Source of the DNA: Adineta ricciae
Taxonomy: Eukaryota
Length of the DNA: 45,595 bases
Assembly: GCA_905250025.1 (NCBI GenBank)
Contig: CAJNOJ010000205.1
Span: 144,292 to 189,886 of the forward strand
Direction of reading: 5' to 3'
Shown: positions 1 to 45,595 of the stretch, one piece after another
Position numbering within the stretch: position 1 is the stretch's first letter
How the letters are laid out: each line of letters begins with the position of its first letter
Made by a program: the position numbers and the translations under genes
The notes under the pieces: model-generated
Told to the model about the DNA's origin: nothing
The model's database searches: none
The model's input: only the letters and a program-made list of their open reading frames with translations

Positions 1-2417
1 GTACCATTGATATTGCATGGAAATATCGCTTCAGTACCATTTGGAATGTATATTTTATTGTTTGCTAAATAGGGTACAAATAAATCAGCCGTATCACAGT
101 TTCCGATAACATAAGGCACTGGAATTTTATAAAGTACGCAAGTACTGTTCATCCAAACTTCATTCCATCCACTAAAACCTCGTCGAGGTGCATAAAACCC
201 CAAACATGTATTACTTCCGAAATCACCTCGATTCATATCTGCGTAGACGTAGATTTGATGATGATCTTTCTTTGAGTGACCTAGAAAATTCTTTTTACCA
301 CCATAAACATGAAAATTATAACTGTCTTCGTAGAAACAACTGCCATCATCATGATCGATAGGCCACAGAGCATTATAATTGTTGAAAATCGTGTTATGGT
401 GAATATAACTATAGTGCTGCCAGAGCGAAGGCACGCCGGGTTGGGTCGCATCACTCAAAAACGGTTGCCGATCCCATGTGTTGATAGGTCCATGATCACT
501 CGTTTCCCGAACTGTGTTAAACATTACATTCCAACTGAGTGTATGATTTCCGTAATAACCGTCATTGATATTGATTGCTGCGCGTGGTACATTAAACATT
601 AGGTTACCAATGACAGATGCACTGCGACTAACAGCGATTAGTACCGGTGAAGATTGTTTATTGTAAATACCGGTTTCATGCATTAAATTCGACTGTATCA
701 GTGTATTTGCTGGTTGACTTCGCACGCTAAAGCCATCGATTCCATTCGTACTACCGACAAGAATGATCGCTGAGTCTGCTAACCATACGAATTCATTCAT
801 AACAATCGAAGTTGCATCGTTATAATCAATTAGCGCGATACCATTGCTGCCTAGTTGTGTAAATAAATTTCGTGTTATACTAACATCTTTCGTATTCATT
901 AGATATAGAGTACCGCCTCGATGAACAGCCCAATCGCCACCACCTGGTACCATGTATTCCCGCATGTATGTACTCGTCGTTTCTGATAGTATTAAACCTT
1001 CGAATCGTACATTATAGATTGGATCATCAATACTAATACCGCGCAAAGAAATAAGACAAGGCACTTGACTGGCAACGAAAGTGTTTGGCATCGTTTCATT
1101 GGGCATAAAGTAGAGCGTACGGCTATCTTTATCTAGGAACCATTCGTTGGGTGAATCAAGTTCTTCGAAAATATTAGCGACATAAAATGCGCCACCCCAA
1201 CTTAAACCTCGTGCTTCTTGAAATCCACCTCGACCAAACATAATCGTGTATTCTGTACTATTAACCGACCCTATCTGAAATATCCAGCTGCCCCAATATT
1301 CGCCTTGAAATGTGTGCACCAAACCAGCGGTGGATTTAGTCCAATTGCTCATATGCGGTAATGTATCTTTATTCACAGTAATGCCGCGAGTAGTAACGTA
1401 ATTATCACCACCGGGTGGTGCCGCTGTGCTCCAAAAGTTCGTAGGCGGATCGAAAACGTATGCACCACCGCCCACGCCAAGTTGAAAATTCGTAAACACC
1501 GTACCATTTCGAAACGGCACTTGTACATGTACTTCTAGACTTCTATTCGGAGTAGGCCCCCACCACTTTTGCCACTCAAAACAAAATCCAGGATTTTTAG
1601 CATATAACCCTTGAGTCGATGGATCACCATTTGGATACTTGGCAAGAATCGCACGTTTACCATCAATATATAACTCATTAAATTGCTCTAAGTCAATATA
1701 CGATGGTATTTTCGCTTTCATGATGGTACCATTAGTTGTTGTTTTTGCATGGACAGACCATTGTAACGGTAATAACGTACCACCACTTAATATGACACGT
1801 TCATCTAGGTAATTCTGTATCACAAGATTACTATCAGCACTTGTTAATTGAATCACACCCATTTGACTACTGGATGTAGTTGCATTTGCACCGAGATAGT
1901 ACGTCCCTTCACGTATAACAATGCACATCGTATTGTTTCTACCGTATGTGATACGAAACGTCCGCGTTAATAATACAGCTGTCTGAATAGTTTTCAAAGG
2001 CATTTCAAATGTTCCATTCCATCGATCGTCACCCGTTTTCCCGTTGACAAACACTGTGCGATAACAGTTATCTGCTTTCGTTTTTTCTTTATTTGCGAAT
2101 AGCGAACGACTATTGGATGATCGGTAAGTACGATAGATTGTTTCATTACATTCATCCATTTGAAATGCACTTTCACTAAGTGTTGTCCAGTTACCTTTCC
2201 AAAACGGAGGCGCGATGTACCCAGCCATCTCGATAGTGAAAGCGCGTAGTGCACAGTCGTCCTTGAGAGCAACATTTGGATTTCTGACTCGACCATATCG
2301 CGGATCAATTTTAGCTGAATACTTCGTTGTACGATGTTCAAGTGAACAGCTCACCATACTGTCTGAGCTATAAATCACAATGAGCAATATAAGTGACATA
2401 CCAGTGAATAATAGCAT
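1..2417 (-). CDS. Secreted right-handed parallel beta-helix (pectin-lyase-fold) protein. The 5' end is complete (ATG at 2417, alternative ATG at 2399) and the 3' end runs past window position 1. There are no introns.
   Basis: My own minus-strand translation is open from 2417 to position 1 (more than 800 aa) with no stop, and the upstream in-frame stop is TAG. This ORF is absent from the supplied track, presumably because it has no in-window stop. The N-terminus (MLLFTGMSLILLIVIYSSDSMVSCS) looks like a signal peptide. The body carries repeated beta-helix rungs with N-rich turns, for example ITRNLFTQLGSNGIALIDYND, VIGNLMFNVPRAAININDG and IHHNTIFNNYNALWPIDHDDGS. A continuous 2.4-kb exon is unusual here, because most other genes in the window have ~50-bp introns. 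Confidence 0.6.
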   Translation of the reverse strand, partial: MLLFTGMSLILLIVIYSSDSMVSCSLEHRTTKYSAKIDPRYGRVRNPNVALKDDCALRAFTIEMAGYIAPPFWKGNWTTLSESAFQMDECNETIYRTYRSSNSRSLFANKEKTKADNCYRTVFVNGKTGDDRWNGTFEMPLKTIQTAVLLTRTFRITYGRNNTMCIVIREGTYYLGANATTSSSQMGVIQLTSADSNLVIQNYLDERVILSGGTLLPLQWSVHAKTTTNGTIMKAKIPSYIDLEQFNELYIDGKRAILAKYPNGDPSTQGLYAKNPGFCFEWQKWWGPTPNRSLEVHVQVPFRNGTVFTNFQLGVGGGAYVFDPPTNFWSTAAPPGGDNYVTTRGITVNKDTLPHMSNWTKSTAGLVHTFQGEYWGSWIFQIGSVNSTEYTIMFGRGGFQEARGLSWGGAFYVANIFEELDSPNEWFLDKDSRTLYFMPNETMPNTFVASQVPCLISLRGISIDDPIYNVRFEGLILSETTSTYMREYMVPGGGDWAVHRGGTLYLMNTKDVSITRNLFTQLGSNGIALIDYNDATSIVMNEFVWLADSAIILVGSTNGIDGFSVRSQPANTLIQSNLMHETGIYNKQSSPVLIAVSRSASVIGNLMFNVPRAAININDGYYGNHTLSWNVMFNTVRETSDHGPINTWDRQPFLSDATQPGVPSLWQHYSYIHHNTIFNNYNALWPIDHDDGSCFYEDSYNFHVYGGKKNFLGHSKKDHHQIYVYADMNRGDFGSNTCLGFYAPRRGFSGWNEVWMNSTCVLYKIPVPYVIGNCDTADLFVPYLANNKIYIPNGTEAIFPCNING

Positions 2418-3123
2418 TCCTGCAGAATTTCTTTTGTGCTATAGAAAAAGACAACAGAACTGTATACGTATATTCTGTTTGATATTTCAATACAGAAGAC
2501 CTTGTGTCAAGTTACATAAGATAACACAGTGATAAGAATGTTTAAAAATAGTTGGATTGGGTTGTATTTACCTTAACTTCTGTTTGATCGGTGGAACAAT
2601 ACTGTTGCAATAGAATTGGATTTTCTTGTGAATTATAAGCATACATTGATTTGTCTTGGATCATCTGATCGTCAGCACTGAATATAAAAATAAAATAATA
2701 TTTTATACGATCGCATGGTTTTTTTTACATGTACCATTGAAAATTCAATCAATGGTATAAAAATGAAGCCAATTATATGACAGTCACTGTAGAAGTCGCT
2801 CTTTGTTTATTCTCTCAAGAGCACAACGTGAATAGCAACATCATATACTTTCACAAATTGCTACAAATAATCATTCAGACGCCGTTTGAAACGGTAAAAG
2901 CTGTTGCCGGCTAGAATCCTTTCAAAATATAACAACGAAGAAGAAAAGAAAAGCAAAGAATGTTGAATGAAAATTCGATGATTGACAGGCAATACATGTT
3001 TTCGTTGTCGTCATCATGTTCTTCAGCTTGATTCGTGCCATTCTCGTGAAAGTGTTGAAATTTCCCTCTTCAACAGTATGAATGATGTCACTGGGCGAAA
3101 ATGAGTTCGAAGTTCTTAAAAGT

Positions 3124-3131
3124 TATATAAG
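3124..3131 (+). promoter_or_regulatory. TATA-like box (TATATAAG) about 75 bp upstream of the ATG at 3203
   Basis: The match is by sequence only. Confidence 0.2.
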
Positions 3132-3202
3132 ATGCAAAATAGAATGGGAATAAGTCCCTATTCGTTTGATAAAAGTTTTCATATCGAATATAATCAATAA
3201 TT

Positions 3203-3625
3203 ATGGAATTACATTTATCACAAGTTTTATCCAACTGGAATGAAGTTGAAGTTCGTACTGTTCCAAATGTCATGTATCAAGTGGTTTGTCCAACGAACAA
3301 TACTGACGAAGGTATTGAATATCGCTTTCATTGGTTTCTTGATTGTTCTGAGACATATATTCATAACCACCGGTATGCTTTTGACACGTACTGCTTACAA
3401 GGTGAATATGAAGAGCGCTTGTGGGAAATAAGTGACGATCGTTCCGGGACTTTCACGTATACGTTTCCGAGAACTTCGGGAAACAAATTCGGTACATGCA
3501 TTCCATACCAGGAGTGCTACGGACTGTTAAACAGAACCACCATTTTCCAGGCAATACATTACATCTCGAACCCAATCAGTATCATTCGATCGTTCCGATT
3601 GGCGGAGCAAATAGCAAGATATTAA
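3203..3625 (+). CDS. Hypothetical Cys/Trp-rich protein. The ORF track gives 140 aa, and the 3' part may continue by splicing into the 3496-3777 frame.
   Basis: The ORF starts at an ATG with a TATA-like element upstream and has protein-like composition (MELHLSQVLSNWNEVEVRTVPNVMYQVVCPTNNTDEGIEYRFHWFLDCSETYIHNHRYAFDTYCLQGEYEERLWEISDDRSGTFTYTFPRTSGNKFGTCIPYQECYGLLNRTTIFQAIHYISNPISIIRSFRLAEQIARY). An overlapping ORF at 3496-3777 ends in a plausible C-terminus (...SSSDSIQAPTDEIRPATAEERQLIHEKLISLS). I could not place a splice junction confidently. Confidence 0.25.
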   Translation: MELHLSQVLSNWNEVEVRTVPNVMYQVVCPTNNTDEGIEYRFHWFLDCSETYIHNHRYAFDTYCLQGEYEERLWEISDDRSGTFTYTFPRTSGNKFGTCIPYQECYGLLNRTTIFQAIHYISNPISIIRSFRLAEQIARY

Positions 3626-4670
3626 CATTCGTTGCTAGACGACTTTGCTCAACAGCTGCAGAAACGACATTCGTACTAAGCTCATCAGATAGCATTCAAG
3701 CACCGACCGACGAGATTCGACCAGCAACGGCAGAAGAGCGGCAACTGATTCATGAGAAGCTTATAAGTTTGTCATAGACAGCACTTACATTTTCTAAGAT
3801 TGTAAACTATTTTTTTAAAAATTCATGTCCTAGAAAGAAATAAAATTGTCAACACATTTCACATTTTTATTAGATGTTTTTCTCTGAACATACAACATAC
3901 ACTGTTATCTTCAGTACTCCGCCCACGGGCGAAAGATTAACCGTCACTTACAAATACGAAGTAAGTTTTTCGAGCGAAATGCATAATTTAGACAAAGACG
4001 AACAAATCGCCGTCGTATAGTTGACTGATTTATGTAACAAAATACTTCTGATGAGTTGCGTTCAGAACTATTTCGATGATATCCACCACGATCTTCAATC
4101 ATTCCACAGATGAGAAACATTGAATATCATACTAAGCTCATCAGTTCGAAGCTGTTGGCGACCTAATTATAGAACTGATTTGGATGAGAATTAGAGTTGT
4201 TTATTTAAACGTCATTCGTCTCCACACCCTCACCCCCATCGACTCTACATATGTCGCTTTTTCTTTACGTAGTGTATGCATGGATGAAATTAATTGAATT
4301 CTACTTACAAGACTATCGCAAGTAAACGAATAGAGACACACTGATTGATTCTTTAATGTATTTATTTTTTTCAGCACAAAAAGAACACTTGCTCGTGCAT
4401 TTCGCTTATACGTAAAAACAAGAGAAATGTAGAAAAGAAATATTCTTTTGTATACACAAGTGACTGTCTTGTTTCGGTTTGTTTTCTCTTCCACCCTTTA
4501 TTCATATAACTAAAAGCGTAAATTTTTCCCATGTAAAATAAATTCATACTTTTGCTATTTAAAATGATTAAACCTCCAGAATCGAATTTGGAACAACCGA
4601 AGATTGTACATCGCTCACAGCAAAGTATCAAATCAAAGTTTGTCCTTCTTATTCTCATGCTATGAATTAG

Positions 4671-5326
4671 TTTTGCTCTTTTGGTTTTTGTCAAAGGTCT
4701 CAATGCTCAGTTTCGCGACTGATTTGTACTCAATTATTAATTCTATTGGCACTGCTTGTTGTAGCAGCGATTACCATTCCAATTATAGTTCTTATACTTG
4801 GTAAATTTAAAAGAAAAATGTCGAGTTATTCCATTTCAAAGTGTTTTTCTTTTAGATAATCGTTCAGCACGTAAATATTTCATTAAAATATTTTTCTTTC
4901 GAACATGAATTCTTTTTCTAAGCATGTTCATCAACTTATTCTGATACTTTTACCAATGGTGTGACACCAACAGCAGCTCAATGTGCAAATTGGCAACAAT
5001 TTAAAACAAGTTTAACTTGTTCATCTTATTCGAAAATGCGTTTTTATGGTTCAAAAGACCTTGTTGGTGTTACTGTATCTGATCCATCTGTTGTCACTGC
5101 ACTGGTAGTTGCTTTAAAGTATAACACAACAGTGACTACACTATCAAATGGGGTTTACTGGAGAGTTGGCGTATGTTCAAGTGGTTTTGAGATATCTGCA
5201 AATGGATTTTGTGCATGTGCAGCAAATTATGCATTGAGACCATGTCACAGTAATTCAGATTGGGGAGGAATTGGCAGTCCAACATGTAGTTCGGCAACAC
5301 AAACATTATCACTTTATTTTGAATAA
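4671..5326 (+). CDS. Putative small secreted cysteine-rich protein in a partial 3-exon model: about 4671-4800, 4856-4870 and 4923-5326. The start codon is unresolved.
   Basis: Two 52-55 bp GT-AG introns (gtaaat...ttttag and gtaaat...tctaag) join a hydrophobic leader frame (LICTQLLILLALLVVAAITIPIIVLIL) to the long ORF 4961-5326 (TPTAAQCANWQQFKTSLTCSSYSK...CACAANYALRPCHSNSDWGGIGSPTCSS). Codon phase across both junctions agrees with the ORF-track frame. Exon 1 has no ATG in that frame, so an upstream exon or a different 5' end is likely. Confidence 0.25.
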
Positions 5327-5847
5327 ACAAATTATGGAAGGTCTTGAGGGTGAGCGTGCAGATAGATCTGTTTGTGCATGAGACTGAGTGTATAATTGAC
5401 GATAATTAGGATATTCATACTAATACCCTCTTTGAGAAAAACGTTTGTTTAATAAAATAAAAAAGGTGCCGTATAACCATTTCAAATTATTTCAGTTGAA
5501 AATATCAATTGAATAGAAAATGAGACTTTAGTATGGAATGACAACAAGTAACGCTCGCTGAGTCCTTGACGGAGTAACTAGCACTAAAAAATGTTTTCTG
5601 TCAGCGAAATCGTTCACAAAATAACTTAAGTTGTATTACTGCATACGCGTTATAATCCTGATTTTCTCGTATCAGTTTTAATCTATGTCGTAAGAAATTC
5701 AAACAATACAGAATTTCATATTATCATAGATACTATTTAAAAGTCTTTATAATAAACTGTGTAAATAATACTCGTCGAACATGAGTCGTATAATTTCCCA
5801 TACCCTCACCCGCTCGCACATGTGTGTAATGTTTTTGTAAGATAAAA

Positions 5848-6927
5848 TTATTGTTGTTCAGAAGCAATCGAGTTCGAACAAACGATTCTGTCAAAATGAT
5901 GATTATCAGGAGAGCGATGAGTCGATGGTTTGGATGAGGTGAAAACAGTAAAACTGGATGTCCAATCGTCACGAAATTGACACGTGACAAACCAGCGTTT
6001 TTCTTCCAGCCAAAATGGATTTCGAAAAGCAGTGATCATTCTATCAAAATGATTCCAATCGCAGCAATAGCAGAAGATGCAGAATTCCAAATGAGCAAGT
6101 CGTGGTAATTTCAGCCGGAGAAAGTATTCCCACTGAGATAGACGATGTATAAATTCGAATGGCTTGCCCGAACTCGTAAGATCCAGATGAGTTAACGAGG
6201 ACAACAGAGAAAGACAGTATTCCAGTTTATCCATTGTGATTTTGAGGTCGTTTAGTGTAAGAGAATGTAATTGCGTGTAGGATTTCGTGAGGAATGACTC
6301 GTTGATTTCGACTTTCCAACAATTGTTCATGATGAGAGCATGTAAATTAGGCGAATGGTCTAGAATGGAGCAAAATTGCTCGAACGTGCACGTTCCAATC
6401 GAAATACTTGTAGCTCGACACGAAAACGGCCATAGAAATCGTTCGACGTTGTTCAGATTAAAGTTCAAAATGCATTGGCGAAGACTGGATTGTAAGAGAA
6501 TCATGGATACTAAATTCAATAAATCATCTACATTCTCTAAGGGATTTACATCGAGAGAGAATGTAATTAAGTTACAATTCTTTATCACATGCCGTAAAAT
6601 CAATTTGACTTCATTGATATCCACACGATGAAGAACTAATGTTTCAAGCCGTTGGAATCGATGAATGTCGATAATTACACTGTTGTTATCATCGATTTCT
6701 AATAGTAAAACATTTTCCAATGGAATAATCCGGCAGATATTTTTCATCGCAATTGAGTTAACGTGAATCTTATATCGATTATAACTTTCTGTAACAGCAA
6801 ATAGTTGCGTACAAACATGTCGAATCGATCGAACGATCGTTTTTGTATCCAGAAAATCGCAAATCCGATATAGAAGCTCCGTTGGTAAGTCGAGAAGACC
6901 AACTTTATTTTCTTTTAGAGTTGTCAT
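5848..6927 (-). CDS. F-box plus leucine-rich-repeat protein, single exon
   Basis: The ORF starts at a true ATG and has an N-terminal F-box (LLDLPTELLYRICDFLDTKTIVRSIRHVCTQLF) followed by a Leu-rich repetitive body. Confidence 0.7.
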   Translation of the reverse strand: MTTLKENKVGLLDLPTELLYRICDFLDTKTIVRSIRHVCTQLFAVTESYNRYKIHVNSIAMKNICRIIPLENVLLLEIDDNNSVIIDIHRFQRLETLVLHRVDINEVKLILRHVIKNCNLITFSLDVNPLENVDDLLNLVSMILLQSSLRQCILNFNLNNVERFLWPFSCRATSISIGTCTFEQFCSILDHSPNLHALIMNNCWKVEINESFLTKSYTQLHSLTLNDLKITMDKLEYCLSLLSSLTHLDLTSSGKPFEFIHRLSQWEYFLRLKLPRLAHLEFCIFCYCCDWNHFDRMITAFRNPFWLEEKRWFVTCQFRDDWTSSFTVFTSSKPSTHRSPDNHHFDRIVCSNSIASEQQ

Positions 6928-7088
6928 TGTTTTTCAGGAAAATTCTCAAACACGTGCTATACCCAATCGACTGTTTCTTCGTTCTGTCGAACGTTCAATT
7001 GAAATGTTGATTAAGTTTACGGATCGGCGACATCTATTCCATTTTTATTTCTATGGAAGAAAACAAATACAAAAAATTCTTTTTATAT

Positions 7089-8078
7089 CTATCTCCAATA
7101 TGTTTTGGCAACGCTACGAGTCGTCTCCCATGCTTCATCCAAGACTTGAACGACTTCATCGGGCAATGGTTCTTTCTGTAAATCTTTTAAATTCGATTCT
7201 AATTGCTGTATACTACTTGCTCCGATGACAATTCCATCGCCATCGAATACATTTAATTTCGAATGATGCAAAAGCCACCGAAATGCTGTTTCTATAAGCG
7301 TAAGATCATACTTTACCAAGATGGGTGTTATATGATCAAGAGCGCTGAGATAAGCATCATGAAAATATCGATCGCGATACATTTTCGCGGCAGTATTACC
7401 TTTGACATCAGCAAACCGACCTTCTTCGGGAACTGTCAATGTTGACTTATATCGTCCGGAAAGAATACCACCAGCTAATGGATTATAAGCAAGTATATTG
7501 ATTCTAAAGTGTCGACAACAAGGTACAAGTTCTTCTTCCAGAGCACGTGTTAACACATTGTACATAGCTTGATAAATTGTTGGTCGAACCCATTGATTAC
7601 AAATGCAAATCTGTGCAATTTTTGCCACTTCCCAAGCGGCATAATTACTCAATCCAAAGATTTTGAATTTACCTTCTTGATGGAACTTATTCACTTCTTC
7701 AAGAGTCTCTTCGAATGGCACACTTCGATCAGGTGCATGAAGATAGAATATTTCCACCGACTCTTGTCCTAATTCTCGCAGACTTGTTTCGAATAACTCC
7801 CGTAATTTCGCTGGTTTATGCATACCCGCTTCTATTGGATATACTTTTGTTGCAATGGTAAATCCACCTTCACCAAGCACACCTGTTTCTCGTGTAAAAG
7901 CTTCTTGTTTACCATCGTTATATAATCGTGCAGTGTCGAGCTCTGTGTAACCGTACGATTGAAACGTCTTGAACATCGCTCGTATCTCTTCTACAGTCGT
8001 AACTCTCGCAAGATTCGTACCAACTGGACCCAATGTTGCACATCCCAAAACGATGCGTGCACGCTTTTTGTCCGTCAT
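7089..8078 (-). CDS. Aldo-keto reductase of the AKR7 (aflatoxin-aldehyde-reductase-like) type, single exon
   Basis: The region from IVLGCATLGPVG through TELDTARLYNDGKQE and ATKV matches the AKR7 pattern LGTM.GR...E.DTA..Y.nG.SE..LG, and the length is typical for an AKR. The ORF track begins at a TTG at 8102, and the first ATG (MTDKKRARIV...) is at 8078. Confidence 0.8.
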   Translation of the reverse strand: MTDKKRARIVLGCATLGPVGTNLARVTTVEEIRAMFKTFQSYGYTELDTARLYNDGKQEAFTRETGVLGEGGFTIATKVYPIEAGMHKPAKLRELFETSLRELGQESVEIFYLHAPDRSVPFEETLEEVNKFHQEGKFKIFGLSNYAAWEVAKIAQICICNQWVRPTIYQAMYNVLTRALEEELVPCCRHFRINILAYNPLAGGILSGRYKSTLTVPEEGRFADVKGNTAAKMYRDRYFHDAYLSALDHITPILVKYDLTLIETAFRWLLHHSKLNVFDGDGIVIGASSIQQLESNLKDLQKEPLPDEVVQVLDEAWETTRSVAKTYWR

Positions 8079-8568
8079 TGTGTGAGAATGATAAAAATGC
8101 AAGCAACGTCTCTTTTATTTCTTATCTCTCAAAGATTCAACATGAGAGAGATGACAGAACATATTTCATGTTTGCTGCAGCATATCATTCAGTTTTTCTT
8201 ATTGGTGATCGCACTAACACACTGAAAGAATAGCGTTATCACTATCCTTTCTATAGATGACGTTCATTCACTTGCACTACATTCTAGTTTTGTGTCTCAT
8301 CTGCTAGAGCATCATCTTTTATCGATAACACAACCGAGAACAGATATACTGATAATATCTTCAACAGTGTGTTCGTTGTCATAGGATCAAAGCATAATAT
8401 AAAAGAATGAATTCTACCGCATCTTCGTCACTTCTTATTTGTCTCTACAAAGAATCTATTCAGTCAGAACTGTCTTTTGTCGAACGAACTCTTTTATGAT
8501 TAGTTAAGAGTTTTGCCACTTCAGAAATGATTCTTTGTATTTCTTTATTATCAGAATAAAATCATCAT

Positions 8569-9334
8569 CTAAATCTTATTCCGACGAGGATACTGACGTT
8601 GGAATTTTGTCGAAAATTTTTCATGTACGTTTTCGATAGTTCGATATAACGGTGCGATCATCGTTAAATCTTCATTATCATTTTCCTTGAGCTCATGATT
8701 CAAAATAACTTCCAATGACGTTTTGACCGATGCCAAAATCATTTTAAAATCTAACAGAAGATTATATGTATCCCCAGCATTTAACCAGTTTTCCATCATC
8801 AATAACTTTTCGGAGCCATGCTGATAGAAGTCAAATGCGTAACTATTTAGATGGTAAGCTGTATTTGTGTGATCACAGCAATCTATATCAATGAATGGCA
8901 CCACTTTTGACGATAAATCAATATCATAAATTAGATCCCATGAGCCAATAATTGGATTATACCTCGACATGTATTTCTCATGAGTAAGACCTGAGAGAGC
9001 AGCGAATGGAGAAATGGACGTAGGATTTTGCATCTGTTGGGAATAATGGTGATGAAGTCGATACTCAAATGTTCCATTATCATAATCCACAGTTTGAGCA
9101 AACGAAATACTCGAAAATGGTAAAACTTCCTCTTGTTTATGAGAACTAGTCGAACGACGAAGATGTTGTATGATCATTTGTATATAATATCCATAAACTT
9201 CCTTAACAATCGAGTTGTAACTATCAACACGTTTTCGAAATTCTTTAGAAATCGGTGCTAGAAATAATTTTGAATTCAACTTTTCTACTTTTCGGTGTTG
9301 CACTAGATCTTCATATGCGCGATGAGTGATCAAC
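8569..9334 (-). CDS. DExH-box helicase exon 8, the C-terminal region ending at the stop at 8569
   Basis: The exon runs from W|LITHRAYEDLVQHRKVEKLNSK to ...FQRQYPRRNKI*. The frame agrees with ORF 8569-9387. The eight exons sum to 5646 nt, which is divisible by 3. Confidence 0.75.
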
Positions 9335-9384
9335 CTACATAAAAACAAACCAATCAACATTTTCCACGCGACAGTTTTATTTAC

Positions 9385-9958
9385 CATGGCATATTCGTAA
9401 AAAGGTACGCAAAAATCGTAATAATTTCGAATTGATCTTGAACTTCATGAAATAATCGAGTGTCCATCAAATATATAAGTAAAATACTTGCCGGTTCGAA
9501 ATAGTGCAGGTGACTTAGAAGACCAGCTAAGCCAATTAATCCTCCTTGTCGATCAATCAAGTTCAGTCGGTAAAGAAAATCTAATGTGAATAAACAATGA
9601 AAACGTGTTTGAACGTCGATCAATTGGCTCTTCAAAGATGATTGCGACATCAATGAGCACTGTAATGCAATCAATGATCGATTGATCGCATCATTAACAT
9701 CTTTGGCATTTGCGCATAAGTGTAACAAACGTAGAAGAAACGTGACACTGGTAGGAAAATGTGCTTGAATATTTGGAATGGATGACATGAATAAATGACT
9801 AATTTTTGATAGCGGTATATCGATAAATATCACATGACCTTGTATATCGAAACCACGGCGACCAGCGCGACCCGATGCTTGTCGATATTGTAATGCATCT
9901 AGATAAATTGAATCTTGTATGAATGCAACACTTTTTGTTGGCATATGAATACCCAATG
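9385..9958 (-). CDS. DExH-box helicase exon 7, containing motif VI
   Basis: The exon reads ALGIHMPTKSVAFIQDSIYLDALQYRQASGRAGRRGFDIQGHVIFI. The donor is CATG|GTAAAT, followed by a 50-bp intron. Confidence 0.75.
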
Positions 9959-10010
9959 CTACATACAGATGATACAGTTTTTTTCCACAAGATTATCTAA
10001 AAGTACGTAC

Positions 10011-10801
10011 CGAGTGTTGCTGTAGAGAAAACAACTTGAATATATCGATTACGGAACAGAGCTTCCACAGCAACACGACCTTTGTTGTTCAAACCGGAAT
10101 GGTGGTAAGCAACTCCTCGTTTCATATACGAGACTAGGCGAGGATTTTCTACATGAGCTCGTTTCAATAAAGCGTCGGCCAAGGCTCCATCGCATCTTTG
10201 TCGGTTAGCTAATGTTCCTTCGTCTAAAATACCGTTTAATAGTTGCTCTTCGTGTCCAGAAAGCAAGATCTGCTTGTTTTCTTCTTCGGCCATTTTTATT
10301 TCTTCGATATCATCTTCAGCATGACGACGTCCGCGCGACGATTTCAAAATTTTCTTCGGTTTGGACTTCTGTCGGTTCTGTTCTGCTAATTCCAAACGAT
10401 TTCGTAATTCTTGTAGTTGAGTTTTATATTTTGTTTCTCGCAACTGCTTTTCCATTGTGTACAGATGCATCGCAACACTGTGAGCCATACTCTCACACAA
10501 AGTTCGATTATCCGTGAAAACAATACATGGAAGAAGGTTCTTTTCTTTGAGTGTGATAATAAAATCGACGATTAATGAAGGTGTAGGCTTCGGTTCAGGA
10601 TATCGAAAGTTCACTGATGTCATTGGCTGTAACGATGTAATAATTGAGTCGACAACAGATATTTCTTTTCGATCAATCAACTGATTGAACTGATCGTGAA
10701 CTAATTTGGAATATTCATTGCATAAACTTCGCTCGATAATCCAACTCGATGAAAAGTATTCAGCTAGGGGTGGTGTAGATGCACATTTTCCTCCAGTTTG
10801 T
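10011..10801 (-). CDS. DExH-box helicase exon 6 (linker plus the start of the helicase C-terminal domain)
   Basis: The exon covers ...VAYHHSGLNNKGRVAVEALFRNRYIQVVFSTATL. The donor is CTCG|GTACGT, followed by a 52-bp intron. The ORF-track frame is confirmed. Confidence 0.75.
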
Positions 10802-10861
10802 CTACATAAAAAGACAAAGTCAAGCTATTCTGTACTATATCAAATGAATGCATATATTTAC

Positions 10862-11399
10862 TTTGTCTTGATTAAATCTTCAAGTTGTAAAGTCTCGCGT
10901 GGAGACAGCGAAAGGTCTTTAGGAATACCTTTTGTCACTAATTGCTTCGAATTCATGATTCCAATTGGATGAATCGGATGTAATTCTCGGTTTGAATACA
11001 AGTATTTGTTCAAGTCAGCTGCACGTTCATGATGAACAATCAAGCATACATGACGCGGTGTCGGTATTCCAAATAGTGCCGCTCGTTGTCGTTCGACATT
11101 CGTAATCCATTGACGCAACTCATCGCTGTTATTCACTGTTGCCGATAGACCAATCATTGGGCAATTGATAAGTAACATGGTCTTTTCCCAAACATCCGCG
11201 CCGATTTCGCCCGACATACAATGAATTTCATCGAATATGGCATATTTGATCCGTTGACACCATTGCTGATGTGTTGGAGACAGAAGTAAAATTTCCATAC
11301 ATTGTGGAACAGTAACCAATATTCGGCATGAATCCATGTTTACGCGGTAATCTCGTGTAAATATTCCAAATACCGGACCGAATTTCGAATGAATTGTCG
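10862..11399 (-). CDS. DExH-box helicase exon 5, containing motifs Ib, II and III
   Basis: The motifs are RILVTVPQCMEILLLSP, AIFDEIHCMSGEIGADVWEKT (DEIH) and IGLSATVNNSDE (SAT). The donor is AA|GTAAAT, followed by a 60-bp intron. Confidence 0.75.
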
Positions 11400-11445
11400 C
11401 TAAAATAGATCATTAACGAAGAAATAAAAAGAGTGTCAATCTCAC

Positions 11446-12269
11446 CTGCGACCTGATTGACTAATGCTTTCGTCGGCGCGATGTACACACACAGACCGTG
11501 ATGATCATTCTCGTCTTTCAGCACTTTGTTCATTGCATAGTATGATGCATACGTTTTACCCGAGGCAGTAGGCGCGACGATAATGATCGATTGACGTTTA
11601 TCCACAGCATCAAGAAACTTCACTTGCCAGTCGTCGGGAATGAAATCTATGACACGTTGGTCCGGTTTGCTGTTTTCGCGTCTTGGTAGTCGACTATTGA
11701 TTTGGTTCATTTGAAATCGATACCATTCTTCTCGGTCCAAAGGTGTTTGACCGATCAGTTCTTCTAAATACTTCGTCTTTTTCTCGAATACATCATCGAC
11801 GTGCTCTATGTTGGCCATTTCACTCATGGTTGCGAAATAATTCACTTGAAGAAGCTCTAAACTGGCGTTTTCTTCGTTAGTTAGAACGCTTTTCTTCCGA
11901 AGCGATTGTAAATATTTCCGTTGAAATCGAAACTTCCGTTTCAATATTTCCAAACGATGAGACGAGATTTTAAAGTTCAGTAAAGCAGCATCGAGAATGT
12001 CAATCGCTCGAGCATAATTATCTACCGGAACCTCATCTAATAACTTTAGAACTGCAATTAATTGACCAGCTTCGTCCTCGGTGCGATCCGCCATCTTCTG
12101 CTGTTTATTTCTCTCGCGAATGAGATCCACTTTTTTCGGAGGTTTTTCTTTCTTCTTAGACTCCGTTTGTACAACTGACGACGAAACCGTCGGGAGGACA
12201 ATCTGCAAATGATTATCTCGAACATCGCGACTAGTCAATGAATTGCCGTACAAAGTGAAATAAGCGTAA
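11446..12269 (-). CDS. DExH-box helicase exon 4, containing helicase motif I
   Basis: The motif is ...DWQVKFLDAVDKRQSIIIVAPTASGKTYASYYAMNKVL...CVYIAPTKALVNQVA. The donor is GCAG|GTGAGA, followed by a 46-bp intron. Confidence 0.75.
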
Positions 12270-12324
12270 CTAAACAAGAAAAAAAAAGAACAAATTTTAC
12301 AGAGTGAAACGATGCAAACATTAC

Positions 12325-12416
12325 AATCGTTGTTGTTGTTGGGTTCGACAACGATATTTGGTAGAATTTCGATAGGTTTCATCATTATTTCGTACACGGC
12401 TGATTTCATCGCCAAC
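12325..12416 (-). CDS. DExH-box helicase exon 3, a 92-nt hydrophilic linker. This model is uncertain.
   Basis: The acceptor is TCTAG|, the donor is GATT|GTAATG, and the 55-bp intron ends at GTTTAG. This model encodes VGDEISRVRNNDETYRNSTKYRCRTQQQQR and avoids reading the poly-T stretch (tttttttttc) as codons. An alternative uses a 59-bp intron (GTACAA...TCTAG) and reads through continuously (LAMKSAVYEIMMKPIEILPNIVVEPNNNNDCNVCIVSLCKICSFFFLFS). Both alternatives keep the downstream frame intact. Confidence 0.35.
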
Positions 12417-12465
12417 CTAGAATATCATATTTCGGAAGGAATGACGAGAATAAGGAGTCTCATAC

Positions 12466-13065
12466 CTCTTTGTACACGTGCCAATGGTATTTACCTTCGT
12501 ATCGAGATAAATGAACATCTTGAGGATCGACGAAATTGAATGTCGTATTGTTGACATTGGAAATGATCGGTTGTAGGCAAGTATCAATAAATCGATTGGA
12601 TATACGAGTGATTTGTTGTGACTTAATAACAGCAGTACTCTGTCTCGCAAGAGATGGTGAAAATGTTAAGTGCTCAGCTTCAACTAGCTTCTTTGTTATT
12701 TCAAGAAATAGGTTTTGGTCGGTTGAAAATTCTAAGAATAATAGTCCATCGCTGAAAATACCCATTGTGTCCGAATCGAAGGATACATTAGATAAAAGCT
12801 GATAGAGCGTAAATGCGAATAGGCGTCCGTCGTATAAGTCAGCTACTTTCGAACAAGATCGAGCTGATGAACATGCAGCTGTCACTGATAAGGCCAGTTG
12901 CTGTTGAAGCTCAATGATCAATTGAGAAAGCTGGGAGCTGAACGTGATCGACGGTAAATCTTCGGGGAGATGACGATCGACTAGCGAAAGGCGAATGAGA
13001 AGAGCCACATGAAGAATAAGTAATGGACTAAGAAGTCTCAGTAGATTCTCTTCTTCAAACTGATC
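12466..13065 (-). CDS. DExH-box helicase exon 2
   Basis: The exon continues ...DLMEMKK|DQFEEENLLRLLSPLL... in frame with ORF 12460-13008. Its donor is GAG|GTATGA. Confidence 0.65.
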
Positions 13066-13116
13066 CTAAAGCGTCACACGTACAAAATGAGTGATTTGAC
13101 ATCAAGAAATAGATAC

Positions 13117-14577
13117 CTTTTTCATTTCCATCAAATCCTTGATCGTTTTGATATAAAGAGCTAATCGTAAATCTTTGTCATCAGTAATTTGTCTTTCGAA
13201 TTGAATCCATTGGTCTTTTTTGACATTTGTAACATGTCGATAGGCTGGACGGATCTGGAGTGCTTTGCGTATTCGAGGTTCCGAGCAATTTCTACGAAAA
13301 TCCACTTGAAAACATTTGATATAAGTATCATTCAATGCTAATTTATTCATTAGATACGCATGGCAATTCAAATAATACTGATGATATATACCAAATAGCC
13401 GGTAGATATGAAGAAGACGTGTAAGAGACTGTTTACTTAAGAGATGATCGAGTTTGAGATCGAAGCTTGACATATCATGATAAAAGACGAAATGAGGCTT
13501 TTCTTTCTGAGCAAATGCTTTATAATCATCATCGAACCACGATGAAAATTGTTGTACTTTCGAGGACTTGTATTGATCAATATTCTTTGAAAGATGAGCG
13601 ATAAGACAGGATCGAATAAGACTCAAGATAGGTTTTTCTTGCTGGTAGAATTGATGATGACAATCAAAGAAGAGTAGAGAATAATTACATTGGCGCGTTC
13701 GATTGAAAAGTGTCGAAAGAATACGTTCAATTAAATAAATTACATGAAGAGTATTGCCAAAGTAAGAAAGAAGATCAACATTAATATGGTGAGCAATTGA
13801 GAGAAGGAATGAATCGCCGTCGATAAAATAATGTGCGCTATCACGAAATTCACGTTGTAAATCAATAAATCGAGCACGGTATGGATATAAGATATCTAGA
13901 TCTTCTGGTGATACGATGCCTGTTTCGTTTGTCACAAGTAAAGTTTGAATTGTCGCGTAAATCGGTTTGTTTATTTTCGAAACAGTCGCCAACGCATTTT
14001 TACCTGGAATACATTCGATCAAACGCTGACGTTGCTTTTCGTTCGTGACACCATCGGAGAGATGTCGAGCGATTTGTTGTAAAGCAACAGTATTGATTTT
14101 TTCGTTGGAACATCTGATGGTATGATTAAGAGTATGAAAATAGAGATCGACAAAATGGGGATAATGTTGCTGACAGTGATATAAGAATTGAAGAAGACGT
14201 TCGCATTGACCAACAGGATCGATTTGAATTTCAATTTGCCGAAGGTCAACATGTACTTTCGGAGGAAGTTTCGATGATGTTGACCGGTTGATTTCATCTT
14301 CTGGTGAGGACTCGTCTTCACTCTCAGATTCTTTTTCCGAAAGTTCTTTTTCAGTGATTACGTCGATTGTCTCGTTTTCATCAAAATCTCTCCATTGTTG
14401 TAGTTTCTGGTTGATAAGTTTTTTATAACTTGAACTGTACTGTGATTGATAAAAATTCTCTTTCTCTAAAATCGTTTTGTTGTATGCTACTTCCGTTGTT
14501 GAAATAGTATCGAGCAAATAATCAATGAATCTCGTGATTTCTTCATCGTAGGATCGATTTAGACTCACAGAAGTCAT
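13117..14577 (-). CDS. DExH-box RNA helicase, Ski2-like/DDX60-like: exon 1 of 8 (N-terminal region). The whole gene spans 8569-14577 and encodes about 1881 aa.
   Basis: The exon starts at an ATG (MTSVSLNRSYDEE...) and ends at the donor AAG|GTATCT. A 51-bp intron ends at CTTTAG, and phase 0 is consistent with the ORF-track frames on both sides. Confidence 0.7.
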
Positions 14578-14892
14578 TGTCTGGGTATTAGAAAATATGG
14601 TTAAACGTACAATAAACGTCGATAATTACAATGCACGTTTTCTCTATATGTGTAGACAGTCAACGATGTTGTACTCCACTATTGCAGAACGAAACAAAAT
14701 AATAAGCAAAGAAAAAATATAGTGTTGTTTATGAAGCTGAGAAAAAAAGAGATTTCTATCGTCGAGCGAAGACTGCTCTTTCCTCTGTTGGTTGTTTTTC
14801 TCTCTTTCTATATCGTCATAGACGCGTCAAAAATACCCAGTTGTTTCTTTTGCAATTCGTGGAGAACATAGATAAGAGAAATTTCCAAATGT

Positions 14893-17710
14893 TTATATGA
14901 AAGCGCGTCTCCGTTGAGACGTCACTTGCTGAAGTAGTTTCCAATGGATCTTCACAGAGTTTTTGAATTCTGTTTTGTATAATTTCGAAGGTAAAACGAA
15001 AGCAACAAAAAGAAGAATCGATGGTAAAAACGAAATAAAATATCCGAGTAGATATATGCTAACTGAATCATAAGCTGACTGCAGGCATTCGAGGTAAAAT
15101 GCGAGAATAATGCGTGGTAGACCTAGAATAACTAGTACAATAGGACTGATAATTAGATACTTGTGTCGACGAAGTTGACGCTGAACATGCTCGTTCATTG
15201 CGACAGTTTTGTGAAGGTTCGATTGGTGCCTAGCGATGATGATGATGATTCCGAAAGCCGATAGTAGATTAACTACAAATGGACTAATAAAGTGAATAAC
15301 AGTCGTAACAGATGTAAATGTAATGAGAAGATTTGAGTTGGAATCTGGATAACGTACAACACACCAAGTTCTTCCTTCATCTTCATCGATAATCAGAGTC
15401 CGGTAAAGAGGCTCTTGGATCGAAGTGCCAATAACAATCAGACAGACAAGAAGTACAATCCATTTAGCTACTTTTCGACTAGATTCACTTTTGAAATGAA
15501 CACCTTTAGCAACGGACACGATACGTTCAACGGCAACGCATGCATATAACCAATCCTCAATTTGTAAGCATATCTTCAGCATAAAATCGATCAATATACA
15601 CTGACACGATAGATAGCCACGATTGGTAATCCATTGAGACTGCGTGGCGAACAACAAAAAATATTTCAAAACAAATACGACCATAGTGAAAATCGAGAGA
15701 ACTGCAGCAGTCAAAAGATAGATACCACAACCAACTTCGCGTGAGTTATTCCGTACGAAGGTGACCGTAGAGAGGATGCCATTGATAAGACCGAATATAA
15801 ACATCATAATGGTAACTACTGCGCTCAATTTGACCGGCAAGGAATGATGAAAAAAAGAGCGAGCGGGTAGAATCTGGTAGCCGAGTATGACATCTAACGG
15901 AAGGCCAAAGCCTTTAGTTGATAGTTGACATCGAGTACCTAGATAGCATTTGGGACAAGCACATCTGGCAGCTGTCGGACATTTGGCAGAATTCTGAAAG
16001 CATTGTCCACCGTTTTCGCAATGATTCAACTGTGAACAATCATATTTCATACGATGGTCGAATGTAAAACAGTTTGCTCGATGATCGTATGTGCATAAAC
16101 ACATGAACTGATCTTCATCGTGAAAACATTCGAGATCCAGTTGTTGTTGACATGGAATATGATAGTATTTAACACGTCGAAGAAGTGGAAAATTGAAGAT
16201 CGTACGATTTAGTAATTCTCGGATGGACGGACATCGTCGATCAGGTTTTAACGTAAGTTGATAATGAGCTGATGATGTGTATTTGAGCTGAGTTAATAGT
16301 AAATACATGTTATGGTCATATTCGACAAAAAGGAGATGAAACGGATTTTGCCAATAGATGGTAACTATATCTCTATAGAGTGCAATTCGTTTGAATGTAG
16401 TTGCACGTTCATGTGCACCCCACTTTTTTGTTGGAATGTATGGAAACAAAGAGACCTTGAAATTATCAGTGATAAAATGAACTAAAAGCGATTCTTTCTT
16501 ATTTGGCATTTGAATTGATATATCAATTCGTGTTTCATTGTATTGGCAACTGTCACCATGAAATCCATCTCGGCATGCACACACCGTTGGTTTATCAACA
16601 GTGATTCGATGATCTCGTGGAATACATGTACCTCCATTTTGACATTTTCTAGTACCGGTTTGTTCGCATATATTATTTCCTAGATAACATCGTTCTCCAA
16701 ACTTATGAATAGGACAGACACAAATGGACCGATTTTTCCAAATACCAAGGCAAATTGAATCTGGAGAACAATTGCATTTATATGGAATTGTACATGATGG
16801 ACCAGTCCAACCTGATTGACAACGACAAAATGATCCACCTGTATTTACAAATGATACACATTGACCGCGTTTCGAATGACAATCAATTGGGCAATTGCTT
16901 CTTGGCGACATAGTAACCGGTGGCACTACTAACAGAATTGGTAAACGATGAACAGGCAAAAATGAGAATAATAGAGGAAATGTCCAGCTTGCACGATATT
17001 TGAGTGTTCCCATTTCGAAGACATGAATACGAATCGAATAAGTTGTCGTGGTGGATTTGGGGAGAGAAGAATAGAGTAAATGAAAGTTGAATTTAGTGTT
17101 GCAGTCTCGAATGGACAGATATCTTATTTGGTAATATGAATTGACGATCTCATCTTTATCATCAAGAAGATAGACAACTAAGTTAAATGGAGTTTGCCAT
17201 TCAGGAGCTCCGATCTGAAGAGTGACACTCACACGTTGTCTTTGATATTCACATTTGGAACCATAGGGATGCGGTGGACAAAGACAGCTAACTGTATGCT
17301 GGAAATAAACTGGTACACCGCCGTGACACTGAAATTGAGCTAGTGGCGTTTGTTGTTGGTTACCAATCTGAGGAAAGAACAGCTGGTCAAGGATGTTTTC
17401 CAGAAGTGATAAGGGTGAAGAACCTGCGGATTGCTTACTTATTAGAGGTGATGCGAAAACAATACTATGATTATTGAGTGAAAATCGTGTTGGCATATCG
17501 AATATTGAAGCAGATTTTTTTATAAACCCATCTAAGCCGCACATTAAGTTGTTACTGCTTACTCGTCGATCGAACGTCACAAAATGACCACATAAAGTTT
17601 CAAAATTGGAACTTACACTATGTTTGCATAAAAAAGGATCTTCGTCGTCCCCTAACAAGCAATCACGATTTCCATCACATAAGTGTGCACGACTAATACA
17701 CGCTTTTTCC
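14893..17710 (-). CDS. LDLa/EGF/7TM receptor exon 4: Cys-rich EGF-like modules followed by a 7-transmembrane rhodopsin-like domain
   Basis: The EGF-like stretches include CHSKRGQCVSFVNTGGSFCRCQSGWTGPSC and CQNGGTCIP...CACRDGFHGDSC. Seven hydrophobic helices follow, for example VVTIMMFIFGLINGILSTVTFV and YLLTAAVLSIFTMVVFVLKYFLLF. The frame agrees with ORF 14893-17658. Confidence 0.7.
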
Positions 17711-17767
17711 CTATTGAATAAAATATTTTCTCACAGAAAATTACAGATATATTACGTAAAAACTTAC

Positions 17768-18777
17768 TTGAACGTCCCCTGTGTTTTGTTAGTACCATTT
17801 GCTCGGCATAGATACAGTGAGTTATCTGCCAAGCTTTTGCATGAATGGCGTTCATCTGTCGCACCGAGACAATCGACAATTCCATCATTCGCATATTCAA
17901 CTGGAAGACAAACGAATTTCGTAGTATTTATTAGAAAACAAGGGTGTCCTTCTTTCCCTTTGCATATAGGATTAAAACATTTCGCTTCATCTGCTCCGTT
18001 GTCACACTCCCATACACCATCACACCTTGTATACTGATTGTCACATTGCCATTCTTCACAGTTCGTTTCATCCGTCTCCTTTTGTTTACCGATTACTTCT
18101 TCGTATTCCATGTTTTTATCACATAGATTAGGGAAACGCGGAAGTTTTATTTTGGCATTGCATTCATTCAGTCTTCCTTGTCGTATACGTGTTCGTGGCT
18201 GACAGTAGGTCCTCTCAATTCCTGTGAAATTGGAGTAGCATGTTAATCTGTGCTTGTGCATCAAGGAACAGCTTTCATTGTATCGTTCGTCAATGTTGTC
18301 TGGACAATCGGCAAGATCATCGAGTAGACGGTGTTTGGAAATACATTTATTACCACATCGAAACTGATTAGTTTCCAAACAAACACTTTCTTGTTCGTTT
18401 GCCATCAACGAACATCGCTGGTATATATATCTTTGTATGGATAGAATCTGCGCAGACCAGCCAATCGGAAAGTTACTAATATTTTGATGCTGACAAGAAA
18501 GAATGATCGACGGTTGACTTAGTTTTTCAAACTTAATATTTGATTGAGATGTGCCACAATGCCTTTCATCATAGCAGATATAGTTGGGTCGACCTGGAAG
18601 TATATTAGATCGATTCCATGAATATAAGAAGTGCAGTTGATATCCATTAATAGACATAGCTGGGAATTCGAACAGTGGTGGACAATACTGTTCTAGTCTT
18701 GGAGCGCAGGGAATACTAGGTTCTCGACACACATTGTTACAACTACCATTGAACAAATAACTATATGATGGGTTGTC
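17768..18777 (-). CDS. LDLa/EGF/7TM receptor exon 3, containing further LDLa modules
   Basis: The modules are CEEWQCDNQYTRCDGVWECDNGADEAKC and GIVDCLGATDERHSC. The donor is CAA|GTAAGT, followed by a 57-bp intron. The split codon AA|G restores the LDLa motif ACISRAHLCDGNRDCLLGDDED across the junction. Confidence 0.7.
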
Positions 18778-18843
18778 CTAAGGAAAAGCAATGAAAGTTT
18801 GCTTAGAATTAGGCAAAATTTAGATTAGTTTGTTTCTACTCAC

Positions 18844-19413
18844 CAACGAAATGACTCCACTATTTATTTGAAGAAGGCAAATCATAGTAGCCCAGCATTC
18901 TTCTTGGATATGTTTATTGATGGTTAATGAGAGAAGATCATGTGGAAATTGTCGGACGCGTGCATCACGATAGTAACTGGAGTCGCAGTGTCTATTACTA
19001 GCAGGGCCCAGAGAAAAAGACCAATGCAAACATTTTATATCTGTACAGTAGAACGATGGATCGCCGTCTGTCCAACAATGTTTTTGAAAGTTCTGATGTG
19101 CAGATAGTTGCTCATCAGTTCCATCCAGACAGTCTGGCACATAAGTTTCGTCTAACAAGAAGATTTCCGGAATACATTGACCATTGACACATCGGTATTC
19201 ATCTTCTGCACATTCATTCCGCTCAAGTTGTTCGCAGTGTTGTTCATCAATAATATCCGGCCAACAATCAGGCTTGCCATCGCATACATCACTCCAATCG
19301 AGACACCATGAAACATTATTGCGCAAGCAGTTCAAGTGTACATAGCATGTACCATTTGAAGGTAGCGAATAGGTTTTTTTGAACACATCCTTTAAAATTG
19401 TTTGGAATGGTCT
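18844..19413 (-). CDS. LDLa/EGF/7TM receptor exon 2, containing LDL-receptor class A modules
   Basis: The modules are WCLDWSDVCDGKPDCWPDIIDEQHC and CAEDEYRCVNGQCIPEIFLLDETYVPDCLDGTDEQ. The donor is TTG|GTGAGT, followed by a 66-bp intron, and phase is confirmed. Confidence 0.7.
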
Positions 19414-19460
19414 CTACAACGATAGATTGATCAACAATATTTGGTACTTCTACAACTGAC

Positions 19461-19904
19461 CTGAACATCTAACGAATACTGACAGTATCGACCAAATTTC
19501 TGTTTAAGAGAACAATTGTAGAATATTGTCTGCGCTTCATCAATTTCGTTATCGGTTCGATTTTCACGAAACGCTTGATAACTTTCGACTAAATCCAGAT
19601 GTGCGGACCATTTATATAACTGTTGACTGCTGATGTTACGCTTGTTTAATTCGTCGAATCGCCATGATGTTATCTCTTTTGCAGGTATGATCATCTGATC
19701 ATTTGCGATAAAATGGTTACGTCTACAATATGGGATTACTTGGTGCTCTTGTCGGGCTTGTTTCCTCGCAATAATATCCGGTCGTGTATAATCTGCTGCA
19801 TAAAAATCTAGACAATCATCGCCATATAAGTAGTACTGCCCATTTGAGCATAAATTTAATCGAAGAACAACTGCTACGACAAAGTATTGACCGATTACAT
19901 TCAT
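19461..19904 (-). CDS. LDLa/EGF/7TM mosaic receptor: exon 1 of 4, carrying the signal peptide. The whole gene spans 14893-19904 and encodes about 1626 aa.
   Basis: The first ATG gives MNVIGQYFVVAVVLRLNLCSNG, which is signal-peptide-like (the ORF track starts upstream at a TTG). The donor is CAG|GTCAGT, followed by a 47-bp intron. Confidence 0.65.
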
Positions 19905-20394
19905 GTTCAAAGTAAGGTTTGTTCTAGATATGAACCTATTCAATAATATACAACATCTCCTTTATCGAGGAACATTCACTATCAATATAAGCCAACTGCG
20001 CTCATATTTATTTAGCAATTGATCGCGATACAGACACATCATAACAAGAAAAAGATAAGATGAGAGAAATTAATAAGTTAGAATGATTTGAATATATTTA
20101 TCGAATCAAATGACAGCTTCAATAAATGCTTTATTTACTAATCTTTTGAAATGAACATACCACTCACGCGCAAATGTTTGCGTGTGTGGAACAATATTCC
20201 ACGACATTACGAAAAGTCGCGTAATTCAGTACCATATCAAGTTTTCTTTGTAGATTCTGCAATTCGCTTCAGCTGGGTTTTCATAATAACTCAAACCATT
20301 TTCGAAAGACTTTCAACTGTTTCATTCAAAACAAAACTTTATTTAGCATCGATAACAAAATAAATATTACGTATTCACCAATCAAGTCAAATTT

Positions 20395-21300
20395 TTTCAG
20401 TACGATGATTTCGGTTGTTGTTAACATAAAGATTTCCTTCGATATCAATTGCTACACCTTTGGGACACTGAAATTGGTCCGATTGGTTCCGTCGTCCATT
20501 TCCGCCAACAATTATTTCACCTACTTGCATCTCCTTCATGCCAATGCATTATCTTATGATTATCAGAGTCTGTAATATAAATCTGACGAAAATGATCGAT
20601 GTATATTCCTTGAGGATGGTTTTCTTGATCTGAAAAATAAGCCGATTGTTGATCGTCGGCATAGATAGAAGTAGGACAATCGAACTGATTCAGTTCGTTT
20701 CCTTTTCCATTTCCACCAGCTACTAATGTACCCCATTGTTCTCCCCGTCTTTATCTTCTCATTTCATTCTTCATTTAGTCCAGTGTTAAAATAAGAATTT
20801 GTTGTTGAATCTCTTTCAGCTGACTGGTTAATCCATTATCTTTTGCTTCAATAAGAGAAACAGCTTTAATAGTGTATTCGCCAAGTTCTTCTCGACATTG
20901 TGCGAGCGATTTTGTTGAATCAATAGTTCGATTGAATTCTTTTTCCATTGGTCAATTTGTTGGTCGAATAAAGGATTCGACTGTGTTCAACGAATTCCGT
21001 CTCTAAATTAATCATAAGATTTAACAATCACATTTAGCTCCTGAGTTAATTTTTGTCGATGTTTTCCTAAGTCGTCGAAGCAAAATAGTGTTGAGCAACC
21101 TTGGCACGTATAGATGATCATATCTCTGTTACAGATCGACCATCATGCTTTATTCTTCGCCATGACCGCATTCTTTACAAAGAATATGCGAGTTTACTCA
21201 AGTGGAATGATAAAGAGATGTTTGGAAAAAGAAGGTGGATAAAAAAAGTCCAACCATTGTTGAAACTGTTGAACAAAACGAAAGATTAGAAGCGTTGAAA
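20395..21300 (-). pseudogene. Decayed TRIM/NHL-like gene: a B-box-like zinc finger, a coiled coil and NHL repeats, interrupted by in-frame stops and a 1-nt frameshift
   Basis: My minus-strand translation shows a Cys/His-rich segment (CNRDMIIYTCQGCSTLFCFDDLGKH) and a coiled coil (MEKEFNRTIDSTKSLAQCREELGEYTIKAVSLIEAKDNGLTSQLKEIQQQILILTLD*). NHL repeats follow: WGTLVAGGNGKGNELNQFDCPTSIYADD, then IYITDSDNHKIMHW, then after a frame shift VGEIIVGGNGRRNQSDQFQCPKGVAIDIEGNLYVNNNRNHRTEKI*. I found no GT-AG intron able to bridge the stops. Confidence 0.45.
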
Positions 21301-21486
21301 GCAGTGTAGCGATGTTACCCATTGTACTACTCGCGACTCGGTACTGATAGAGAAAGGTGCCGAAAGAAAACGAATTTTAAAGAACAGCTAAATTAGCATT
21401 GACTATAAAAAATCTCGGCTGTTTTTCGTTTCAACTCTCATTTTGTTTTCTTTGTCTTTCAAAATTTTGCCGCAAAAATTTCTTTT

Positions 21487-21650
21487 GGTTGTCAAAGTAA
21501 ATCAAGTCTCTGAGTCCGATTATTTCCGTAATTAATAACACAGCGATCTCTTTCAGCATCGAATGATAAACCACGAGGACCGTACAATTGACCTGATTCG
21601 CTTTCTGTTCCATTTACAGCGGTGATTATTTCACTTACTATGCTTCTCCC
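21487..21650 (-). pseudogene. Isolated NHL-repeat fragment
   Basis: The sequence IVSEIITAVNGTESESGQLYGPRGLSFDAERDRCVINYGNNRTQRLDLL* is a single NHL-like repeat followed by a stop, with no coding context upstream. Its 5' end (GTAAGTGAAATAAT) resembles that of the repeat at about 20520 (GTAGGTGAAATAATT). Confidence 0.35.
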
Positions 21651-22115
21651 CTTCATAATTCAAGTAAGAGGTCGACTTGTCGCGATCAGTAAATCAGTTC
21701 TATCATCAACCGTTGATGCATATGGCAAAAAAAACAAGTGTTGATCAATTTTGTGTCGCTTGATCTGGGGATACTCATCGAACCGTATTAACAATTAGAT
21801 AGAATTCATTTGTTTTCTCGATAGACTTCTCCCTATCGACTTAAAAAACTACATGTTCCGTGTTTTCTCTTATTTTAATTAACTCGCGCAAAATCCTATT
21901 CAAAATTGTCTTTGTATCACTTTAAGTGCGAACTGAGCCTGGCTGTTTAATTGTAATCTTGCTTTTCAATAGAAATTGAGTTTTTCAGGTCATTGCATCG
22001 ACAAAGCATCATTTTTTTTCTTTTTAGAACACAACAGAGAAGGGTTGTGGATTGACAGAAGTTATAATTAAAACGTTAGTATTAATAAAAGCAGACGAAA
22101 CATGTTTCGAAGTCC

Positions 22116-22384
22116 TCAACCAGCTTGAACTCGACTTTTTATTTTCAGTCGTCTGAATATCATTTGAACATCAGGGATTCGAGTGGACCAAAGACCGGGA
22201 ATAAAATTCGCATTGATCAGTCCACAAAGTTGCCATCCATCTTGACCGTATTTGTTCAATTCACCTTCACTGATTCCCTGTGCTTCTTTTCCTGTTCGTT
22301 CGTTCTTGCCATACAATTGTCGAGTAATAATACGATATTCAAATTCACGATATGCTGTCTCTTTACCAGTTCCCAATTTAGGAT
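22116..22384 (-). CDS. Secreted DUF4177-like small protein, exon 2 (mature domain)
   Basis: The exon encodes DPKLGTGKETAYREFEYRIITRQLYGKNERTGKEAQGISEGELNKYGQDGWQLCGLINANF... This fits the bacterial DUF4177 pattern EYK.v....G.......e.LN.lG.eGWeLv.v. Confidence 0.5.
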
Positions 22385-22436
22385 CTAAAAATTGACAGTA
22401 GAAGAACTGATTGTAATCTGTATAAAACAATCCTAC

Positions 22437-22494
22437 CGCAGTGGATTACTGATAATATGAAAAATAATAAATAAATTGAATGTAGTCTCATCAT
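22437..22494 (-). CDS. Secreted DUF4177-like small protein, exon 1 (signal peptide)
   Basis: The exon encodes MMRLHSIYLLFFILSVIHC. The donor is TGCG|GTAGGA, followed by a 52-bp intron ending at TTTTTAG. Phase agrees with both ORF-track frames, 22378-22602 and 22116-22430. Confidence 0.5.
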
Positions 22495-22603
22495 GACATT
22501 AACCGTTGTGTTGTAATCAACAGGAGAAGTAGTGATATAGAAGATATCAACTGTCTTATATACAAATTTTATGAATGAAAGAGAATATGTACATCGCTTC
22601 ATC

Positions 22604-22627
22604 TATATACATATATATATATATATT
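22604..22627. repeat. (TA)n microsatellite
   Basis: The sequence is atatatatatatatat. Confidence 0.6.
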
Positions 22628-23096
22628 TTCCCCTCGTGTCTATCATTAGTAATCGTAGAAATTATATGTGTACTTCACGTGATTATCCCTTATCAACAAT
22701 GGAAAATACATTCGAAAAGATTGTGTTGACATTCTGTCATCAGTTTTCGTTATCCTTTCGAAGGTCATATACAATTAACAAACTGTTCTACACTGTAACA
22801 TTCAAAAACAACTTCCTTTCTTATTATATGCATTATATCGAAGATAGAATAATGCATACGCTGAGTATTCCTCTTAGCACAGATGTTCACAAACAAGTTT
22901 TAATTTCCTGAGTGAATAAATTGACAAAACCAATTTCGTTAAAGTAGAAACACAACAGAAGCTTTTTTTGATACCTCTTAATCGAACAAGTCCACAAGTA
23001 TCATTATAATTTAATAAAGGATATGCCGAAAAGCCAATTAAAACGACGTTGTATTACAAAAATAAAGGCTCAGTTATTTCGAATAACTCAGCAAGA

Positions 23097-24095
23097 ATGT
23101 CTACGAATGATACGGATTCCAGTGTTGAGTTTCTCTTTTTTTCTTACTATCCATTATTTCTCGTGATCGCGGGTACTACTCTTAACATGCTCACATTCGT
23201 TACTCTCTGTCGACGAACGTTCCAAGATACGAAAAAGCAACCTGTCATGCACTACATGCGTGCAATGGCAATCTTTGATACTGTGATGTTATACGGATGG
23301 AATCTCGATCATTATCTTTATGCAATACATGGATTCCGACTTGTTGAATACAGCATTCCATCCTGCAAAATTATGAGTTTTATTGACTATTTTATCACAC
23401 CTGCGTCGGCATGGCTTCGTGTATTCATCTGTTTTGATCGATATTTAGCTTTGAGTCATCTCAATCGGACTTGGTTTAGTCGTCCGAACAGCGTTCTGAT
23501 TATTATTGGATGTATTGTTGCCGTATTCACGATCTACAATGCGCATTTTCTCCTCTTTGCTTGTTATGTTCGGTCTGATGGCACCATCACGGCTAATTCA
23601 GTATTTTACCAAGTCTTTCCACTATGGGATTATATTCAACTCGGAATTTATAATTGTGTACCATTTTTTTGCATGGTAACACTTGATAGTGGTGTGATTT
23701 ATCATCTAGTTCGTCGTCGTCGCACGACAGCGATTCAAAACTCTCGCATTCAACATCGTGTTATTTCGATCACACTACTTATAACAACATTTCTCTTTCT
23801 AATTATGACGATACCATCAAGCATCATCTTTGCGTTTTTCTATGACATAGTCAATACGACAGTTTTGATGCTGGTCGATGCAGCTATGTATACATATCAT
23901 ATCTTATCATTTCCGTTGTATTTCATTACATTTCACGATTTTCGTCGAGAGTTTCTTACGATGATTCAATATGCAAGATTTGTTCGCGTCGTTGCACCAA
24001 TGACGAATACAGTACCAATGAATATAGTTGCAACGACGGAGAGAAAAATCATATCGAAAACGGCAGGACACGTCCATACGCAAATGAATCATTAG
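23097..24095 (+). CDS. Rhodopsin-like 7TM receptor (GPCR), single exon
   Basis: There are seven hydrophobic segments, a DRY-type motif after TM3 (FICFDRYLALSH), an N-terminus rich in N-glycosylation sites (MSTNDTDSS) and a basic third loop (LVRRRRTTAIQNSR). The ORF track starts at a TTG at 23049, and the first ATG is at 23097. Confidence 0.7.
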   Translation: MSTNDTDSSVEFLFFSYYPLFLVIAGTTLNMLTFVTLCRRTFQDTKKQPVMHYMRAMAIFDTVMLYGWNLDHYLYAIHGFRLVEYSIPSCKIMSFIDYFITPASAWLRVFICFDRYLALSHLNRTWFSRPNSVLIIIGCIVAVFTIYNAHFLLFACYVRSDGTITANSVFYQVFPLWDYIQLGIYNCVPFFCMVTLDSGVIYHLVRRRRTTAIQNSRIQHRVISITLLITTFLFLIMTIPSSIIFAFFYDIVNTTVLMLVDAAMYTYHILSFPLYFITFHDFRREFLTMIQYARFVRVVAPMTNTVPMNIVATTERKIISKTAGHVHTQMNH

Positions 24096-24330
24096 CAGAC
24101 TTCAACATCTGAAGTACAAATATCGTACTTCTTAACTCCGTTTCGACGCAATTTTCTGTTCGTTTTGCACTGACGTCAACTGAGTCATAAAGTATGATAC
24201 ATATCATACCTATTACTAAAAACAAACTACTTGTGTCATACACATCTGCGTTCTTTGGTTTTTCGTTTGATATTTAATGTTGAGTATTGATGATCCGATT
24301 CGATATATTAATTGAAACTTCACAAAAATC

Positions 24331-24720
24331 ATGTTTTATCTACTTCTTATTGTACTCATCTGTTGTGGTAATATCGTAACCGGCAAATCAGCAAAGCTTG
24401 TTACAGTTACTGTCACTCTGGGCGTAAATGAAAATACAGAAATCTGTTGTGATGCAAACCTTCAAGTTAGTTCTATTCAAGACAGTCGATGTCCACTGAA
24501 AATGGCCTGTATTTGGGCAGGCCAAGCTAAAGTCGGATTACTTCTTTCAAATTCCGAAGGTTCAAGCACAACAGAACTGATTATTGGCGCCCAATCGAAA
24601 CCTAATGCGCTCGTTGCTGTGGATAGCAAATCGTACAATGTCACTCTTGTACAAGTCACACCTTATCCTGGCGCAAGCAAAAATCCATCGCAAGCTACAG
24701 TGCAAATCATCTGTCCATAA
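24331..24720 (+). CDS. Small secreted protein of 129 aa, function unknown
   Basis: The ORF starts at an ATG with a hydrophobic signal peptide (MFYLLLIVLICCGNIVTG). The mature part is rich in Ser, Thr and Val and contains 4 Cys. Confidence 0.45.
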   Translation: MFYLLLIVLICCGNIVTGKSAKLVTVTVTLGVNENTEICCDANLQVSSIQDSRCPLKMACIWAGQAKVGLLLSNSEGSSTTELIIGAQSKPNALVAVDSKSYNVTLVQVTPYPGASKNPSQATVQIICP

Positions 24721-24742
24721 GAATTATTTTTGAATTTTTGAA

Positions 24743-26206
24743 TTACTCATCATCATTATAAAAAAACTCTTCTAACTTTTCAAAAATAAAACTACAATTT
24801 GCTCTTGCCTGTGCCTTCAGTCTTTTTCTTGTTTTCGATTGTAAATTGAAACTGTAGTACAGTTCCAATACCCGTAAGTTCTTCAGCGGAGACAAGATCA
24901 TCAAATCTTCATCTGTGTACTGTATTTCATCTTCTCTGTTGGGATAACTTAACACTAATTCTTCTAAACTTGTCACTTGTGACAGGACTACCATTGATGG
25001 GAAAGAAACCGAAGTCAAATCTAAAATTTTCAATGTATGATGATCAACCAAACTAATGAGTAAATTATCCATATTTTCTTTGGTAATACTGATCTGATCG
25101 AAAGTTAAACTTGTCAAATGAATGAATTGTTTGAGAATATCAATGTGTTCTGAAGTTATTTGAACTTCGTATTCATTCTCGGTGCAATCTGATTCAGCTG
25201 GATATTGAATCATCGTCAGTTCATCATATTTGATATGTTTTGCACTAATCTGTAATTCTTTTAATGATTCTTTCAAGGCAAGTAAATACTTATAACCGTT
25301 GATGTTGAGTTTCGCTTGTAAAGGCGAAAATCGATGTGATCTCAATGAAGTAATAGTGGGAATTCGACTTAAATGGTACAAAATTTCATTGGTGATCAAT
25401 GTTTCTTGAAGATGAACATGTTGTAAAGGAGGTCGGCATGGCAAAGACGCTAAAATTTGCAAATCCGATGGTAAAAATTCGAACCATTCCAAATATTTCA
25501 AGTTCGGAAGACATGCTAGAGCATTCAGTTGCTGAACTCGACTTCTTCTCCCAGTAAAATTGTCCTGGCGAAGAATAAGTTTCTCTAATTTTGTCAAACA
25601 TTTAAAATATTTCTCGATATCGATTTCAATTTTCGCGCCCGATCGTAAAAGTAGAAAGAAGTACGTTAAATTTGGAAGAAGATGCAACGATGTTAGAAGA
25701 CAAAGGCATGTCATCGTTGTCTCGGCATTTATTTCCGGATTCATCGCTAAGATTAAGCTTTTCAGAGTTGGAGAAACCGATCGAAATAAATTTGTAACAA
25801 ACACCGGTGTCAACGAAACAAAACGTAATTTGAACGTATGTAACGAAGTAAAATTCAATTGAAAATTATCCCATGCTATTCTACGATCGGACAAATCCAT
25901 TTCAATTCTATTGACATGACGTAAAATTTTCGAATTGGAAATCACGAGCAGTTGCTGTTCGTTCGAGAGGGTTAATTTCGTACGTTTGTTAAAGCAGAAT
26001 TGGTTAGATGCGAGTAAGTTATACCATGTTTTACATGTTAATGCCACCGACAGTAATGACTCGATCGGTAAATAACGAAAGATTTGTTGATAACAAATCA
26101 CCGGAATTCGAAGTGGATTCGATTCGAACATCATCTCATCATATTTTCGTTTAGACTGTGTCATTTTACAAAACTTGCATGATAAATGAAAATATATAAT
26201 CGTCAT
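24743..26206 (-). CDS. F-box-like plus leucine-rich-repeat protein, single exon
   Basis: An F-box-like region (IPVICYQQIFRYLPIESLLSVALTCKTWYNLL) is followed by Leu-rich repeats. The ORF track starts at a TTG at 26233. The first ATG is at about 26206 (MTIIYF...), with an alternative at about 26164 (MTQSKRK...). Confidence 0.65.
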   Translation of the reverse strand: MTIIYFHLSCKFCKMTQSKRKYDEMMFESNPLRIPVICYQQIFRYLPIESLLSVALTCKTWYNLLASNQFCFNKRTKLTLSNEQQLLVISNSKILRHVNRIEMDLSDRRIAWDNFQLNFTSLHTFKLRFVSLTPVFVTNLFRSVSPTLKSLILAMNPEINAETTMTCLCLLTSLHLLPNLTYFFLLLRSGAKIEIDIEKYFKCLTKLEKLILRQDNFTGRRSRVQQLNALACLPNLKYLEWFEFLPSDLQILASLPCRPPLQHVHLQETLITNEILYHLSRIPTITSLRSHRFSPLQAKLNINGYKYLLALKESLKELQISAKHIKYDELTMIQYPAESDCTENEYEVQITSEHIDILKQFIHLTSLTFDQISITKENMDNLLISLVDHHTLKILDLTSVSFPSMVVLSQVTSLEELVLSYPNREDEIQYTDEDLMILSPLKNLRVLELYYSFNLQSKTRKRLKAQARANCSFIFEKLEEFFYNDDE

Positions 26207-26499
26207 TACACAACAACGTGTAATGTTCTTCAACTAGAATAGAGGTTGGTGCAGGAAAGAATGTTCTCGAAATATGGCGCCGTCATCTTCTTATTATTCG
26301 TTACTGAACACAACAGAAAATGACATTCAATGAAGTCATAATCAATCGTCATTGCGTTAGAAAGCGCTTGTATTTCGTCACTGCTTCTAATCAACCATTC
26401 GCAACCTTCCATGTGGACAAGTCATTACACAATCACAGAACGAATATAAATACCGTAAACGGAGAGTGCAAATGGTACTAGAATAAGTTTTATCGAATA

Positions 26500-27990
26500 A
26501 TGGCTAATCAATTGAATCTTCACATACTACCGGTGGAACTCTTCTATCGAATTGTGAATTATCTGGATGATTTTACGATCATTTCTGCGCTGAGTAATGT
26601 TTGTAAACGCGTTGATACGATGATGGAGAATTATCGCCGTTACAAGGTAAACCACTTTCGCTCATGTGAATAGGCCGAGTATTTCAACTTTTATATAGGC
26701 ATTGACTACACTTCAACTTTGTAACTATAACATTGATTTAAAAGGTGCAGCAAATCTTGCCAATGCTCTCAAACAAAACAAAGTAGTATTTTAAATTCGT
26801 AGTTTTTATGACCGTGATTTCCTATTGAGTTTAGACGATCAGTGTGCTTGATATTGGACTCAATGAGATTGACGCTCAGTCGATGTCGTATATTGCTGAT
26901 GGCTTACGAGAAAATCAAGGAATACTTAAATTAAGTCTTCATTTGAATAAAATCGGCTCAAAAGGGGCAGCATATCTTGCTGATGCGCTGAAACAAAATC
27001 AAGTAACATACACTTCTCCACCGAGATGTTCATATTTTCATTTTGCATTAGACACTAACTCGACTGAATCTTCATTACAATCGAATTGGCGATGAAGGAG
27101 CACGACACTTTGCTGATACATTAAGACATAATAAAGTAAATTCTACTCTGTTCTATGAACACTTTATATGTATACATTGATTGTGATCGATAGGCACTAG
27201 TAAGATTAAATTTGATACGTAATGAAATTGGAGATCAAGGAGTGGCAGATCTCGCTGATGCTTTACAAGAAAATCAAGTAACGTATAGAACTAGAACTTC
27301 ATCCTTATTATTCTTGTTCTGTTTTTCATAGACACTTACAACGTTATATCTCGCAGAAAACCACATCGGTCATCAAGGAGCTCAACATCTTGCCCAAGCT
27401 TTACAAAATAATCATGTAGGTCATCATCATTTGACTTTTTAACAATTTCTTCCTTTTCATCTCTTCAGACATTGACAATACTCTACGTCGCTCAAAACCC
27501 AATTACGGATGAAGGAGCGAAACATTTTGCTGAAGCTTTAAAACAAAATCAAGTACTCATTCGCATACACATTCGACGCATTTGATCTTTTTTGTCATAG
27601 AGCCTCACCGTTCTGAGCTTGAAAAAGAATAAAATTGGTGACCAAGGAGCAGAATATCTCGCTGATGCTCTTACGAAAAACAAGGTAACTACTTTTCTTC
27701 TTCTTCTTCTTCTTCTCGAATTTCACATTCGTTCAATGTTCCCTACAGACACTTACGACACTTCATCTGAAGTGGAACCACATTGGTGATCAAGGAGCGA
27801 TCTCTCTTGCTAACGTTCTCCGTGAAAACAAAGTAACATTCTTTTTCATCAACATTTCATCGAAATAAGCTCTTTTATTACGTAGACGTTGACCTTTGTG
27901 GACATTCGTTTCAACGACATCAGTGATGAAGGAAAAAGTCATCTGATGGAAATAAGAAGATTAAATCGAAAACTGAAACTGATTTTCTAA
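26500..27990 (+). CDS. F-box plus RNI-type LRR protein in 10 exons (335 aa): 26500-26646, 26699-26782, 26835-27002, 27052-27135, 27194-27277, 27332-27415, 27469-27552, 27601-27684, 27749-27832 and 27886-27990
   Basis: The ATG at 26500 leads into an F-box (LPVELFYRIVNYLDDFTIISALSNVCKRVDTMMENY). Nine GT-AG introns of 48-64 bp are all in phase 0. Eight of the internal exons are exactly 84 nt, which is one 28-aa ribonuclease-inhibitor-type repeat, for example TLTTLYLAENHIGHQGAQHLAQALQNNH. One internal exon is 168 nt, or two repeats. Confidence 0.75.
27696..27717. repeat. (CTT)7 microsatellite inside intron 8 of the LRR gene
   Basis: The sequence is cttcttcttcttcttcttctc. Confidence 0.6.
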
Positions 27991-28206
27991 AACGTTTTCT
28001 CTTCATTATAATATATAAGTATATCTACTGTATCATCAAATTATCACAGTTTTACTTTGTTGATTGGTCTTTCTCTGACATCTCAGAATTCGTTATCACG
28101 AGAAGAGCTGTTGATGTGTTGACCTTAACAGTGTTGACAAATACAAAATACATATAAATACAAAGAACAACATAGAGAATCATCGGCATTTTCCTCCTTT
28201 TTCATC

Positions 28207-28815
28207 ATGCTAAAGAAGTTGATTCTTTTTCTATTACTCTCATTGATTCTGGCGATCAAATGCGCTAAATCTGAAACAGCAGTTCGATCGTATGTAGTTA
28301 AAGAAGACAAACCTCCCACCCTCAAACCTCTAACTGATTTTACTGCGTATGATTCACGAGAAAAGGATCGTATTTACCTACTACGAACAACATCGAGTGA
28401 TATTGATACCATTACACTATTCGATTATCGTGCTCGAACAATGATCGGAAATGTCGAGGGAGAATGGATCAATGGCATCTTCAACGTGTCTCTCTCTATT
28501 TATGATCCGAAATCGGACAAATGGGTTGATGGAATCATGACACTTGTGCGAGGTCTTCTATCCTATACGTATAAACTTAATTGGAACAATCAACGTCTGG
28601 TTATGAAGAGCAAATCGTTTACAAAAACGATTAAAATCTATGATGAATCAACGAATCAGTTAATGGGACAATTTCGCTATCGTTCGTTCTGGCGTAGTGG
28701 CACGAAGTACAAATATGACGTGAAAATCTTCACTAATAAACTTCCCGATGCTATTTTTCTCCTATCTATGACAGTGGTTCATCATAGTGAAAAACTAGTG
28801 GACGACAAACGATGA
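28207..28815 (+). CDS. Secreted protein of 202 aa, possibly LURP-one-related or tubby-C-terminal-like
   Basis: The ORF starts at an ATG with a signal peptide (MLKKLILFLLLSLILAIKCA). The C-terminal part (FRYRSFWRSGTKYKYDVKIFTNKLPDAIFLLSMTVV) resembles the C-terminus of LURP-one-related proteins. The family assignment is tentative. Confidence 0.4.
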   Translation: MLKKLILFLLLSLILAIKCAKSETAVRSYVVKEDKPPTLKPLTDFTAYDSREKDRIYLLRTTSSDIDTITLFDYRARTMIGNVEGEWINGIFNVSLSIYDPKSDKWVDGIMTLVRGLLSYTYKLNWNNQRLVMKSKSFTKTIKIYDESTNQLMGQFRYRSFWRSGTKYKYDVKIFTNKLPDAIFLLSMTVVHHSEKLVDDKR

Positions 28816-28970
28816 TCTCAAGATTTCTTACAACTATCGATTTTCTTTAGCTTAGTCTTTGTATTATTCTAATAAAAAAGACACCGTTGCTTTTCTTTCG
28901 TTTGCGAGAAGAAAGAGAATGAATAAAACGACCATGTGCGTCGATTCGATTCAAACATTAAAAAAAAACG

Positions 28971-29648
28971 ATGAAACGTGCCATTGTTTTTCTTCTTTTA
29001 TCCATTGTTTTCGTGTACATTCGTCAGGATAAAGCACAACGTAGTATAACTGCTGGACAACGAATTATTCCCGTGAATTCGCATTACGAAGGTGATATCA
29101 TTGAGTTTGTTCTAAGATCGAATGAAACTGGCCATACGCATTCGACAATTAAGCAAACGATTAAACGCGACGGGCCATGTGGAAACTTGTTATCAAATGC
29201 ACATCCATTGAAACGACCTTGTACTCCACCAATTCATTATCACCTAAAACAAGATGAAAAGTTTGATATTAAACAAGGTCGATTAGGTTACATCTTAAAT
29301 GGCATGAATGGCACGAAAGAAACGAACGAATCTTTATTTATACCCAAAAGTGCATGTCATACATTTTGGAGTGCAGGTGATGATGATTTAGTGGTATATA
29401 TAACACTTTATAATGATCATGGAATGGTACCGGGTAGAAGTGCGGATTCCTATTTTGAAAATATCAATGGTGTTCGACGGGATAGTCCAAGTCTGATAGC
29501 GACACTTCAGGTTCAAATTGGCCACGATATTTATCGATGCGATCTACCCCGACTATTTAACTCGATGTTTAGTAAACTATTCCAAATCGTAGCACTTGCT
29601 CTAGGTTATCAAATTCAATATGTTGAATATACAACACCTGTCATCTAG
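28971..29648 (+). CDS. Secreted protein of 225 aa, function unknown
   Basis: The ORF starts at an ATG with a signal peptide (MKRAIVFLLLSIVFVYI), followed by a Cys-containing mature region. Confidence 0.45.
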   Translation: MKRAIVFLLLSIVFVYIRQDKAQRSITAGQRIIPVNSHYEGDIIEFVLRSNETGHTHSTIKQTIKRDGPCGNLLSNAHPLKRPCTPPIHYHLKQDEKFDIKQGRLGYILNGMNGTKETNESLFIPKSACHTFWSAGDDDLVVYITLYNDHGMVPGRSADSYFENINGVRRDSPSLIATLQVQIGHDIYRCDLPRLFNSMFSKLFQIVALALGYQIQYVEYTTPVI

Positions 29649-29714
29649 ACCTTTTATTACAGAATGAAAGCAACTATTTTTGGTGCGAATAAATTTCTAT
29701 GAGCATGTTGTCTT

Positions 29715-30447
29715 TTATAGACCATGGACATATGTTCGACCTAGATCAGATAAACTTCCATCAGCTCGAATTAAACAGTTGGTTGAACCGAGTGCAGCAT
29801 CGAGACGACGTTGAGCTCCAAACCAGGCATAGCGTTCAACCCAGTCTAACGAATCAAGTTTTTGAACACTCTGTCGCATGAATTCATTGACTTCTGCTTG
29901 AGATACAGGTTGACTTGGATTCCATGACGTACAAGCGAATTCTGTTACCCATACAGGATGTTTATTGCCCAGCTGTTGACGAACGAGTGTGATCCAATTG
30001 ATAAAATTATCAGCACCACGACCGTACCAATGTAAAGCAATAAAATCGATCCGTCCACCGATTTGATTCAAGTCTCTGATGAATTGTTTTAACCAATTGA
30101 GTCCTTCGTTAGTCGAAGCAATAGCTGGTGAGCCAAGACGAACGCCTTGTTGTCTAAGAGGTTCAATATATTTTTTCCAAGCTAGTGCAGCATCACCAGG
30201 ACTCATGTGTGCTTGATCAGCACGTTCCGGTTCGTTGAAACCGAGCACATGCTTTGCACCTCGTGCTTGATTCACGAATAGACTGCCATCGTGACCTTTA
30301 TTCGTACTCCATAACATAGGAATAAATTCAGTACCAGCAAGATTTGTTCTATACGGTGACCAATTGTAAACCCATGAAATCTTTCCGCCACCAAAAACAC
30401 CCGGATTATCTTCTTTATTTTCCATTGGCCATGCAATACCTCGTTTT
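29715..30447 (-). CDS. PAN/apple-GH128 glucanase gene, exon 2: GH128 (Glyco_hydro_cc) catalytic domain
   Basis: The exon reads ...ISWVYNWSPYRTNLAGTEFIPMLWSTNKG...HVLGFNEPERADQAHMSPGDAALAWKKYIEPLRQ...PVWVTEFACTSWNP. NEP and TEF are the expected positions of the two catalytic Glu residues in the fungal/bacterial GH128 beta-1,3-glucanase fold. Confidence 0.7.
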
Positions 30448-30498
30448 CTTTGAAATATGAGAAGCTCACAAAGAGAAGTACTTTTTTCAAATATCTAC

Positions 30499-30842
30499 CT
30501 TGTGTTTCGATTACTTGTAGGATTTCTCGTTGCTTTGACGCCACAAACTGCAGACGAATCTGCACTATTTATAGCATTGGATTTCGAAACTGAACCGGAC
30601 TTCATCCAACAGGTTCCTCCTTGCCAATTCGTCCATGCAAAATGAGTGCATTTTGCTACTGCATCGCATTTCGGACCGCATAATTGCGGTGGACTTCGAA
30701 CATTGGTGAAATCATTTCCACGAAAATCACATCGTAAAGCCCAATTATTACCATTCCAATTGATAGTCGCTTTGGTAGCAACAAATAAATTGAGGATGAC
30801 CAAACATCCAATTGTAATAGACGATGTCGAAGCTTCTTTCAT
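30499..30842 (-). CDS. PAN/apple-GH128 glucanase gene, exon 1: signal peptide plus a PAN/apple-like Cys-rich module
   Basis: The exon starts MKEASTSSITIGCLVILNLFVATKA and continues CDFRGNDF...CGPKCDAVAKCTHFAWTNWQGGTCWMKSG...AVCG. The donor is ACAAG|GTAGAT, followed by a 51-bp intron ending at TTTCAAAG. Coordinates are set so that phase agrees with the ORF-track frames on both sides. Confidence 0.6.
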
Positions 30843-31167
30843 GCTTTCGATTTCGAATCTTAACTTTGATCAGCATTCTCTGTTAGACTACGCAATTATA
30901 TATAGAAGGTTCGTGTGGGAATCAGAAGGGATAAAAGCTTTCATCGTATCGCACCCCATGACTCAGCACGTCAGCTAAATATGTATTTCGAAAACAAAAT
31001 CCCCACATGATTCACAGCCCTAGTATTTTTATCGAGCGTGGGAATGTCGGAGGGAGAGAAACGCAAAGGATTGACATGCACAAAACAAAAAAACGTAAAA
31101 GCACCGGTGCTATTTAAATATAGCCACACATGAGTGGGACTTTTCTGCGGCAAACACTACAATTCGA

Positions 31168-33039
31168 TTAAACTTGAAAGTTAAACGTGTCTTTCTTCTG
31201 AGCAGTTTGCTGTAATTTCACTTTTCCTTCGTCAGAAAATTGACAATCATACATCCATAATACTTGTAACACTTGATTGTCTGTAATCATGCCATCGAAA
31301 TACTCAAGGCTGGCATCCGAAATTAATGCATTCGAATACAACGTTATCTCTTCGAGGGTTTGATTAAAATATCGAACGGCTTCACAGAAACCTTTCATCG
31401 ACTGATCCGTAATGAGATTCTCGTGTAAACCAAGAGCTCGAAGTGTTCTATTCGATTTTAGCATATTGGATAGATGCGCTAGACCTTGGTCGTCTATTTG
31501 GTTACCATTGAGAACCAATCTGCGCAGTGTGGAATTACGGAATGATAACGACTCCGATAACTGTTGTATCGCTTGGTCGGAGATGATGTTGTTCGAAATA
31601 CATAGTTCTGTTAATGTAGAATTCACGCCCAAAAAAGAAAACAAGCAAGAGAATGAACGTTCCGTTAACGCATTGTTTCGTAAAATAACTGATTTATATT
31701 TTAAAGTTGTGAAGTATTTATGGACGATTAAGTTTAGATCATCTTCACTAAGTTTCTCATTGTTTAAATTCAATAACGAACTTCGTTGACAGTTTTCAAT
31801 GAATTCTTCGAGTTGTGGGTTCGTGTAACCGTTCGAAGTGGCGAAGCAGAATAAGTTACTCGATAGACCAATTGGACCGTTTATTTTTAGTTCTAAATGC
31901 TTGATTTTAATAGCACGTTTTTCAAGTTCTCTTTCATGTGTAGTCAATACTTGTCGATACTGTTGATTTTCACTTTGAATCCTATCGTAATTAATCATCT
32001 GCTGCTTCAAACATTCGTTTTCTTCTTGAGATTTTTGATAGTAGCCAAGTAAAGCCCGATGTCCTTCCTTTATAGGTTGCAGCTCGTCCAACTCTTCTCG
32101 CAATTTTTGTTTTTCTTGAATGAGAACTGAAATTTGTTCTTCACCTCTCAATTGATTTGCTATTTTTTGCGTATATTCTTCAAGTTTTGTTAGTGCAGCT
32201 TGACTAGCGTCGTACTGTTCTTTCAGTGATGCATGTGCCGTTTTGATTTGTTCATATTCGCTTTCAATTGGTGTTAATCGATTGATTTCTTTACTGAGCC
32301 GGTCGATTTCGGCTAATTTTTTATCCAAATCCTCTTTCATACCTTCTATTTGCTTTGTGAGTGTTTCTTTTCCTTCATTTAGAACATTAATCTCTTGTTT
32401 TAGTGATGCATTTTCGTTTGCTCCTCGCTTGCATTGGTCAGTTAAAGTAGTTATTTGTATAACTTGCGTGTTCAATCCTTGATTTGCAACTTCAAGCTGT
32501 TTTATACGATCTTCTTGCTCTTTCGAACGATCTGCTAGTTTTCGATGATCATTCCGTAGTTGATCAAGGTCGTTTCTGTCACGAAGAAGCTCCGTTAAGA
32601 GCGCTCGGAGTTGTTCATATGGGCAAGTATGAACATGCTGATTTAATTGATCGTGTGATCCATTCCATGGACATTTGACATCTTTAGCCGGACAAGGTAC
32701 ATTTCTTTTCGGGCAGATTTCGCGCATGTGTTGCAGAAAATCTCCACGTTCAATATCTTGTTGTAAGCAATGACGGCATTGTACCGAGAGACGGCCTAGT
32801 ATTCGATGTACTAGTGCTACTTGATCTTGGATATCTTGTTGAGATAAGGGTTTTCCATTGCAATGCGTGCAGCTTGCTGCATGCTTTTCATAATTCAATT
32901 GAAGACACTGTCGACAAAAGGTTTGTCCACATCGAGAAGGGAAGTAAACTGGATCGATGAATGGATTGCTGCATAGAGAACATTCCCAATCTGGACTTAA
33001 CTCATCCAGATGCAGGTAAATAAAATCATTTGTGCCCAT
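31168..33039 (-). CDS. RING finger, TRAF-type zinc finger, long coiled coil and C-terminal RNI-type LRR protein, single exon
   Basis: A C3HC4-like RING (CSLCSNPFIDPVYFPSRCGQTFCRQCL...CTHC) and a TRAF-like zinc finger region (CRHCLQQ...HMREICPKRNVPCPAKDVKCPWNGSHDQLNQHVHTCPYE) are followed by about 250 aa of heptad-rich coiled coil and then LRRs (LTELCISNNIISDQAIQQLSESL..., LRRLVLNGNQIDDQGLAHLSNML...). The ORF track starts at a GTG at 33072, and the first ATG (MGTNDF...) is at about 33039. Confidence 0.7.
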   Translation of the reverse strand: MGTNDFIYLHLDELSPDWECSLCSNPFIDPVYFPSRCGQTFCRQCLQLNYEKHAASCTHCNGKPLSQQDIQDQVALVHRILGRLSVQCRHCLQQDIERGDFLQHMREICPKRNVPCPAKDVKCPWNGSHDQLNQHVHTCPYEQLRALLTELLRDRNDLDQLRNDHRKLADRSKEQEDRIKQLEVANQGLNTQVIQITTLTDQCKRGANENASLKQEINVLNEGKETLTKQIEGMKEDLDKKLAEIDRLSKEINRLTPIESEYEQIKTAHASLKEQYDASQAALTKLEEYTQKIANQLRGEEQISVLIQEKQKLREELDELQPIKEGHRALLGYYQKSQEENECLKQQMINYDRIQSENQQYRQVLTTHERELEKRAIKIKHLELKINGPIGLSSNLFCFATSNGYTNPQLEEFIENCQRSSLLNLNNEKLSEDDLNLIVHKYFTTLKYKSVILRNNALTERSFSCLFSFLGVNSTLTELCISNNIISDQAIQQLSESLSFRNSTLRRLVLNGNQIDDQGLAHLSNMLKSNRTLRALGLHENLITDQSMKGFCEAVRYFNQTLEEITLYSNALISDASLEYFDGMITDNQVLQVLWMYDCQFSDEGKVKLQQTAQKKDTFNFQV

Positions 33040-33463
33040 TCTTGAAAAGGAACGGAAACTTGATTTCTTCACAGTCAGATTCTACGGTGCATATGCCTTT
33101 TACACTGTTGTGAGAAGAATTGGGAAGAAAATGAAGAGTATACGTTTTACAAACGATTGTGTTGCTGTTTTCTCGTTACACAAAGAACGAAGAAAAAATG
33201 TGGTTGATTATAGTCGACAAAATACCCAGAGAAATGAAGAAAATGTAAATATGAAAATAAGAGTGTAATAAGAAAAAAGATGTTATTTAAAAGAACAAAC
33301 TCAGCCTTGATGAAGGTGTAGAAACCTATTATCAGTGTGAAGTTAGTACCAGATAGTTCGCACCAAAAAACAAAGAATTTCACGATAATATTCATCTAAG
33401 TATCCCCTTGTCGTAGTTATTCTTTATTAAATACAAAACACACATCAACAACCATTTAGCTGC

Positions 33464-35775
33464 TTAATGATTATATAATAATTCAATATGTGGGTTATGT
33501 TTAACTATCTCTTTAGCATATTGTTTTCCCTGATGACCAATACCATTGTTTCGAATATTCAGTGTACGAAGCGTCTGAATCAAATGATTGGTGAAGAGCA
33601 AAAGAAAAGAAAAGAGATAGTCTTTACTCGATGGTTTCGTTGAAGCGCTTTCGCTAAATGCTGCACTCCTTGTGTACTGATATGATTAGCACGCAGATCG
33701 AGTTCAGTGAGTGTCTATACGAATTAGGAACTGAACGACTGAGCACAAAAACATGGATGAAAGAATAGATATCACTTTATTTTCCTGTAGAGCAACAGCA
33801 AGGTATTCCGCTCCTTGTACACCAATATTATTGTCATCGAGATGCAGATCTTTGAGTGTCTTTAACAGAGAAAAAAATGAATAGAGTGTTATCGAAAGAA
33901 AATGTATTACTTTGTTTCGATGTAAGGCGTTGGCAAGATATTGTACGGCCTCGTCATCGATTGAATTGGATGCAATATCTAACGAAGTGAGTGCCTACGT
34001 TCCAACGGTCGGTACCGAATAAATACAGAAATGACTGAGTCGATATTTATTACTTTGTTTTGTTCGAGAGCAGCAGCGAGATATTGGGCACCCACTGGTC
34101 CAATTTGATTTCCATGCAGTTCAAGTATAGCAAGTGTCTAGACGGAATCAAATGCAGAATCAAAACTTGATGAAAACAATAGTACCTCATTACGTTGCAA
34201 TGCATCGGCCAGATGCTGTGCTCCCTGTGGTCCAATTTGGTTGTCATAAAGATCAAGTGAAATCAGTGTCTACACGAACGAAAATATTAGAAGTGATCGA
34301 AAGAGGCTAAGTCTTACTTTACTCCGTTGCAAGATATTTCCAAGATGTTGAGCTCCTGCTGGACCTATTTGATTATTGGAGATGTCAAGCGTAGTGATTG
34401 TCTGCAAGTGATTAATGAACAGTGAAATAAGAAGAAAAGCAATGAAATAGTACATTATTTTCTTGTAAACCATTGGCAAGGTGATAAAATTCTTGATCGC
34501 CAATTTGATTAGCACCACAATTCAATGTGGTCAGTGTCTGTAGGAAATAGCGAGGTAATCATTAAAATGACGAAGAGAAAGATGGTCACTTTATTTTGTT
34601 GCAGAGCATTTCCAAGATGTTCTATCCCTTCCAAACCGATATTACTTTCACGAATATTTAGAGTAGTTAGTGTCTACACATAGTTTTTTATAAAGAGAAA
34701 AGGTGAAGTGATCAGCAAACGATTACTTTGTTCTCGCGTAGAACTCTAGCAAGATGTATCATTCCTTCAGTACCGATATTATTATTTCGAAGATCAAGTG
34801 TATGGAGTGTCTATATATGAAGTGGATACATTCAGTGATATAATCGAGATCTATTACTTGATTTTCTCGCAGAGCGTCAGCAAGATGTTGTATTCCAGAC
34901 GAAGTGATATCGTTGTGTCCGACATCGAGTACTCTAAGTGTCTAAATAAAACCAGCACTAGATTAGCTTAGAAATAAAATAAGCAAATGACATTACTTTG
35001 CTATGCTGTAAGACACCGGCAAAATACTCAATTCCAAGATCATCTATTCCATTTGCATCGAGATAGAGAACAGATAGTGTCTATGTCAAGGATTGTTTAT
35101 GAAAAATGAAAAAAACGTATAGGAACACTTTACTTTATTTTGCAATAAAGCATCAGAAAGATATTGCATTCCTTGTGCATCAATTTCATTACCCGATAGA
35201 TGAAGTGCAGATAGTGTCTATATGTGCATGACGTATAAGTAAAAGAAAGGCATACAAAAAAACATTACTTTGTTTCTTTGTAGAGCATCGGCGAAATAGT
35301 TTGCTGCTTGTGAAACCATTCCATTGAAGCTGACGTTCATTGTTGTAAGTGTCTTTTATAGAACATAAATATGAGCGGTGAATTGGAAGAACAGATAAAC
35401 GCAGAATCTTGTTACTTCATTTTGTTCTAACATTTTAGCGAGTAAAGAGGCTCCTACGAGACCGATTCCATTAAAGGACAGATCCAGTGTAGTAAGATTC
35501 TGTATAAAATGTAAACCGTTGACAAGATTTTCCACTTTTTCATCGTTCAAATCTTTCCGACGAAGATCAAGTTCTGTAAGTATCTGTGAAGATTGAATAA
35601 GAATACTTTCACATAAGTACGTCAAAGAGAAATTTACTTGATATCGATGATAAGTATTTAGAATGTTGTTAAAACGTGCACAAACATTGTGCATGGAACA
35701 AATCATCGTCAAATCATCGAAATGATCGAAAATACGATAAACTAGCTCTATCGGCAATGTAAAAAATGATGCCAT
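33464..35775 (-). CDS. F-box plus RNI-type LRR protein in about 16 exons, with one LRR per exon
   Basis: The ATG at about 35775 leads into an F-box (MASFFTLPIELVYRIFDHFDDLTMICSMHNVCARFNNILNTYHRYQ) ending at the donor CAA|GTAAAT. A series of 84-nt exons follows, each encoding one 28-aa RI-type LRR (for example TLKDLHLDDNNIGVQGAEYLAVALQENK and TLTELDLRANHISTQGVQHLAKALQRNH) and separated by phase-0 introns of 50-60 bp. The last exon ends ...NPHIELLYNH* with the stop at about 33464. Individual internal exon coordinates are not listed. Confidence 0.65.
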
Positions 35776-36045
35776 TGACACCTTGCTGAAATGAAATAAG
35801 TTTTAAAGTATAATATATCAATATATCAAGAGAATAAAAACAAATATTGGTTATTTCACAACCACTTATAAAAAAAGAGGACGATAGTACATAGATGTCA
35901 TAGGACAACTGATGTATGAGTACTTTAAGAAAGTGTAGCATCATTTATCTGGCTTCAAAATTACTCAGTGAAGTGCTTTGAGAGTAGAAGTCTTCCAAGG
36001 AACATTACTCACTTGCTCTAGACGAACATTGCAGTTCCACGTCTC

Positions 36046-36424
36046 TTAAGATCCTTCAAAACAAGCGAGTGTCGGAGCAGTTGTTGTGGTTTCGTCACTT
36101 GCATCAATGAAAAGATGCGTATCTTCATTCTTTAGATAATCAGCTCCATCAGTAAGAGCAGCAATCTTCTTCGTACCGTTATCAATATAGAAGCTAAGAG
36201 GAACTGCGACAACCCGGTTCGAATCGAGAGCTTGAAGTGATTTCAGAGCTTTGACATCGTGTTCTACAGCGAATCAGAAAATGGAATGACAGTATTAGAT
36301 GGAAAACAAGCAGTTTCTCAGTGAACGATCTTTCTTTGAAGATCTTCTGGAGTCGATAACTAAGTAGAACCAAAGCTTTCCGTTCAATTAGAATCGTATC
36401 ATCATTTTGAAATATCGTTGACAT
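36046..36424 (-). CDS. Small hypothetical protein of about 113 aa in 2 exons
   Basis: The model is ATG (MSTIFQNDDTILIERKALVLLSYRLQKIFKERSFTEKLL), a 45-bp GT-AG intron, then EHDVKALKSLQALDSNRVVAVPLSFYIDNGTKKIAALTDGADYLKNEDTHLFIDASDETTTTAPTLACFEGS*. The model restores an open frame, but I recognised no homology. Confidence 0.3.
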
Positions 36425-36498
36425 CGTCAGAGATGTCTAAAGTTTGGGGAGAAGAGTTTATTTCAATATTCAATTGGAGATTTCATAAAGATCTACTT

Positions 36499-38832
36499 TC
36501 AATAACACCCCCACCCACCCTCACCCTCACCCTCAATAAGCGCTTTGAAATGTTTCAATTCGGTCAAACGCATCACGGCTGTCTTATATTCCGGATGGTT
36601 AACATCGAATACTTCCTTGTATATCTTAACCGCCATTTCGTAGTAATGTATAGCCATTGAAATATCGCCGTTTAGCGCTAGAATGGTACCCATAGTAGAA
36701 AATGTTCGAGCAAATGTTGGATGATTTGATGGATAAACACGACGTTTGATTTCCAGAGAAAAATTACAATAGTGCAATGCTTGTTCAGTATTACCTTGAT
36801 CTGCATAATACGATGCAAGATTGCTATAGAACATCCCTAGTTCTGATTCGTCAGGAGTTTGAGCGTTTTGTATACAATTGATGGCTTTTCTTGTATATTC
36901 TATGCCTTGTTCGATATTGCCCATACTATGATACACTACACCGATATTATTGTACCTTTTAGCAATACTTATGCTCATCCCTTTTTCAAATTGTTCCTCG
37001 GTTTGTAAGCTTTTTTGTAGATAATACAACGCTAATTCGTATTCTTCTTTTTTACGATAGATAACACCAATATTGCCATAAACACCAGCCAGTGCAACAT
37101 GACTGTATATGCCATTAATGGTGTATATTCGTTCTGCTTCTTTATATTGGCGAAGTGCTTCATCATATTCGCCTTTGGCGTCATATACCCCTCCAATTTC
37201 CTGATAAGCGCAGGCAATCGGTAGTTTGTTATCGGCAAATAATCCCTGAAGAATTTCAAGATTTCTTTTGCAATATTGTAATGATTTATTGTATTGTCCT
37301 AACTTCAAATAAGCTGCACCTATGCTAGAGTATAGTCTCGCTGCCATCATATCGTTATTCAAATGGCGATGTTCCACGATTTCATGCGCATGAAAATAAT
37401 TTTTAAAGGCATCATCATAATTTCCAAACCTTTCATAAGTGTCTCCAATGCGTGTTAGAGTACGCACAAATACATTCGGACCTACTGTTGGGTATTTCAA
37501 GTGAATTTCTAATGCCGTTTTGTAAAAGCTCATTGCTCGTTCATAATCTTCTTCTTGTGCATAAATTTGTCCAATGTTGTTATAAATATGGCAACAAACT
37601 GGATGCATGGAAGAACCTTCCATTATATAACAATTTAAAGCCTTTATATAGTAGTATAGACCGCGTCGATAGTTATGCTTAACACAGTTGCAAATACCAA
37701 GAACATTGTAGATTTTCCCAGGATTCTCAGTGTACTCTTCGAGTAACATAAGCAGATATTTTTCTGCTTTGCCATACGAATACGATTCATTTAGAAGTAT
37801 AGCCAATTCAAACAGTGGATCATCACAGTCCTCCAAACGGGAGTATGAATTCTTGAGGTAATCATTCAATTTCACCCTGCTCTCATCAGTTGCTGTAAGC
37901 TGTATTTTCCAAACATTGTTTTCCATTTGTTTAACAGACTGTACTACGAATAGCATGCCCATAGAGAGTAAGACTTCATTTTCGTCCGACATATGGCTTA
38001 CGTTTGAGATATCAGCTAGTGGTTTGTGCGATCGATTCACATCGATTGTGATTTCAAAAAGTACTGACTCGATTTCTGGTCGATTGGACCCATCGCCAGC
38101 AAATATGAGTGCAACATCTTGACGCTTTGTTGTAGACAAGAAAGATTTTAGCGAGATGATGGTATTTTTACTAGCTTTTAGATTATTCAACTCGCTGGCT
38201 TCCATTTGTTGACCGCGGTAAACTGTAATAACATTCGAGTTTTCCGTTTTGAATTTATTATGTAAATCACTGAGTGCATCATAAAGATCGATTACAAAAC
38301 TTCGAAACTTGAATATGATATCAATATCTTCAGTTTGAAGCGCTTTGTTTATTACTTTATGAATGAAACAATCTTGAGTGTACCACGAAATAGCCGATTG
38401 AGGTTGATATGTCTTTTCAAACCGTTCAATTTTTCTTAATTCACTGGGATCATCATGATATTGGACCCTGCATATTGTTACCATATCTTGTCTTGATCTA
38501 TCGTTTTGAGGTAGACGCCGTAGAGCTTCCAATAACATTTGATTCCACTGATAAGTTGCACAATGTGAACTCAGATCGTGGCTAGACGTAGTTTTCATTG
38601 AGAACAGCATCGGTTCCACTACAGGCATCTGCAACAACTCTATATCGCTTTTCACACGATCACATAGTTGTTTATTTAATTCATAGACTCTGTCTCGAAT
38701 CTTTGGAAAATGATGTGTCCAATTCAATTGTTCCGAATCCATATTTGAGATTTCTTTCTCAAAGCAAATATAAATGTATATCAGCTGCGGAATCTCATGA
38801 ATGAGTGGCACCAACAATTCAGCTTCACTCAA
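36499..38832 (-). CDS. Arginine-specific ADP-ribosyltransferase domain (R-S-ExE) fused to tetratricopeptide (kinesin-light-chain-type TPR) repeats
   Basis: The ART core has R in VITVYRGQQM, S-T-T in LKSFLSTTKRQDVAL and ExE in SDENEVLLSMG. More than 10 TPR units follow, for example AMSFYKTALEIHLKYPTVGPNVFVRTLTRIGDTYERFGNYDDAF. The C-terminal tail is EGEGEGGWGCY*. The ORF track begins at a TTG, and the first ATG within this ORF (MDSEQLNW...) is at about 38742. The true 5' end may lie in the next feature. Confidence 0.75.
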   Translation of the reverse strand: MSEAELLVPLIHEIPQLIYIYICFEKEISNMDSEQLNWTHHFPKIRDRVYELNKQLCDRVKSDIELLQMPVVEPMLFSMKTTSSHDLSSHCATYQWNQMLLEALRRLPQNDRSRQDMVTICRVQYHDDPSELRKIERFEKTYQPQSAISWYTQDCFIHKVINKALQTEDIDIIFKFRSFVIDLYDALSDLHNKFKTENSNVITVYRGQQMEASELNNLKASKNTIISLKSFLSTTKRQDVALIFAGDGSNRPEIESVLFEITIDVNRSHKPLADISNVSHMSDENEVLLSMGMLFVVQSVKQMENNVWKIQLTATDESRVKLNDYLKNSYSRLEDCDDPLFELAILLNESYSYGKAEKYLLMLLEEYTENPGKIYNVLGICNCVKHNYRRGLYYYIKALNCYIMEGSSMHPVCCHIYNNIGQIYAQEEDYERAMSFYKTALEIHLKYPTVGPNVFVRTLTRIGDTYERFGNYDDAFKNYFHAHEIVEHRHLNNDMMAARLYSSIGAAYLKLGQYNKSLQYCKRNLEILQGLFADNKLPIACAYQEIGGVYDAKGEYDEALRQYKEAERIYTINGIYSHVALAGVYGNIGVIYRKKEEYELALYYLQKSLQTEEQFEKGMSISIAKRYNNIGVVYHSMGNIEQGIEYTRKAINCIQNAQTPDESELGMFYSNLASYYADQGNTEQALHYCNFSLEIKRRVYPSNHPTFARTFSTMGTILALNGDISMAIHYYEMAVKIYKEVFDVNHPEYKTAVMRLTELKHFKALIEGEGEGGWGCY

Positions 38833-38840
38833 GAATACAA

Positions 38841-39158
38841 TTAAAAAACTTTTTCATACTTAAACGAAGAAATAAAATCAACGCATTCATCAACATCGCG
38901 AAACTTTTCGTAGTACGAATAGTCACCATCAAACGTGAATAGCACATTGAGTTGCGTTTCAATACTTACTATATGATTGACATTAAGAAAGACAATTACA
39001 AAGTCATCAGAATTAGATGGTGTTGCCATAATTTCAAAGGCAATCTGTTCATTACATAGCTGCACAGTACGAACACGCGGATTAGCAGCAAAAGGGCCAT
39101 ATACATCAATCATATCAATAGTCGCAGGACGTTCATTTCGTTGCAGAAATTCAGACAT
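38841..39158 (-). CDS. Possible 5' exon or N-terminal extension of the ART-TPR gene, 105 aa, starting at an ATG
   Basis: The ORF (MSEFLQRNERPATIDMIDVYGPFAANPRVRTVQLCNEQIAFEIMATPSNSDDF...KYEKVF*) is protein-like and ends 9 nt before the TTG-initiated ART-TPR ORF. Removing a 32-nt GTATGA...CTTGAG segment joins the two in frame (...SFN|EAELLVPLIHEIPQL...). That would be an unusually short intron. Confidence 0.35.
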   Translation of the reverse strand: MSEFLQRNERPATIDMIDVYGPFAANPRVRTVQLCNEQIAFEIMATPSNSDDFVIVFLNVNHIVSIETQLNVLFTFDGDYSYYEKFRDVDECVDFISSFKYEKVF

Positions 39159-40287
39159 TTTATATGAACATCAAATCTAAAAGGACCTATTCAAAAATGT
39201 AGTGATCTGAAATTATAGAAATACCATCTCGTATCAATCTAATTAGCGGGATGAGAATATACACACCCTTATCTTCACCCAAGACCGTTCGGAAGCTTTA
39301 TCAAGAATTTGCTTATAAGCAGAACAAAAAAAACAATTTACTTGACCAAATACAGCGTAAAAGTAGTGACTGAATTCATCATTCTTTCTTTTCTATTTAT
39401 GATACATCGGTGATAAATCGCTATTCATCTATTGCGTTGTCGATAAGTGATAAGAGGAGAAATTCGAAGAACAAAACAATATTGTCAAGTTGGAAAAAAA
39501 AACATCGTTGACACCCATAGATTTCGTTACGTATTCAATGTTGCCCTAGCCTGATCAAAATCAGATAGATTAATGCTGGAAACTTATTGTGCCAAATAAG
39601 AACACTGAGAAATCAAGCTCTTGAAAACAGTTGCGCTGTGAAAGAAATTGTATAGACACCATTCCTGCATTCAACATATGATGTAGCTTGCAATTCAGGT
39701 TTCCTAACCCTAATGTGGATATTGCCAAAGAAGAATTCGAACAAATGCAAATCAGTAGTAATAGTTCTATTCCGATTCATAGGTTTTTCCTAAACTAACC
39801 AGCCGCCTCGAAGAAAATATGCACAATGTCACCGTGCAATCGCCTCTTACTATGACGAGAAGCGTTGCATACTATTCTATATTAAGATTAATCCAATTTT
39901 GAGATCCAAAGAGATTTGTGGATATGACTGTGAGCGACTATCAGAGAGTCTCTCACATGACGCTGCATCTTTTATAAATCTGAATTTCTTCGTACAATAA
40001 CTACATCATACAATAAACGTGTGCTGACGACATGTTTGCTTGCCTATGACATCGAGACAGAATCATTTTCACAATCCACGTGCAATGTTACGCAAGACCA
40101 TACTCACATTCTTATGTGTAACAGAACGGACGTTTTTATTTCATGCTCAAAGGAAAACGGCACTTATTTCGCAATTAAACTGTAACAACGTACGTAAATC
40201 AGGTCCCTATTTCCCTTTGCCTATATATGACCTACTGTCCTCAACAATTGTTTGACAGATTTTTTAAATTTCATTTTGAATTAATAG

Positions 40288-40881
40288 ATGGCTGAATCGC
40301 ATGTGTTTAAGACAACTACAGTGGATGAACATAGTGACGCTGAAGACGCTTCATTTTCAACTGGATCTTCAAGACCTAGTCGTGCAAATATTGCCAAGGA
40401 TACTCTTGAAAAACTCAAAGCTGGCTGGTATGAATCACCTGATGGCACCAAAATCGTCCTTGAAGATGATGTCACATTCTCTAATCAACAGAGTATTTTA
40501 TATACCGAAGACGATCTCCAAAATACAAAACAACTGAATGCAAACTTAGACGAAACAAATCCTACACGTCTAACTTCCGATAGTTCTCAAACCAAAATAG
40601 AAACTCGACTTTGCTCAACATTAGAAGCAGCCAGGTCACTCGTTGCTGAGGTAGGCGAAGATCACGTCGGAGTGTTGAATTTCGCTTCAGCTAAAAATCC
40701 TGGTGGTGGCTTCCTCGGTGGCGCACAAGCACAAGAAGAATCTATTGCTCGCTCTTCGTCACTTTACATGGCTATTACACAAGATCAATTCATGGATGGA
40801 TTCTATAGTTATCATCGACATGGTGAACGAGGTGTCTACAGCCACCGAATGATCTATTCTCCACGAATAACTATTTTTCGA
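40288..40881 (+). CDS. Microbial-type PARG-like macrodomain protein (TIGR02452/DUF2263 type), exon 1
   Basis: The ATG at 40288 starts an exon containing the diagnostic ...VGVLNFASAKNPGGGFLGGAQAQEESIARSSSLY motif (PGGGF...QEE), which is the ADP-ribose-binding and catalytic signature of bacterial-type poly(ADP-ribose) glycohydrolases. The donor is CGA|GTATGT. Confidence 0.7.
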
Positions 40882-40946
40882 GTATGTTAACAAGATCAGA
40901 ACTTTCTTTGGTTTATATCATATCGTTTTTTTTATTGTCTTTACAG

Positions 40947-41411
40947 AACGACAATGGATATCTATTACCGTTACCGTATCATGTAGGCATTATTACTTGT
41001 CCTGCCCCTAATGCAGGAGTAATTAATGATCGAATAGACAGTCGAAATCTAATGAGCGAACGTATTAAGCGTGTACTATACGTTTTTAAAGCGCATAAAC
41101 ACGACACACTTCTATTAGGGGCCTTCGGCTGTGGTGTATTCAAGAATAATCCATATGACGTTGCTCTAGTCTTTCGAGAACAATTAGAATCGAACTTATA
41201 CAAAAACTCATTCAAACGCATTGTTTTCGCAATTACAAACCCTGCAATGTATCAAATATTCAAACAAGTCTTCGATTCTCCCAATCTACACGAGCTACAA
41301 CAACAAATGGCATTAATGACTTTCAATCAGAACAAGAAAAAACATTCGTCAGATAAAAATCGAAAACAGCAGAGAAAAGAACGACGTCAACAAAAGTATC
41401 AGAACGATTAA
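40947..41411 (+). CDS. Microbial-type PARG-like macrodomain protein, exon 2
   Basis: A 65-bp intron ends at TTTACAG. The exon reads NDNGYLLPLPYHVGIITCPAPNAG...LLLGAFGCGVFKNNPYDVALVF... and ends in a basic Lys/Arg/Gln-rich tail (KKKHSSDKNRKQQRKERRQQKYQND*). Phase 0 agrees with both ORF-track frames. Confidence 0.7.
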   Translation, partial: NDNGYLLPLPYHVGIITCPAPNAGVINDRIDSRNLMSERIKRVLYVFKAHKHDTLLLGAFGCGVFKNNPYDVALVFREQLESNLYKNSFKRIVFAITNPAMYQIFKQVFDSPNLHELQQQMALMTFNQNKKKHSSDKNRKQQRKERRQQKYQND

Positions 41412-41498
41412 ACACAATGTTTATTCAAACGAATGTATATCCATCATCCATACTCGATTAAATTAAACAGTTACTAACATTCGATTCACTGGATTCTT

Positions 41499-42377
41499 CT
41501 ATATTTTCACTCTAATGAAATTATTGAGAACATCCTTAACTTTCTTATTCATGAACACTGAAATAGTTATCATTATGGTCGCAGATAAGACTAAAAAGTT
41601 GAGCGAAATAAAATATAATTCATCCGGAGGACGTTGACTGTTGTTCAAATTCCAAAAACAAAGGATTAAATAAGGAGTCGCACCGCACGCCAGTATACTC
41701 AGAAGTATTAGAAGTTGTTGCAAGATCTTCAAATTTCGTTTGGCATTTCGATATGAAGGAGTTCTATCAATATTTGGCGACACTTTCGCTACTACCAAAC
41801 GAATCTGATAGAGAATAATACCATAGATATATATTACGCCGATAGTTGGCAACATAGATGACGTGGTGAGAGTATAGAGTGGCATAGCCTTTGTTTTCAT
41901 TGTAATCATACACATTCGATCGCCCTCGACTAAACCGAAACCATTTTCATAGAAAAATGGGACAATGGCGATGAGAAACGATACCACATATTTAACAGTT
42001 ATCAATATCCAATGTGTTCGCCATGTAAGCCAAGTTCGATTGTTATAAAAACGCGTAAAAAACAATCGACTGATCGATTGAATAAAGAACGAATACGAAG
42101 CAGACGTTATTGTTACGTCCAAAAGATAAGCTCGTAGGGTACACAGCGGTTGATTTTCTGACCAATTTTGACGTGTGCCATAATAACACCCAGTAAAATG
42201 TAACGAATAGAAGCACAGCGCAGTAAAGCACAACTCACACAGAAGTAAATTTGTTACTGTATGAGATTTTCGATGAAAACTTATGATAACGATCAATAAA
42301 AGACTGAATATGAAGCCAATGCACGCAACCACAATCATAAATATGAAGTTCACTGCAAAAAACAGCTCTGTCAGCAT
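41499..42377 (-). CDS. 7TM receptor (GPCR-like), single exon, 292 aa
   Basis: The ORF starts at a true ATG and has seven hydrophobic helices (FIFMIVVACIGFIFSLLLIVIISF and others). It is convergent with the PARG-like gene, and their stops are 88 bp apart. Confidence 0.6.
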   Translation of the reverse strand: MLTELFFAVNFIFMIVVACIGFIFSLLLIVIISFHRKSHTVTNLLLCELCFTALCFYSLHFTGCYYGTRQNWSENQPLCTLRAYLLDVTITSASYSFFIQSISRLFFTRFYNNRTWLTWRTHWILITVKYVVSFLIAIVPFFYENGFGLVEGDRMCMITMKTKAMPLYTLTTSSMLPTIGVIYIYGIILYQIRLVVAKVSPNIDRTPSYRNAKRNLKILQQLLILLSILACGATPYLILCFWNLNNSQRPPDELYFISLNFLVLSATIMITISVFMNKKVKDVLNNFIRVKI

Positions 42378-44525
42378 TTCTATTCGCCTTTCTACAACTA
42401 TAGTTCAGCAGAAAAAACGATTAAATGATCATTTTTTTCACTTTTATAATGTGCTTGAGTGCATTTATTGAAATATTATGAATGTAGGCATGTGTACTTA
42501 TTTTGTAGCGAACTTATCCACAGTTTCATGCCAATGCCCATAATGCAAACGTCATGAAATGTAGGTCACTGAAACATTATTCACGCTTCTATTGTTCTGC
42601 GTGTCAAAAGCACGCTATCGAACGAATAATATTAGAAGATAAAAATCCGTTTGTTTGTCGAACGACTAATCTTGACATGTTTCAGCCATCTGCAACAGAA
42701 ACATTACCTGTGACTTTTACACAAATTAGTGATCGAGTGATTTTCAAATCGTTACCGAAGAATTAAACATTGTAATGTGACGGTGATGATGAGCGCGTGA
42801 TGTTTCTTTATCAACTATGCAAAAAATCATGCTCATAAAACGAACTAAAGAAAAGTGTCTATAATCTCGAAATATTTCCCCTTTCATAATGAATACGATT
42901 AACGTAGCATTAAAAGCAAAAGAATATTTAAGTGTATATTCGATTCGAATATCCATATCGCTGGAATTAGCACGTATTTACCCTCGACAAAAGAATAGCT
43001 TTTCTAATTTGTTGCTCCATTTCGGCATGAATCCGCAGGACACAAATGGAAAAAGGCATATGGTGTAAATAACAAGAAGTATATACTGTCAAAATAAAAG
43101 CTAGTTAAGCGTTCTGTTACCAGATTGCTCGTGGAAAATTGAAAATTAAGTACGGAAACGAGATAGATAACAGCTGAATGGTCATTTTACGTTGTTTTCG
43201 CTATTGAATTGCGCGATTCAATCGTGTTTTTTGCCAGATGACACGAAACTACAGAGCACTACTGAGAATAATCACAATAAATGTAGCTATGATTTGATGG
43301 CGTCATCGTACGATGGAAATAGAACGTACGCAAGAATAAAAATTTATAGGAAGGTAATGAACGAAAAAGCGCTTCTTCCTCGTTGATATCCGTGTTTGAT
43401 AAAATGTAAGAATGTGATGCCGCTCAACTGATGCCCACGCAAAGCCAACTAATTGTGCTAGGTGGCATAGAGTATTCGAAGTCACATAGAGCCGAAATCG
43501 TACCGACAAAGAAATTGATGTAGAAGTCTCCATTGCGTTAAATCTGCTGTTGAATATATTCTTTGGATTTGACTTCTGAACAAAAATTCAAATAAGTTGG
43601 GTGTTCTCTGTCTGCAAAAAGATCTTCCCAGGCAAATTGATTAGTTTCTATGTAATTACCATTATATCACGCGGTCTACGCACGACTTCGTTGAAACAAG
43701 CTTGATGGACAATTATCTTCATGCTTTGTGAGAATATTGACGGATGAAGAACTTCTATGAAATAAATATATCAAACGTCATTTGCACTCAACACATCTGC
43801 GCAATAAGTTTGTCAATCAAACTTTTGTAAAATTCTATCAAAGTTCTTTTTCTACAAATTTTTTATCATAACACAAACATTGTCAGAATTACCAAACACC
43901 ACGCCTTTCCATTAGAATTAAGCTTTGTATGATTTACAACGATGACAATTAAGAAACCACGGGTATACATCGCTTGTACAAGAGGGATACTCGATCCATA
44001 CAGTTACTTCCTGTCCGTTATAGAACACCCATGTTCTTGTTAATCTGCCACCACTAATCTTCTTTTCGAATAACTTCAACATCGACGATGTGACGTACAG
44101 ATAAAGAATTGAAGATTCTCGGCACTAATTAACTTGCGATCGAACATATAATGACCGTTAATTCACCAAGAAAACATAGTAAACTATCGGTAGACAATCA
44201 AATCAACATAGAAATCTGTTTTGGCATCAAGTGCTACAATGAGGGTGTAGGTGTGATTTTACAACTGAACGGCTTTGCCAGTGCTTATTATCACTAATAA
44301 TATGGCTAACTCCTACCAACTATTTTGCAAACAAACGCGAATTAGTATCTTTTAGTGTTTAGCTTCTAAAACTGCCATCCTAACAAATAATTCTCCTTGC
44401 ATTTAATATTTTAGTTTGATAGATACTAATAAATTTTACTACATTAAGAAAATGTTTTCACTCCGAGTACATGTGTGATTTTTATTATATACTCGACAAC
44501 ATTTAGAAAGTTATGTAGTTTTAAT

Positions 44526-45498
44526 TTAACTAATTGCATCTATGATCGTTTTCAAAAAATTATTAGCACCATACTCTTCATCGGGTGTTTTTGTCAAGCC
44601 TAATCGAACAACAACTAACTTCTTCGATGGAATAATAAATACTGCTTGACCATCAAAACCACTGGCAAAAAACATATCTGTTGGTACATCGGGTAAGCGC
44701 CGTGTGGATGGATCATTCTCCTTTCCTGTGTTTAGCCAAAATTGATAACCGTATTCACCGTGAAGATTAGAACCTCCTAATGTTGCTGATTGTTTAACCC
44801 ATTCTTCTGATAAAATCTGTTCATTGTTATAAAAGCCTTTATTCATATATAACAAACCAAATCGTGCCAACAAATGTACCCGATGCATCAACTTCCATCG
44901 TCATATTGTTCATGCCAAGTTTATGAAACAGAGCCCGATAGGGAAATGAATGATAGTCCTGTTCGCCAACAGTATGTCGAATAATGCGCGATAGTATATT
45001 TGTATTTCCGCTAGTATAGTAACAATACGTTCCTGGTTTATGTTTTAGTGCATGTGAAGCAGCAAATGCAGCCATATCGCCGGTGTTGAATAACATTTGA
45101 GTAACATCACTATTTGAATAATAATCTTCGACAAAATCTAAGCCACTATTTTGTTGCAGCAAATGTTTGATTGTGATTGAATGTCGAGGATCATCAGTAT
45201 TATTCCATTCCGGTACTGGTGCAGGTGTATCAATATTCAGTTTGTTGTCTTTGACGAGGATGCCGACTAATGCACTGATAATACTCTTTGTCATACTCCA
45301 ACCTAAAAATTTCGTTGATCGGGAATAACCGGTGCCATATCGTTCGGCAATTAATGCGCCATCGTACACAACGATGACTGCTCGTGTACGTATCAATTTA
45401 GTGGGATCTTTCTCAATGAATAGCATGTCTACAGCTTCTTGTACTAATGCTCGATTGACGTTAACTGGGTAAACCTCGTCGCTGATTTTATTACCCAT
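44526..45498 (-). CDS. Beta-lactamase / penicillin-binding-protein-family serine hydrolase (S-x-x-K), complete at the 5' end (ATG at 45498). It carries a 1-nt frameshift near 44870-44895 and may be a pseudogene.
   Basis: The active-site motif is GWSMTKSIISALVGIL. Later segments are conserved in order: YCYYTSGNTNILSRIIRHTVGEQDYHSFPYRALFHKLGMNNMTMEVDASG in one frame, then (H)LLARFGLLYMNKGFYNNEQILSEEWVKQS...YQFWLN...DMFFASGFDGQAVFIIPSKKLVVVRLG in the +1 frame. The upstream in-frame stop shows that the ATG at 45498 is the start. Confidence 0.6.
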
Positions 45499-45595
45499 TG
45501 GCCAGGGAAGGTCATCTTGATTGACGTTTGGTGGCGTGGGAACTTTAAATGGTTGAGTACGGATTTGTTATATATGAATAAAGGCTTTTATAACA

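What the first reader, a model, noticed from the sequence alone, without database searches (positions are those of the whole stretch)
1..2417. Intronless gene of more than 800 aa for a secreted parallel beta-helix protein in an otherwise intron-rich region
Reading the minus strand by hand gives an uninterrupted frame from the ATG at 2417 to the window edge. The protein has a signal peptide and many beta-helix rungs with N-rich turns, matching the pectate-lyase/polygalacturonase-like fold. Most other genes in this window have 42-66 bp introns, so a 2.4-kb single exon with a bacterial/fungal-type fold stands out as a candidate recent horizontal acquisition. It is missing from the supplied ORF track because it has no stop inside the window.
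Basis: partly seen in the sequence, partly recalled or inferred. Interest (0 to 1): 0.6.

Follow-up and report, generated by a model that had tools for sequence, protein, structure and literature searches.

The report
Ancient rotifer GH141-like beta-helix gene
This is a real, intact gene of the bdelloid rotifer Adineta ricciae for a secretory-pathway beta-helix protein that probably cuts polysaccharides, but it is an old resident of rotifer genomes whose closest relatives are in protists and sponges, not a recent import from bacteria or fungi.

Summary
The open frame is real: 805 codons without a stop from ATG 2417 to the window edge, and the stop lies 127 nt further on (847 aa from that ATG). 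The window is Adineta ricciae, and the gene is already annotated (879 aa, "Right handed beta helix domain-containing protein"). A confident AlphaFold model is a right-handed beta-helix whose best structural match by far is the bacterial GH141 fucosidase BT_1002. GH28 and pectate-lyase models do not hit.

"Recent HGT from bacteria or fungi" is not supported. A syntenic orthologue exists in A. vaga (dS about 1.3, dN/dS about 0.09). Paralogues occur in Adineta, Rotaria and Didymodactylos. GC3 matches the neighbouring genes. A 5' intron just upstream of the ATG is conserved.

Every relative that could be labelled is eukaryotic: sponges, choanoflagellates, Pigoraptor, amoebozoans, rhizarians and euglenozoans. 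The nearest outgroups are environmental eukaryotes, and the best bacterial hit scores only 43 bits. Single-exon structure is family-wide (the sponge tandem copies share it) and common around this locus.

The origin in bdelloids is unresolved. An ancient transfer from a microbial eukaryote is favoured over vertical descent with loss. Function is inferred, not shown. Overall this is ordinary for a bdelloid genome, but the eukaryote-wide family itself is uncharacterised.

The parts
1..2438 (-). Exon 2 of the gene (in-window part). It holds 21 nt upstream of the ATG, then codons for Met33 to residue 837 of P0001. The exon continues 127 nt beyond window position 1 to the stop codon.
   Evidence: The translation is identical to P0001 residues 33-879 once extended with L001.
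2415..2417 (-). It is the first ATG of the unspliced ORF and the probable start of a signal peptide.
   Evidence: in-frame TAG at 2441-2439 just upstream. (most paralogues start at the equivalent hydrophobic segment).
2352..2417 (-). Hydrophobic N-terminal segment (MLLFTGMSLILLIVIYSSDSMV). It is a cleavable signal peptide if translation starts at 2417, or a signal anchor if exon 1 is coding.
   Evidence: Kyte-Doolittle 2.76 over 15 aa. No dedicated signal-peptide predictor was available.
2439..2571 (-). 133-nt GT..AG intron of the deposited gene model. The donor AAG|GTAAAT and acceptor TATAG| are at conserved positions in the A. vaga orthologue and in paralogue P0010.
2572..2646 (-). Annotated exon 1 (25 codons, MYAYNSQENPILLQQYCSTDQTEVK). 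Whether it is coding or 5'UTR is unproven.
   Evidence: similar peptide ..LLQQxYxxxQTxVK in the A. vaga orthologue, and an extension of the same 32-aa length in P0010. (the 5' end of the intron is equally conserved, so conservation does not prove coding).
2148..2267 (-). N-terminal helical cap (residues 83-122) with the conserved pair Cys87 and Cys122.
   Evidence: helices 83-100, 103-116, 119-122; pLDDT about 90. (Cys conservation 34/42 and 40/42).
1689..2066 (-). First beta-helix rungs (residues 150-275). This is the region with sequence similarity to GH141 BT_1002 residues 23-155.
1089..1688 (-). Insertion domain (residues about 276-475), ending in the GGFQEARG and NIFEELDSPNEW motifs. Its last 30 residues match Pfam GH141_M.
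219..1088 (-). Main beta-helix (residues about 476-765). It carries an Asn ladder and family-invariant polar motifs: SGGDW, NEF, HE..KQ, PRA, NDG, RETxDHG, WDR, DHDDGS, YGGxK and GHSK.
339..566 (-). Putative active-site block: residues 650-725 (NDG ... RETSDHG ... WDR ... DHDDGS).
   Evidence: These columns are invariant or nearly invariant across rotifer, sponge and protist members. The catalytic role is inferred, not shown.
1..218 (-). Start of the C-terminal domain (residues 766-837 in the window, 838-879 beyond it), with four conserved cysteines (770, 792, 806, 833).

Best explanation
The feature is a functional nuclear gene of the bdelloid rotifer Adineta ricciae.

What it encodes. The protein is N-glycosylated and disulfide-bonded, and it enters the secretory pathway through an N-terminal hydrophobic signal. 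It folds as a right-handed parallel beta-helix with an inserted domain, the architecture of glycoside hydrolase family 141.

How it probably works (inferred). It binds a polysaccharide along the groove of the helix and cleaves it using invariant acidic residues on successive rungs. Candidates are D651, E670/D673, D681, D720-D723 and D759. It most likely acts as a digestive or extracellular glycan-degrading enzyme on food-derived algal, bacterial or fungal polymers.

Where it comes from. It belongs to a large, uncharacterised, mostly single-exon family found across phagotrophic and filter-feeding eukaryotes. It was already present, in several paralogous copies, in the common ancestor of living bdelloids. 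Its entry into that ancestor was most likely an ancient transfer from a microbial eukaryote (inferred, roughly 60:30 against vertical descent with loss). It was not a recent transfer from bacteria or fungi.
For: Intact, constrained ORF: (dN/dS 0.085 against the A. vaga orthologue).

Identity with the deposited A. ricciae protein, and linkage to animal-type genes (7tm_1 GPCRs, DDX60-like helicase, RSN1/TMEM63-like).

Synteny in the A. vaga chromosome assembly.

Fold:
- AlphaFold pLDDT 82.6, pTM 0.87.
- Foldseek E 1e-23, against 1e-9 for the next family.
- Family profile against BT_1002 E 2e-29, and against 9rx2 E 9e-28.

Secretory features.

Invariant polar motifs across members 33-48% identical.

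Ancient in bdelloids: named hits in Adineta vaga, A. ricciae, A. steineri, Rotaria species and Didymodactylos. Bdelloid monophyly has 100% NJ bootstrap, with several internal paralogue clades.

Eukaryote-wide family:
- 716 representatives at E<=1e-30.
- Labelled members are Dysidea, Ephydatia, Sycon, four choanoflagellates, Pigoraptor, four amoebozoans, Leptophrys, Nonionella, Diplonema and Apiculatamorpha.

Sister sequences lie on eukaryotic contigs of 37-66% GC, and 100% bootstrap joins them to the bdelloids.

Protist-derived foreign genes are a known class in A. ricciae: 11% of foreign transcripts (PMC3499245).
Against: - No enzymatic activity, expression or localisation was tested.
- The GH141 catalytic pair (D523/D564 of BT_1002; PMC12786026) could not be mapped. 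The C-terminal half of the family has no detectable sequence match to any PDB chain, and the only alignment to the GH141-type DG...RxD segment of 9rx2 is weak (hhalign E 0.019, probability 2.5%).
- Pfam GH141_M scores below its gathering threshold (23.1 against 27 bits).
- The taxa of the sister environmental sequences are unknown.
- Sponges and choanoflagellates carry the family, so vertical descent cannot be excluded.
- The trees are neighbour-joining on Kimura distances, not maximum likelihood.
- Whether the protein is secreted or membrane-anchored depends on the unproven coding status of exon 1.
Confidence: 0.6

Rival explanations
1. Vertical inheritance. The gene descends from a family already present in the holozoan or animal ancestor. 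It was kept in sponges and bdelloid rotifers and lost in most other animals, so no horizontal transfer into rotifers occurred.
For: The family occurs in three sponges from two classes on chromosome-scale assemblies, in four choanoflagellates and in Pigoraptor. Among named organisms the best non-rotifer hit is a sponge (507 bits). Bdelloids, demosponges and Pigoraptor fall in the same half of the NJ tree. Composition, intron and synteny show nothing foreign.
Against: Bdelloids group with 100% bootstrap with environmental sequences from 37-66% GC genomes that have protist-like neighbours, to the exclusion of sponges and Pigoraptor. No other bilaterian, cnidarian, ctenophore or placozoan name appeared in any hit list, which implies many independent losses. 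The family tree is broadly incongruent with the species tree. About one A. ricciae gene in eight is an HGT candidate (PMC5916493).
Confidence: 0.3
2. One reading: a recent horizontal acquisition from a bacterium or fungus of a pectate-lyase or polygalacturonase-type gene.
Against: - A syntenic A. vaga orthologue with dS about 1.3.
- Paralogues across three bdelloid genera.
- Host-like GC3.
- A conserved 5' intron.
- No GH28 or pectate-lyase Pfam hit and no NCBIfam bacterial family.
- The only bacterial matches are 25% identity and 43 bits, plus BT_1002 at 38 bits.
- No fungal name appears in any list.
Confidence: 0.02
3. The protein is a non-catalytic beta-helix, for example an adhesin, a glycan-binding receptor or a structural surface protein, rather than an enzyme.
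Against: Dozens of invariant Asp, Glu, His, Arg, Asn and Gln residues are retained at 33-48% overall identity and are concentrated on consecutive rungs. This is the pattern of an active site rather than a scaffold. The closest structure over 491 residues is an enzyme.
Confidence: 0.12
4. The ORF is a contaminant or an assembly artefact and is not part of the rotifer genome.
For: None specific. It is a generic concern for foreign-looking genes in draft assemblies.
Against: The same 12.6 kb is identical in a second record. The gene is flanked on both sides by animal-type genes. The same gene order is seen on an A. vaga chromosome. Base composition matches the host.
Confidence: 0.01

Closest known systems
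Glycoside hydrolase family 141, founding member BT_1002 of Bacteroides thetaiotaomicron (PDB 5MQP). Characterised activities in the family are alpha-L-fucosidase, endo-xylanase and endo-fucanase.
   Different: Sequence similarity is confined to the N-terminal half. The C-terminal rungs carry a different invariant motif set (KQ, NDG, RETxDHG, WDR, DHDDGS) with no PDB sequence match. GH141_M scores below the Pfam threshold. Equivalents of D523/D564 were not identified. There is an extra N-terminal helical cap and a Cys-rich C-terminal domain. The hosts are eukaryotic.
PDB 9RX2, 'Parallel beta-helix repeat protein' (no paper found)
   Same: It is matched by the family profile at E 9e-28 over 207 residues, further into the helix than BT_1002. 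It shares the H-x-x-G-x-x-x-x-Q-S motif.
   Different: Its function is unknown to me and no literature was retrievable. It was absent from the structure libraries searched. The alignment of its DG...RxD segment to this family is only weak.
Foreign-origin carbohydrate-active enzymes of bdelloid rotifers (Boschetti et al. 2012, PMC3499245; Nowell et al. 2018, PMC5916493; Eyres et al. 2015, PMC4632278)
   Same: A non-animal-type glycan-active gene linked to animal genes, shared by bdelloid genera, few or no introns, multi-copy.
   Different: Its nearest relatives are eukaryotes, including sponges, not bacteria or fungi. With current databases the hU-type score on named taxa is negative (456 - 507 bits), so standard screens might not flag it.
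GH28 polygalacturonases and pectate lyases (PL1, PL9)
   Different: No Pfam hit to these families at E<=1. They lack the inserted domain, and the structural overlap is much shorter than with GH141.

Membership tests
Right-handed parallel beta-helix (pectin-lyase-like) fold | Stacked three-strand rungs forming a right-handed helix, recognisable by structure comparison | tested here: met
Right-handed parallel beta-helix (pectin-lyase-like) fold | Pfam Beta_helix (PF13229) at or above the gathering score | tested here: not met
   No PF13229 hit for this protein at E<=1. 13 of 25 rotifer paralogues hit at E<=0.01. The S. rosetta relative passes the threshold (33.7 against 25.9 bits).
GH141 | Overall architecture: beta-helix plus inserted domain, superposable on BT_1002 | tested here: met
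GH141 | Significant sequence homology to a characterised member | tested here: met
   Single sequence E 4e-9. Family profile E 2e-29. Only the N-terminal half aligns.
GH141 | Pfam GH141_M insertion domain at or above the gathering score (27 bits) | tested here: not met
   23.1 bits, and only profile positions 125-155 of 156 match.
GH141 | Conserved catalytic aspartate pair equivalent to BT_1002 D523 and D564 (PMC12786026) | tested here: inconclusive
   The C-terminal sub-profile finds no PDB match. The bacterial bridge aligns only family residues 132-542. A weak hhalign (E 0.019) puts the 9rx2 DG/ET/RxD segment opposite D651/E670/D681. No coordinates were available for a superposition.
GH141 | Glycosidase activity (fucosidase, xylanase or fucanase) | not testable with these tools
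   Needs biochemistry.
GH28 / pectate lyase | Match to the Glyco_hydro_28, Pec_lyase_C or Pectate_lyase_3 models | tested here: not met
   None was listed at E<=1.
Bdelloid HGT candidate (criteria of Nowell et al. 2018) | hU >= 30: the best non-metazoan bit score exceeds the best non-rotifer metazoan score | tested here: inconclusive
   On named taxa: Pigoraptor 456 against Dysidea 507 bits, giving -51. If the unnamed environmental eukaryote P0298 (762 bits) is non-metazoan, the score is +255.
Bdelloid HGT candidate (criteria of Nowell et al. 2018) | Physical linkage to genes of clear metazoan type | tested here: met
   7tm_1 GPCRs, an EGF+7tm_1 receptor, a DDX60-like helicase and an RSN1_7TM gene lie on the same contig.
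Bdelloid HGT candidate (criteria of Nowell et al. 2018) | Clan membership with non-metazoan sequences in a phylogeny | tested here: inconclusive
   100% NJ bootstrap with environmental eukaryote sequences, to the exclusion of sponges. The taxa of those sequences are unknown, though their contigs are 37-66% GC with protist-like neighbours.
Recent acquisition | Absent from sister species, or lacking synteny, or compositionally atypical, or without introns | tested here: not met
   A syntenic A. vaga orthologue, dS 1.29, GC3 0.33 within the neighbours' range, and a conserved 5' intron.

The most novel reading that the evidence does not exclude
The gene represents a previously unrecognised, eukaryote-wide branch of GH141-like beta-helix enzymes. 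The branch has its own catalytic-face motif set (KQ / NDG / RETxDHG / WDR / DHDDGS). It is single-exon in rotifers, sponges and protists, and it is distributed almost only among phagotrophs and filter feeders (choanoflagellates, sponges, amoebae, foraminifera, vampyrellids, diplonemids, bdelloids). It would have spread by repeated eukaryote-to-eukaryote transfer and then expanded into large paralogue sets, giving bdelloids and sponges a digestive activity on a polysaccharide that other animals cannot use.
Probability: 0.3. Interest if true: 0.5.

Novelty: new member of a known kind. Interest (0 to 1): 0.3.

Why it matters
For this locus, the result corrects a tempting reading. A long intron-poor gene with a 'microbial' fold in a bdelloid is not evidence of recent bacterial or fungal transfer. 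Single-exon genes and foreign-looking genes are both common in A. ricciae, and this gene predates the bdelloid radiation.

The more useful by-product is the family itself. It is large (716 representative clusters at E<=1e-30), strongly conserved, and has not been studied. It is shared by sponges, choanoflagellates, many protists and bdelloids. If it is enzymatically active, it would add a eukaryotic branch to a glycoside hydrolase family known only from bacterial fucosidases, xylanases and fucanases. It would also be a test case for telling ancient eukaryote-to-eukaryote transfer apart from differential loss.

Tried and rejected
1. The first AlphaFold run used a rotifer-only alignment and gave an unusable model (pLDDT 46.9). 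It was replaced by a diverse alignment.
2. The GTDB genome scan used the rotifer-only alignment, so its peptide patterns were rotifer-specific. It found only one weak bacterial locus (25% identity).
3. Bridging to BT_1002 through that bacterial protein failed, because it aligns only to family residues 132-542.
4. A sub-profile of residues 560-775 found no PDB match even at E<=10.
5. An HMMER segment aligning BT_1002 453-533 to family positions 494-575 was rejected as an out-of-register rung match. It overlaps the better segment 375-427.
6. Foldseek against AFDB50 was unavailable.
7. A giant-virus or phage vector was considered: there is no relative in IMG/VR.
8. Literature searches for the gene identifiers, for 9RX2, and for GH141 in sponges, choanoflagellates or bdelloids found nothing relevant.
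9. The YN00 dN/dS method failed numerically. The NG86 value is reported, with dS near saturation.
10. The GC3 values for the L001 and L009 genes are unreliable. I gave the L001 gene start one base off, and the L009 start was not checked. The correct value for this gene is 0.33.
11. NCBIfam gave only a sub-threshold hit to a Leptospira surface-protein model over 50 residues.
Full report
OBSERVATION.

Translating the minus strand from 2417 to 1 gives 805 codons with no stop. The ORF is missing from the mechanical ORF list only because it runs off the window. The sequence is 100% identical over all 805 residues to P0001, an 879-aa Adineta ricciae protein that UniRef names 'Right handed beta helix domain-containing protein'. 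The window is therefore bdelloid rotifer DNA.

The contig carrying P0001 (locus L001) is identical to window 12646-1 and extends 10 kb past window position 1. The frame continues uninterrupted for 127 nt to a stop codon.

The deposited model adds a 75-nt exon 1 (window 2646-2572) and a 133-nt GT..AG intron (2571-2439) that ends 21 nt upstream of the ATG. In unspliced DNA an in-frame TAG at 2441-2439 makes 2417 the first possible start.

THE 5' END.

Most rotifer paralogues begin directly with a hydrophobic signal peptide about 46 residues before a conserved DCxLR motif. The segment from ATG 2417 (MLLFTGMSLILLIVIYSSDS, Kyte-Doolittle 2.76) fits that pattern.

However, the splice donor (AAG|GTAAAT) and acceptor (TATAG|) occupy the same positions in three genes. 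These are the A. ricciae gene, its A. vaga orthologue, and the A. vaga paralogue P0010, whose annotated N-terminal extension has the same 32-residue length. The exon-1 peptide ..LLQQxYxxxQTxVK is recognisable in the orthologue. The 5' end of the intron is about as conserved as exon 1 between the orthologues, so conservation alone does not prove that exon 1 is coding.

The intron is real and old. Whether the product is a secreted protein (start at 2417) or a type II anchored one (start at 2646) is open. 'Intronless' holds for the body of the gene only.

IS IT UNUSUAL IN ITS NEIGHBOURHOOD?

Five of the eight neighbouring gene calls in L001 are single-exon, including an 840-aa RSN1_7TM gene just beyond the window edge. 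Inside the window there are single ORFs of 921 codons (EGF + 7tm_1 receptor), 777 codons (ADP-ribosyltransferase + TPR) and 634 codons (TRAF + LRR), plus an aldo-keto reductase.

Genome-wide, 20.9% of A. ricciae genes are single-exon and the median intron is 55 bp (PMC5916493). GC3 of the gene is 0.33, inside the range of 0.26-0.42 for its neighbours. The gene does not stand out by structure or composition.

WHAT THE PROTEIN IS.

Pfam gives only sub-threshold hits: GH141_M at 23.1 bits against a cut-off of 27, DUF1565, and NosD. There is nothing for GH28 or pectate lyases at E<=1. NCBIfam has no matching bacterial family.

A first AlphaFold run with close paralogues failed (pLDDT 47). With a diverse alignment the model is confident (pLDDT 82.6, pTM 0.87). 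It shows these regions:
- a disordered N-terminus;
- a three-helix cap (residues 83-122);
- the first beta-helix rungs (150-275);
- an inserted domain (about 276-475);
- a long run of short periodic strands (476-765);
- a Cys-rich C-terminal domain.

The protein has 16 N-x-S/T sequons (about 10 expected) and cysteines conserved across the family, as expected for a secretory-pathway protein.

The closest family is GH141, not pectinases.

ACTIVE SITE.

GH141 enzymes (fucosidase, xylanase, endo-fucanases) use D523 and D564 of BT_1002 (PMC12786026). I could not map these residues:
- Sequence similarity to GH141 stops in the first rungs after the insertion.
- A sub-profile of residues 560-775 matches no PDB chain.
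- The only alignment of the GH141-type 'DG...ET...RxD' segment of 9rx2 to this family is weak. It lies opposite NDG651 / RET671 / WD681 (hhalign E 0.019, probability 2.5%).

What the sequences do show is a dense set of residues that are invariant or nearly invariant between members only 33-48% identical: GGFQEARG, EELDxPxEW, SGGDW, NEF, HE..KQ, PRA, NDG, RETxDHG, WDR, DHDDGS, YGGxK and GHSK. They are spaced at rung intervals. This is the signature of a catalytic groove, and I infer an enzyme from it. Hydrolase versus lyase, and the substrate, are unknown.

AGE IN ROTIFERS.

The A. vaga chromosome assembly has the orthologue in the same gene order: DDX60-like helicase, aldo-keto reductase, a gene of about 350 aa, this gene, then RSN1_7TM. 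Between the two orthologues dN is 0.11 and dS 1.29, giving dN/dS of 0.085. dS is near saturation, but constraint is clearly strong.

Named relatives at 60-82% identity come from A. vaga, A. steineri, A. ricciae (further paralogues), several Rotaria species and Didymodactylos carnosus. In the trees these form one clade (100% bootstrap) with several internal paralogue lineages that each contain more than one genus. The gene was therefore present, already duplicated, before living bdelloids diverged. 'Recent' is refuted.

RELATIVES OUTSIDE ROTIFERS.

An exhaustive HMMER search of 1.84 billion cluster representatives found 5,209 relatives at E<=1e-3 and 716 at E<=1e-30. Many are full-length at 32-48% identity.

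Every one that could be named is eukaryotic:
- Sponges: Dysidea avara (at least 7 RefSeq paralogues on one 30.7-Mb chromosome), Ephydatia muelleri, Sycon ciliatum.
- Choanoflagellates: Salpingoeca rosetta, S. macrocollata, Choanoeca flexa, Didymoeca costata.
- Another holozoan: Pigoraptor chileana.
- Amoebozoans: Stereomyxa, Cavostelium, Phalansterium, Paramoeba.
- Rhizarians: Leptophrys, Nonionella.
- Euglenozoans: Diplonema, Apiculatamorpha.

The Dysidea genes form a tandem array of single-exon copies next to a ROCO/ankyrin gene. Lack of introns is thus a family trait.

By BLASTP bit score against P0001, the order is as follows:
- environmental eukaryote P0298: 762 bits, 48% identity;
- P0123: 612;
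- P0307: 565;
- P0126: 553;
- Dysidea: 507;
- Pigoraptor: 456;
- the only bacterial protein found: 43.

No fungal or bacterial name appeared in any strong-hit list. IMG/VR holds no viral relative.

ORIGIN IN BDELLOIDS.

In neighbour-joining trees with 100 bootstraps, bdelloids + P0298, and then + P0126, P0307/8, P0123, P0132 and P0130, are each supported at 100%. Demosponges and Pigoraptor fall in neighbouring clades. Choanoflagellates, Sycon and most protists fall in the other half of the tree.

The sister sequences sit on contigs with eukaryotic neighbours: Arf, zf-HIT, autoantigen p27, Snf7, an RRM protein, a GT37-type fucosyltransferase, a 7tm_3 + filamin + kelch protein, legumain, UCR_14kD and a protein kinase. 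GC content is 37-66% and each gene matches its own contig. None of them is a rotifer, and the high-GC ones look like protists, but I could not name them.

This favours an ancient transfer from a microbial eukaryote into the bdelloid stem. That is a known category: 11% of foreign A. ricciae transcripts were 'other eukaryotic taxa (largely protists)' (PMC3499245). Also, about 80% of the phylogeny-supported HGT candidates are shared by all four bdelloids in Nowell et al. 2018.

The alternative is descent from an ancestral holozoan gene kept in sponges and bdelloids and lost elsewhere. The family's presence in sponges and choanoflagellates keeps this alive. Ancient paralogy could also mimic the tree. 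I put the two at roughly 60:30.

COMPARISON AND VERDICT.

The locus works like, and is distantly homologous to, GH141. It fails one formal criterion (the Pfam GH141_M threshold) and leaves the catalytic pair untested. I therefore file it as GH141-like, not as a proven member.

As a phenomenon it is ordinary for a bdelloid. It is an already annotated, ancient, domesticated gene of non-typical animal type, in a genome where about one gene in eight is an HGT candidate.

What is mildly new is the recognition that it belongs to a large, conserved, unstudied eukaryotic family shared with sponges, choanoflagellates and many phagotrophic protists.

Interest 0.3.

Noticed in passing
window 29715-30425 (-): A 236-aa single ORF with a full-length, very strong match to Pfam Glyco_hydro_cc (PF11790, E 2e-67). 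From memory, this catalytic core is typical of fungi and bacteria. It may be another non-animal-type glycosidase gene in the same window. A Glyco_hydro_cc gene also lies near the P0307 relative on protist-like contig L006.
   Followed up: no
window 36499-38832 (-): A 777-codon single ORF combining an ADP-ribosyltransferase domain (ART / ADPrib_exo_Tox) with many TPR repeats. This is an unusual architecture for an animal gene.
   Followed up: no
window 14893-17658 (-): A 921-codon single ORF encoding a Teneurin-like EGF domain plus a rhodopsin-type 7TM receptor. It is longer than the in-window part of the target, which shows that very long exons are not rare here.
   Followed up: partly
L010 about 5962-6000 (A. 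vaga chromosome CP075492.1): The deposited A. vaga orthologue (P0002, I4U23_015378) starts at an internal Met (MLYDLHS...). It misses an in-frame upstream Met that supplies the signal peptide (MISFACILLMLIIMLYD...), and also the conserved upstream exon and intron. The A. steineri model P0003 looks similarly truncated.
   Followed up: partly
L013 1110-18144 (Dysidea avara chromosome OY787655.2): Three single-exon paralogues of the family (808, 799 and 799 aa) lie in a 17-kb tandem array in a sponge genome. A separate 630-kb ENA contig carries four more (P0320-P0323).
   Followed up: partly
L001 12983-15505 (just beyond window position 1): The next gene past the window edge is an 840-aa RSN1_7TM (OSCA/TMEM63-like) gene with no intron, followed by two single-exon 7tm_1 receptor genes. 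The same RSN1_7TM neighbour is present in A. vaga.
   Followed up: partly
P0118 (Rotaria socialis, 891 aa): One rotifer family member is annotated as a 'Fatty acid hydroxylase domain-containing protein' (PF04116). This is probably a gene model that fuses two adjacent genes.
   Followed up: no
window as a whole, against contig CAJNOR010001277.1: The window (45.6 kb) is longer than the 28.3-kb contig from which L001 was fetched. P0001 is recorded on two contigs (28,286 and 189,886 bp), so the window probably comes from the longer record. The overlapping 12.6 kb is 100% identical.
   Followed up: partly
P0411 (Salpingoeca rosetta PTSG_05343) and P0301/P0303/P0306, P0364, P0384 and others: Several non-rotifer members carry an N-terminal PAN/Apple domain in front of the beta-helix. 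This suggests a carbohydrate- or protein-binding module was added in some lineages.
   Followed up: no

What the first reader, a model, noticed from the sequence alone, without database searches (positions are those of the whole stretch)
1..45595. High density of foreign-looking genes interleaved with expanded animal gene families, consistent with an accessory region of a bdelloid-rotifer-like genome
Within 45 kb there are at least six genes whose closest-looking families are bacterial or fungal: the beta-helix protein, DUF4177, GH128, a TIGR02452-type PARG, a beta-lactamase-family hydrolase and a possible LURP-one-like protein. Several carry eukaryotic additions such as signal-peptide exons and micro-introns. 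They are intermingled with lineage-expanded families: F-box/LRR, NHL/TRIM, ART-TPR and orphan GPCRs. The window also has introns of about 50 bp, high gene density on both strands and AT-rich sequence. This is the signature described for bdelloid rotifer accessory regions. The organism assignment is my inference from these features.
Basis: inference. Interest (0 to 1): 0.6.

Follow-up and report, generated by a model that had tools for sequence, protein, structure and literature searches.

The report
Rotifer gene block with old foreign genes
This window is an ordinary, gene-dense stretch of the bdelloid rotifer Adineta ricciae in which a few anciently acquired bacterial or fungal-type genes sit among normal and expanded animal genes, a pattern already well documented for these animals.

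Summary
The organism guess is right. Window 1-17136 is 99.99% identical to an Adineta ricciae contig, and its proteins are deposited as A. ricciae.

All six foreign-looking genes exist at the stated places, but support varies:
- **Strong:** the TIGR02452/microbial-type PARG and the beta-lactamase-family hydrolase. Outside bdelloids, their nearest named relatives are only bacteria: Paenibacillaceae at 41-47% identity and Chitinophagaceae at 54-57%.
- **Family level:** GH128, and the beta-helix protein, which is GH141-like.
- **Weak:** DUF4177, which scores below Pfam's cut-off.

Short introns (46-65 nt), signal-peptide exons, F-box/LRR, ART-TPR, NHL and GPCR genes are confirmed. The block has a collinear homologous copy (about 90-94% identity, dS 0.08-0.18).

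The "accessory region" reading is not supported. There are no telomeric repeats and no transposon domains. The orthologous A. vaga block is collinear and lies 6 Mb from a chromosome end. Foreign-gene density (4-7 of about 23 genes) is only marginally above the published genome-wide 9-12.5%.

This window's beta-lactamase copy is truncated and frameshifted next to an inverted repeat at the window edge. That is either a recent lesion or an assembly artefact. Overall the finding is already known and of low interest.

The parts
1..2646 (-). Membrane-anchored right-handed beta-helix protein, GH141-like (879 aa in the deposited annotation). The last ~127 nt lie beyond the window start. Intron at 2439-2571 (133 nt) between a short N-terminal exon and the exon carrying the TM anchor.
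   Evidence: Gene call on the A. ricciae contig and exon model. PDB BT_1002 at E 4.4e-9. Sub-threshold Pfam hits to GH141_M and DUF1565. Foldseek top hit 5MQP at E 2.5e-13, from a low-confidence model with pLDDT 52. All named homologues are bdelloid.
3203..3777 (+). 171-aa orphan protein (CAF1112356.1), with a 59-nt intron at 3492-3550.
   Evidence: No Pfam or NCBIfam hit.
4564..5326 (+). 198-aa protein with a cysteine-rich C-terminal part and 2-3 short introns. No family assigned.
5848..6927 (-). F-box protein.
   Evidence: Pfam F-box-like at 5.7e-5; gene call.
7089..8078 (-). Aldo-keto reductase, an ordinary animal AKR7-type gene. It serves as a native linkage control.
   Evidence: Pfam 2.7e-47. 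PDB mammalian AKR7A at 247 bits versus 106 bits for the next family in the list. Exact match to CAF1112402.1 [Adineta ricciae].
8569..14577 (-). DDX60-like helicase, 1881 aa, with seven introns of 46-60 nt.
   Evidence: Pfam DEAD and PIN-like_DDX60; gene call; intron solution.
14893..19943 (-). Large receptor gene with LDL-receptor class A and EGF modules plus a rhodopsin-type 7TM domain. The upstream exon boundaries are my estimate.
   Evidence: Pfam 7tm_1, EGF_Teneurin and Ldl_recept_a. Partial gene call cut by the contig end.
20390..21142 (-). NHL-repeat gene with a Cys/His-rich segment and a coiled-coil segment upstream. A further NHL-like fragment lies at 21495-21659.
   Evidence: Pfam NHL at 1.6e-4, 22 bits against a cut-off of 20; ORF inspection.
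22116..22494 (-). Small secreted protein (108 aa): a signal-peptide exon, a 52-nt intron (22385-22436), then a DUF4177-like domain.
   Evidence: Pfam DUF4177 at E 0.002, 18.6 bits, below the cut-off of 25. Model. No PDB or plasmid match.
23049..24095 (+). Orphan rhodopsin-type GPCR.
   Evidence: Pfam 7tm_1 at 1.4e-5, below the cut-off.
24743..26233 (-). F-box protein with a leucine-rich C-terminal part.
   Evidence: Pfam F-box at 5.9e-9.
26482..27900 (+). F-box plus RNI-type LRR gene, multi-exon. Boundaries are approximate.
   Evidence: Pfam F-box-like at 7e-4 on the first exon; LRR-like ORFs.
28207..28815 (+). Secreted 202-aa protein with a LURP-one/Tubby-type fold: a 12-stranded barrel around a C-terminal helix.
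28971..29648 (+).
   Evidence: Pfam Cupin_2 at E 0.005. Bacterial plasmid cupins at 23-29% identity, E down to 8e-8. 82% identical to the A. vaga neighbour.
29715..30842 (-). GH128 (Glyco_hydro_cc) beta-1,3-glucanase-type enzyme. It is preceded by a signal peptide and a PAN/apple-like cysteine-rich exon, with a 51-nt intron at 30448-30498.
   Evidence: Pfam 2.2e-67. PDB 6UAY at 1e-31, with NEP and TEF motifs aligned. PAN_4 at 1e-4, sub-threshold. Model. PAN exon and catalytic exon are both conserved in A. vaga.
31168..33072 (-). TRAF-type zinc finger, coiled coil and LRR protein.
   Evidence: Pfam LRR_6, zf-TRAF and Sina_ZnF.
33467..35781 (-). F-box plus LRR_6 gene, multi-exon.
36499..39158 (-). 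ADP-ribosyltransferase (R-S-ExE type by eye) fused to TPR repeats.
   Evidence: Pfam ART at 1.4e-7 and TPR_12 at 8.6e-51. The homologous copy is called as 885 aa.
40288..41411 (+). Microbial-type poly(ADP-ribose) glycohydrolase (TIGR02452), 352 aa, with a 65-nt intron at 40882-40946 inside the catalytic domain.
   Evidence: Pfam 7.9e-44. TIGR02452 at 233 bits. PDB 3SIG and 5ZDA at about 1e-45, with GGG...QEE aligned. Nearest non-bdelloid named relatives are Paenibacillus and Brevibacillus. dN/dS 0.17 between the two copies.
41499..42377 (-). Orphan rhodopsin-type GPCR.
   Evidence: Pfam 7tm_1 at 4e-18.
44526..45569 (-). Beta-lactamase-family serine hydrolase, damaged in this copy. Codons 1-101 are missing and a 35-nt frameshifting deletion lies at 44868/44869.
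   Evidence: Pfam. Full-length bacterial relatives at 54-57% identity. Alignment to the intact 460-aa homologous copy.
45564..45595 (.). Right arm of a perfect 32-nt inverted repeat. The left arm is 44825-44856, inside the same gene. The right arm runs off the window end.

Best explanation
The window is a gene-dense, chromosome-internal-type segment of the Adineta ricciae nuclear genome. It is one of two homologous copies.

**Foreign-type genes.** A handful of genes trace to non-animal families. Two are well supported: a bacterial-type PARG and a Bacteroidota-like serine hydrolase. Two are supported at family level: a GH128 glucanase and a GH141-like beta-helix protein. These acquisitions are old:
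- Orthologues occur across bdelloids, including Didymodactylos.
- The block is collinear with A. vaga.
- PARG also has a 48-50% identical second paralogue in both Adineta species.

**Domestication.** After acquisition the genes gained spliceosomal introns, signal-peptide or membrane-anchor exons, and in GH128 a PAN-like module. At least PARG and the hydrolase evolve under purifying selection.

**Neighbours.** They sit among native animal genes (AKR7, a DDX60-like helicase) and families that have expanded in rotifers (F-box/LRR, ART-TPR, NHL, GPCR).

**Shown:** organism, gene content, introns, the collinear copy, A. vaga synteny, and the bacterial affinity of two genes.

**Inferred:** horizontal origin as the cause, the direction of transfer, and the biochemical roles. 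Likely roles are secreted or surface carbohydrate-active enzymes acting on microbial or fungal glycans, and removal of poly-ADP-ribose.
For: **Organism**
- 99.994% identity over 17,136 nt to GCA_905250095.1 contig CAJNOR010001277.1.
- Exact proteins are named [Adineta ricciae].

**Homologous pair**
- L004 (the collinear copy of window 1-17136, contig CAJNOR010001013.1) is 93.7-94% identical in its two long aligned blocks, 80-89% in short intergenic pieces, and has the same gene order.
- L005 (the collinear copy of the window's right end, contig CAJNOR010000810.1) is 90-93% identical to window 35952-45569 in its three main aligned blocks, with one short 82% intergenic block.
- dS is 0.08-0.18 with dN/dS 0.11-0.35. 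The published homolog Ks is 0.14 and the ohnolog Ks is 1.27 (PMC5916493).

**PARG**
- TIGR02452 at 233 bits.
- In PDB only the bacterial enzymes match at E <= 0.01.
- Best 120 database hits: bdelloids at 45-100% identity, then Paenibacillus, Brevibacillus, Bacillus and Aureispira at 41-47%, plus two protist transcripts. No other animal appears.

**Beta-lactamase family**
- Bdelloids at 55-92% identity (most at 62% or more; three A. steineri entries at 55-56%), then Chitinophagaceae and other Bacteroidia at 54-57% over the full length.
- PDB matches at E <= 0.001 carry only names of bacterial-type enzymes (NylB, R61 DD-peptidase, Lsa45, Flp). The organism assignment is from my memory, since the tool lists no organisms.

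**GH128:** Pfam 2e-67 with the catalytic NEP/TEF motifs aligned.

**Beta-helix:** BT_1002/GH141 is the best match by both sequence and structure.

**Introns:**

**A. vaga synteny**
- Order is LOR-like, cupin-like, PAN-GH128, TRAF-LRR, PARG, GPCR, beta-lactamase, at 14.08-14.10 Mb of the 20.35-Mb record CP075492.1.

**Linkage to native genes:** AKR7 scores 247 bits to mammalian AKR7A.

**No accessory-region marks:** no telomeric repeat, tandem repeat, tRNA, Rfam family or transposon domain.
Against: - No taxonomy-labelled alien index or phylogeny could be computed.
- For the beta-helix, LURP-one-like, DUF4177-like and cupin-like genes, no non-animal relative closer than a distant family or fold match was found. 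Descent from an old eukaryotic gene is not excluded for these.
- The chromosomal position in A. ricciae itself is unknown. The internal position is inferred from A. vaga.
- The right end of the window carries a rearrangement or misassembly, so the window's own assembly is not flawless.
Confidence: 0.85

Rival explanations
1. One reading: the window is part of a dynamic accessory or subtelomeric compartment where foreign DNA accumulates and gene order turns over quickly.
For: - HGT candidates are reported to be enriched in bdelloid subtelomeres (PMC8494291; PMC11258130).
- Between A. vaga and A. ricciae some intervening genes differ. A. ricciae has F-box-LRR and ART-TPR where A. vaga has NAGPA and a GT28/UDPGT-like gene.
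- One end of the window shows a structural lesion.
Against: - No (TGTGGG)n repeat, no tandem repeats, no transposon domains.
- The homologous copy is fully collinear over the 27 kb available.
- The A. vaga orthologous block has the same order and lies more than 6 Mb from either chromosome end.
- Foreign-gene density is only marginally above the genome mean.
Confidence: 0.1
2. Some or all of the foreign-looking genes are not transfers. They are old eukaryotic or animal genes that survive in rotifers and were lost or diverged beyond recognition elsewhere.
For: - The beta-helix, LURP-one-like and DUF4177-like proteins have only bdelloid named relatives.
- One LOR-like relative lies on a eukaryotic metagenome contig carrying a Ty3-type element.
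- A motif scan of 185,579 bacterial and archaeal genomes found no beta-helix relative.
- The Tubby fold is native to animals.
Against: - For PARG and the serine hydrolase, 41-57% identity over most or all of the length to bacterial proteins, with no other animal in the best 120 hits, is hard to explain by vertical descent.
- From my own knowledge of CAZy and Pfam, not tested here, GH128 and GH141 are essentially bacterial and fungal families.
Confidence: 0.25
3. The foreign genes are contamination or chimeric assembly of microbial DNA with rotifer DNA.
For: The right end of the window has an inverted-repeat junction that could be an assembly error.
Against: - The genes carry GT-AG introns of rotifer size.
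- They are flanked on both sides by animal genes on the same contig.
- They recur in the second homologous copy at dS of about 0.1-0.18.
- They are in the same order in the chromosome-level A. vaga assembly.
Confidence: 0.01

Closest known systems
[quoted passage not shown]
   Same: - Non-animal-type enzymes with acquired introns, linked to animal genes, present in homologous pairs and shared across bdelloid genera.
- These papers report that most HGTc are ancient and shared, which fits what is seen here.
   Different: - Nothing essential differs.
- This block is not in the subtelomeric setting where enrichment is usually emphasised.
- It may correspond to one of the internal "ancient HGTc hotspots" mentioned for A. 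vaga chromosomes 1 and 4. I could not test that.
Bacterial-type PARG (TIGR02452 / PF10021; Thermomonospora curvata 3SIG, Deinococcus radiodurans 5ZDA)
   Same: - Full-length match at 233 bits.
- About 45% identity in the core, with the GGG-X-QEE catalytic loop aligned.
   Different: - Encoded in an animal genome.
- Interrupted by a 65-nt spliceosomal intron.
- Carries N- and C-terminal low-complexity extensions, including a lysine/arginine-rich tail.
GH128 beta-1,3-glucanases (PDB 6UAY, 6UAQ series)
   Same: Catalytic core match at 2e-67, with both catalytic glutamate motifs aligned.
   Different: - Preceded by a signal peptide and a PAN/apple-like cysteine-rich module on a separate exon.
- That arrangement is conserved in A. 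vaga.
Class C beta-lactamase-related serine hydrolases of Chitinophagaceae (e.g. Panacibacter, Filimonas)
   Same: - 54-57% identity over the full length, including the N-terminal hydrophobic segment.
- SxxK motif present.
- The intact rotifer copy is intronless.
   Different: The copy in this window lacks its first 101 codons and has a 35-nt frameshifting deletion.
GH141 (Bacteroides thetaiotaomicron BT_1002, PDB 5MQP)
   Same: Best sequence and structure match; right-handed beta-helix with the GH141 insertion domain.
   Different: - Only 13-16% identity, and the Pfam scores are below cut-off.
- The rotifer protein has an N-terminal membrane anchor and long extra regions.
- No close bacterial relative was found.
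LURP-one-related (LOR, PF04525) / Tubby C-terminal superfamily
   Different: - The window protein itself has no Pfam LOR hit.
- It carries a signal peptide.
- The family is small, and among the 20 relatives whose names I looked up every organism name is bdelloid.

Membership tests
Bdelloid rotifer genome (Adineta ricciae) | Near-identity to a deposited A. ricciae assembly, and exact protein matches named for that species | tested here: met
   99.994% identity over 17,136 nt. CAF1112402.1 and CAF1112356.1 are named [Adineta ricciae].
Degenerate-tetraploid homologous pair | A second, collinear copy with low synonymous divergence | tested here: met
   L004 and L005 are collinear at mostly 90-94% identity. 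dS is 0.08-0.18, against a published homolog Ks of 0.14. The ohnologous pair was not examined.
Subtelomeric / accessory region of bdelloids | Telomeric (TGTGGG)n repeats nearby | tested here: not met
   0 matches to two repeat units with 1 mismatch allowed. No tandem repeats.
Subtelomeric / accessory region of bdelloids | Enrichment of transposable elements | tested here: not met
   No RT, integrase or transposase Pfam domain in genes or in 66 intergenic ORFs.
Subtelomeric / accessory region of bdelloids | Position near a chromosome end | tested here: not met
   The orthologous collinear block in A. vaga lies at 14.08-14.10 Mb of 20.35 Mb. The position in A. ricciae itself is not testable with these tools.
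HGT candidate (hU >= 30 and >= 90% non-metazoan hits, as in Nowell 2018) | Best non-animal match clearly better than the best non-rotifer animal match | tested here: inconclusive
   - PARG and the beta-lactamase-family gene: all named non-bdelloid hits in the best 120 are non-animal, down to 195 and 380 bits. Many hits are unnamed and no exact index was computed.
- The other four candidates: no usable outgroup hits.
Bacterial-type PARG (TIGR02452 / PF10021) | Full-length model match above the curated cut-off | tested here: met
   233.1 bits against a cut-off of 50, model positions 1-264 of 266. Pfam 150 bits against 23.5.
Bacterial-type PARG (TIGR02452 / PF10021) | Catalytic GGG-X6-8-QEE loop | tested here: met
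   NPGGGFLGGAQAQEE aligns with HPGGGFLSGAHAQEE of 3SIG. That this loop is catalytic is from my own knowledge of the family.
Bacterial-type PARG (TIGR02452 / PF10021) | Poly(ADP-ribose) hydrolysis | not testable with these tools
   Needs an enzyme assay.
GH128 (Glyco_hydro_cc, PF11790) | Model match above the cut-off, with both catalytic glutamates | tested here: met
   227.6 bits against a cut-off of 21. FNEPE and VWVTEF align to 6UAY. The role of these residues is from general knowledge of clan GH-A.
Beta-lactamase / serine hydrolase family (PF00144) | Model match above the cut-off, with the SxxK motif | tested here: met
   91.4 bits against a cut-off of 27. The SMTK motif is present in the sequence.
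Beta-lactamase / serine hydrolase family (PF00144) | Intact open reading frame in this window | tested here: not met
   The first 304 nt are missing and there is a 35-nt deletion relative to the intact 460-aa homologous copy.
GH141 | Significant match to the family models or structures over the catalytic beta-helix | tested here: inconclusive
   BT_1002 at E 4.4e-9 over about 80 residues. Pfam GH141_M at 22.9-23.1 bits against a cut-off of 27. Foldseek E 2.5e-13, but from a model with pLDDT 52. Catalytic residues were not checked.
DUF4177 (PF13783) | Model match above the gathering score | tested here: not met
   18.6 bits against a cut-off of 25, E 0.002, covering profile positions 1-44 of 65.
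LURP-one-related (PF04525) | Sequence match to the family model | tested here: not met
   No hit for the window protein even at E <= 1. Four of 40 relatives hit weakly, best 1.9e-4.
LURP-one-related (PF04525) | 12-stranded barrel enclosing a C-terminal helix | tested here: met

The most novel reading that the evidence does not exclude
The block may be a stable, chromosome-internal island that holds foreign genes from several different donors side by side. These are a Paenibacillaceae-like PARG, a Chitinophagaceae-like serine hydrolase, a GH128 and a GH141-like protein, and possibly a cupin, a LOR-like and a DUF4177-like protein.

The island has kept its order since before A. vaga and A. ricciae split. 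It could be the A. ricciae counterpart of one of the internal "ancient HGTc hotspots" noted on A. vaga chromosomes 1 and 4. That would be a relic of a former subtelomere left by a chromosome fusion.
Probability: 0.3. Interest if true: 0.35.

Novelty: already known. Interest (0 to 1): 0.15.

Why it matters
It matters little beyond confirmation. Bdelloid rotifers are the textbook case of massive horizontal gene acquisition in animals, and this region and its proteins are already deposited and automatically named.

The check is useful in three ways:
- It shows that a tool-less reader can correctly call the lineage and most gene families from raw sequence.
- It gives a clean worked example of domestication: a bacterial-type PARG split by a 65-nt intron, and GH128 given a signal peptide and a PAN-like exon.
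- It warns that foreign-gene clusters in bdelloids are not necessarily subtelomeric or fast-evolving. This one is collinear between two Adineta species and between the two homologous copies.

Tried and rejected
- **Accession search.** Literature searches for the assembly and contig accessions found nothing.
- **Exact look-ups for the right half.** The right half had to be reached through the homologous copy.
- **Beta-helix outgroups.** The best 120 hits were all at least 60% identical, and the named ones were all rotifers, so no outgroup was visible. The AF2 model was poor, pLDDT 52. A motif scan of GTDB genomes found no relative.
- **GH128.** The same genome scan gave only one distant Flavobacteriales match at 34% identity, which does not identify a donor.
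- **AlphaFold-database fold search.** This would have given organisms for structural neighbours, but it was not available.
- **DUF4177-like domain.** No PDB or plasmid match, and re-scanning the spliced protein did not raise the Pfam score.
- **PDB sequence searches.** Those for the LOR-like and cupin-like proteins gave only noise.
- **ART-TPR and PARG as a functional pair.** I considered the divergent pair as a writer/eraser unit and rejected it. The adjacency is absent in A. vaga. From general knowledge, an arginine-specific mono-ART product is not a PARG substrate.
- **Linkage beyond Adineta.** The Rotaria sordida PARG has unrelated neighbours. The Didymodactylos contig is a perfect palindrome and uninformative.

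Full report
**1. Where the window comes from**

A single-exon aldo-keto reductase in the window (7089-8078, minus strand) is encoded exactly on NCBI contig CAJNOR010001277.1 of assembly GCA_905250095.1. That contig matches window 1-17136 at 99.994% identity, with one mismatch. The protein and its 171-aa neighbour are deposited as "unnamed protein product [Adineta ricciae]". The window runs beyond that contig's end, so it comes from another A. ricciae assembly. Database records repeatedly point to a 189,886-bp contig that I could not fetch.

**2. Gene content**

I combined the deposited gene calls, six-frame ORFs and Pfam/NCBIfam scans. This gives about 23 genes covering 76% of the window on both strands.

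| Position (strand) | Gene |
|---|---|
| <1-2646 (-) | Membrane-anchored beta-helix protein |
| 3203-3777 (+), 4564-5326 (+) | Two orphan proteins |
| 5848-6927 (-) | F-box protein |
| 7089-8078 (-) | AKR7-type reductase |
| 8569-14577 (-) | 1881-aa DDX60-like helicase |
| 14893 to about 19943 (-) | LDLa/EGF/7TM receptor |
| 20390-21142 (-) | NHL-repeat gene |
| 22116-22494 (-) | Small secreted DUF4177-like protein |
| 23049-24095 (+) | GPCR |
| 24743-26233 (-), 26482 to about 27900 (+) | Two F-box/LRR genes |
| 28207-28815 (+) | Secreted 202-aa protein |
| 28971-29648 (+) | Secreted cupin-like protein |
| 29715-30842 (-) | GH128 |
| 31168-33072 (-) | TRAF-zinc-finger/LRR protein |
| 33467-35781 (-) | F-box/LRR gene |
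| 36499-39158 (-) | ART-TPR |
| 40288-41411 (+) | Microbial-type PARG |
| 41499-42377 (-) | GPCR |
| 44526-45569 (-) | Beta-lactamase-family gene |

The table lists 21 of these; the count of about 23 also includes two short orphan ORFs without a family, 24331-24720 (+) and 36049-36436 (-).

Further points:
- Annotated product lengths can only be reconciled with introns of 46-60 nt.
- My own models add introns of 51, 52, 65 and 133 nt.
- GC content is 36.9%.
- No tRNA, Rfam family, tandem repeat, telomeric repeat or transposon-type domain was found.

**3. The six foreign-looking genes, one by one**

*PARG.*
- It matches TIGR02452 over the full model at 233 bits.
- In PDB it matches only the bacterial enzymes of Thermomonospora curvata and Deinococcus radiodurans at about 1e-45, with the GGG...QEE loop aligned.
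- Among 5.8 billion proteins, the best 120 hits are bdelloids (45-100% identity, including Didymodactylos), then Paenibacillus, Brevibacillus, Bacillus and Aureispira at 41-47%, plus two protist transcripts. No other animal appears.
- A 65-nt GT-AG intron splits the catalytic domain. The homologous copy is independently annotated with the same 352-aa product.
- dN/dS between the copies is 0.17.

*Beta-lactamase family.*
- Bdelloid orthologues are 55-92% identical, most at 62% or more.
- The next named hits are Chitinophagaceae and other Bacteroidia serine hydrolases at 54-57% identity over the full length, including the N-terminal hydrophobic segment.
- The PDB matches are all bacterial-type enzymes by name. 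The organisms are from my memory.
- The intact homologous copy is a single 1383-nt exon.

These two genes are strong transfer candidates.

*GH128.*
- The catalytic core matches Pfam Glyco_hydro_cc at 2e-67 and the solved GH128 structures at up to 1e-31. Both glutamate motifs are aligned.
- It is preceded by a signal peptide and a PAN-like cysteine-rich exon, conserved in A. vaga.
- I could only find one distant bacterial relative at 34% identity.
- That GH128 is a bacterial and fungal family is my own knowledge, not a test run here.

*Beta-helix protein.*
- The best sequence and structure matches are to Bacteroides BT_1002 (GH141).
- Pfam scores are below threshold.
- All named relatives are bdelloids, and no bacterial or archaeal relative turned up in a motif scan.
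- The fold call is right, but the origin is open.

*LURP-one-like protein.*
- There is no sequence-level hit.
- A search of 1.84 billion representatives gave 96 relatives.
- An alignment of 40 of them gave a confident model, pLDDT 91, with 12 strands and a C-terminal helix.
- Four of the 40 relatives touch Pfam LOR weakly.
- Every named relative is a bdelloid, and one unnamed relative sits on a eukaryotic contig.
A foreign origin is not shown.

*DUF4177.* The score is 18.6 bits against a cut-off of 25, and nothing else supports it. It is suggestive only.

*A seventh candidate.* The secreted cupin-like protein at 28971-29648 has weak bacterial plasmid relatives.

*A native control.* The AKR is an ordinary animal AKR7: 247 bits to mammalian AKR7A, against 106 bits for the next family in the list.

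**4. Is the density unusual?**

Published genome-wide HGT-candidate fractions for A. ricciae are 12.5% on the initial screen and 9.1% after the clan test (PMC5916493).
- Six of 23 genes gives P = 0.06 and 0.015 against those rates.
- Four of 23 gives P = 0.32 and 0.15.

This is at most a mild local enrichment.

**5. Collinear pair**

- The AKR has a sister protein at 90% identity or more.
- Its contig, CAJNOR010001013.1, carries the same genes in the same order. It is 93.7-94% identical to window 1-17136 in its two long aligned blocks, with short intergenic pieces at 80-89%.
- Contig CAJNOR010000810.1 does the same for window 35952-45569, at 90-93% in its three main aligned blocks.
- dS values of 0.08-0.18 are in line with the published homolog Ks of 0.14, not the ohnolog value of 1.27.

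I did not examine the ohnologous pair.

**6. "Accessory region"?**

- The A. vaga orthologues have nearby gene numbers: I4U23_015360, 015363, 015369 and 015378.
- The A. vaga locus lies at 14,082,188-14,103,367 of the 20,354,754-bp chromosome CP075492.1.
- tblastn shows the same order there: LOR-like, cupin-like, PAN-GH128, TRAF-LRR, PARG, GPCR, beta-lactamase.
- Only the lineage-expanded genes between them differ. A. ricciae has F-box-LRR and ART-TPR; A. vaga has NAGPA and a GT28/UDPGT-like gene.
- In Rotaria sordida the PARG has unrelated neighbours.

So the block is old, stable within Adineta and, in A. vaga, far from the telomeres. Simion et al. note that many HGT candidates lie along the chromosomes. 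They also describe two internal ancient hotspots on homoeologous chromosomes 1 and 4. PARG and beta-helix paralogues lie on the 16.93-Mb chromosome. Whether this block is one of those hotspots could not be tested.

**7. The right edge of the window**

The beta-lactamase copy in the window differs structurally from the intact homologous copy.
- A 35-nt deletion removes SSYSWGTARDW and shifts the frame.
- The first 304 nt of the gene are replaced by a sequence whose visible 32 nt (45564-45595) are a perfect inverted copy of 44825-44856, a stretch inside the same gene only 12 nt from the deletion.
- The rest of the gene shows dN/dS of 0.11-0.19 against the intact copy.

The lesion is therefore either very recent or an assembly artefact. 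Published work found no palindromes in A. ricciae and attributed those of the first A. vaga assembly to scaffolding errors. A Didymodactylos contig carrying this gene is a perfect palindrome about its midpoint, which looks like the same kind of artefact.

**8. Verdict**

Two transfers are well supported and two are plausible at family level. The LURP-one-like protein is supported at fold level only, and DUF4177 only weakly. The "accessory region" interpretation is not supported. The phenomenon, the region and its proteins are already in the literature and databases, so novelty is nil and interest is low.

Noticed in passing
window 44825-44856 and 45564-45595; deletion at 44868/44869: A perfect 32-nt inverted repeat runs off the window end and replaces the first 304 nt of the beta-lactamase-family gene. 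A 35-nt frameshifting deletion lies 12 nt from the inner arm. The remaining coding sequence still shows dN/dS of 0.11-0.19 against the intact homologous copy, so this is either a very recent lesion or a misassembly.
   Followed up: partly
L010/L011 (Didymodactylos carnosus contig CAJNOK010000099.1, 40,408 bp): The contig is symmetric about its midpoint. It carries two identical head-to-head copies of the beta-lactamase-family gene about 4.9 kb apart. This is probably a palindromic assembly artefact.
   Followed up: no
window 36499-39158 (-) and 40288-41411 (+): An ADP-ribosyltransferase-TPR gene and the microbial-type PARG are divergent neighbours 1.1 kb apart in both A. ricciae copies. They are not adjacent in A. 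vaga, so this is probably coincidental rather than a writer/eraser pair.
   Followed up: partly
window 28971-29648 (+): A secreted 225-aa cupin-like protein has weak relatives among bacterial plasmid cupins (23-29% identity) and is 82% identical to its A. vaga neighbour.
   Followed up: partly
window 28207-30842: Three adjacent genes all start with signal peptides: the LOR-like protein, the cupin-like protein and PAN-GH128. Their order is conserved in A. vaga.
   Followed up: partly
window 24331-24720 (+): A 129-aa ORF with an N-terminal hydrophobic signal-like segment and no family match. It is possibly an unannotated small secreted protein.
   Followed up: no
window 43306-43587 (-): An ORF fragment resembles the TM3/ERH region of the neighbouring rotifer GPCRs. 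It lies in a 2-kb stretch without a gene, so it may be a decayed GPCR copy. Judged by eye only.
   Followed up: no
L005 6420-7844 versus window about 43692-44251: The homologous copy has about 1.4 kb between the beta-lactamase gene and the GPCR that has no counterpart in the window. This is an indel between the two copies, and its content was not examined.
   Followed up: no
L003 and L006 (ENA metagenome ERZ26165376, contigs of 1.29 Mb and 0.30 Mb): Long metagenome contigs carry relatives of the beta-helix protein (64% identity) and of the LOR-like protein (30% identity). One carries a Ty3-type retroelement, so an unidentified eukaryote in that sample shares these families.
   Followed up: no
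window 17136 (ends of contigs CAJNOR010001277.1 and CAJNOR010001013.1): Both homologous contigs of the deposited assembly end at the same position inside the LDLa/EGF/7TM receptor gene. That suggests a repeat or other assembly obstacle there.
   Followed up: no

What the first reader, a model, noticed from the sequence alone, without database searches (positions are those of the whole stretch)
26500..35775. Two F-box/RNI-LRR genes built as one LRR per exon, with 84-nt exons and phase-0 micro-introns
The plus-strand gene (26500-27990, 10 exons) and the minus-strand gene (33464-35775, about 16 exons) both encode ribonuclease-inhibitor-type 28-residue LRRs. In both genes every internal exon is exactly 84 nt, except one 168-nt exon, and starts at the same repeat position (T/A-L-T/R-x-L...). 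All introns are phase 0 and 48-64 bp long. This architecture allows in-frame exon duplication, deletion or skipping, so the number of repeats can vary without breaking the protein. It is reminiscent of variable immune-type LRR receptors. The plus-strand sequence of the minus gene even mimics GTGAGT...CAG signals, because ACACTCAC codes for T-L-T and CTACAG for L-Q.
Basis: seen in the sequence. Interest (0 to 1): 0.55.

Follow-up and report, generated by a model that had tools for sequence, protein, structure and literature searches.

The report
Rotifer F-box genes: one repeat per exon
Two intact genes of the bdelloid rotifer Adineta ricciae encode F-box proteins whose leucine-rich repeats are each carried by one 84-base exon in the same reading phase; this tidy modular design is real, old and family-wide in these rotifers, and similar designs are already known from vertebrate NOD/NLRC genes and from Tetrahymena.

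Summary
The plus gene (26500-27990) has 10 exons. The minus gene (35775-33464) has 16. All 24 introns are phase 0, GT-AG and 47-64 nt long. Every LRR exon starts at the same repeat position (T-L-T-x-L). Chains of such exons reach 6 and 13; shuffled sequence gives at most 2.

The window is Adineta ricciae. The public annotation uses the same splice sites for plus-gene exons 1-9, and gives the minus gene the same ends and a 503-residue product.

The proteins have a divergent F-box followed by 10 or 16 ribonuclease-inhibitor-type LRRs, so they are probably SCF substrate adaptors (inferred). The same 84-nt phase-0 layout occurs in an A. ricciae F-box-LRR gene, an A. ricciae ADP-ribosyltransferase-LRR gene and a Rotaria F-box-LRR gene. 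It therefore predates the Adineta/Rotaria split.

Exons within and between the two genes are only about 54% identical, and their introns are unrelated. The duplications are therefore ancient, and I found no sign of ongoing exon turnover.

Exon-per-LRR modularity is already published for human NOD/NLRC genes and for Tetrahymena 90-bp arrays. The rotifer version differs in phase, boundary position and partner domains. It is a new variant of a known kind, of moderate interest.

The parts
26500..27990 (+). PLUS gene: F-box + 10 RI-type LRRs, 10 exons, 335 aa
   Evidence: Model. Exons 1-9 are identical to public protein CAF1132598.1/P0122. Pfam LRR_6 scores 158.9 bits. AF2 model has beta/alpha solenoid repeats with pLDDT 80-92.
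26500..26646 (+). PLUS exon 1 (147 nt): divergent F-box, residues 1-49
   Evidence: Pfam F-box-like E=0.011, below threshold. Family alignment A1 hits F-box models 14/14. Three helices predicted at low pLDDT.
26699..26782 (+). PLUS exon 2, 84 nt, LRR1 (ALTTLQL...)
26835..27002 (+). PLUS exon 3, 168 nt = LRR2+LRR3 with no intron between them
27052..27135 (+). PLUS exon 4, 84 nt, LRR4
27194..27277 (+). PLUS exon 5, 84 nt, LRR5
27332..27415 (+). PLUS exon 6, 84 nt, LRR6
27469..27552 (+). PLUS exon 7, 84 nt, LRR7
27601..27684 (+). PLUS exon 8, 84 nt, LRR8
27749..27832 (+). PLUS exon 9, 84 nt, LRR9
27886..27990 (+). PLUS exon 10 (105 nt incl. stop): terminal LRR10; skipped in the fused public model P0122
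33464..35775 (-). MINUS gene: F-box + 16 RI-type LRRs, 16 exons, 503 aa
   Evidence: Model. Public annotation has the same ends and a 503-residue product. Pfam LRR_6 scores 196.6 bits. Best PDB matches are RI-like, LRRC34, RNH1, NOD2 and NLRPs.
35638..35775 (-). MINUS exon 1 (138 nt): divergent F-box, residues 1-46
   Evidence: On its own the N-terminus scores F-box-like 22.1 bits, E=1.3e-4 (gathering 24.3), and F-box 19.2 bits. A profile search of PDB hits only the FBXL2 and FBXO31 F-boxes.
35416..35583 (-). MINUS exon 2, 168 nt = LRR1+LRR2 with no intron between them
35269..35352 (-). MINUS exon 3, 84 nt
35134..35217 (-). MINUS exon 4, 84 nt
34997..35080 (-). MINUS exon 5, 84 nt
34858..34941 (-). 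MINUS exon 6, 84 nt
34727..34810 (-). MINUS exon 7, 84 nt
34590..34673 (-). MINUS exon 8, 84 nt
34454..34537 (-). MINUS exon 9, 84 nt
34318..34401 (-). MINUS exon 10, 84 nt
34186..34269 (-). MINUS exon 11, 84 nt
34054..34137 (-). MINUS exon 12, 84 nt
33911..33994 (-). MINUS exon 13, 84 nt
33776..33859 (-). MINUS exon 14, 84 nt
33628..33714 (-).
33464..33574 (-). MINUS exon 16 (111 nt incl. stop): terminal LRR

Best explanation
These are two intact, anciently diverged paralogous genes of the bdelloid rotifer Adineta ricciae. Each encodes a short, divergent F-box followed directly by a ribonuclease-inhibitor-type LRR horseshoe of 10 or 16 repeats.

Inferred function: the F-box docks on Skp1 in an SCF ubiquitin ligase, and the concave LRR face selects the substrate.

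Gene structure: every 28-residue repeat (beta strand, loop, helix, loop) is one symmetric phase-0 exon of 84 nt. The intron sits in the loop three residues before each beta strand. This layout is best explained by ancient tandem duplication of a single exon+intron unit. That happened before the Adineta/Rotaria split, and the layout has since been inherited by a large bdelloid family whose LRR module is joined to different N-terminal heads (F-box, ADP-ribosyltransferase and others).

Occasional precise absence of an intron gives the 168-nt exons. A one-codon insertion gives the 87-nt exon.

The layout makes exon gain, loss or skipping frame-neutral, and paralogs do differ in repeat number. In these two genes, however, the repeats are old and stable, and nothing shows active diversification.
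For: Shown:
- Gene models, uniform phase and uniform register, far beyond chance.
- Agreement with the public annotation.
- Source organism: exact protein matches to A. ricciae and 100% identity to GCA_905250095.1 contig CAJNOR010001379.1 over 21,233 bases.
- RI-type LRR: Pfam LRR_6 at 159 and 197 bits. The best solved relatives are RI-like proteins, LRRC34, RNH1, NOD2 and NLRPs. The AF2 solenoid matches NLRP, NOD2 and RI folds with TM up to 0.79.
- In the model each exon begins 3 residues before a strand: exon starts at residues 50, 78, 134, 162 and so on; strands start at 53, 81, 137, 165 and so on.
- F-box: 14 of 14 aligned family N-termini hit Pfam F-box-like, best E=9e-9. The only PDB profile hits are the F-boxes of FBXL2 and FBXO31.
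- Family-wide layout: L002 (A. ricciae F-box-LRR) has nine 84-nt exons and one 87-nt exon. L003 (A. ricciae ART-LRR) has ten 84-nt exons. L004 (Rotaria magnacalcarata F-box-LRR) has fourteen. All are phase 0 in the same register.
- Old duplications: 54% mean exon identity, third codon positions 44%, introns indistinguishable from shuffles, and no within-gene homogenisation.

Inferred: the SCF adaptor function, and the origin by exon+intron duplication.
Against: - The F-box of each window gene is below Pfam's gathering score on its own: 22.1 bits against 24.3 for the minus gene, and E=0.011 for the plus gene. It is modelled with low confidence.
- There is no transcript evidence for any splice junction; support comes from sequence logic and a gene-predictor annotation.
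- No ortholog above about 56% identity was recovered, so conservation of these two genes specifically is unknown.
- Intronless RI-type LRR genes exist in the same window (31168-33072) and in Didymodactylos carnosus (L005). Introns were therefore gained in one sublineage or lost in others, and the direction is not settled.
Confidence: 0.8

Rival explanations
1. Active repertoire diversification. The symmetric exons are used now, by regulated or stochastic exon skipping or by frequent unequal crossing-over, to produce many LRR variants from each gene. That would make these proteins function as variable immune-type sensors, as proposed for NLRP3 splicing.
For: - All internal exons are frame-neutral.
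- In human NLRs this architecture is described as a precondition for alternative splicing, and alternative splicing of NLRP3 LRR exons was shown (PMC6642158).
- The public model of the paralog in L003 omits three intact 84-nt LRR exons (L003 3200-3283, 3347-3430, 3493-3576) lying in its annotated 613-nt 'intron'.
- Near-identical A. steineri copies P0080 and P0087 are annotated with one LRR more or less.
- Bdelloid relatives pair the LRR module with effector-like heads such as F-box, RING/B-box, ART and caspase.
Against: - No transcript data were available.
- The omitted exons and the P0080/P0087 differences sit in gene-predictor models that are visibly chimeric, so they may be annotation artefacts.
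- Exons in the two window genes are ancient and not homogenised, and their introns are unrelated. This argues against frequent recent unequal crossing-over.
- Splice sites are uniformly canonical.
Confidence: 0.15
2. Parallel intron gain. The ancestor was an intronless RI-LRR array, and introns were later inserted independently at the same proto-splice site (AAR|AC) of each repeat, rather than being copied together with the exons.
For: - Intronless RI-LRR genes exist beside these genes (31168-33072) and in D. carnosus (L005).
- Exon junctions are uniform: the last codon is AAA, CAA or AAG in 19 of 24 exons and the first codon is ACA, GCA or ACG in 22 of 24. This could act as a recurrent insertion site.
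- Introns share no detectable similarity.
Against: - It needs dozens of independent insertions at exactly the same position and phase in every repeat of many genes, and again in Rotaria.
- Lack of intron similarity is equally expected after ancient duplication of about 50-nt introns.
- The uniform junction codons are simply the conserved N-K|T-L residues of the repeat.
Confidence: 0.04
3. Artefact or pseudogene. The apparent exons are decayed repeat fragments or a mis-split continuous ORF, not functional spliced genes.
For: None found. The only weak point is the absence of expression data.
Against: - 26 of 26 exons are open, and the scaffold residues L2, L5, N10, I12, L24 and N27 are conserved in 23-24 of 26 repeats.
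- All 24 introns have GT-AG ends, and 15 contain in-frame stops.
- The public annotation agrees.
- The spliced product gives a confident LRR fold.
Confidence: 0.01

Closest known systems
Vertebrate NOD/NLRC genes (NOD1, NOD2, NLRC3/5, CIITA): one 28-aa RI-type LRR per exon (Istomin & Godzik 2009, PMC2747839; Hoss et al. 2019, PMC6642158)
   Same: The LRR class (RI type, 28 residues) is the same. One repeat per exon is the same; a 28-aa repeat corresponds to an 84-nt exon, which is my arithmetic rather than a figure stated in the passages I read. The boundary falls at the same place in every repeat, and the exons are strictly frame-preserving, so exon skipping or duplication keeps the fold. The window proteins also match NOD2 and NLRP LRRs by sequence and by fold.
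   Different: There is no NACHT/NOD domain; the head is an F-box. The exon register differs. NOD exons are described as xLxxNxL...LxxL, with the border 'within the beta-sheet'. The rotifer exons start one residue before LxxLxLxxN, in the loop three residues ahead of the strand. That is about 5 residues upstream and suggests an independent origin. The NLR intron phase was not checked here.
[quoted passage not shown] 2019, PMC6564038)
   Same: Both are arrays of LRR exons of exactly one length separated by introns of a single phase. Exon number per gene is highly variable, and the pattern is interpreted as clonal expansion of one exon+intron unit.
   Different: The Tetrahymena exons are 90 bp (30-aa unit) with phase-2 introns, so codons straddle the junctions. 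The rotifer exons are 84 nt with phase 0, so each is a self-contained repeat. Tetrahymena has young, still nucleotide-similar expansions linked to a LINE-like element. I saw no young copies and no associated retroelement in this window. The Tetrahymena authors wrote that they knew of no other eukaryote with such uniformity.
Mammalian ribonuclease inhibitor (RNH1) and NLRP genes: two LRRs (28+29 aa) per 171-bp exon
   Same: The fold and repeat class are the same, and exon boundaries coincide with repeat units (NLRP: PMC6642158). That RNH1 evolved by exon duplication is from my own recollection of Haigis et al. 2002; I did not read that paper here.
   Different: The unit is a 57-aa A+B pair rather than a single 28-aa repeat. 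RI has no F-box.
Canonical FBXL F-box/LRR proteins (e.g. Skp2, FBXL2)
   Same: The order is the same: N-terminal F-box, then a C-terminal LRR arc as the presumed substrate-binding domain. The family F-box profile aligns to the FBXL2 F-box.
   Different: From general knowledge, FBXL LRRs are the cysteine-containing class of about 26 residues. Here the repeats are 28-residue RI/NLR-class. The F-box is divergent and below Pfam threshold in the two window genes.
Lamprey/hagfish variable lymphocyte receptors (VLR)
   Same: Only the general idea of LRR modules as interchangeable units (mentioned in PMC6642158).
   Different: VLRs are assembled somatically from flanking cassettes into an incomplete germline gene, and they use short capped extracellular LRRs (general knowledge). 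Here the genes are complete germline genes with ordinary introns and cytosolic-type RI LRRs. A LRR-exon scan found no spare cassettes in the window.

Membership tests
RI/RNI-type LRR proteins | Tandem 28-29-residue repeats with LxxLxLxxN/CxL followed by an alpha helix; matches Pfam LRR_6 | tested here: met
   LRR_6 scores 158.9 and 196.6 bits against a cut-off of 23.4. The 26-repeat profile reads T-L-T-T-L-D-L-x-x-N-x-I-G-D-Q-G-A-x-H/Y-L-A-D-A-L-x-x-N-K.
RI/RNI-type LRR proteins | Alpha/beta horseshoe fold resembling ribonuclease inhibitor or NLR LRR domains | tested here: met
   phmmer against PDB: RI-like 4e-41, RNH1 1.8e-37, NOD2 1.9e-29. The AF2 model has LRR pLDDT of 80-92. Foldseek against PDB: NLRP2, NLRP5, NOD2 and RI with TM 0.76-0.79.
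F-box proteins (SCF substrate receptors) | N-terminal F-box motif of about 40-50 residues recognised by F-box profiles | tested here: inconclusive
   Whole proteins are sub-threshold (E 0.007-0.011). The minus-gene N-terminus alone scores 22.1 bits against a gathering score of 24.3. At family level 14 of 14 N-termini match PF12937 (best 9e-9) and 13 of 14 match PF00646. PDB profile hits are only the F-boxes of FBXL2 (E 0.021) and FBXO31. UniRef names P0122 'F-box domain-containing protein'.
F-box proteins (SCF substrate receptors) | Binding to Skp1 and assembly into an SCF ligase | not testable with these tools
   This needs a binding assay or complex prediction. The single-sequence AF2 model gives three helices in residues 12-47, but at pLDDT below 50.
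Exon-per-repeat LRR architecture (NOD/NLRC type) | Each internal LRR exon encodes exactly one 28-aa repeat | tested here: met
   19 of 22 internal exons are 84 nt, two are 168 nt (two repeats) and one is 87 nt.
Exon-per-repeat LRR architecture (NOD/NLRC type) | LRR exons are frame-preserving, with the boundary at the same repeat position throughout | tested here: met
   All 24 introns are phase 0, and all LRR exons start at x-L-x-x-L.
Exon-per-repeat LRR architecture (NOD/NLRC type) | Boundary located inside the beta strand (exon = xLxxNxL...LxxL) | tested here: not met
   The rotifer boundary lies before the whole LxxLxLxxN motif, 3 residues ahead of the strand. The NOD register is as given in PMC2747839 and PMC6642158.
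NLR (NOD-like receptor) family | Central NACHT/NB-ARC NTPase domain | tested here: not met
   There is no NACHT hit in either protein. The 46-49-residue F-box exon joins directly to the first LRR.
Tetrahymena-type exact-length LRR exon arrays | Arrays of at least 3 consecutive exons of one exact length with a single intron phase | tested here: met
   Runs of 6 and 12 consecutive 84-nt exons, all phase 0, and 14 in Rotaria.
Tetrahymena-type exact-length LRR exon arrays | 90-bp exons, phase-2 introns, young nucleotide-similar expansions | tested here: not met
   Here the exons are 84 nt and phase 0. Exon identity is at most 68% and introns are unrelated. The Tetrahymena definition is from PMC6564038.
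VLR-like somatically assembled LRR receptors | Incomplete germline gene flanked by donor LRR cassettes | tested here: not met
   Both genes are complete from ATG to stop. A scan for LRR-like 84/168/252-nt exons over the whole window found only one spurious non-LRR hit outside the two genes.
Alternatively spliced LRR genes (NLRP3-like regulation) | Observed isoforms lacking individual LRR exons | not testable with these tools
   No transcript data were available. The exon-omitting annotated models in L003 and in P0080/P0087 are only suggestive.

The most novel reading that the evidence does not exclude
Bdelloid rotifers carry a large lineage-specific superfamily of cytosolic RI-type LRR sensors built from arrays of exact 84-nt, phase-0, one-repeat exons. 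These arrays are fused to interchangeable effector heads: F-box, RING/B-box, ADP-ribosyltransferase and caspase. On this reading the family is a NACHT-less, NLR-like conflict or immune repertoire, in which repeat number is tuned by exon gain and loss and possibly by exon skipping. It would be a third independent invention of exact-length LRR exon arrays, after vertebrate NOD/NLRC genes and Tetrahymena.
Probability: 0.3. Interest if true: 0.65.

Novelty: new variant of a known kind. Interest (0 to 1): 0.38.

Why it matters
Exact-length LRR exon arrays with a single intron phase have been highlighted twice. In human NLRs they are presented as the precondition for alternative splicing of LRR domains. 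In Tetrahymena they are presented as an engine of species-specific gene birth, and those authors thought the uniformity unique.

A third instance in bdelloid rotifers differs in exon register and intron phase from those two. If it arose independently, this would suggest that the architecture is a recurrent solution for evolvable LRR binding surfaces. It would also give a simple genomic signature, an 84-nt phase-0 exon peak, for charting a large and so far undescribed rotifer gene family. That family may bear on how long-term asexual animals cope with pathogens.

There is a practical point too. Because every junction is phase 0, gene predictors easily skip exons or fuse neighbouring genes, as P0122 and the L003 model show. 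Published protein sets for this family are therefore unreliable.

For the two genes themselves the result is modest: they are ordinary, stable members of that family.

Tried and rejected
- A 'longest spliced ORF' gene builder produced chimeric nonsense that ran into neighbouring genes. I replaced it with a register-aware model.
- Exact look-ups of my two spliced proteins found nothing. The minus-gene product seems to be missing from the protein collection, so I could compare only its ends and length, not its residues.
- Look-ups of P0013, P0039, P0124, P0076 (Capsaspora), P0153 (Citrus) and two window ORFs failed. I therefore obtained no outgroup gene structure and no second allelic or homoeologous copy.
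- The one extra contig (L001) is 100% identical to the window, so allele comparison was impossible.
- Two homology searches returned only relatives at or below about 56% identity, dominated by generic repeat similarity. No orthologs were found, so I made no dN/dS test and no exon-count comparison between orthologs.
- The metagenome scan gave four distant matches; the two longest are uninterrupted by introns. It was not informative.
- Recent exon duplication is rejected for the window genes. It is not demonstrable in L003 either, where only splice consensus and T-rich tracts align between introns.
- A VLR-like cassette system is rejected.
- Literature searches for a description of this bdelloid family found nothing relevant. 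The library is limited to open-access papers.

Full report
**1. What is in the sequence**

The window is AT-rich eukaryotic DNA with a GC fraction of about 0.37. I read both strands. I then scanned for open 84-, 168- or 252-nt segments flanked by AG and GT that start with an LRR motif, and assembled explicit models.

The plus gene (26500-27990) has 10 exons of 147, 84, 168, 84x6 and 105 nt. It encodes 335 aa.

The minus gene (35775-33464) has 16 exons of 138, 168, 84x12, 87 and 111 nt. It encodes 503 aa.

All 24 introns are GT...AG, phase 0 and 47-64 nt long. Fifteen contain in-frame stops, and most have lengths that are not multiples of three. They must therefore be removed to keep the frame.

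Every LRR exon begins one residue before the LxxLxLxxNxI motif.

- One exon is 87 nt, not 84 (33714-33628).
- One intron is 47 nt.
- The 'GTGAGT...CAG mimicry' remark applies to only two sites.

As a chance control I chained AG-[84-nt open frame]-GT units spaced 40-70 nt apart. The window gives chains of 6 and 13. Four hundred shuffled strands never exceeded 2.

**2. Source and independent support**

Three window ORFs are exact matches to Adineta ricciae proteins, including CAF1287881.1.

Contig CAJNOR010001379.1 of GCA_905250095.1 (L001) is 100% identical to window 17583-38815.

The public protein CAF1132598.1 (P0122) is identical to my plus-gene exons 1-9. It then skips the last LRR exon and is fused to the downstream 202-aa secreted-protein gene. 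The other assembly annotates that 202-aa gene separately, so the fusion is probably an artefact.

The same annotation places a gene at exactly the minus-gene ends with a 503-residue product, which equals my model's length. I could not compare the residues, because that product is not in the protein collection.

**3. What the proteins are**

*LRR part.*
- Pfam LRR_6 scores 159 and 197 bits.
- The best solved relatives are RI-like proteins, LRRC34, ribonuclease inhibitor, NOD2 and NLRPs.
- A single-sequence AlphaFold model of the plus protein gives a regular strand/helix solenoid with pLDDT of 80-92.
- That model matches the LRR domains of NLRP2, NLRP5, NOD2 and RI with TM up to 0.79.
- The 26 repeats give the consensus T-L-T-T-L-D-L-x-x-N-x-I-G-D-Q-G-A-x-H/Y-L-A-D-A-L-x-x-N-K. 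Scaffold positions are nearly invariant and the strand-face x positions are variable.

*Exon-to-structure mapping.* In the model each exon starts three residues before a beta strand. One exon is therefore one complete strand-loop-helix-loop unit.

*N-terminus.*
- The N-terminal 46-49 residues (LPxELxYRIxxxLD...VC...Y.RY) are a divergent F-box.
- Each gene alone is just below Pfam's threshold: 22.1 bits against 24.3 for the minus gene, and E=0.011 for the plus gene.
- All 14 aligned family N-termini hit F-box-like, best E=9e-9.
- A profile of them hits only the F-boxes of FBXL2 and FBXO31 in the PDB.

*Function.* A role as SCF substrate adaptors is an inference from this architecture. It was not tested.

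**4. Family context**

The two genes are 39-43% identical to each other. They face each other across 5.5 kb that holds four unrelated genes.

The nearest database relatives are bdelloid proteins from Adineta steineri, A. ricciae, A. vaga and Rotaria spp., at only 40-56% identity. In these relatives the same LRR module follows F-box, RING/B-box, ADP-ribosyltransferase or caspase domains.

I recovered genomic DNA for four relatives and mapped the annotated proteins exactly:

| Locus | Species and gene | LRR exon layout |
|---|---|---|
| L002 | A. ricciae F-box-LRR | nine 84-nt and one 87-nt LRR exon, plus a longer terminal LRR exon |
| L003 | A. ricciae ART-LRR | ten 84-nt LRR exons, plus a longer terminal LRR exon |
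| L004 | Rotaria magnacalcarata F-box-LRR | fourteen consecutive 84-nt LRR exons, plus a longer terminal exon |
| L005 | Didymodactylos carnosus ART-LRR | intronless |

In L002, L003 and L004 all introns are phase 0 and all exons share the T-L-T-x-L register. Most of their LRR introns are 47-66 nt long.

The layout is therefore a property of a gene family that predates the Adineta/Rotaria split, not of these two genes. It is not universal, however:
- The D. carnosus ART-LRR gene (L005) is intronless.
- The TRAF-zinc-finger/coiled-coil/RI-LRR gene inside this window (31168-33072, minus strand) encodes its repeats without introns.

The neighbouring genes have 0-267 intronic nucleotides each. The two LRR genes are thus intron-dense islands, with about 9-10 introns per kb of CDS. 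The roughly 50-nt intron size itself is the local norm.

**5. Age of the repeats**

- The 26 LRR units average 54% nucleotide identity (maximum 68%) and 41% amino-acid identity.
- Third codon positions are 44% identical.
- Mean identity within the plus gene (0.539), within the minus gene (0.545) and between the genes (0.536) is the same.
- Adjacent units are barely more similar than the rest (0.56).
- Local alignment scores between introns (mean 9.1) match those of shuffles (8.4).

The duplications are therefore ancient, and there is no concerted evolution or recent exon turnover.

In L003 some exons reach 76% identity, but only splice consensus and T-rich tracts align between its introns.

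The two 168-nt exons lie at different repeat positions: LRR2+3 in the plus gene and LRR1+2 in the minus gene. They are best read as independent precise intron losses. This is an inference.

**6. Does repeat number vary?**

Between paralogs it does. The two window genes have 10 and 16 LRRs. The three related loci have 11, 11 and 15 annotated 84-nt-class LRR exons, terminal exons included.

The annotated 613-nt 'intron 1' of the L003 gene contains three further intact 84-nt LRR exons with AG/GT flanks, at L003 3200-3283, 3347-3430 and 3493-3576.

Two near-identical A. steineri proteins, P0080 and P0087, differ by one LRR.

These observations show that exon-omitting products are in frame. They come from gene-predictor models that are visibly chimeric, though, so they are not evidence of real exon skipping. 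I could test neither alleles (the only second contig is identical) nor transcripts.

**7. Comparison with what is known**

Exon-per-repeat modularity of RI-type LRRs is published:
- In human NOD and NLRC genes one 28-aa LRR is encoded per exon.
- In NLRP genes two LRRs are encoded per 171-bp exon.
- The exons are strictly frame-preserving and the border sits at one fixed position.
- This has been linked to alternative splicing of NLRP3 (PMC2747839; PMC6642158).

In Tetrahymena, thousands of LRR genes contain arrays of exactly 90-bp exons separated by phase-2 introns. These are interpreted as clonal expansion of one exon+intron unit (PMC6564038).

The rotifer genes share the principle but differ in four ways:
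- The introns are phase 0.
- Each 84-nt exon is a self-contained repeat.
- The border lies in the loop before the whole LxxLxLxxN motif. In NODs it lies inside the strand (xLxxNxL...LxxL), about five residues away.
- The head is an F-box, or another effector domain in relatives, not a NACHT domain.

These differences suggest an independent origin.

VLR-type somatic assembly does not apply. Both genes are complete germline genes, and a LRR-exon scan found no spare cassettes in the window.

I found no paper describing this bdelloid family, within the limits of an open-access library.

**8. Verdict**

The architecture is real and frame-neutral, and paralogs vary in repeat number. The two genes themselves are old, stable members of a family, and the 'variable immune receptor' reading is an untested analogy.

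The best explanation is that these are SCF-type F-box adaptors with an RI-type LRR arc, built by ancient tandem duplication of a phase-0 one-repeat exon. My confidence is about 0.8 for the anatomy and evolutionary history, and lower for the biochemical role.

Novelty: a new variant of a known kind. Interest is moderate (0.38). The family-level reading would deserve more.

Noticed in passing
window 31168-33072 (-): This single-exon gene encodes a TRAF-type zinc finger/Sina-like region, a long coiled coil and C-terminal RI-type LRRs (LRR_6, E=1.8e-7). It is 27-32% identical to the minus-gene LRRs. It is annotated as 623 aa with no introns, and serves as an internal contrast showing that RI-type LRRs in this genome are not always split one per exon.
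   Followed up: partly
window 5848-6927 (-) and 24743-26233 (-): Two more F-box genes, both intronless, with non-RI repeat regions. The first shares the same F-box subtype (LPxELLYRI...Y.RYK) as the two LRR genes. The window therefore holds four F-box genes within 30 kb.
   Followed up: partly
window 26500-28815 (+); public protein P0122 / CAF1132598.1: The public annotation of one A. ricciae assembly fuses plus-gene exons 1-9 to the downstream 202-aa secreted-protein gene (28207-28815), skipping the terminal LRR exon. The other assembly annotates the 202-aa gene separately (CAF1287881.1). The fusion is probably a predictor artefact made easy by phase-0 junctions.
   Followed up: partly
L003 3030-3642: The annotated 613-nt first intron of the A. 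ricciae ART-LRR gene (P0074) contains three intact 84-nt LRR exons with AG/GT flanks, at 3200-3283, 3347-3430 and 3493-3576. This is either real exon skipping or, more likely, an incomplete gene model.
   Followed up: partly
window 36499-38832 (-) and 40288-41411 (+): An ADP-ribosyltransferase (ART/ADPrib_exo_Tox) fused to a long TPR array lies about 1.5 kb from a microbial-type poly(ADP-ribose) glycohydrolase (PARG_cat_microb, E=8e-44). That places a possible ADP-ribosylation writer and eraser close together. ART-TPR genes also flank the LRR genes in L003 and L004.
   Followed up: no
window 29715-30842 (-), 44526-45498 (-), 7089-8102 (-): Genes with microbial-looking domains: Glyco_hydro_cc (E=2e-67), a beta-lactamase-family serine hydrolase (E=8e-26) and an aldo/keto reductase (E=3e-47). 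They fit the known high load of horizontally acquired genes in bdelloids, but their origin was not tested.
   Followed up: no
window 17583-38815 vs L001: A 27-kb contig of GCA_905250095.1 is 100% identical to the window over 21,233 bases with no mismatch. The same proteins are also recorded on a 189,886-bp contig. I recovered no diverged allelic or homoeologous copy of this region.
   Followed up: partly
window 35584-35637 and 33860-33910 (minus-gene introns 1 and 13): These two introns (54 and 51 nt) are open in frame and have lengths divisible by three. Retaining either would insert 18 or 17 residues without breaking the protein. The ORF listing reads straight through intron 1.
   Followed up: no
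P0080 / P0087 (Adineta steineri): These proteins have the closest F-box to the minus gene (58% identity in the aligned F-box region). The annotated products of the two near-identical copies differ by one LRR, and both run on into unrelated downstream domains. They look like chimeric gene models.
   Followed up: no
window 14893-19943 (-): Large ORFs encode an EGF-like/cysteine-rich region joined to a 7-TM receptor (14893-17658). Upstream of them are LDL-receptor class A-like cysteine-rich modules (17764-19386). The public annotation gives a 706-aa product with a faint Ldl_recept_a hit.
   Followed up: no

Follow-up and report, generated by a model that had tools for sequence, protein, structure and literature searches.

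A GH128 gene of fungal affinity in the bdelloid rotifer Adineta ricciae, joined by a 51-nt intron to a first exon with a signal-peptide-like leader and a PAN/apple module

The window analyzed here is a stretch of 45,595 nucleotides from the bdelloid rotifer Adineta ricciae (assembly GCA_905250025.1, contig CAJNOJ010000205.1, positions 144,292 to 189,886 of the forward strand). On its minus strand we observe a two-exon gene with a spliced coding sequence of 1077 nt, corresponding to 358 codons and a stop, in which a signal-peptide-like leader and a PAN/apple module on the first exon are joined to a complete GH128 catalytic domain on the second (Table 1). The spliced product matches the annotated A. 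ricciae protein CAF1132640.1/CAF1287912.1 at every residue, and the first exon does not differ from that of the A. ricciae annotation. At 1128 nt, the annotated gene exceeds the coding sequence by 51 nt, the length of the intron, and contig CAJNOR010001379.1 is 100% identical to the window over the 7128 bases compared. The gene is already annotated in A. ricciae and is probably a functional nuclear gene of this species.

Table 1. Features of the GH128 gene; positions count from the first letter of the window.
Feature	Position	Strand	Description
TATA-like element TATATATAA	30897..30905	-	~55-63 nt 5' of the ATG; putative core promoter, as read from the sequence
Exon 1	30842..30499	-	344 nt, running from the start codon through the signal-peptide-like leader and the PAN/apple module to the linker; closes with the first 2 nt of codon 115
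Signal-peptide-like leader	30768..30842	-	Residues 1-25, MKEASTSS / ITIGCLVILNLFVA / TKA, followed by T
PAN/apple module	30537..30767	-	Residues 26-102, 77 aa, 6 conserved Cys; INWNGNNWA...CDF...CTHF.W...GGTCWMK...VCGV
Linker	30499..30536	-	Residues 103-115, KATRNPTSNRNTR, low-complexity, fast-evolving
Phase-2 spliceosomal intron	30498..30448	-	51 nt, GT...AG (GTAGAT...TCAAAG); the donor site contains an in-frame TAG
Exon 2	30447..29715	-	733 nt including TAA stop at 29715-29717; holds the whole GH128 catalytic domain
GH128 / Glyco_hydro_cc domain	29730..30440	-	Residues 118-354, (β/α)8 barrel
Codon GAA, E187 (NEP motif)	30231..30233	-	Predicted catalytic acid/base
Codon GAA, E284 (TEF motif)	29940..29942	-	Predicted catalytic nucleophile
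AATAAA hexamer	29653..29658	-	57-62 nt past the stop; polyadenylation-signal-like, putative function

Splicing of exon 1 to exon 2 is supported by annotation, reading frame and conservation. The unspliced reading terminates after residue 115, and the annotated models join both exons in four genomes. At the matching domain boundary, a phase-2 intron is also present in A. vaga, where it measures 60 nt, in A. steineri (366 nt) and in Rotaria sordida (274 nt). In these and A. ricciae, four species of two genera (Adineta and Rotaria), it sits one to three codons ahead of the KRGIAWP sequence. It might be argued that the locus instead yields two separate products, namely a secreted PAN protein of 115 residues that ends at the intronic TAG and a leaderless GH128 that begins at a downstream ATG. 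A retained intron would yield exactly such a signal peptide and PAN protein, stand-alone proteins of this kind (~106-111 aa) occur in Macrostomum and Rotaria, and leaderless GH128 paralogues exist as well. However, a protein begun at M122, the earliest ATG in exon 2, would lack the first strand of the domain, a conserved KRGIAW sequence that the Pfam match includes, and a stretch of 51 nt is too short for a promoter. Given also that the exons are joined in the annotated models and that the intron has kept its phase and position in all four species despite a length range of 51-366 nt, we regard two separate products as very improbable and treat the locus as a single spliced gene.

Residues 9-22 form the hydrophobic core of the leader, where the Kyte-Doolittle score for 11-mers peaks at 2.75. 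The residues T-K-A stand before the conserved INWNG sequence, and comparable leaders are present in the orthologues; on these features the protein is predicted to be secreted. The PAN module that follows scores 20.3-23.1 bits when taken alone, below the Pfam cut-off of 27, but its multi-copy relatives score far over that cut-off, and all 14 units of the family match both PAN_4 and PAN_1 (best E 1.7e-8). The six cysteine residues are unchanged across the 14 aligned units. The AF2 model of the module (pLDDT 95.2) displays the order strand-strand-helix-strand-strand-strand and, in a Foldseek comparison, matches the apple domains of factor XI and prekallikrein with a TM of 0.69-0.72; the apicomplexan PAN lectins SML-2 and TgMIC4 and the HGF N domain are further matches. 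The roughly 30 best Foldseek matches are all PAN/apple domains, with a query-normalized TM of at most 0.72.

The catalytic domain is full length. The PF11790 (Glyco_hydro_cc) profile in Pfam aligns with residues 118-354 over positions 1-237 of its 237 (E 1.3e-67; a score of 228.3 bits, where the cut-off is 21), the match falls wholly within exon 2, and GH128 chains in the PDB match the domain at E 1e-31 in a sequence search. The AF2 model of the protein (pLDDT 89.9 overall; in the barrel, the blocks average 83-98 and most exceed 90) matches GH128 crystal structures in Foldseek at E values from 9e-20 to 1e-13 and target-normalized TM of 0.72-0.85. These fold matches span GH128 subgroups I-VII. 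The best is to fungal subgroup III (TM 0.84), represented by a Blastomyces exo-β-1,3-glucanase and followed in order by subgroups VI, V, II, IV and I, with a sequence identity to any solved structure of at most 33%, the best PDB sequence match being 32% identical.

Both predicted catalytic residues, E187 and E284, are invariant in a 55-sequence alignment (17 rotifer, 38 fungal or presumed-fungal), as are the catalytic and -1 subsite motifs NEP, HWY, TEF and RYAWF; H254 and Y256 of the HxY motif are present in the window protein. E284 aligns with the residue replaced in the AmGH128_I structures 6ufl (E199Q) and 6uas (E199A). E187 lies within an FNEP motif common to all aligned GH128 PDB chains and, judging from this conserved motif, is probably the counterpart of E102 in AmGH128_I, for which PDB titles name an E102A mutant. 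The window domain thus has in common with the GH128 enzymes in CAZy (PF11790; 6UAQ-6UBD, subgroups I-VII) the fold, the NEP acid/base, the TE(F/Y/W) nucleophile, the HxY motif and the full domain length. The window gene differs from those enzymes in belonging to an animal, in encoding a PAN/apple module at the N terminus and in having a spliceosomal intron where its domains meet. We considered the KR dipeptide before the barrel as a convertase site and rejected this, since the fungal GH128 proteins likewise have KRG as the conserved strand that opens the barrel. The subgroups of GH128 vary in their mode of action, being endo-acting, exo-acting or capable of binding only. The gene product is predicted to be a GH128 retaining β-1,3-glucanase with intact catalytic residues, acting on a presumptive β-1,3-glucan substrate.

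Purifying selection acts on both modules, with a dN/dS of 0.11-0.25 for the PAN module and 0.13-0.19 for the GH128 domain. The linker is not constrained (dN/dS 0.7-1.7), and the mean pLDDT of its block in the model drops to 69. The first-pass annotation, made from the letters of the window, had described a complete GH128 core with NEP and TEF glutamates, an exon 1 that supplies a signal peptide and a Cys-rich PAN/apple-like module, and a GT-AG micro-intron of 51 nt between the two. The full-length PF11790 match with its invariant glutamates bears out the catalytic core, the six cysteines and apple-domain fold match of exon 1 agree with a PAN/apple-like module and its hydrophobic core with a putative signal peptide, and the identity of the spliced frame with the annotated protein places the junction at 30447/30499, exactly where it had been put.

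Beyond the rotifers, the best matches to the catalytic domain come from Sordariomycetes, at 45-49% identity, followed by Agaricomycetes. No non-rotifer animal GH128 appears among the best 120 matches listed, which are those for which organism names were available and below which a weaker GH128 from another animal could rank. With the best non-metazoan match at 4.9e-66 and the 120th match at 9.1e-40, the alien index is therefore at least 60, this being a lower bound; the bdelloid literature takes a value above 45 as its criterion for horizontal acquisition. In a neighbor-joining tree built without a bacterial outgroup, the bdelloid GH128 sequences are monophyletic with a bootstrap of 100 and are nested among fungal sequences, the sister link between rotifers and Sordariomycetes having a bootstrap of only 52.

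The surroundings of the gene are those of an animal genome. Genes encoding GPCR, F-box, TRAF-zinc-finger/LRR, DDX60-like and ART-TPR proteins flank it on the same contig, and a neighboring ORF of 225 aa has no Pfam or PDB match. Its GC content is 0.42, its GC3 is 0.28 and its codon use is host-like. Orthologues are found in at least five bdelloid assemblies, one of them chromosome-level, and the A. vaga orthologue lies on a 13.9-Mb chromosome with an ART-TPR gene again nearby. Linkage and orthology already refute fungal contamination or mis-assembly, in favor of which only the fungal affinity of the catalytic domain speaks; the base composition and a micro-intron of bdelloid size argue against it as well, and we give it practically no weight.

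An alternative is an ancient animal gene that descended vertically and was lost in nearly all other animals. In its favor, the gene is old in bdelloids, being present in both Adineta and Rotaria, its codon use resembles that of the host, its synteny is stable and it contains a spliceosomal intron. Vertical descent is nevertheless most unlikely in view of the lack of non-rotifer animals among those best 120 matches, the nesting of the rotifer clade in fungi at the identities given above, the fungal gene form of the intronless and leaderless rotifer paralogues, and the large-scale acquisition of foreign CAZymes for which bdelloids are known (PMC11258130). The conclusion that the catalytic domain was horizontally acquired from fungi long ago and is integrated in the animal genome holds. 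A literature search on GH128 with rotifers, bdelloids or animal horizontal transfer gave nothing relevant and no paper that describes GH128 in animals. None of the terms GH128, PF11790, Glyco_hydro_cc, Asl1 and PAN_4 occurs in the texts of the papers on bdelloid infection or in those supplementary files of the published one, 200 of 206, that are in text form.

The closest relatives of the gene bear on how its two exons came together. The sister rotifer paralogues P0048 and P0029 are intronless ORFs of 240 and 243 aa that start with MSKKRGIAWP and MSAKRGIAWP, respectively, and no PAN module is present within 5 kb of either. The nearest Sordariales proteins start with MASKRGLCWP, are intronless and have no leader. 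The position of the intron in the window gene coincides exactly with the start of both the sister paralogues and these fungal proteins. A second A. ricciae copy, P0001, is 96% identical to the window protein. Thaumatin-like genes came up as possible conserved neighbors of the PAN-less paralogues; faint Pfam flags and one weak tblastn match (E 0.001) were all that pointed to them, and we dropped the idea. The comparisons with paralogues and fungal proteins support a later addition of the N-terminal exon to the GH128 gene, and the reading of horizontal transfer followed by an added N-terminal exon holds because the fungal nesting, the linkage to animal genes, the conserved intron and the bare paralogues and Sordariales proteins all agree with it.

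The first-pass annotation had proposed a horizontally acquired enzyme that received its secretion exon and binding module by exon shuffling, and it had suggested a phylogeny of the catalytic domain. The acquisition stands on the alien index, the fungal nesting of the bdelloid clade in the neighbor-joining tree, the animal-gene linkage and the host-like codon use. As to exon shuffling, the later-added exon survives, but shuffling in the strict sense, in which a module flanked by introns of one phase moves between genes as an exon, is not borne out. The PAN module is located in the first exon with a single flanking phase-2 intron, A. steineri carries two tandem PAN copies inside one exon with no intron between them, and Macrostomum has a PAN module of this subfamily joined to GH45 with no intron at all. 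Capture of an upstream exon, or gene fusion, fits these arrangements better.

The PAN subfamily itself extends well beyond this gene. It is found in Hydra, a tardigrade, a flatworm and an insect, and it is also fused to GH6, GH7, GH45, GH16, GH5, a bacterial-type GH128 and thaumatin. On one metagenome contig (L010), a PAN ORF lies upstream of thaumatin exons. In the chytrids Nowakowskiella and Chytriomyces the subfamily is attached to GH6 and GH7 cellulases, and these modules are 44-52% identical to that of the window; this similarity therefore leaves room for the import of a ready-made fusion or for other origins of the PAN module. A tree of the PAN modules gave no resolution of native versus foreign origin because the domain is too short. 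Under a ready-made import, the donor of the whole signal peptide-PAN-GH128 protein would have been a fungus, perhaps a chytrid-like one, or another microbial eukaryote, and the PAN-less paralogues would have lost their N terminus secondarily. PAN-GH128 fusions do exist as single ORFs in eukaryotes (P0302, P0402 and P0486). However, the GH128 of P0302 is of myxobacterial type and only 35% identical to P0001, and P0302 is therefore an independent fusion. No fungal PAN-GH128 occurs among the closest relatives listed for the rotifer catalytic domain, and a bare architecture that begins exactly at the intron position is common to the sister rotifer clade and its nearest fungal counterparts. The window module is, moreover, more similar to PAN modules from a flatworm and from other rotifer proteins (55-75% identity) than to those of the chytrids. 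We consider a ready-made import unlikely and favor gain of the exon within the rotifer lineage.

PAN/apple domains have known lectin activity, and several bind carbohydrates (PMC3532174; PDB titles). The window module has the same fold and Cys framework as Sarcocystis SML-2, Toxoplasma MIC4, oomycete CBEL, the HGF N domain and the factor XI apple domain. Its subfamily is set apart by an N-terminal I-x-W-N-G-x-x-W-A extension, a CTHF-W/GGTCWMK core and repeated attachment to glycoside hydrolases. Tentatively, and with more doubt than confidence, we suggest that the INWNG-type PAN may be an unrecognized family of carbohydrate-binding modules for β-glucan or cell-wall polysaccharides, common to chytrid fungi and small invertebrates (44-61% identity across kingdoms and phyla) and repeatedly recruited onto GH5, 6, 7, 16 and 45, onto GH128 domains of two unrelated types and onto thaumatin, with many of these partners being foreign in their own right. 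If so, the PAN module would serve bdelloids as a standard "adaptor" by which a foreign enzyme lacking a leader becomes secreted and anchored to its target, and transfer between fungi and animals may have involved the PAN module too.

Taken together, the gene probably encodes a secreted two-module GH128 glucanase of fungal descent, with a signal peptide-PAN exon gained in the rotifer. In the history we envisage, the ancestor of Adineta and Rotaria would have taken up a fungal (ascomycete-like) GH128 as a bare intronless ORF with no leader. The gene would then have duplicated, with one copy acquiring an upstream exon for a signal peptide and PAN module that came to be spliced in through a phase-2 intron at the former start codon. 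The predicted product would consist of a signal peptide, the PAN/apple module, a flexible linker and a GH128 retaining β-1,3-glucanase. The PAN module would most probably act in the manner of a carbohydrate-binding module, keeping the enzyme attached to glucan-rich material, for example the walls of fungi, yeasts or algae, and the protein may serve in feeding, antifungal defense or both. In this outline, we infer secretion, the substrate, the PAN binding role, the succession of events and what the protein does for the animal.

Several known systems offer parallels. The GH16 and GH64 glucanases of bdelloids are of bacterial origin, are up-regulated on fungal infection and have been proposed to target fungal walls (Nowell et al. 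2024, PMC11258130). The window GH128 is likewise a foreign β-glucan-type hydrolase in a bdelloid genome, but it is of fungal origin. Bacterial GH128 proteins often carry CBM6, CBM32-like or ricin modules (PMC10956234), and the pairing of a GH128 barrel with a non-catalytic module follows the same logic as in the Saccharophagus degradans CBM6E protein (PMC10956234; PDB 8J3X) and in myxobacterial GH128-F5/8-type-C proteins. The CBM6, CBM32 or ricin modules of those bacterial enzymes are C-terminal, whereas the putative binding module of the window protein is an N-terminal PAN/apple domain. Among animals, the GH45 and GH5 enzymes of beetles and nematodes are cellulases and glucanases derived from horizontal transfer (PMC6509783). 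They too are domesticated microbial hydrolases with eukaryotic gene features and secretion, which is predicted in our case; the enzyme family, the host phylum and the type of added module differ from those of the window GH128.

Bdelloid rotifers are textbook examples of animals that continually gain foreign genes, and the gene described here is an ordinary but clean case of the domestication of such a gene. To our knowledge, the transition from a leaderless microbial ORF to a secreted animal protein is rarely visible. Here, one genome keeps both stages, with a bare intronless fungal-like paralogue as the starting form alongside the derived copy, in which an intron at the old start codon ties the GH128 domain to an exon for a signal peptide and a putative binding module. 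GH128 thereby joins the fungal-wall-directed enzymes carried by bdelloids, and in fungi and invertebrates alike the PAN subfamily may have a carbohydrate-binding role.

In the window, the GH128 gene lies on the minus strand as two exons joined at 30499/30447, exactly the splice junction placed by the first-pass annotation. The joined exons comprise 1077 nt (358 codons and a stop); the unspliced frame stops after residue 115. The 358-aa product is residue for residue that of CAF1132640.1/CAF1287912.1 (UniRef100_A0A815CPF8) from Adineta ricciae in public databases, where it is named 'Asl1-like glycosyl hydrolase catalytic domain-containing protein'. On contig CAJNOR010001379.1, to which the window is 100% identical across the 7128 bases compared, the annotated gene covers 1128 nt. 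The feature is therefore an already annotated bdelloid rotifer gene, and its annotation has the same intron. A. ricciae carries another copy (P0001), with 96% identity to the window protein. An out-of-frame upstream ORF overlaps the GH128 start codon, its own ATG lying 34 nt before it; whether the transcript includes this ORF would turn on where transcription begins.

Features of the GH128 gene, its neighbourhood and comparison loci (window positions unless a locus is named)
Feature	Position	Strand	Remark
Exon 1	30842-30499	minus	344 nt, ATG at 30842; read from sequence
Intron	30498-30448	minus	51 nt, GT...AG, in-frame TAG right at start; read from sequence
Exon 2	30447-29715	minus	Ends in TAA 29717-29715; read from sequence
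TATA-like element	30905-30897	minus	Sequence observation only
AATAAA hexamer	29658-29653	minus	Sequence observation only
Upstream ORF	30748-30876	minus	42 codons
225-aa ORF	28971-29648	plus	Hydrophobic N-terminal leader
634-aa ORF	31168-33072	minus	Intronless; TRAF-type zinc finger, coiled coil, leucine-rich repeats
ADP-ribosyltransferase (ART) + TPR-repeat gene	36499-38832	minus	
ART/TPR gene, A. vaga	L001 10493-11116		Flanks orthologue
ART/TPR gene, R. sordida	L005 9503-11327		Flanks orthologue
GH128 paralogue, A. ricciae	L006 5001-5723		240 aa; intronless, leaderless
GH128 paralogue, A. steineri	L007 5001-5732		243 aa; intronless, leaderless
Rotifer-like metagenome contig (ERZ26165376 ctg354328)	L010 1-7400		GH19 chitinase fragment, chitin-binding ORF, signal peptide + PAN ORF and thaumatin exons within 8 kb
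PAN-GH45 gene, Macrostomum lignano (NIVC01000434.1)	L011 313-1284		
Signal peptide + PAN gene, same contig	L011 4001-4321		Stand-alone

The catalytic module was called as a complete GH128 core with NEP and TEF motifs, and we find a match to PF11790 over the whole model length (residues 118-354; Pfam, E 1.3e-67) with both catalytic glutamates present. Sequence comparison links the same residues to every solved GH128 chain (best 1e-31), and an AlphaFold model of the protein (pLDDT 89.9) can be superposed on crystal structures from GH128 subgroups I-VII. The top structural match is a fungal subgroup III exo-beta-1,3-glucanase from Blastomyces (E 9e-20; target-normalised TM 0.84); identity to solved GH128 is at most 32%, too low to tell endo- from exo-action. 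In an alignment of 17 rotifer sequences with 38 that are fungal or presumed fungal, the NEP, HWY, TEF and RYAWF motifs hardly vary, and both catalytic glutamates are conserved throughout (55/55). E284 aligns with the glutamate changed in the AmGH128_I structures E199Q and E199A, and E187 sits in the conserved NEP, which holds the acid/base, a residue whose E102A mutant is named in PDB titles. With motifs and glutamates intact, the enzyme is predicted to have activity and not to belong with the binding-only GH128s of subgroup VII.

At the N terminus, residues 1-25 form a putative leader, typical by sequence, with a polar start, a hydrophobic core (9-22) and T-K-A ahead of the predicted mature end. 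The next 77 residues (26-102) make up a unit in which six cysteines are invariant. The window copy alone scores just under the Pfam PAN_4 cut-off, and all 14 of the 14 family units match PAN_4 and PAN_1. A structure model built from 105 sequences (pLDDT 95.2) matches the apple domains of factor XI/prekallikrein and Toxoplasma MIC4, the Sarcocystis lectin SML-2, the HGF N domain and an Eimeria PAN module. Judged by these family and model matches, the earlier PAN/apple assignment appears correct.

Once rotifer proteins and rotifer-like metagenome ORFs are set aside, Sordariomycetes (Thozetella, Lasiosphaeria, Bombardia, Cercophora) match best, at 45-49% identity, followed by Agaricomycetes, and none of the 120 best matches is from a non-rotifer animal. 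The alien index is at least 60, a lower bound from the best 120 named matches. In an NJ tree of the catalytic domain, the bdelloid domains are monophyletic (bootstrap 100) and branch from among the fungal sequences, with a weak sister link to the Sordariomycete group (bootstrap 52). Index and tree both bear out the horizontal acquisition first suggested. Contamination was ruled out by the flanking GPCR, F-box, TRAF-zinc-finger/LRR, DDX60-like and ART-TPR genes, by host-like composition (GC3 0.28) and by orthologues in A. vaga, A. steineri and several Rotaria species. In A. vaga the orthologue sits on a chromosome of 13.9 Mb, and there too an ART-TPR gene is close by.

The ART/TPR genes near the window gene and beside the A. 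vaga and R. sordida orthologues reflect either synteny that has been conserved or the strong expansion of this family. The 225-aa ORF, an annotated gene in A. ricciae without a Pfam or PDB match, is convergent with the GH128 gene, 66 bp separating the stop codons. Also in the window are three rhodopsin-type GPCR ORFs, two F-box ORFs and one DDX60 PIN-like ORF.

A single phase-2 GT-AG intron interrupts the orthologues of A. vaga, A. steineri and R. sordida (60, 366 and 274 nt, respectively), in each case 1-3 codons 5' of a conserved KRGIAWP, the place of the window gene's own intron. As this position is shared by Adineta and Rotaria, the join is older than their split. In a sister, PAN-less bdelloid clade (bootstrap 85), the two Adineta species sampled have intronless ORFs that begin MSKKRGIAWP or MSAKRGIAWP, with no leader and no PAN within 5 kb; the nearest Sordariales proteins begin MA(P)SKRGLCWP. 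Because these starts align with the junction, the intron occupies the ancestral start-codon position. The simplest history would be that a bare fungal ORF was taken up and duplicated, and that one copy then captured an upstream exon with leader and PAN module. Purifying selection acts on PAN (dN/dS 0.11-0.25) as well as on GH128 (0.13-0.19), and the linker evolves almost freely (0.7-1.7). If their annotation is right, the leaderless paralogues would be cytosolic, like their closest Sordariales relatives; thaumatin flags among their neighbouring genes are only faint. Rotaria paralogues of the PAN-less clade (P0034, P0038, P0054) carry C-terminal DUF7910/fascin/FRG1-like repeats; this foreign enzyme has thus gained modules a second time, and of another kind.

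The first-pass annotation was largely right overall, with two reservations. Its 'exon shuffling' is not demonstrated in the strict sense: the PAN module occupies the first exon and is flanked by one intron only, and A. steineri has two PAN copies in one exon. Upstream-exon capture or gene fusion fits better as the mechanism than classical shuffling. The second concerns the source of the PAN module: a tree of this short domain gave no resolution and favoured neither a native nor a foreign origin.

Searched against 1.84 billion proteins, the PAN profile retrieved 2471 cluster representatives, with 141 reaching E <= 1e-30. Its matches include stand-alone signal peptide + PAN proteins in Rotaria and the flatworm Macrostomum lignano, PAN on a tardigrade astacin and on Hydra receptor kinases, and a thaumatin-PAN protein in Rotaria magnacalcarata. 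PAN is also joined to GH45 in Macrostomum and the fly Bradysia, to GH6 and GH7 in the chytrid fungi Nowakowskiella and Chytriomyces, and to GH16 and GH5 in metagenomic eukaryotes. Identity to the window module is 55-75% in flatworm and rotifers, 47-50% in Hydra and tardigrade and 44-52% in chytrids, the last unusually high for modules shared by fungi and animals. The chytrid GH6/GH7 cellulases (P0248, Nowakowskiella sp.; P0286, Chytriomyces spp.) have two or three PAN copies each. The Macrostomum fusion, 2.7 kb from the stand-alone gene, runs as one unbroken ORF from a signal peptide through PAN (61% identical) and a Gly linker to a fungal-type GH45. Three eukaryotic metagenome/EukProt proteins (P0302, P0402, P0486) are independent PAN-GH128 fusions: P0402 combines a Tos1 cell-wall domain, PAN and GH128, and in P0302, only 35% identical to P0001, a GH128 of myxobacterial type is joined to two PAN modules and a transmembrane anchor. 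Because the GH128 of P0302 is of this distinct type, the pairing arose more than once. The rotifer-like contig L010 may hold a cluster of cell-wall-directed genes, as putative gene models. By analogy, carbohydrate binding is the most likely function of the PAN module, given the repeated glycoside hydrolase fusions, the CBM6, F5/8-type-C or ricin modules usual on bacterial GH128s (PMC10956234; also our domain comparison) and the known lectin activity of PAN/apple domains (PMC3532174).

In a bdelloid infection study, foreign GH16 and GH64 glucanases were reported as induced by a fungal pathogen and cell-wall attack was discussed as one possibility; GH128 is not mentioned in its text or text-form supplementary files (PMC11258130). 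Our literature searches found no paper describing GH128 in animals. The product is likely a secreted, PAN-tethered beta-1,3-glucanase. It could break down dietary glucans from fungi, yeasts or algae, or it could be directed against fungal pathogens. Bdelloids are well known to have foreign CAZymes that have acquired introns, and the window gene is a clean before-and-after example of foreign-gene domestication. It also points to the PAN subfamily as a possible unclassified carbohydrate-binding module.
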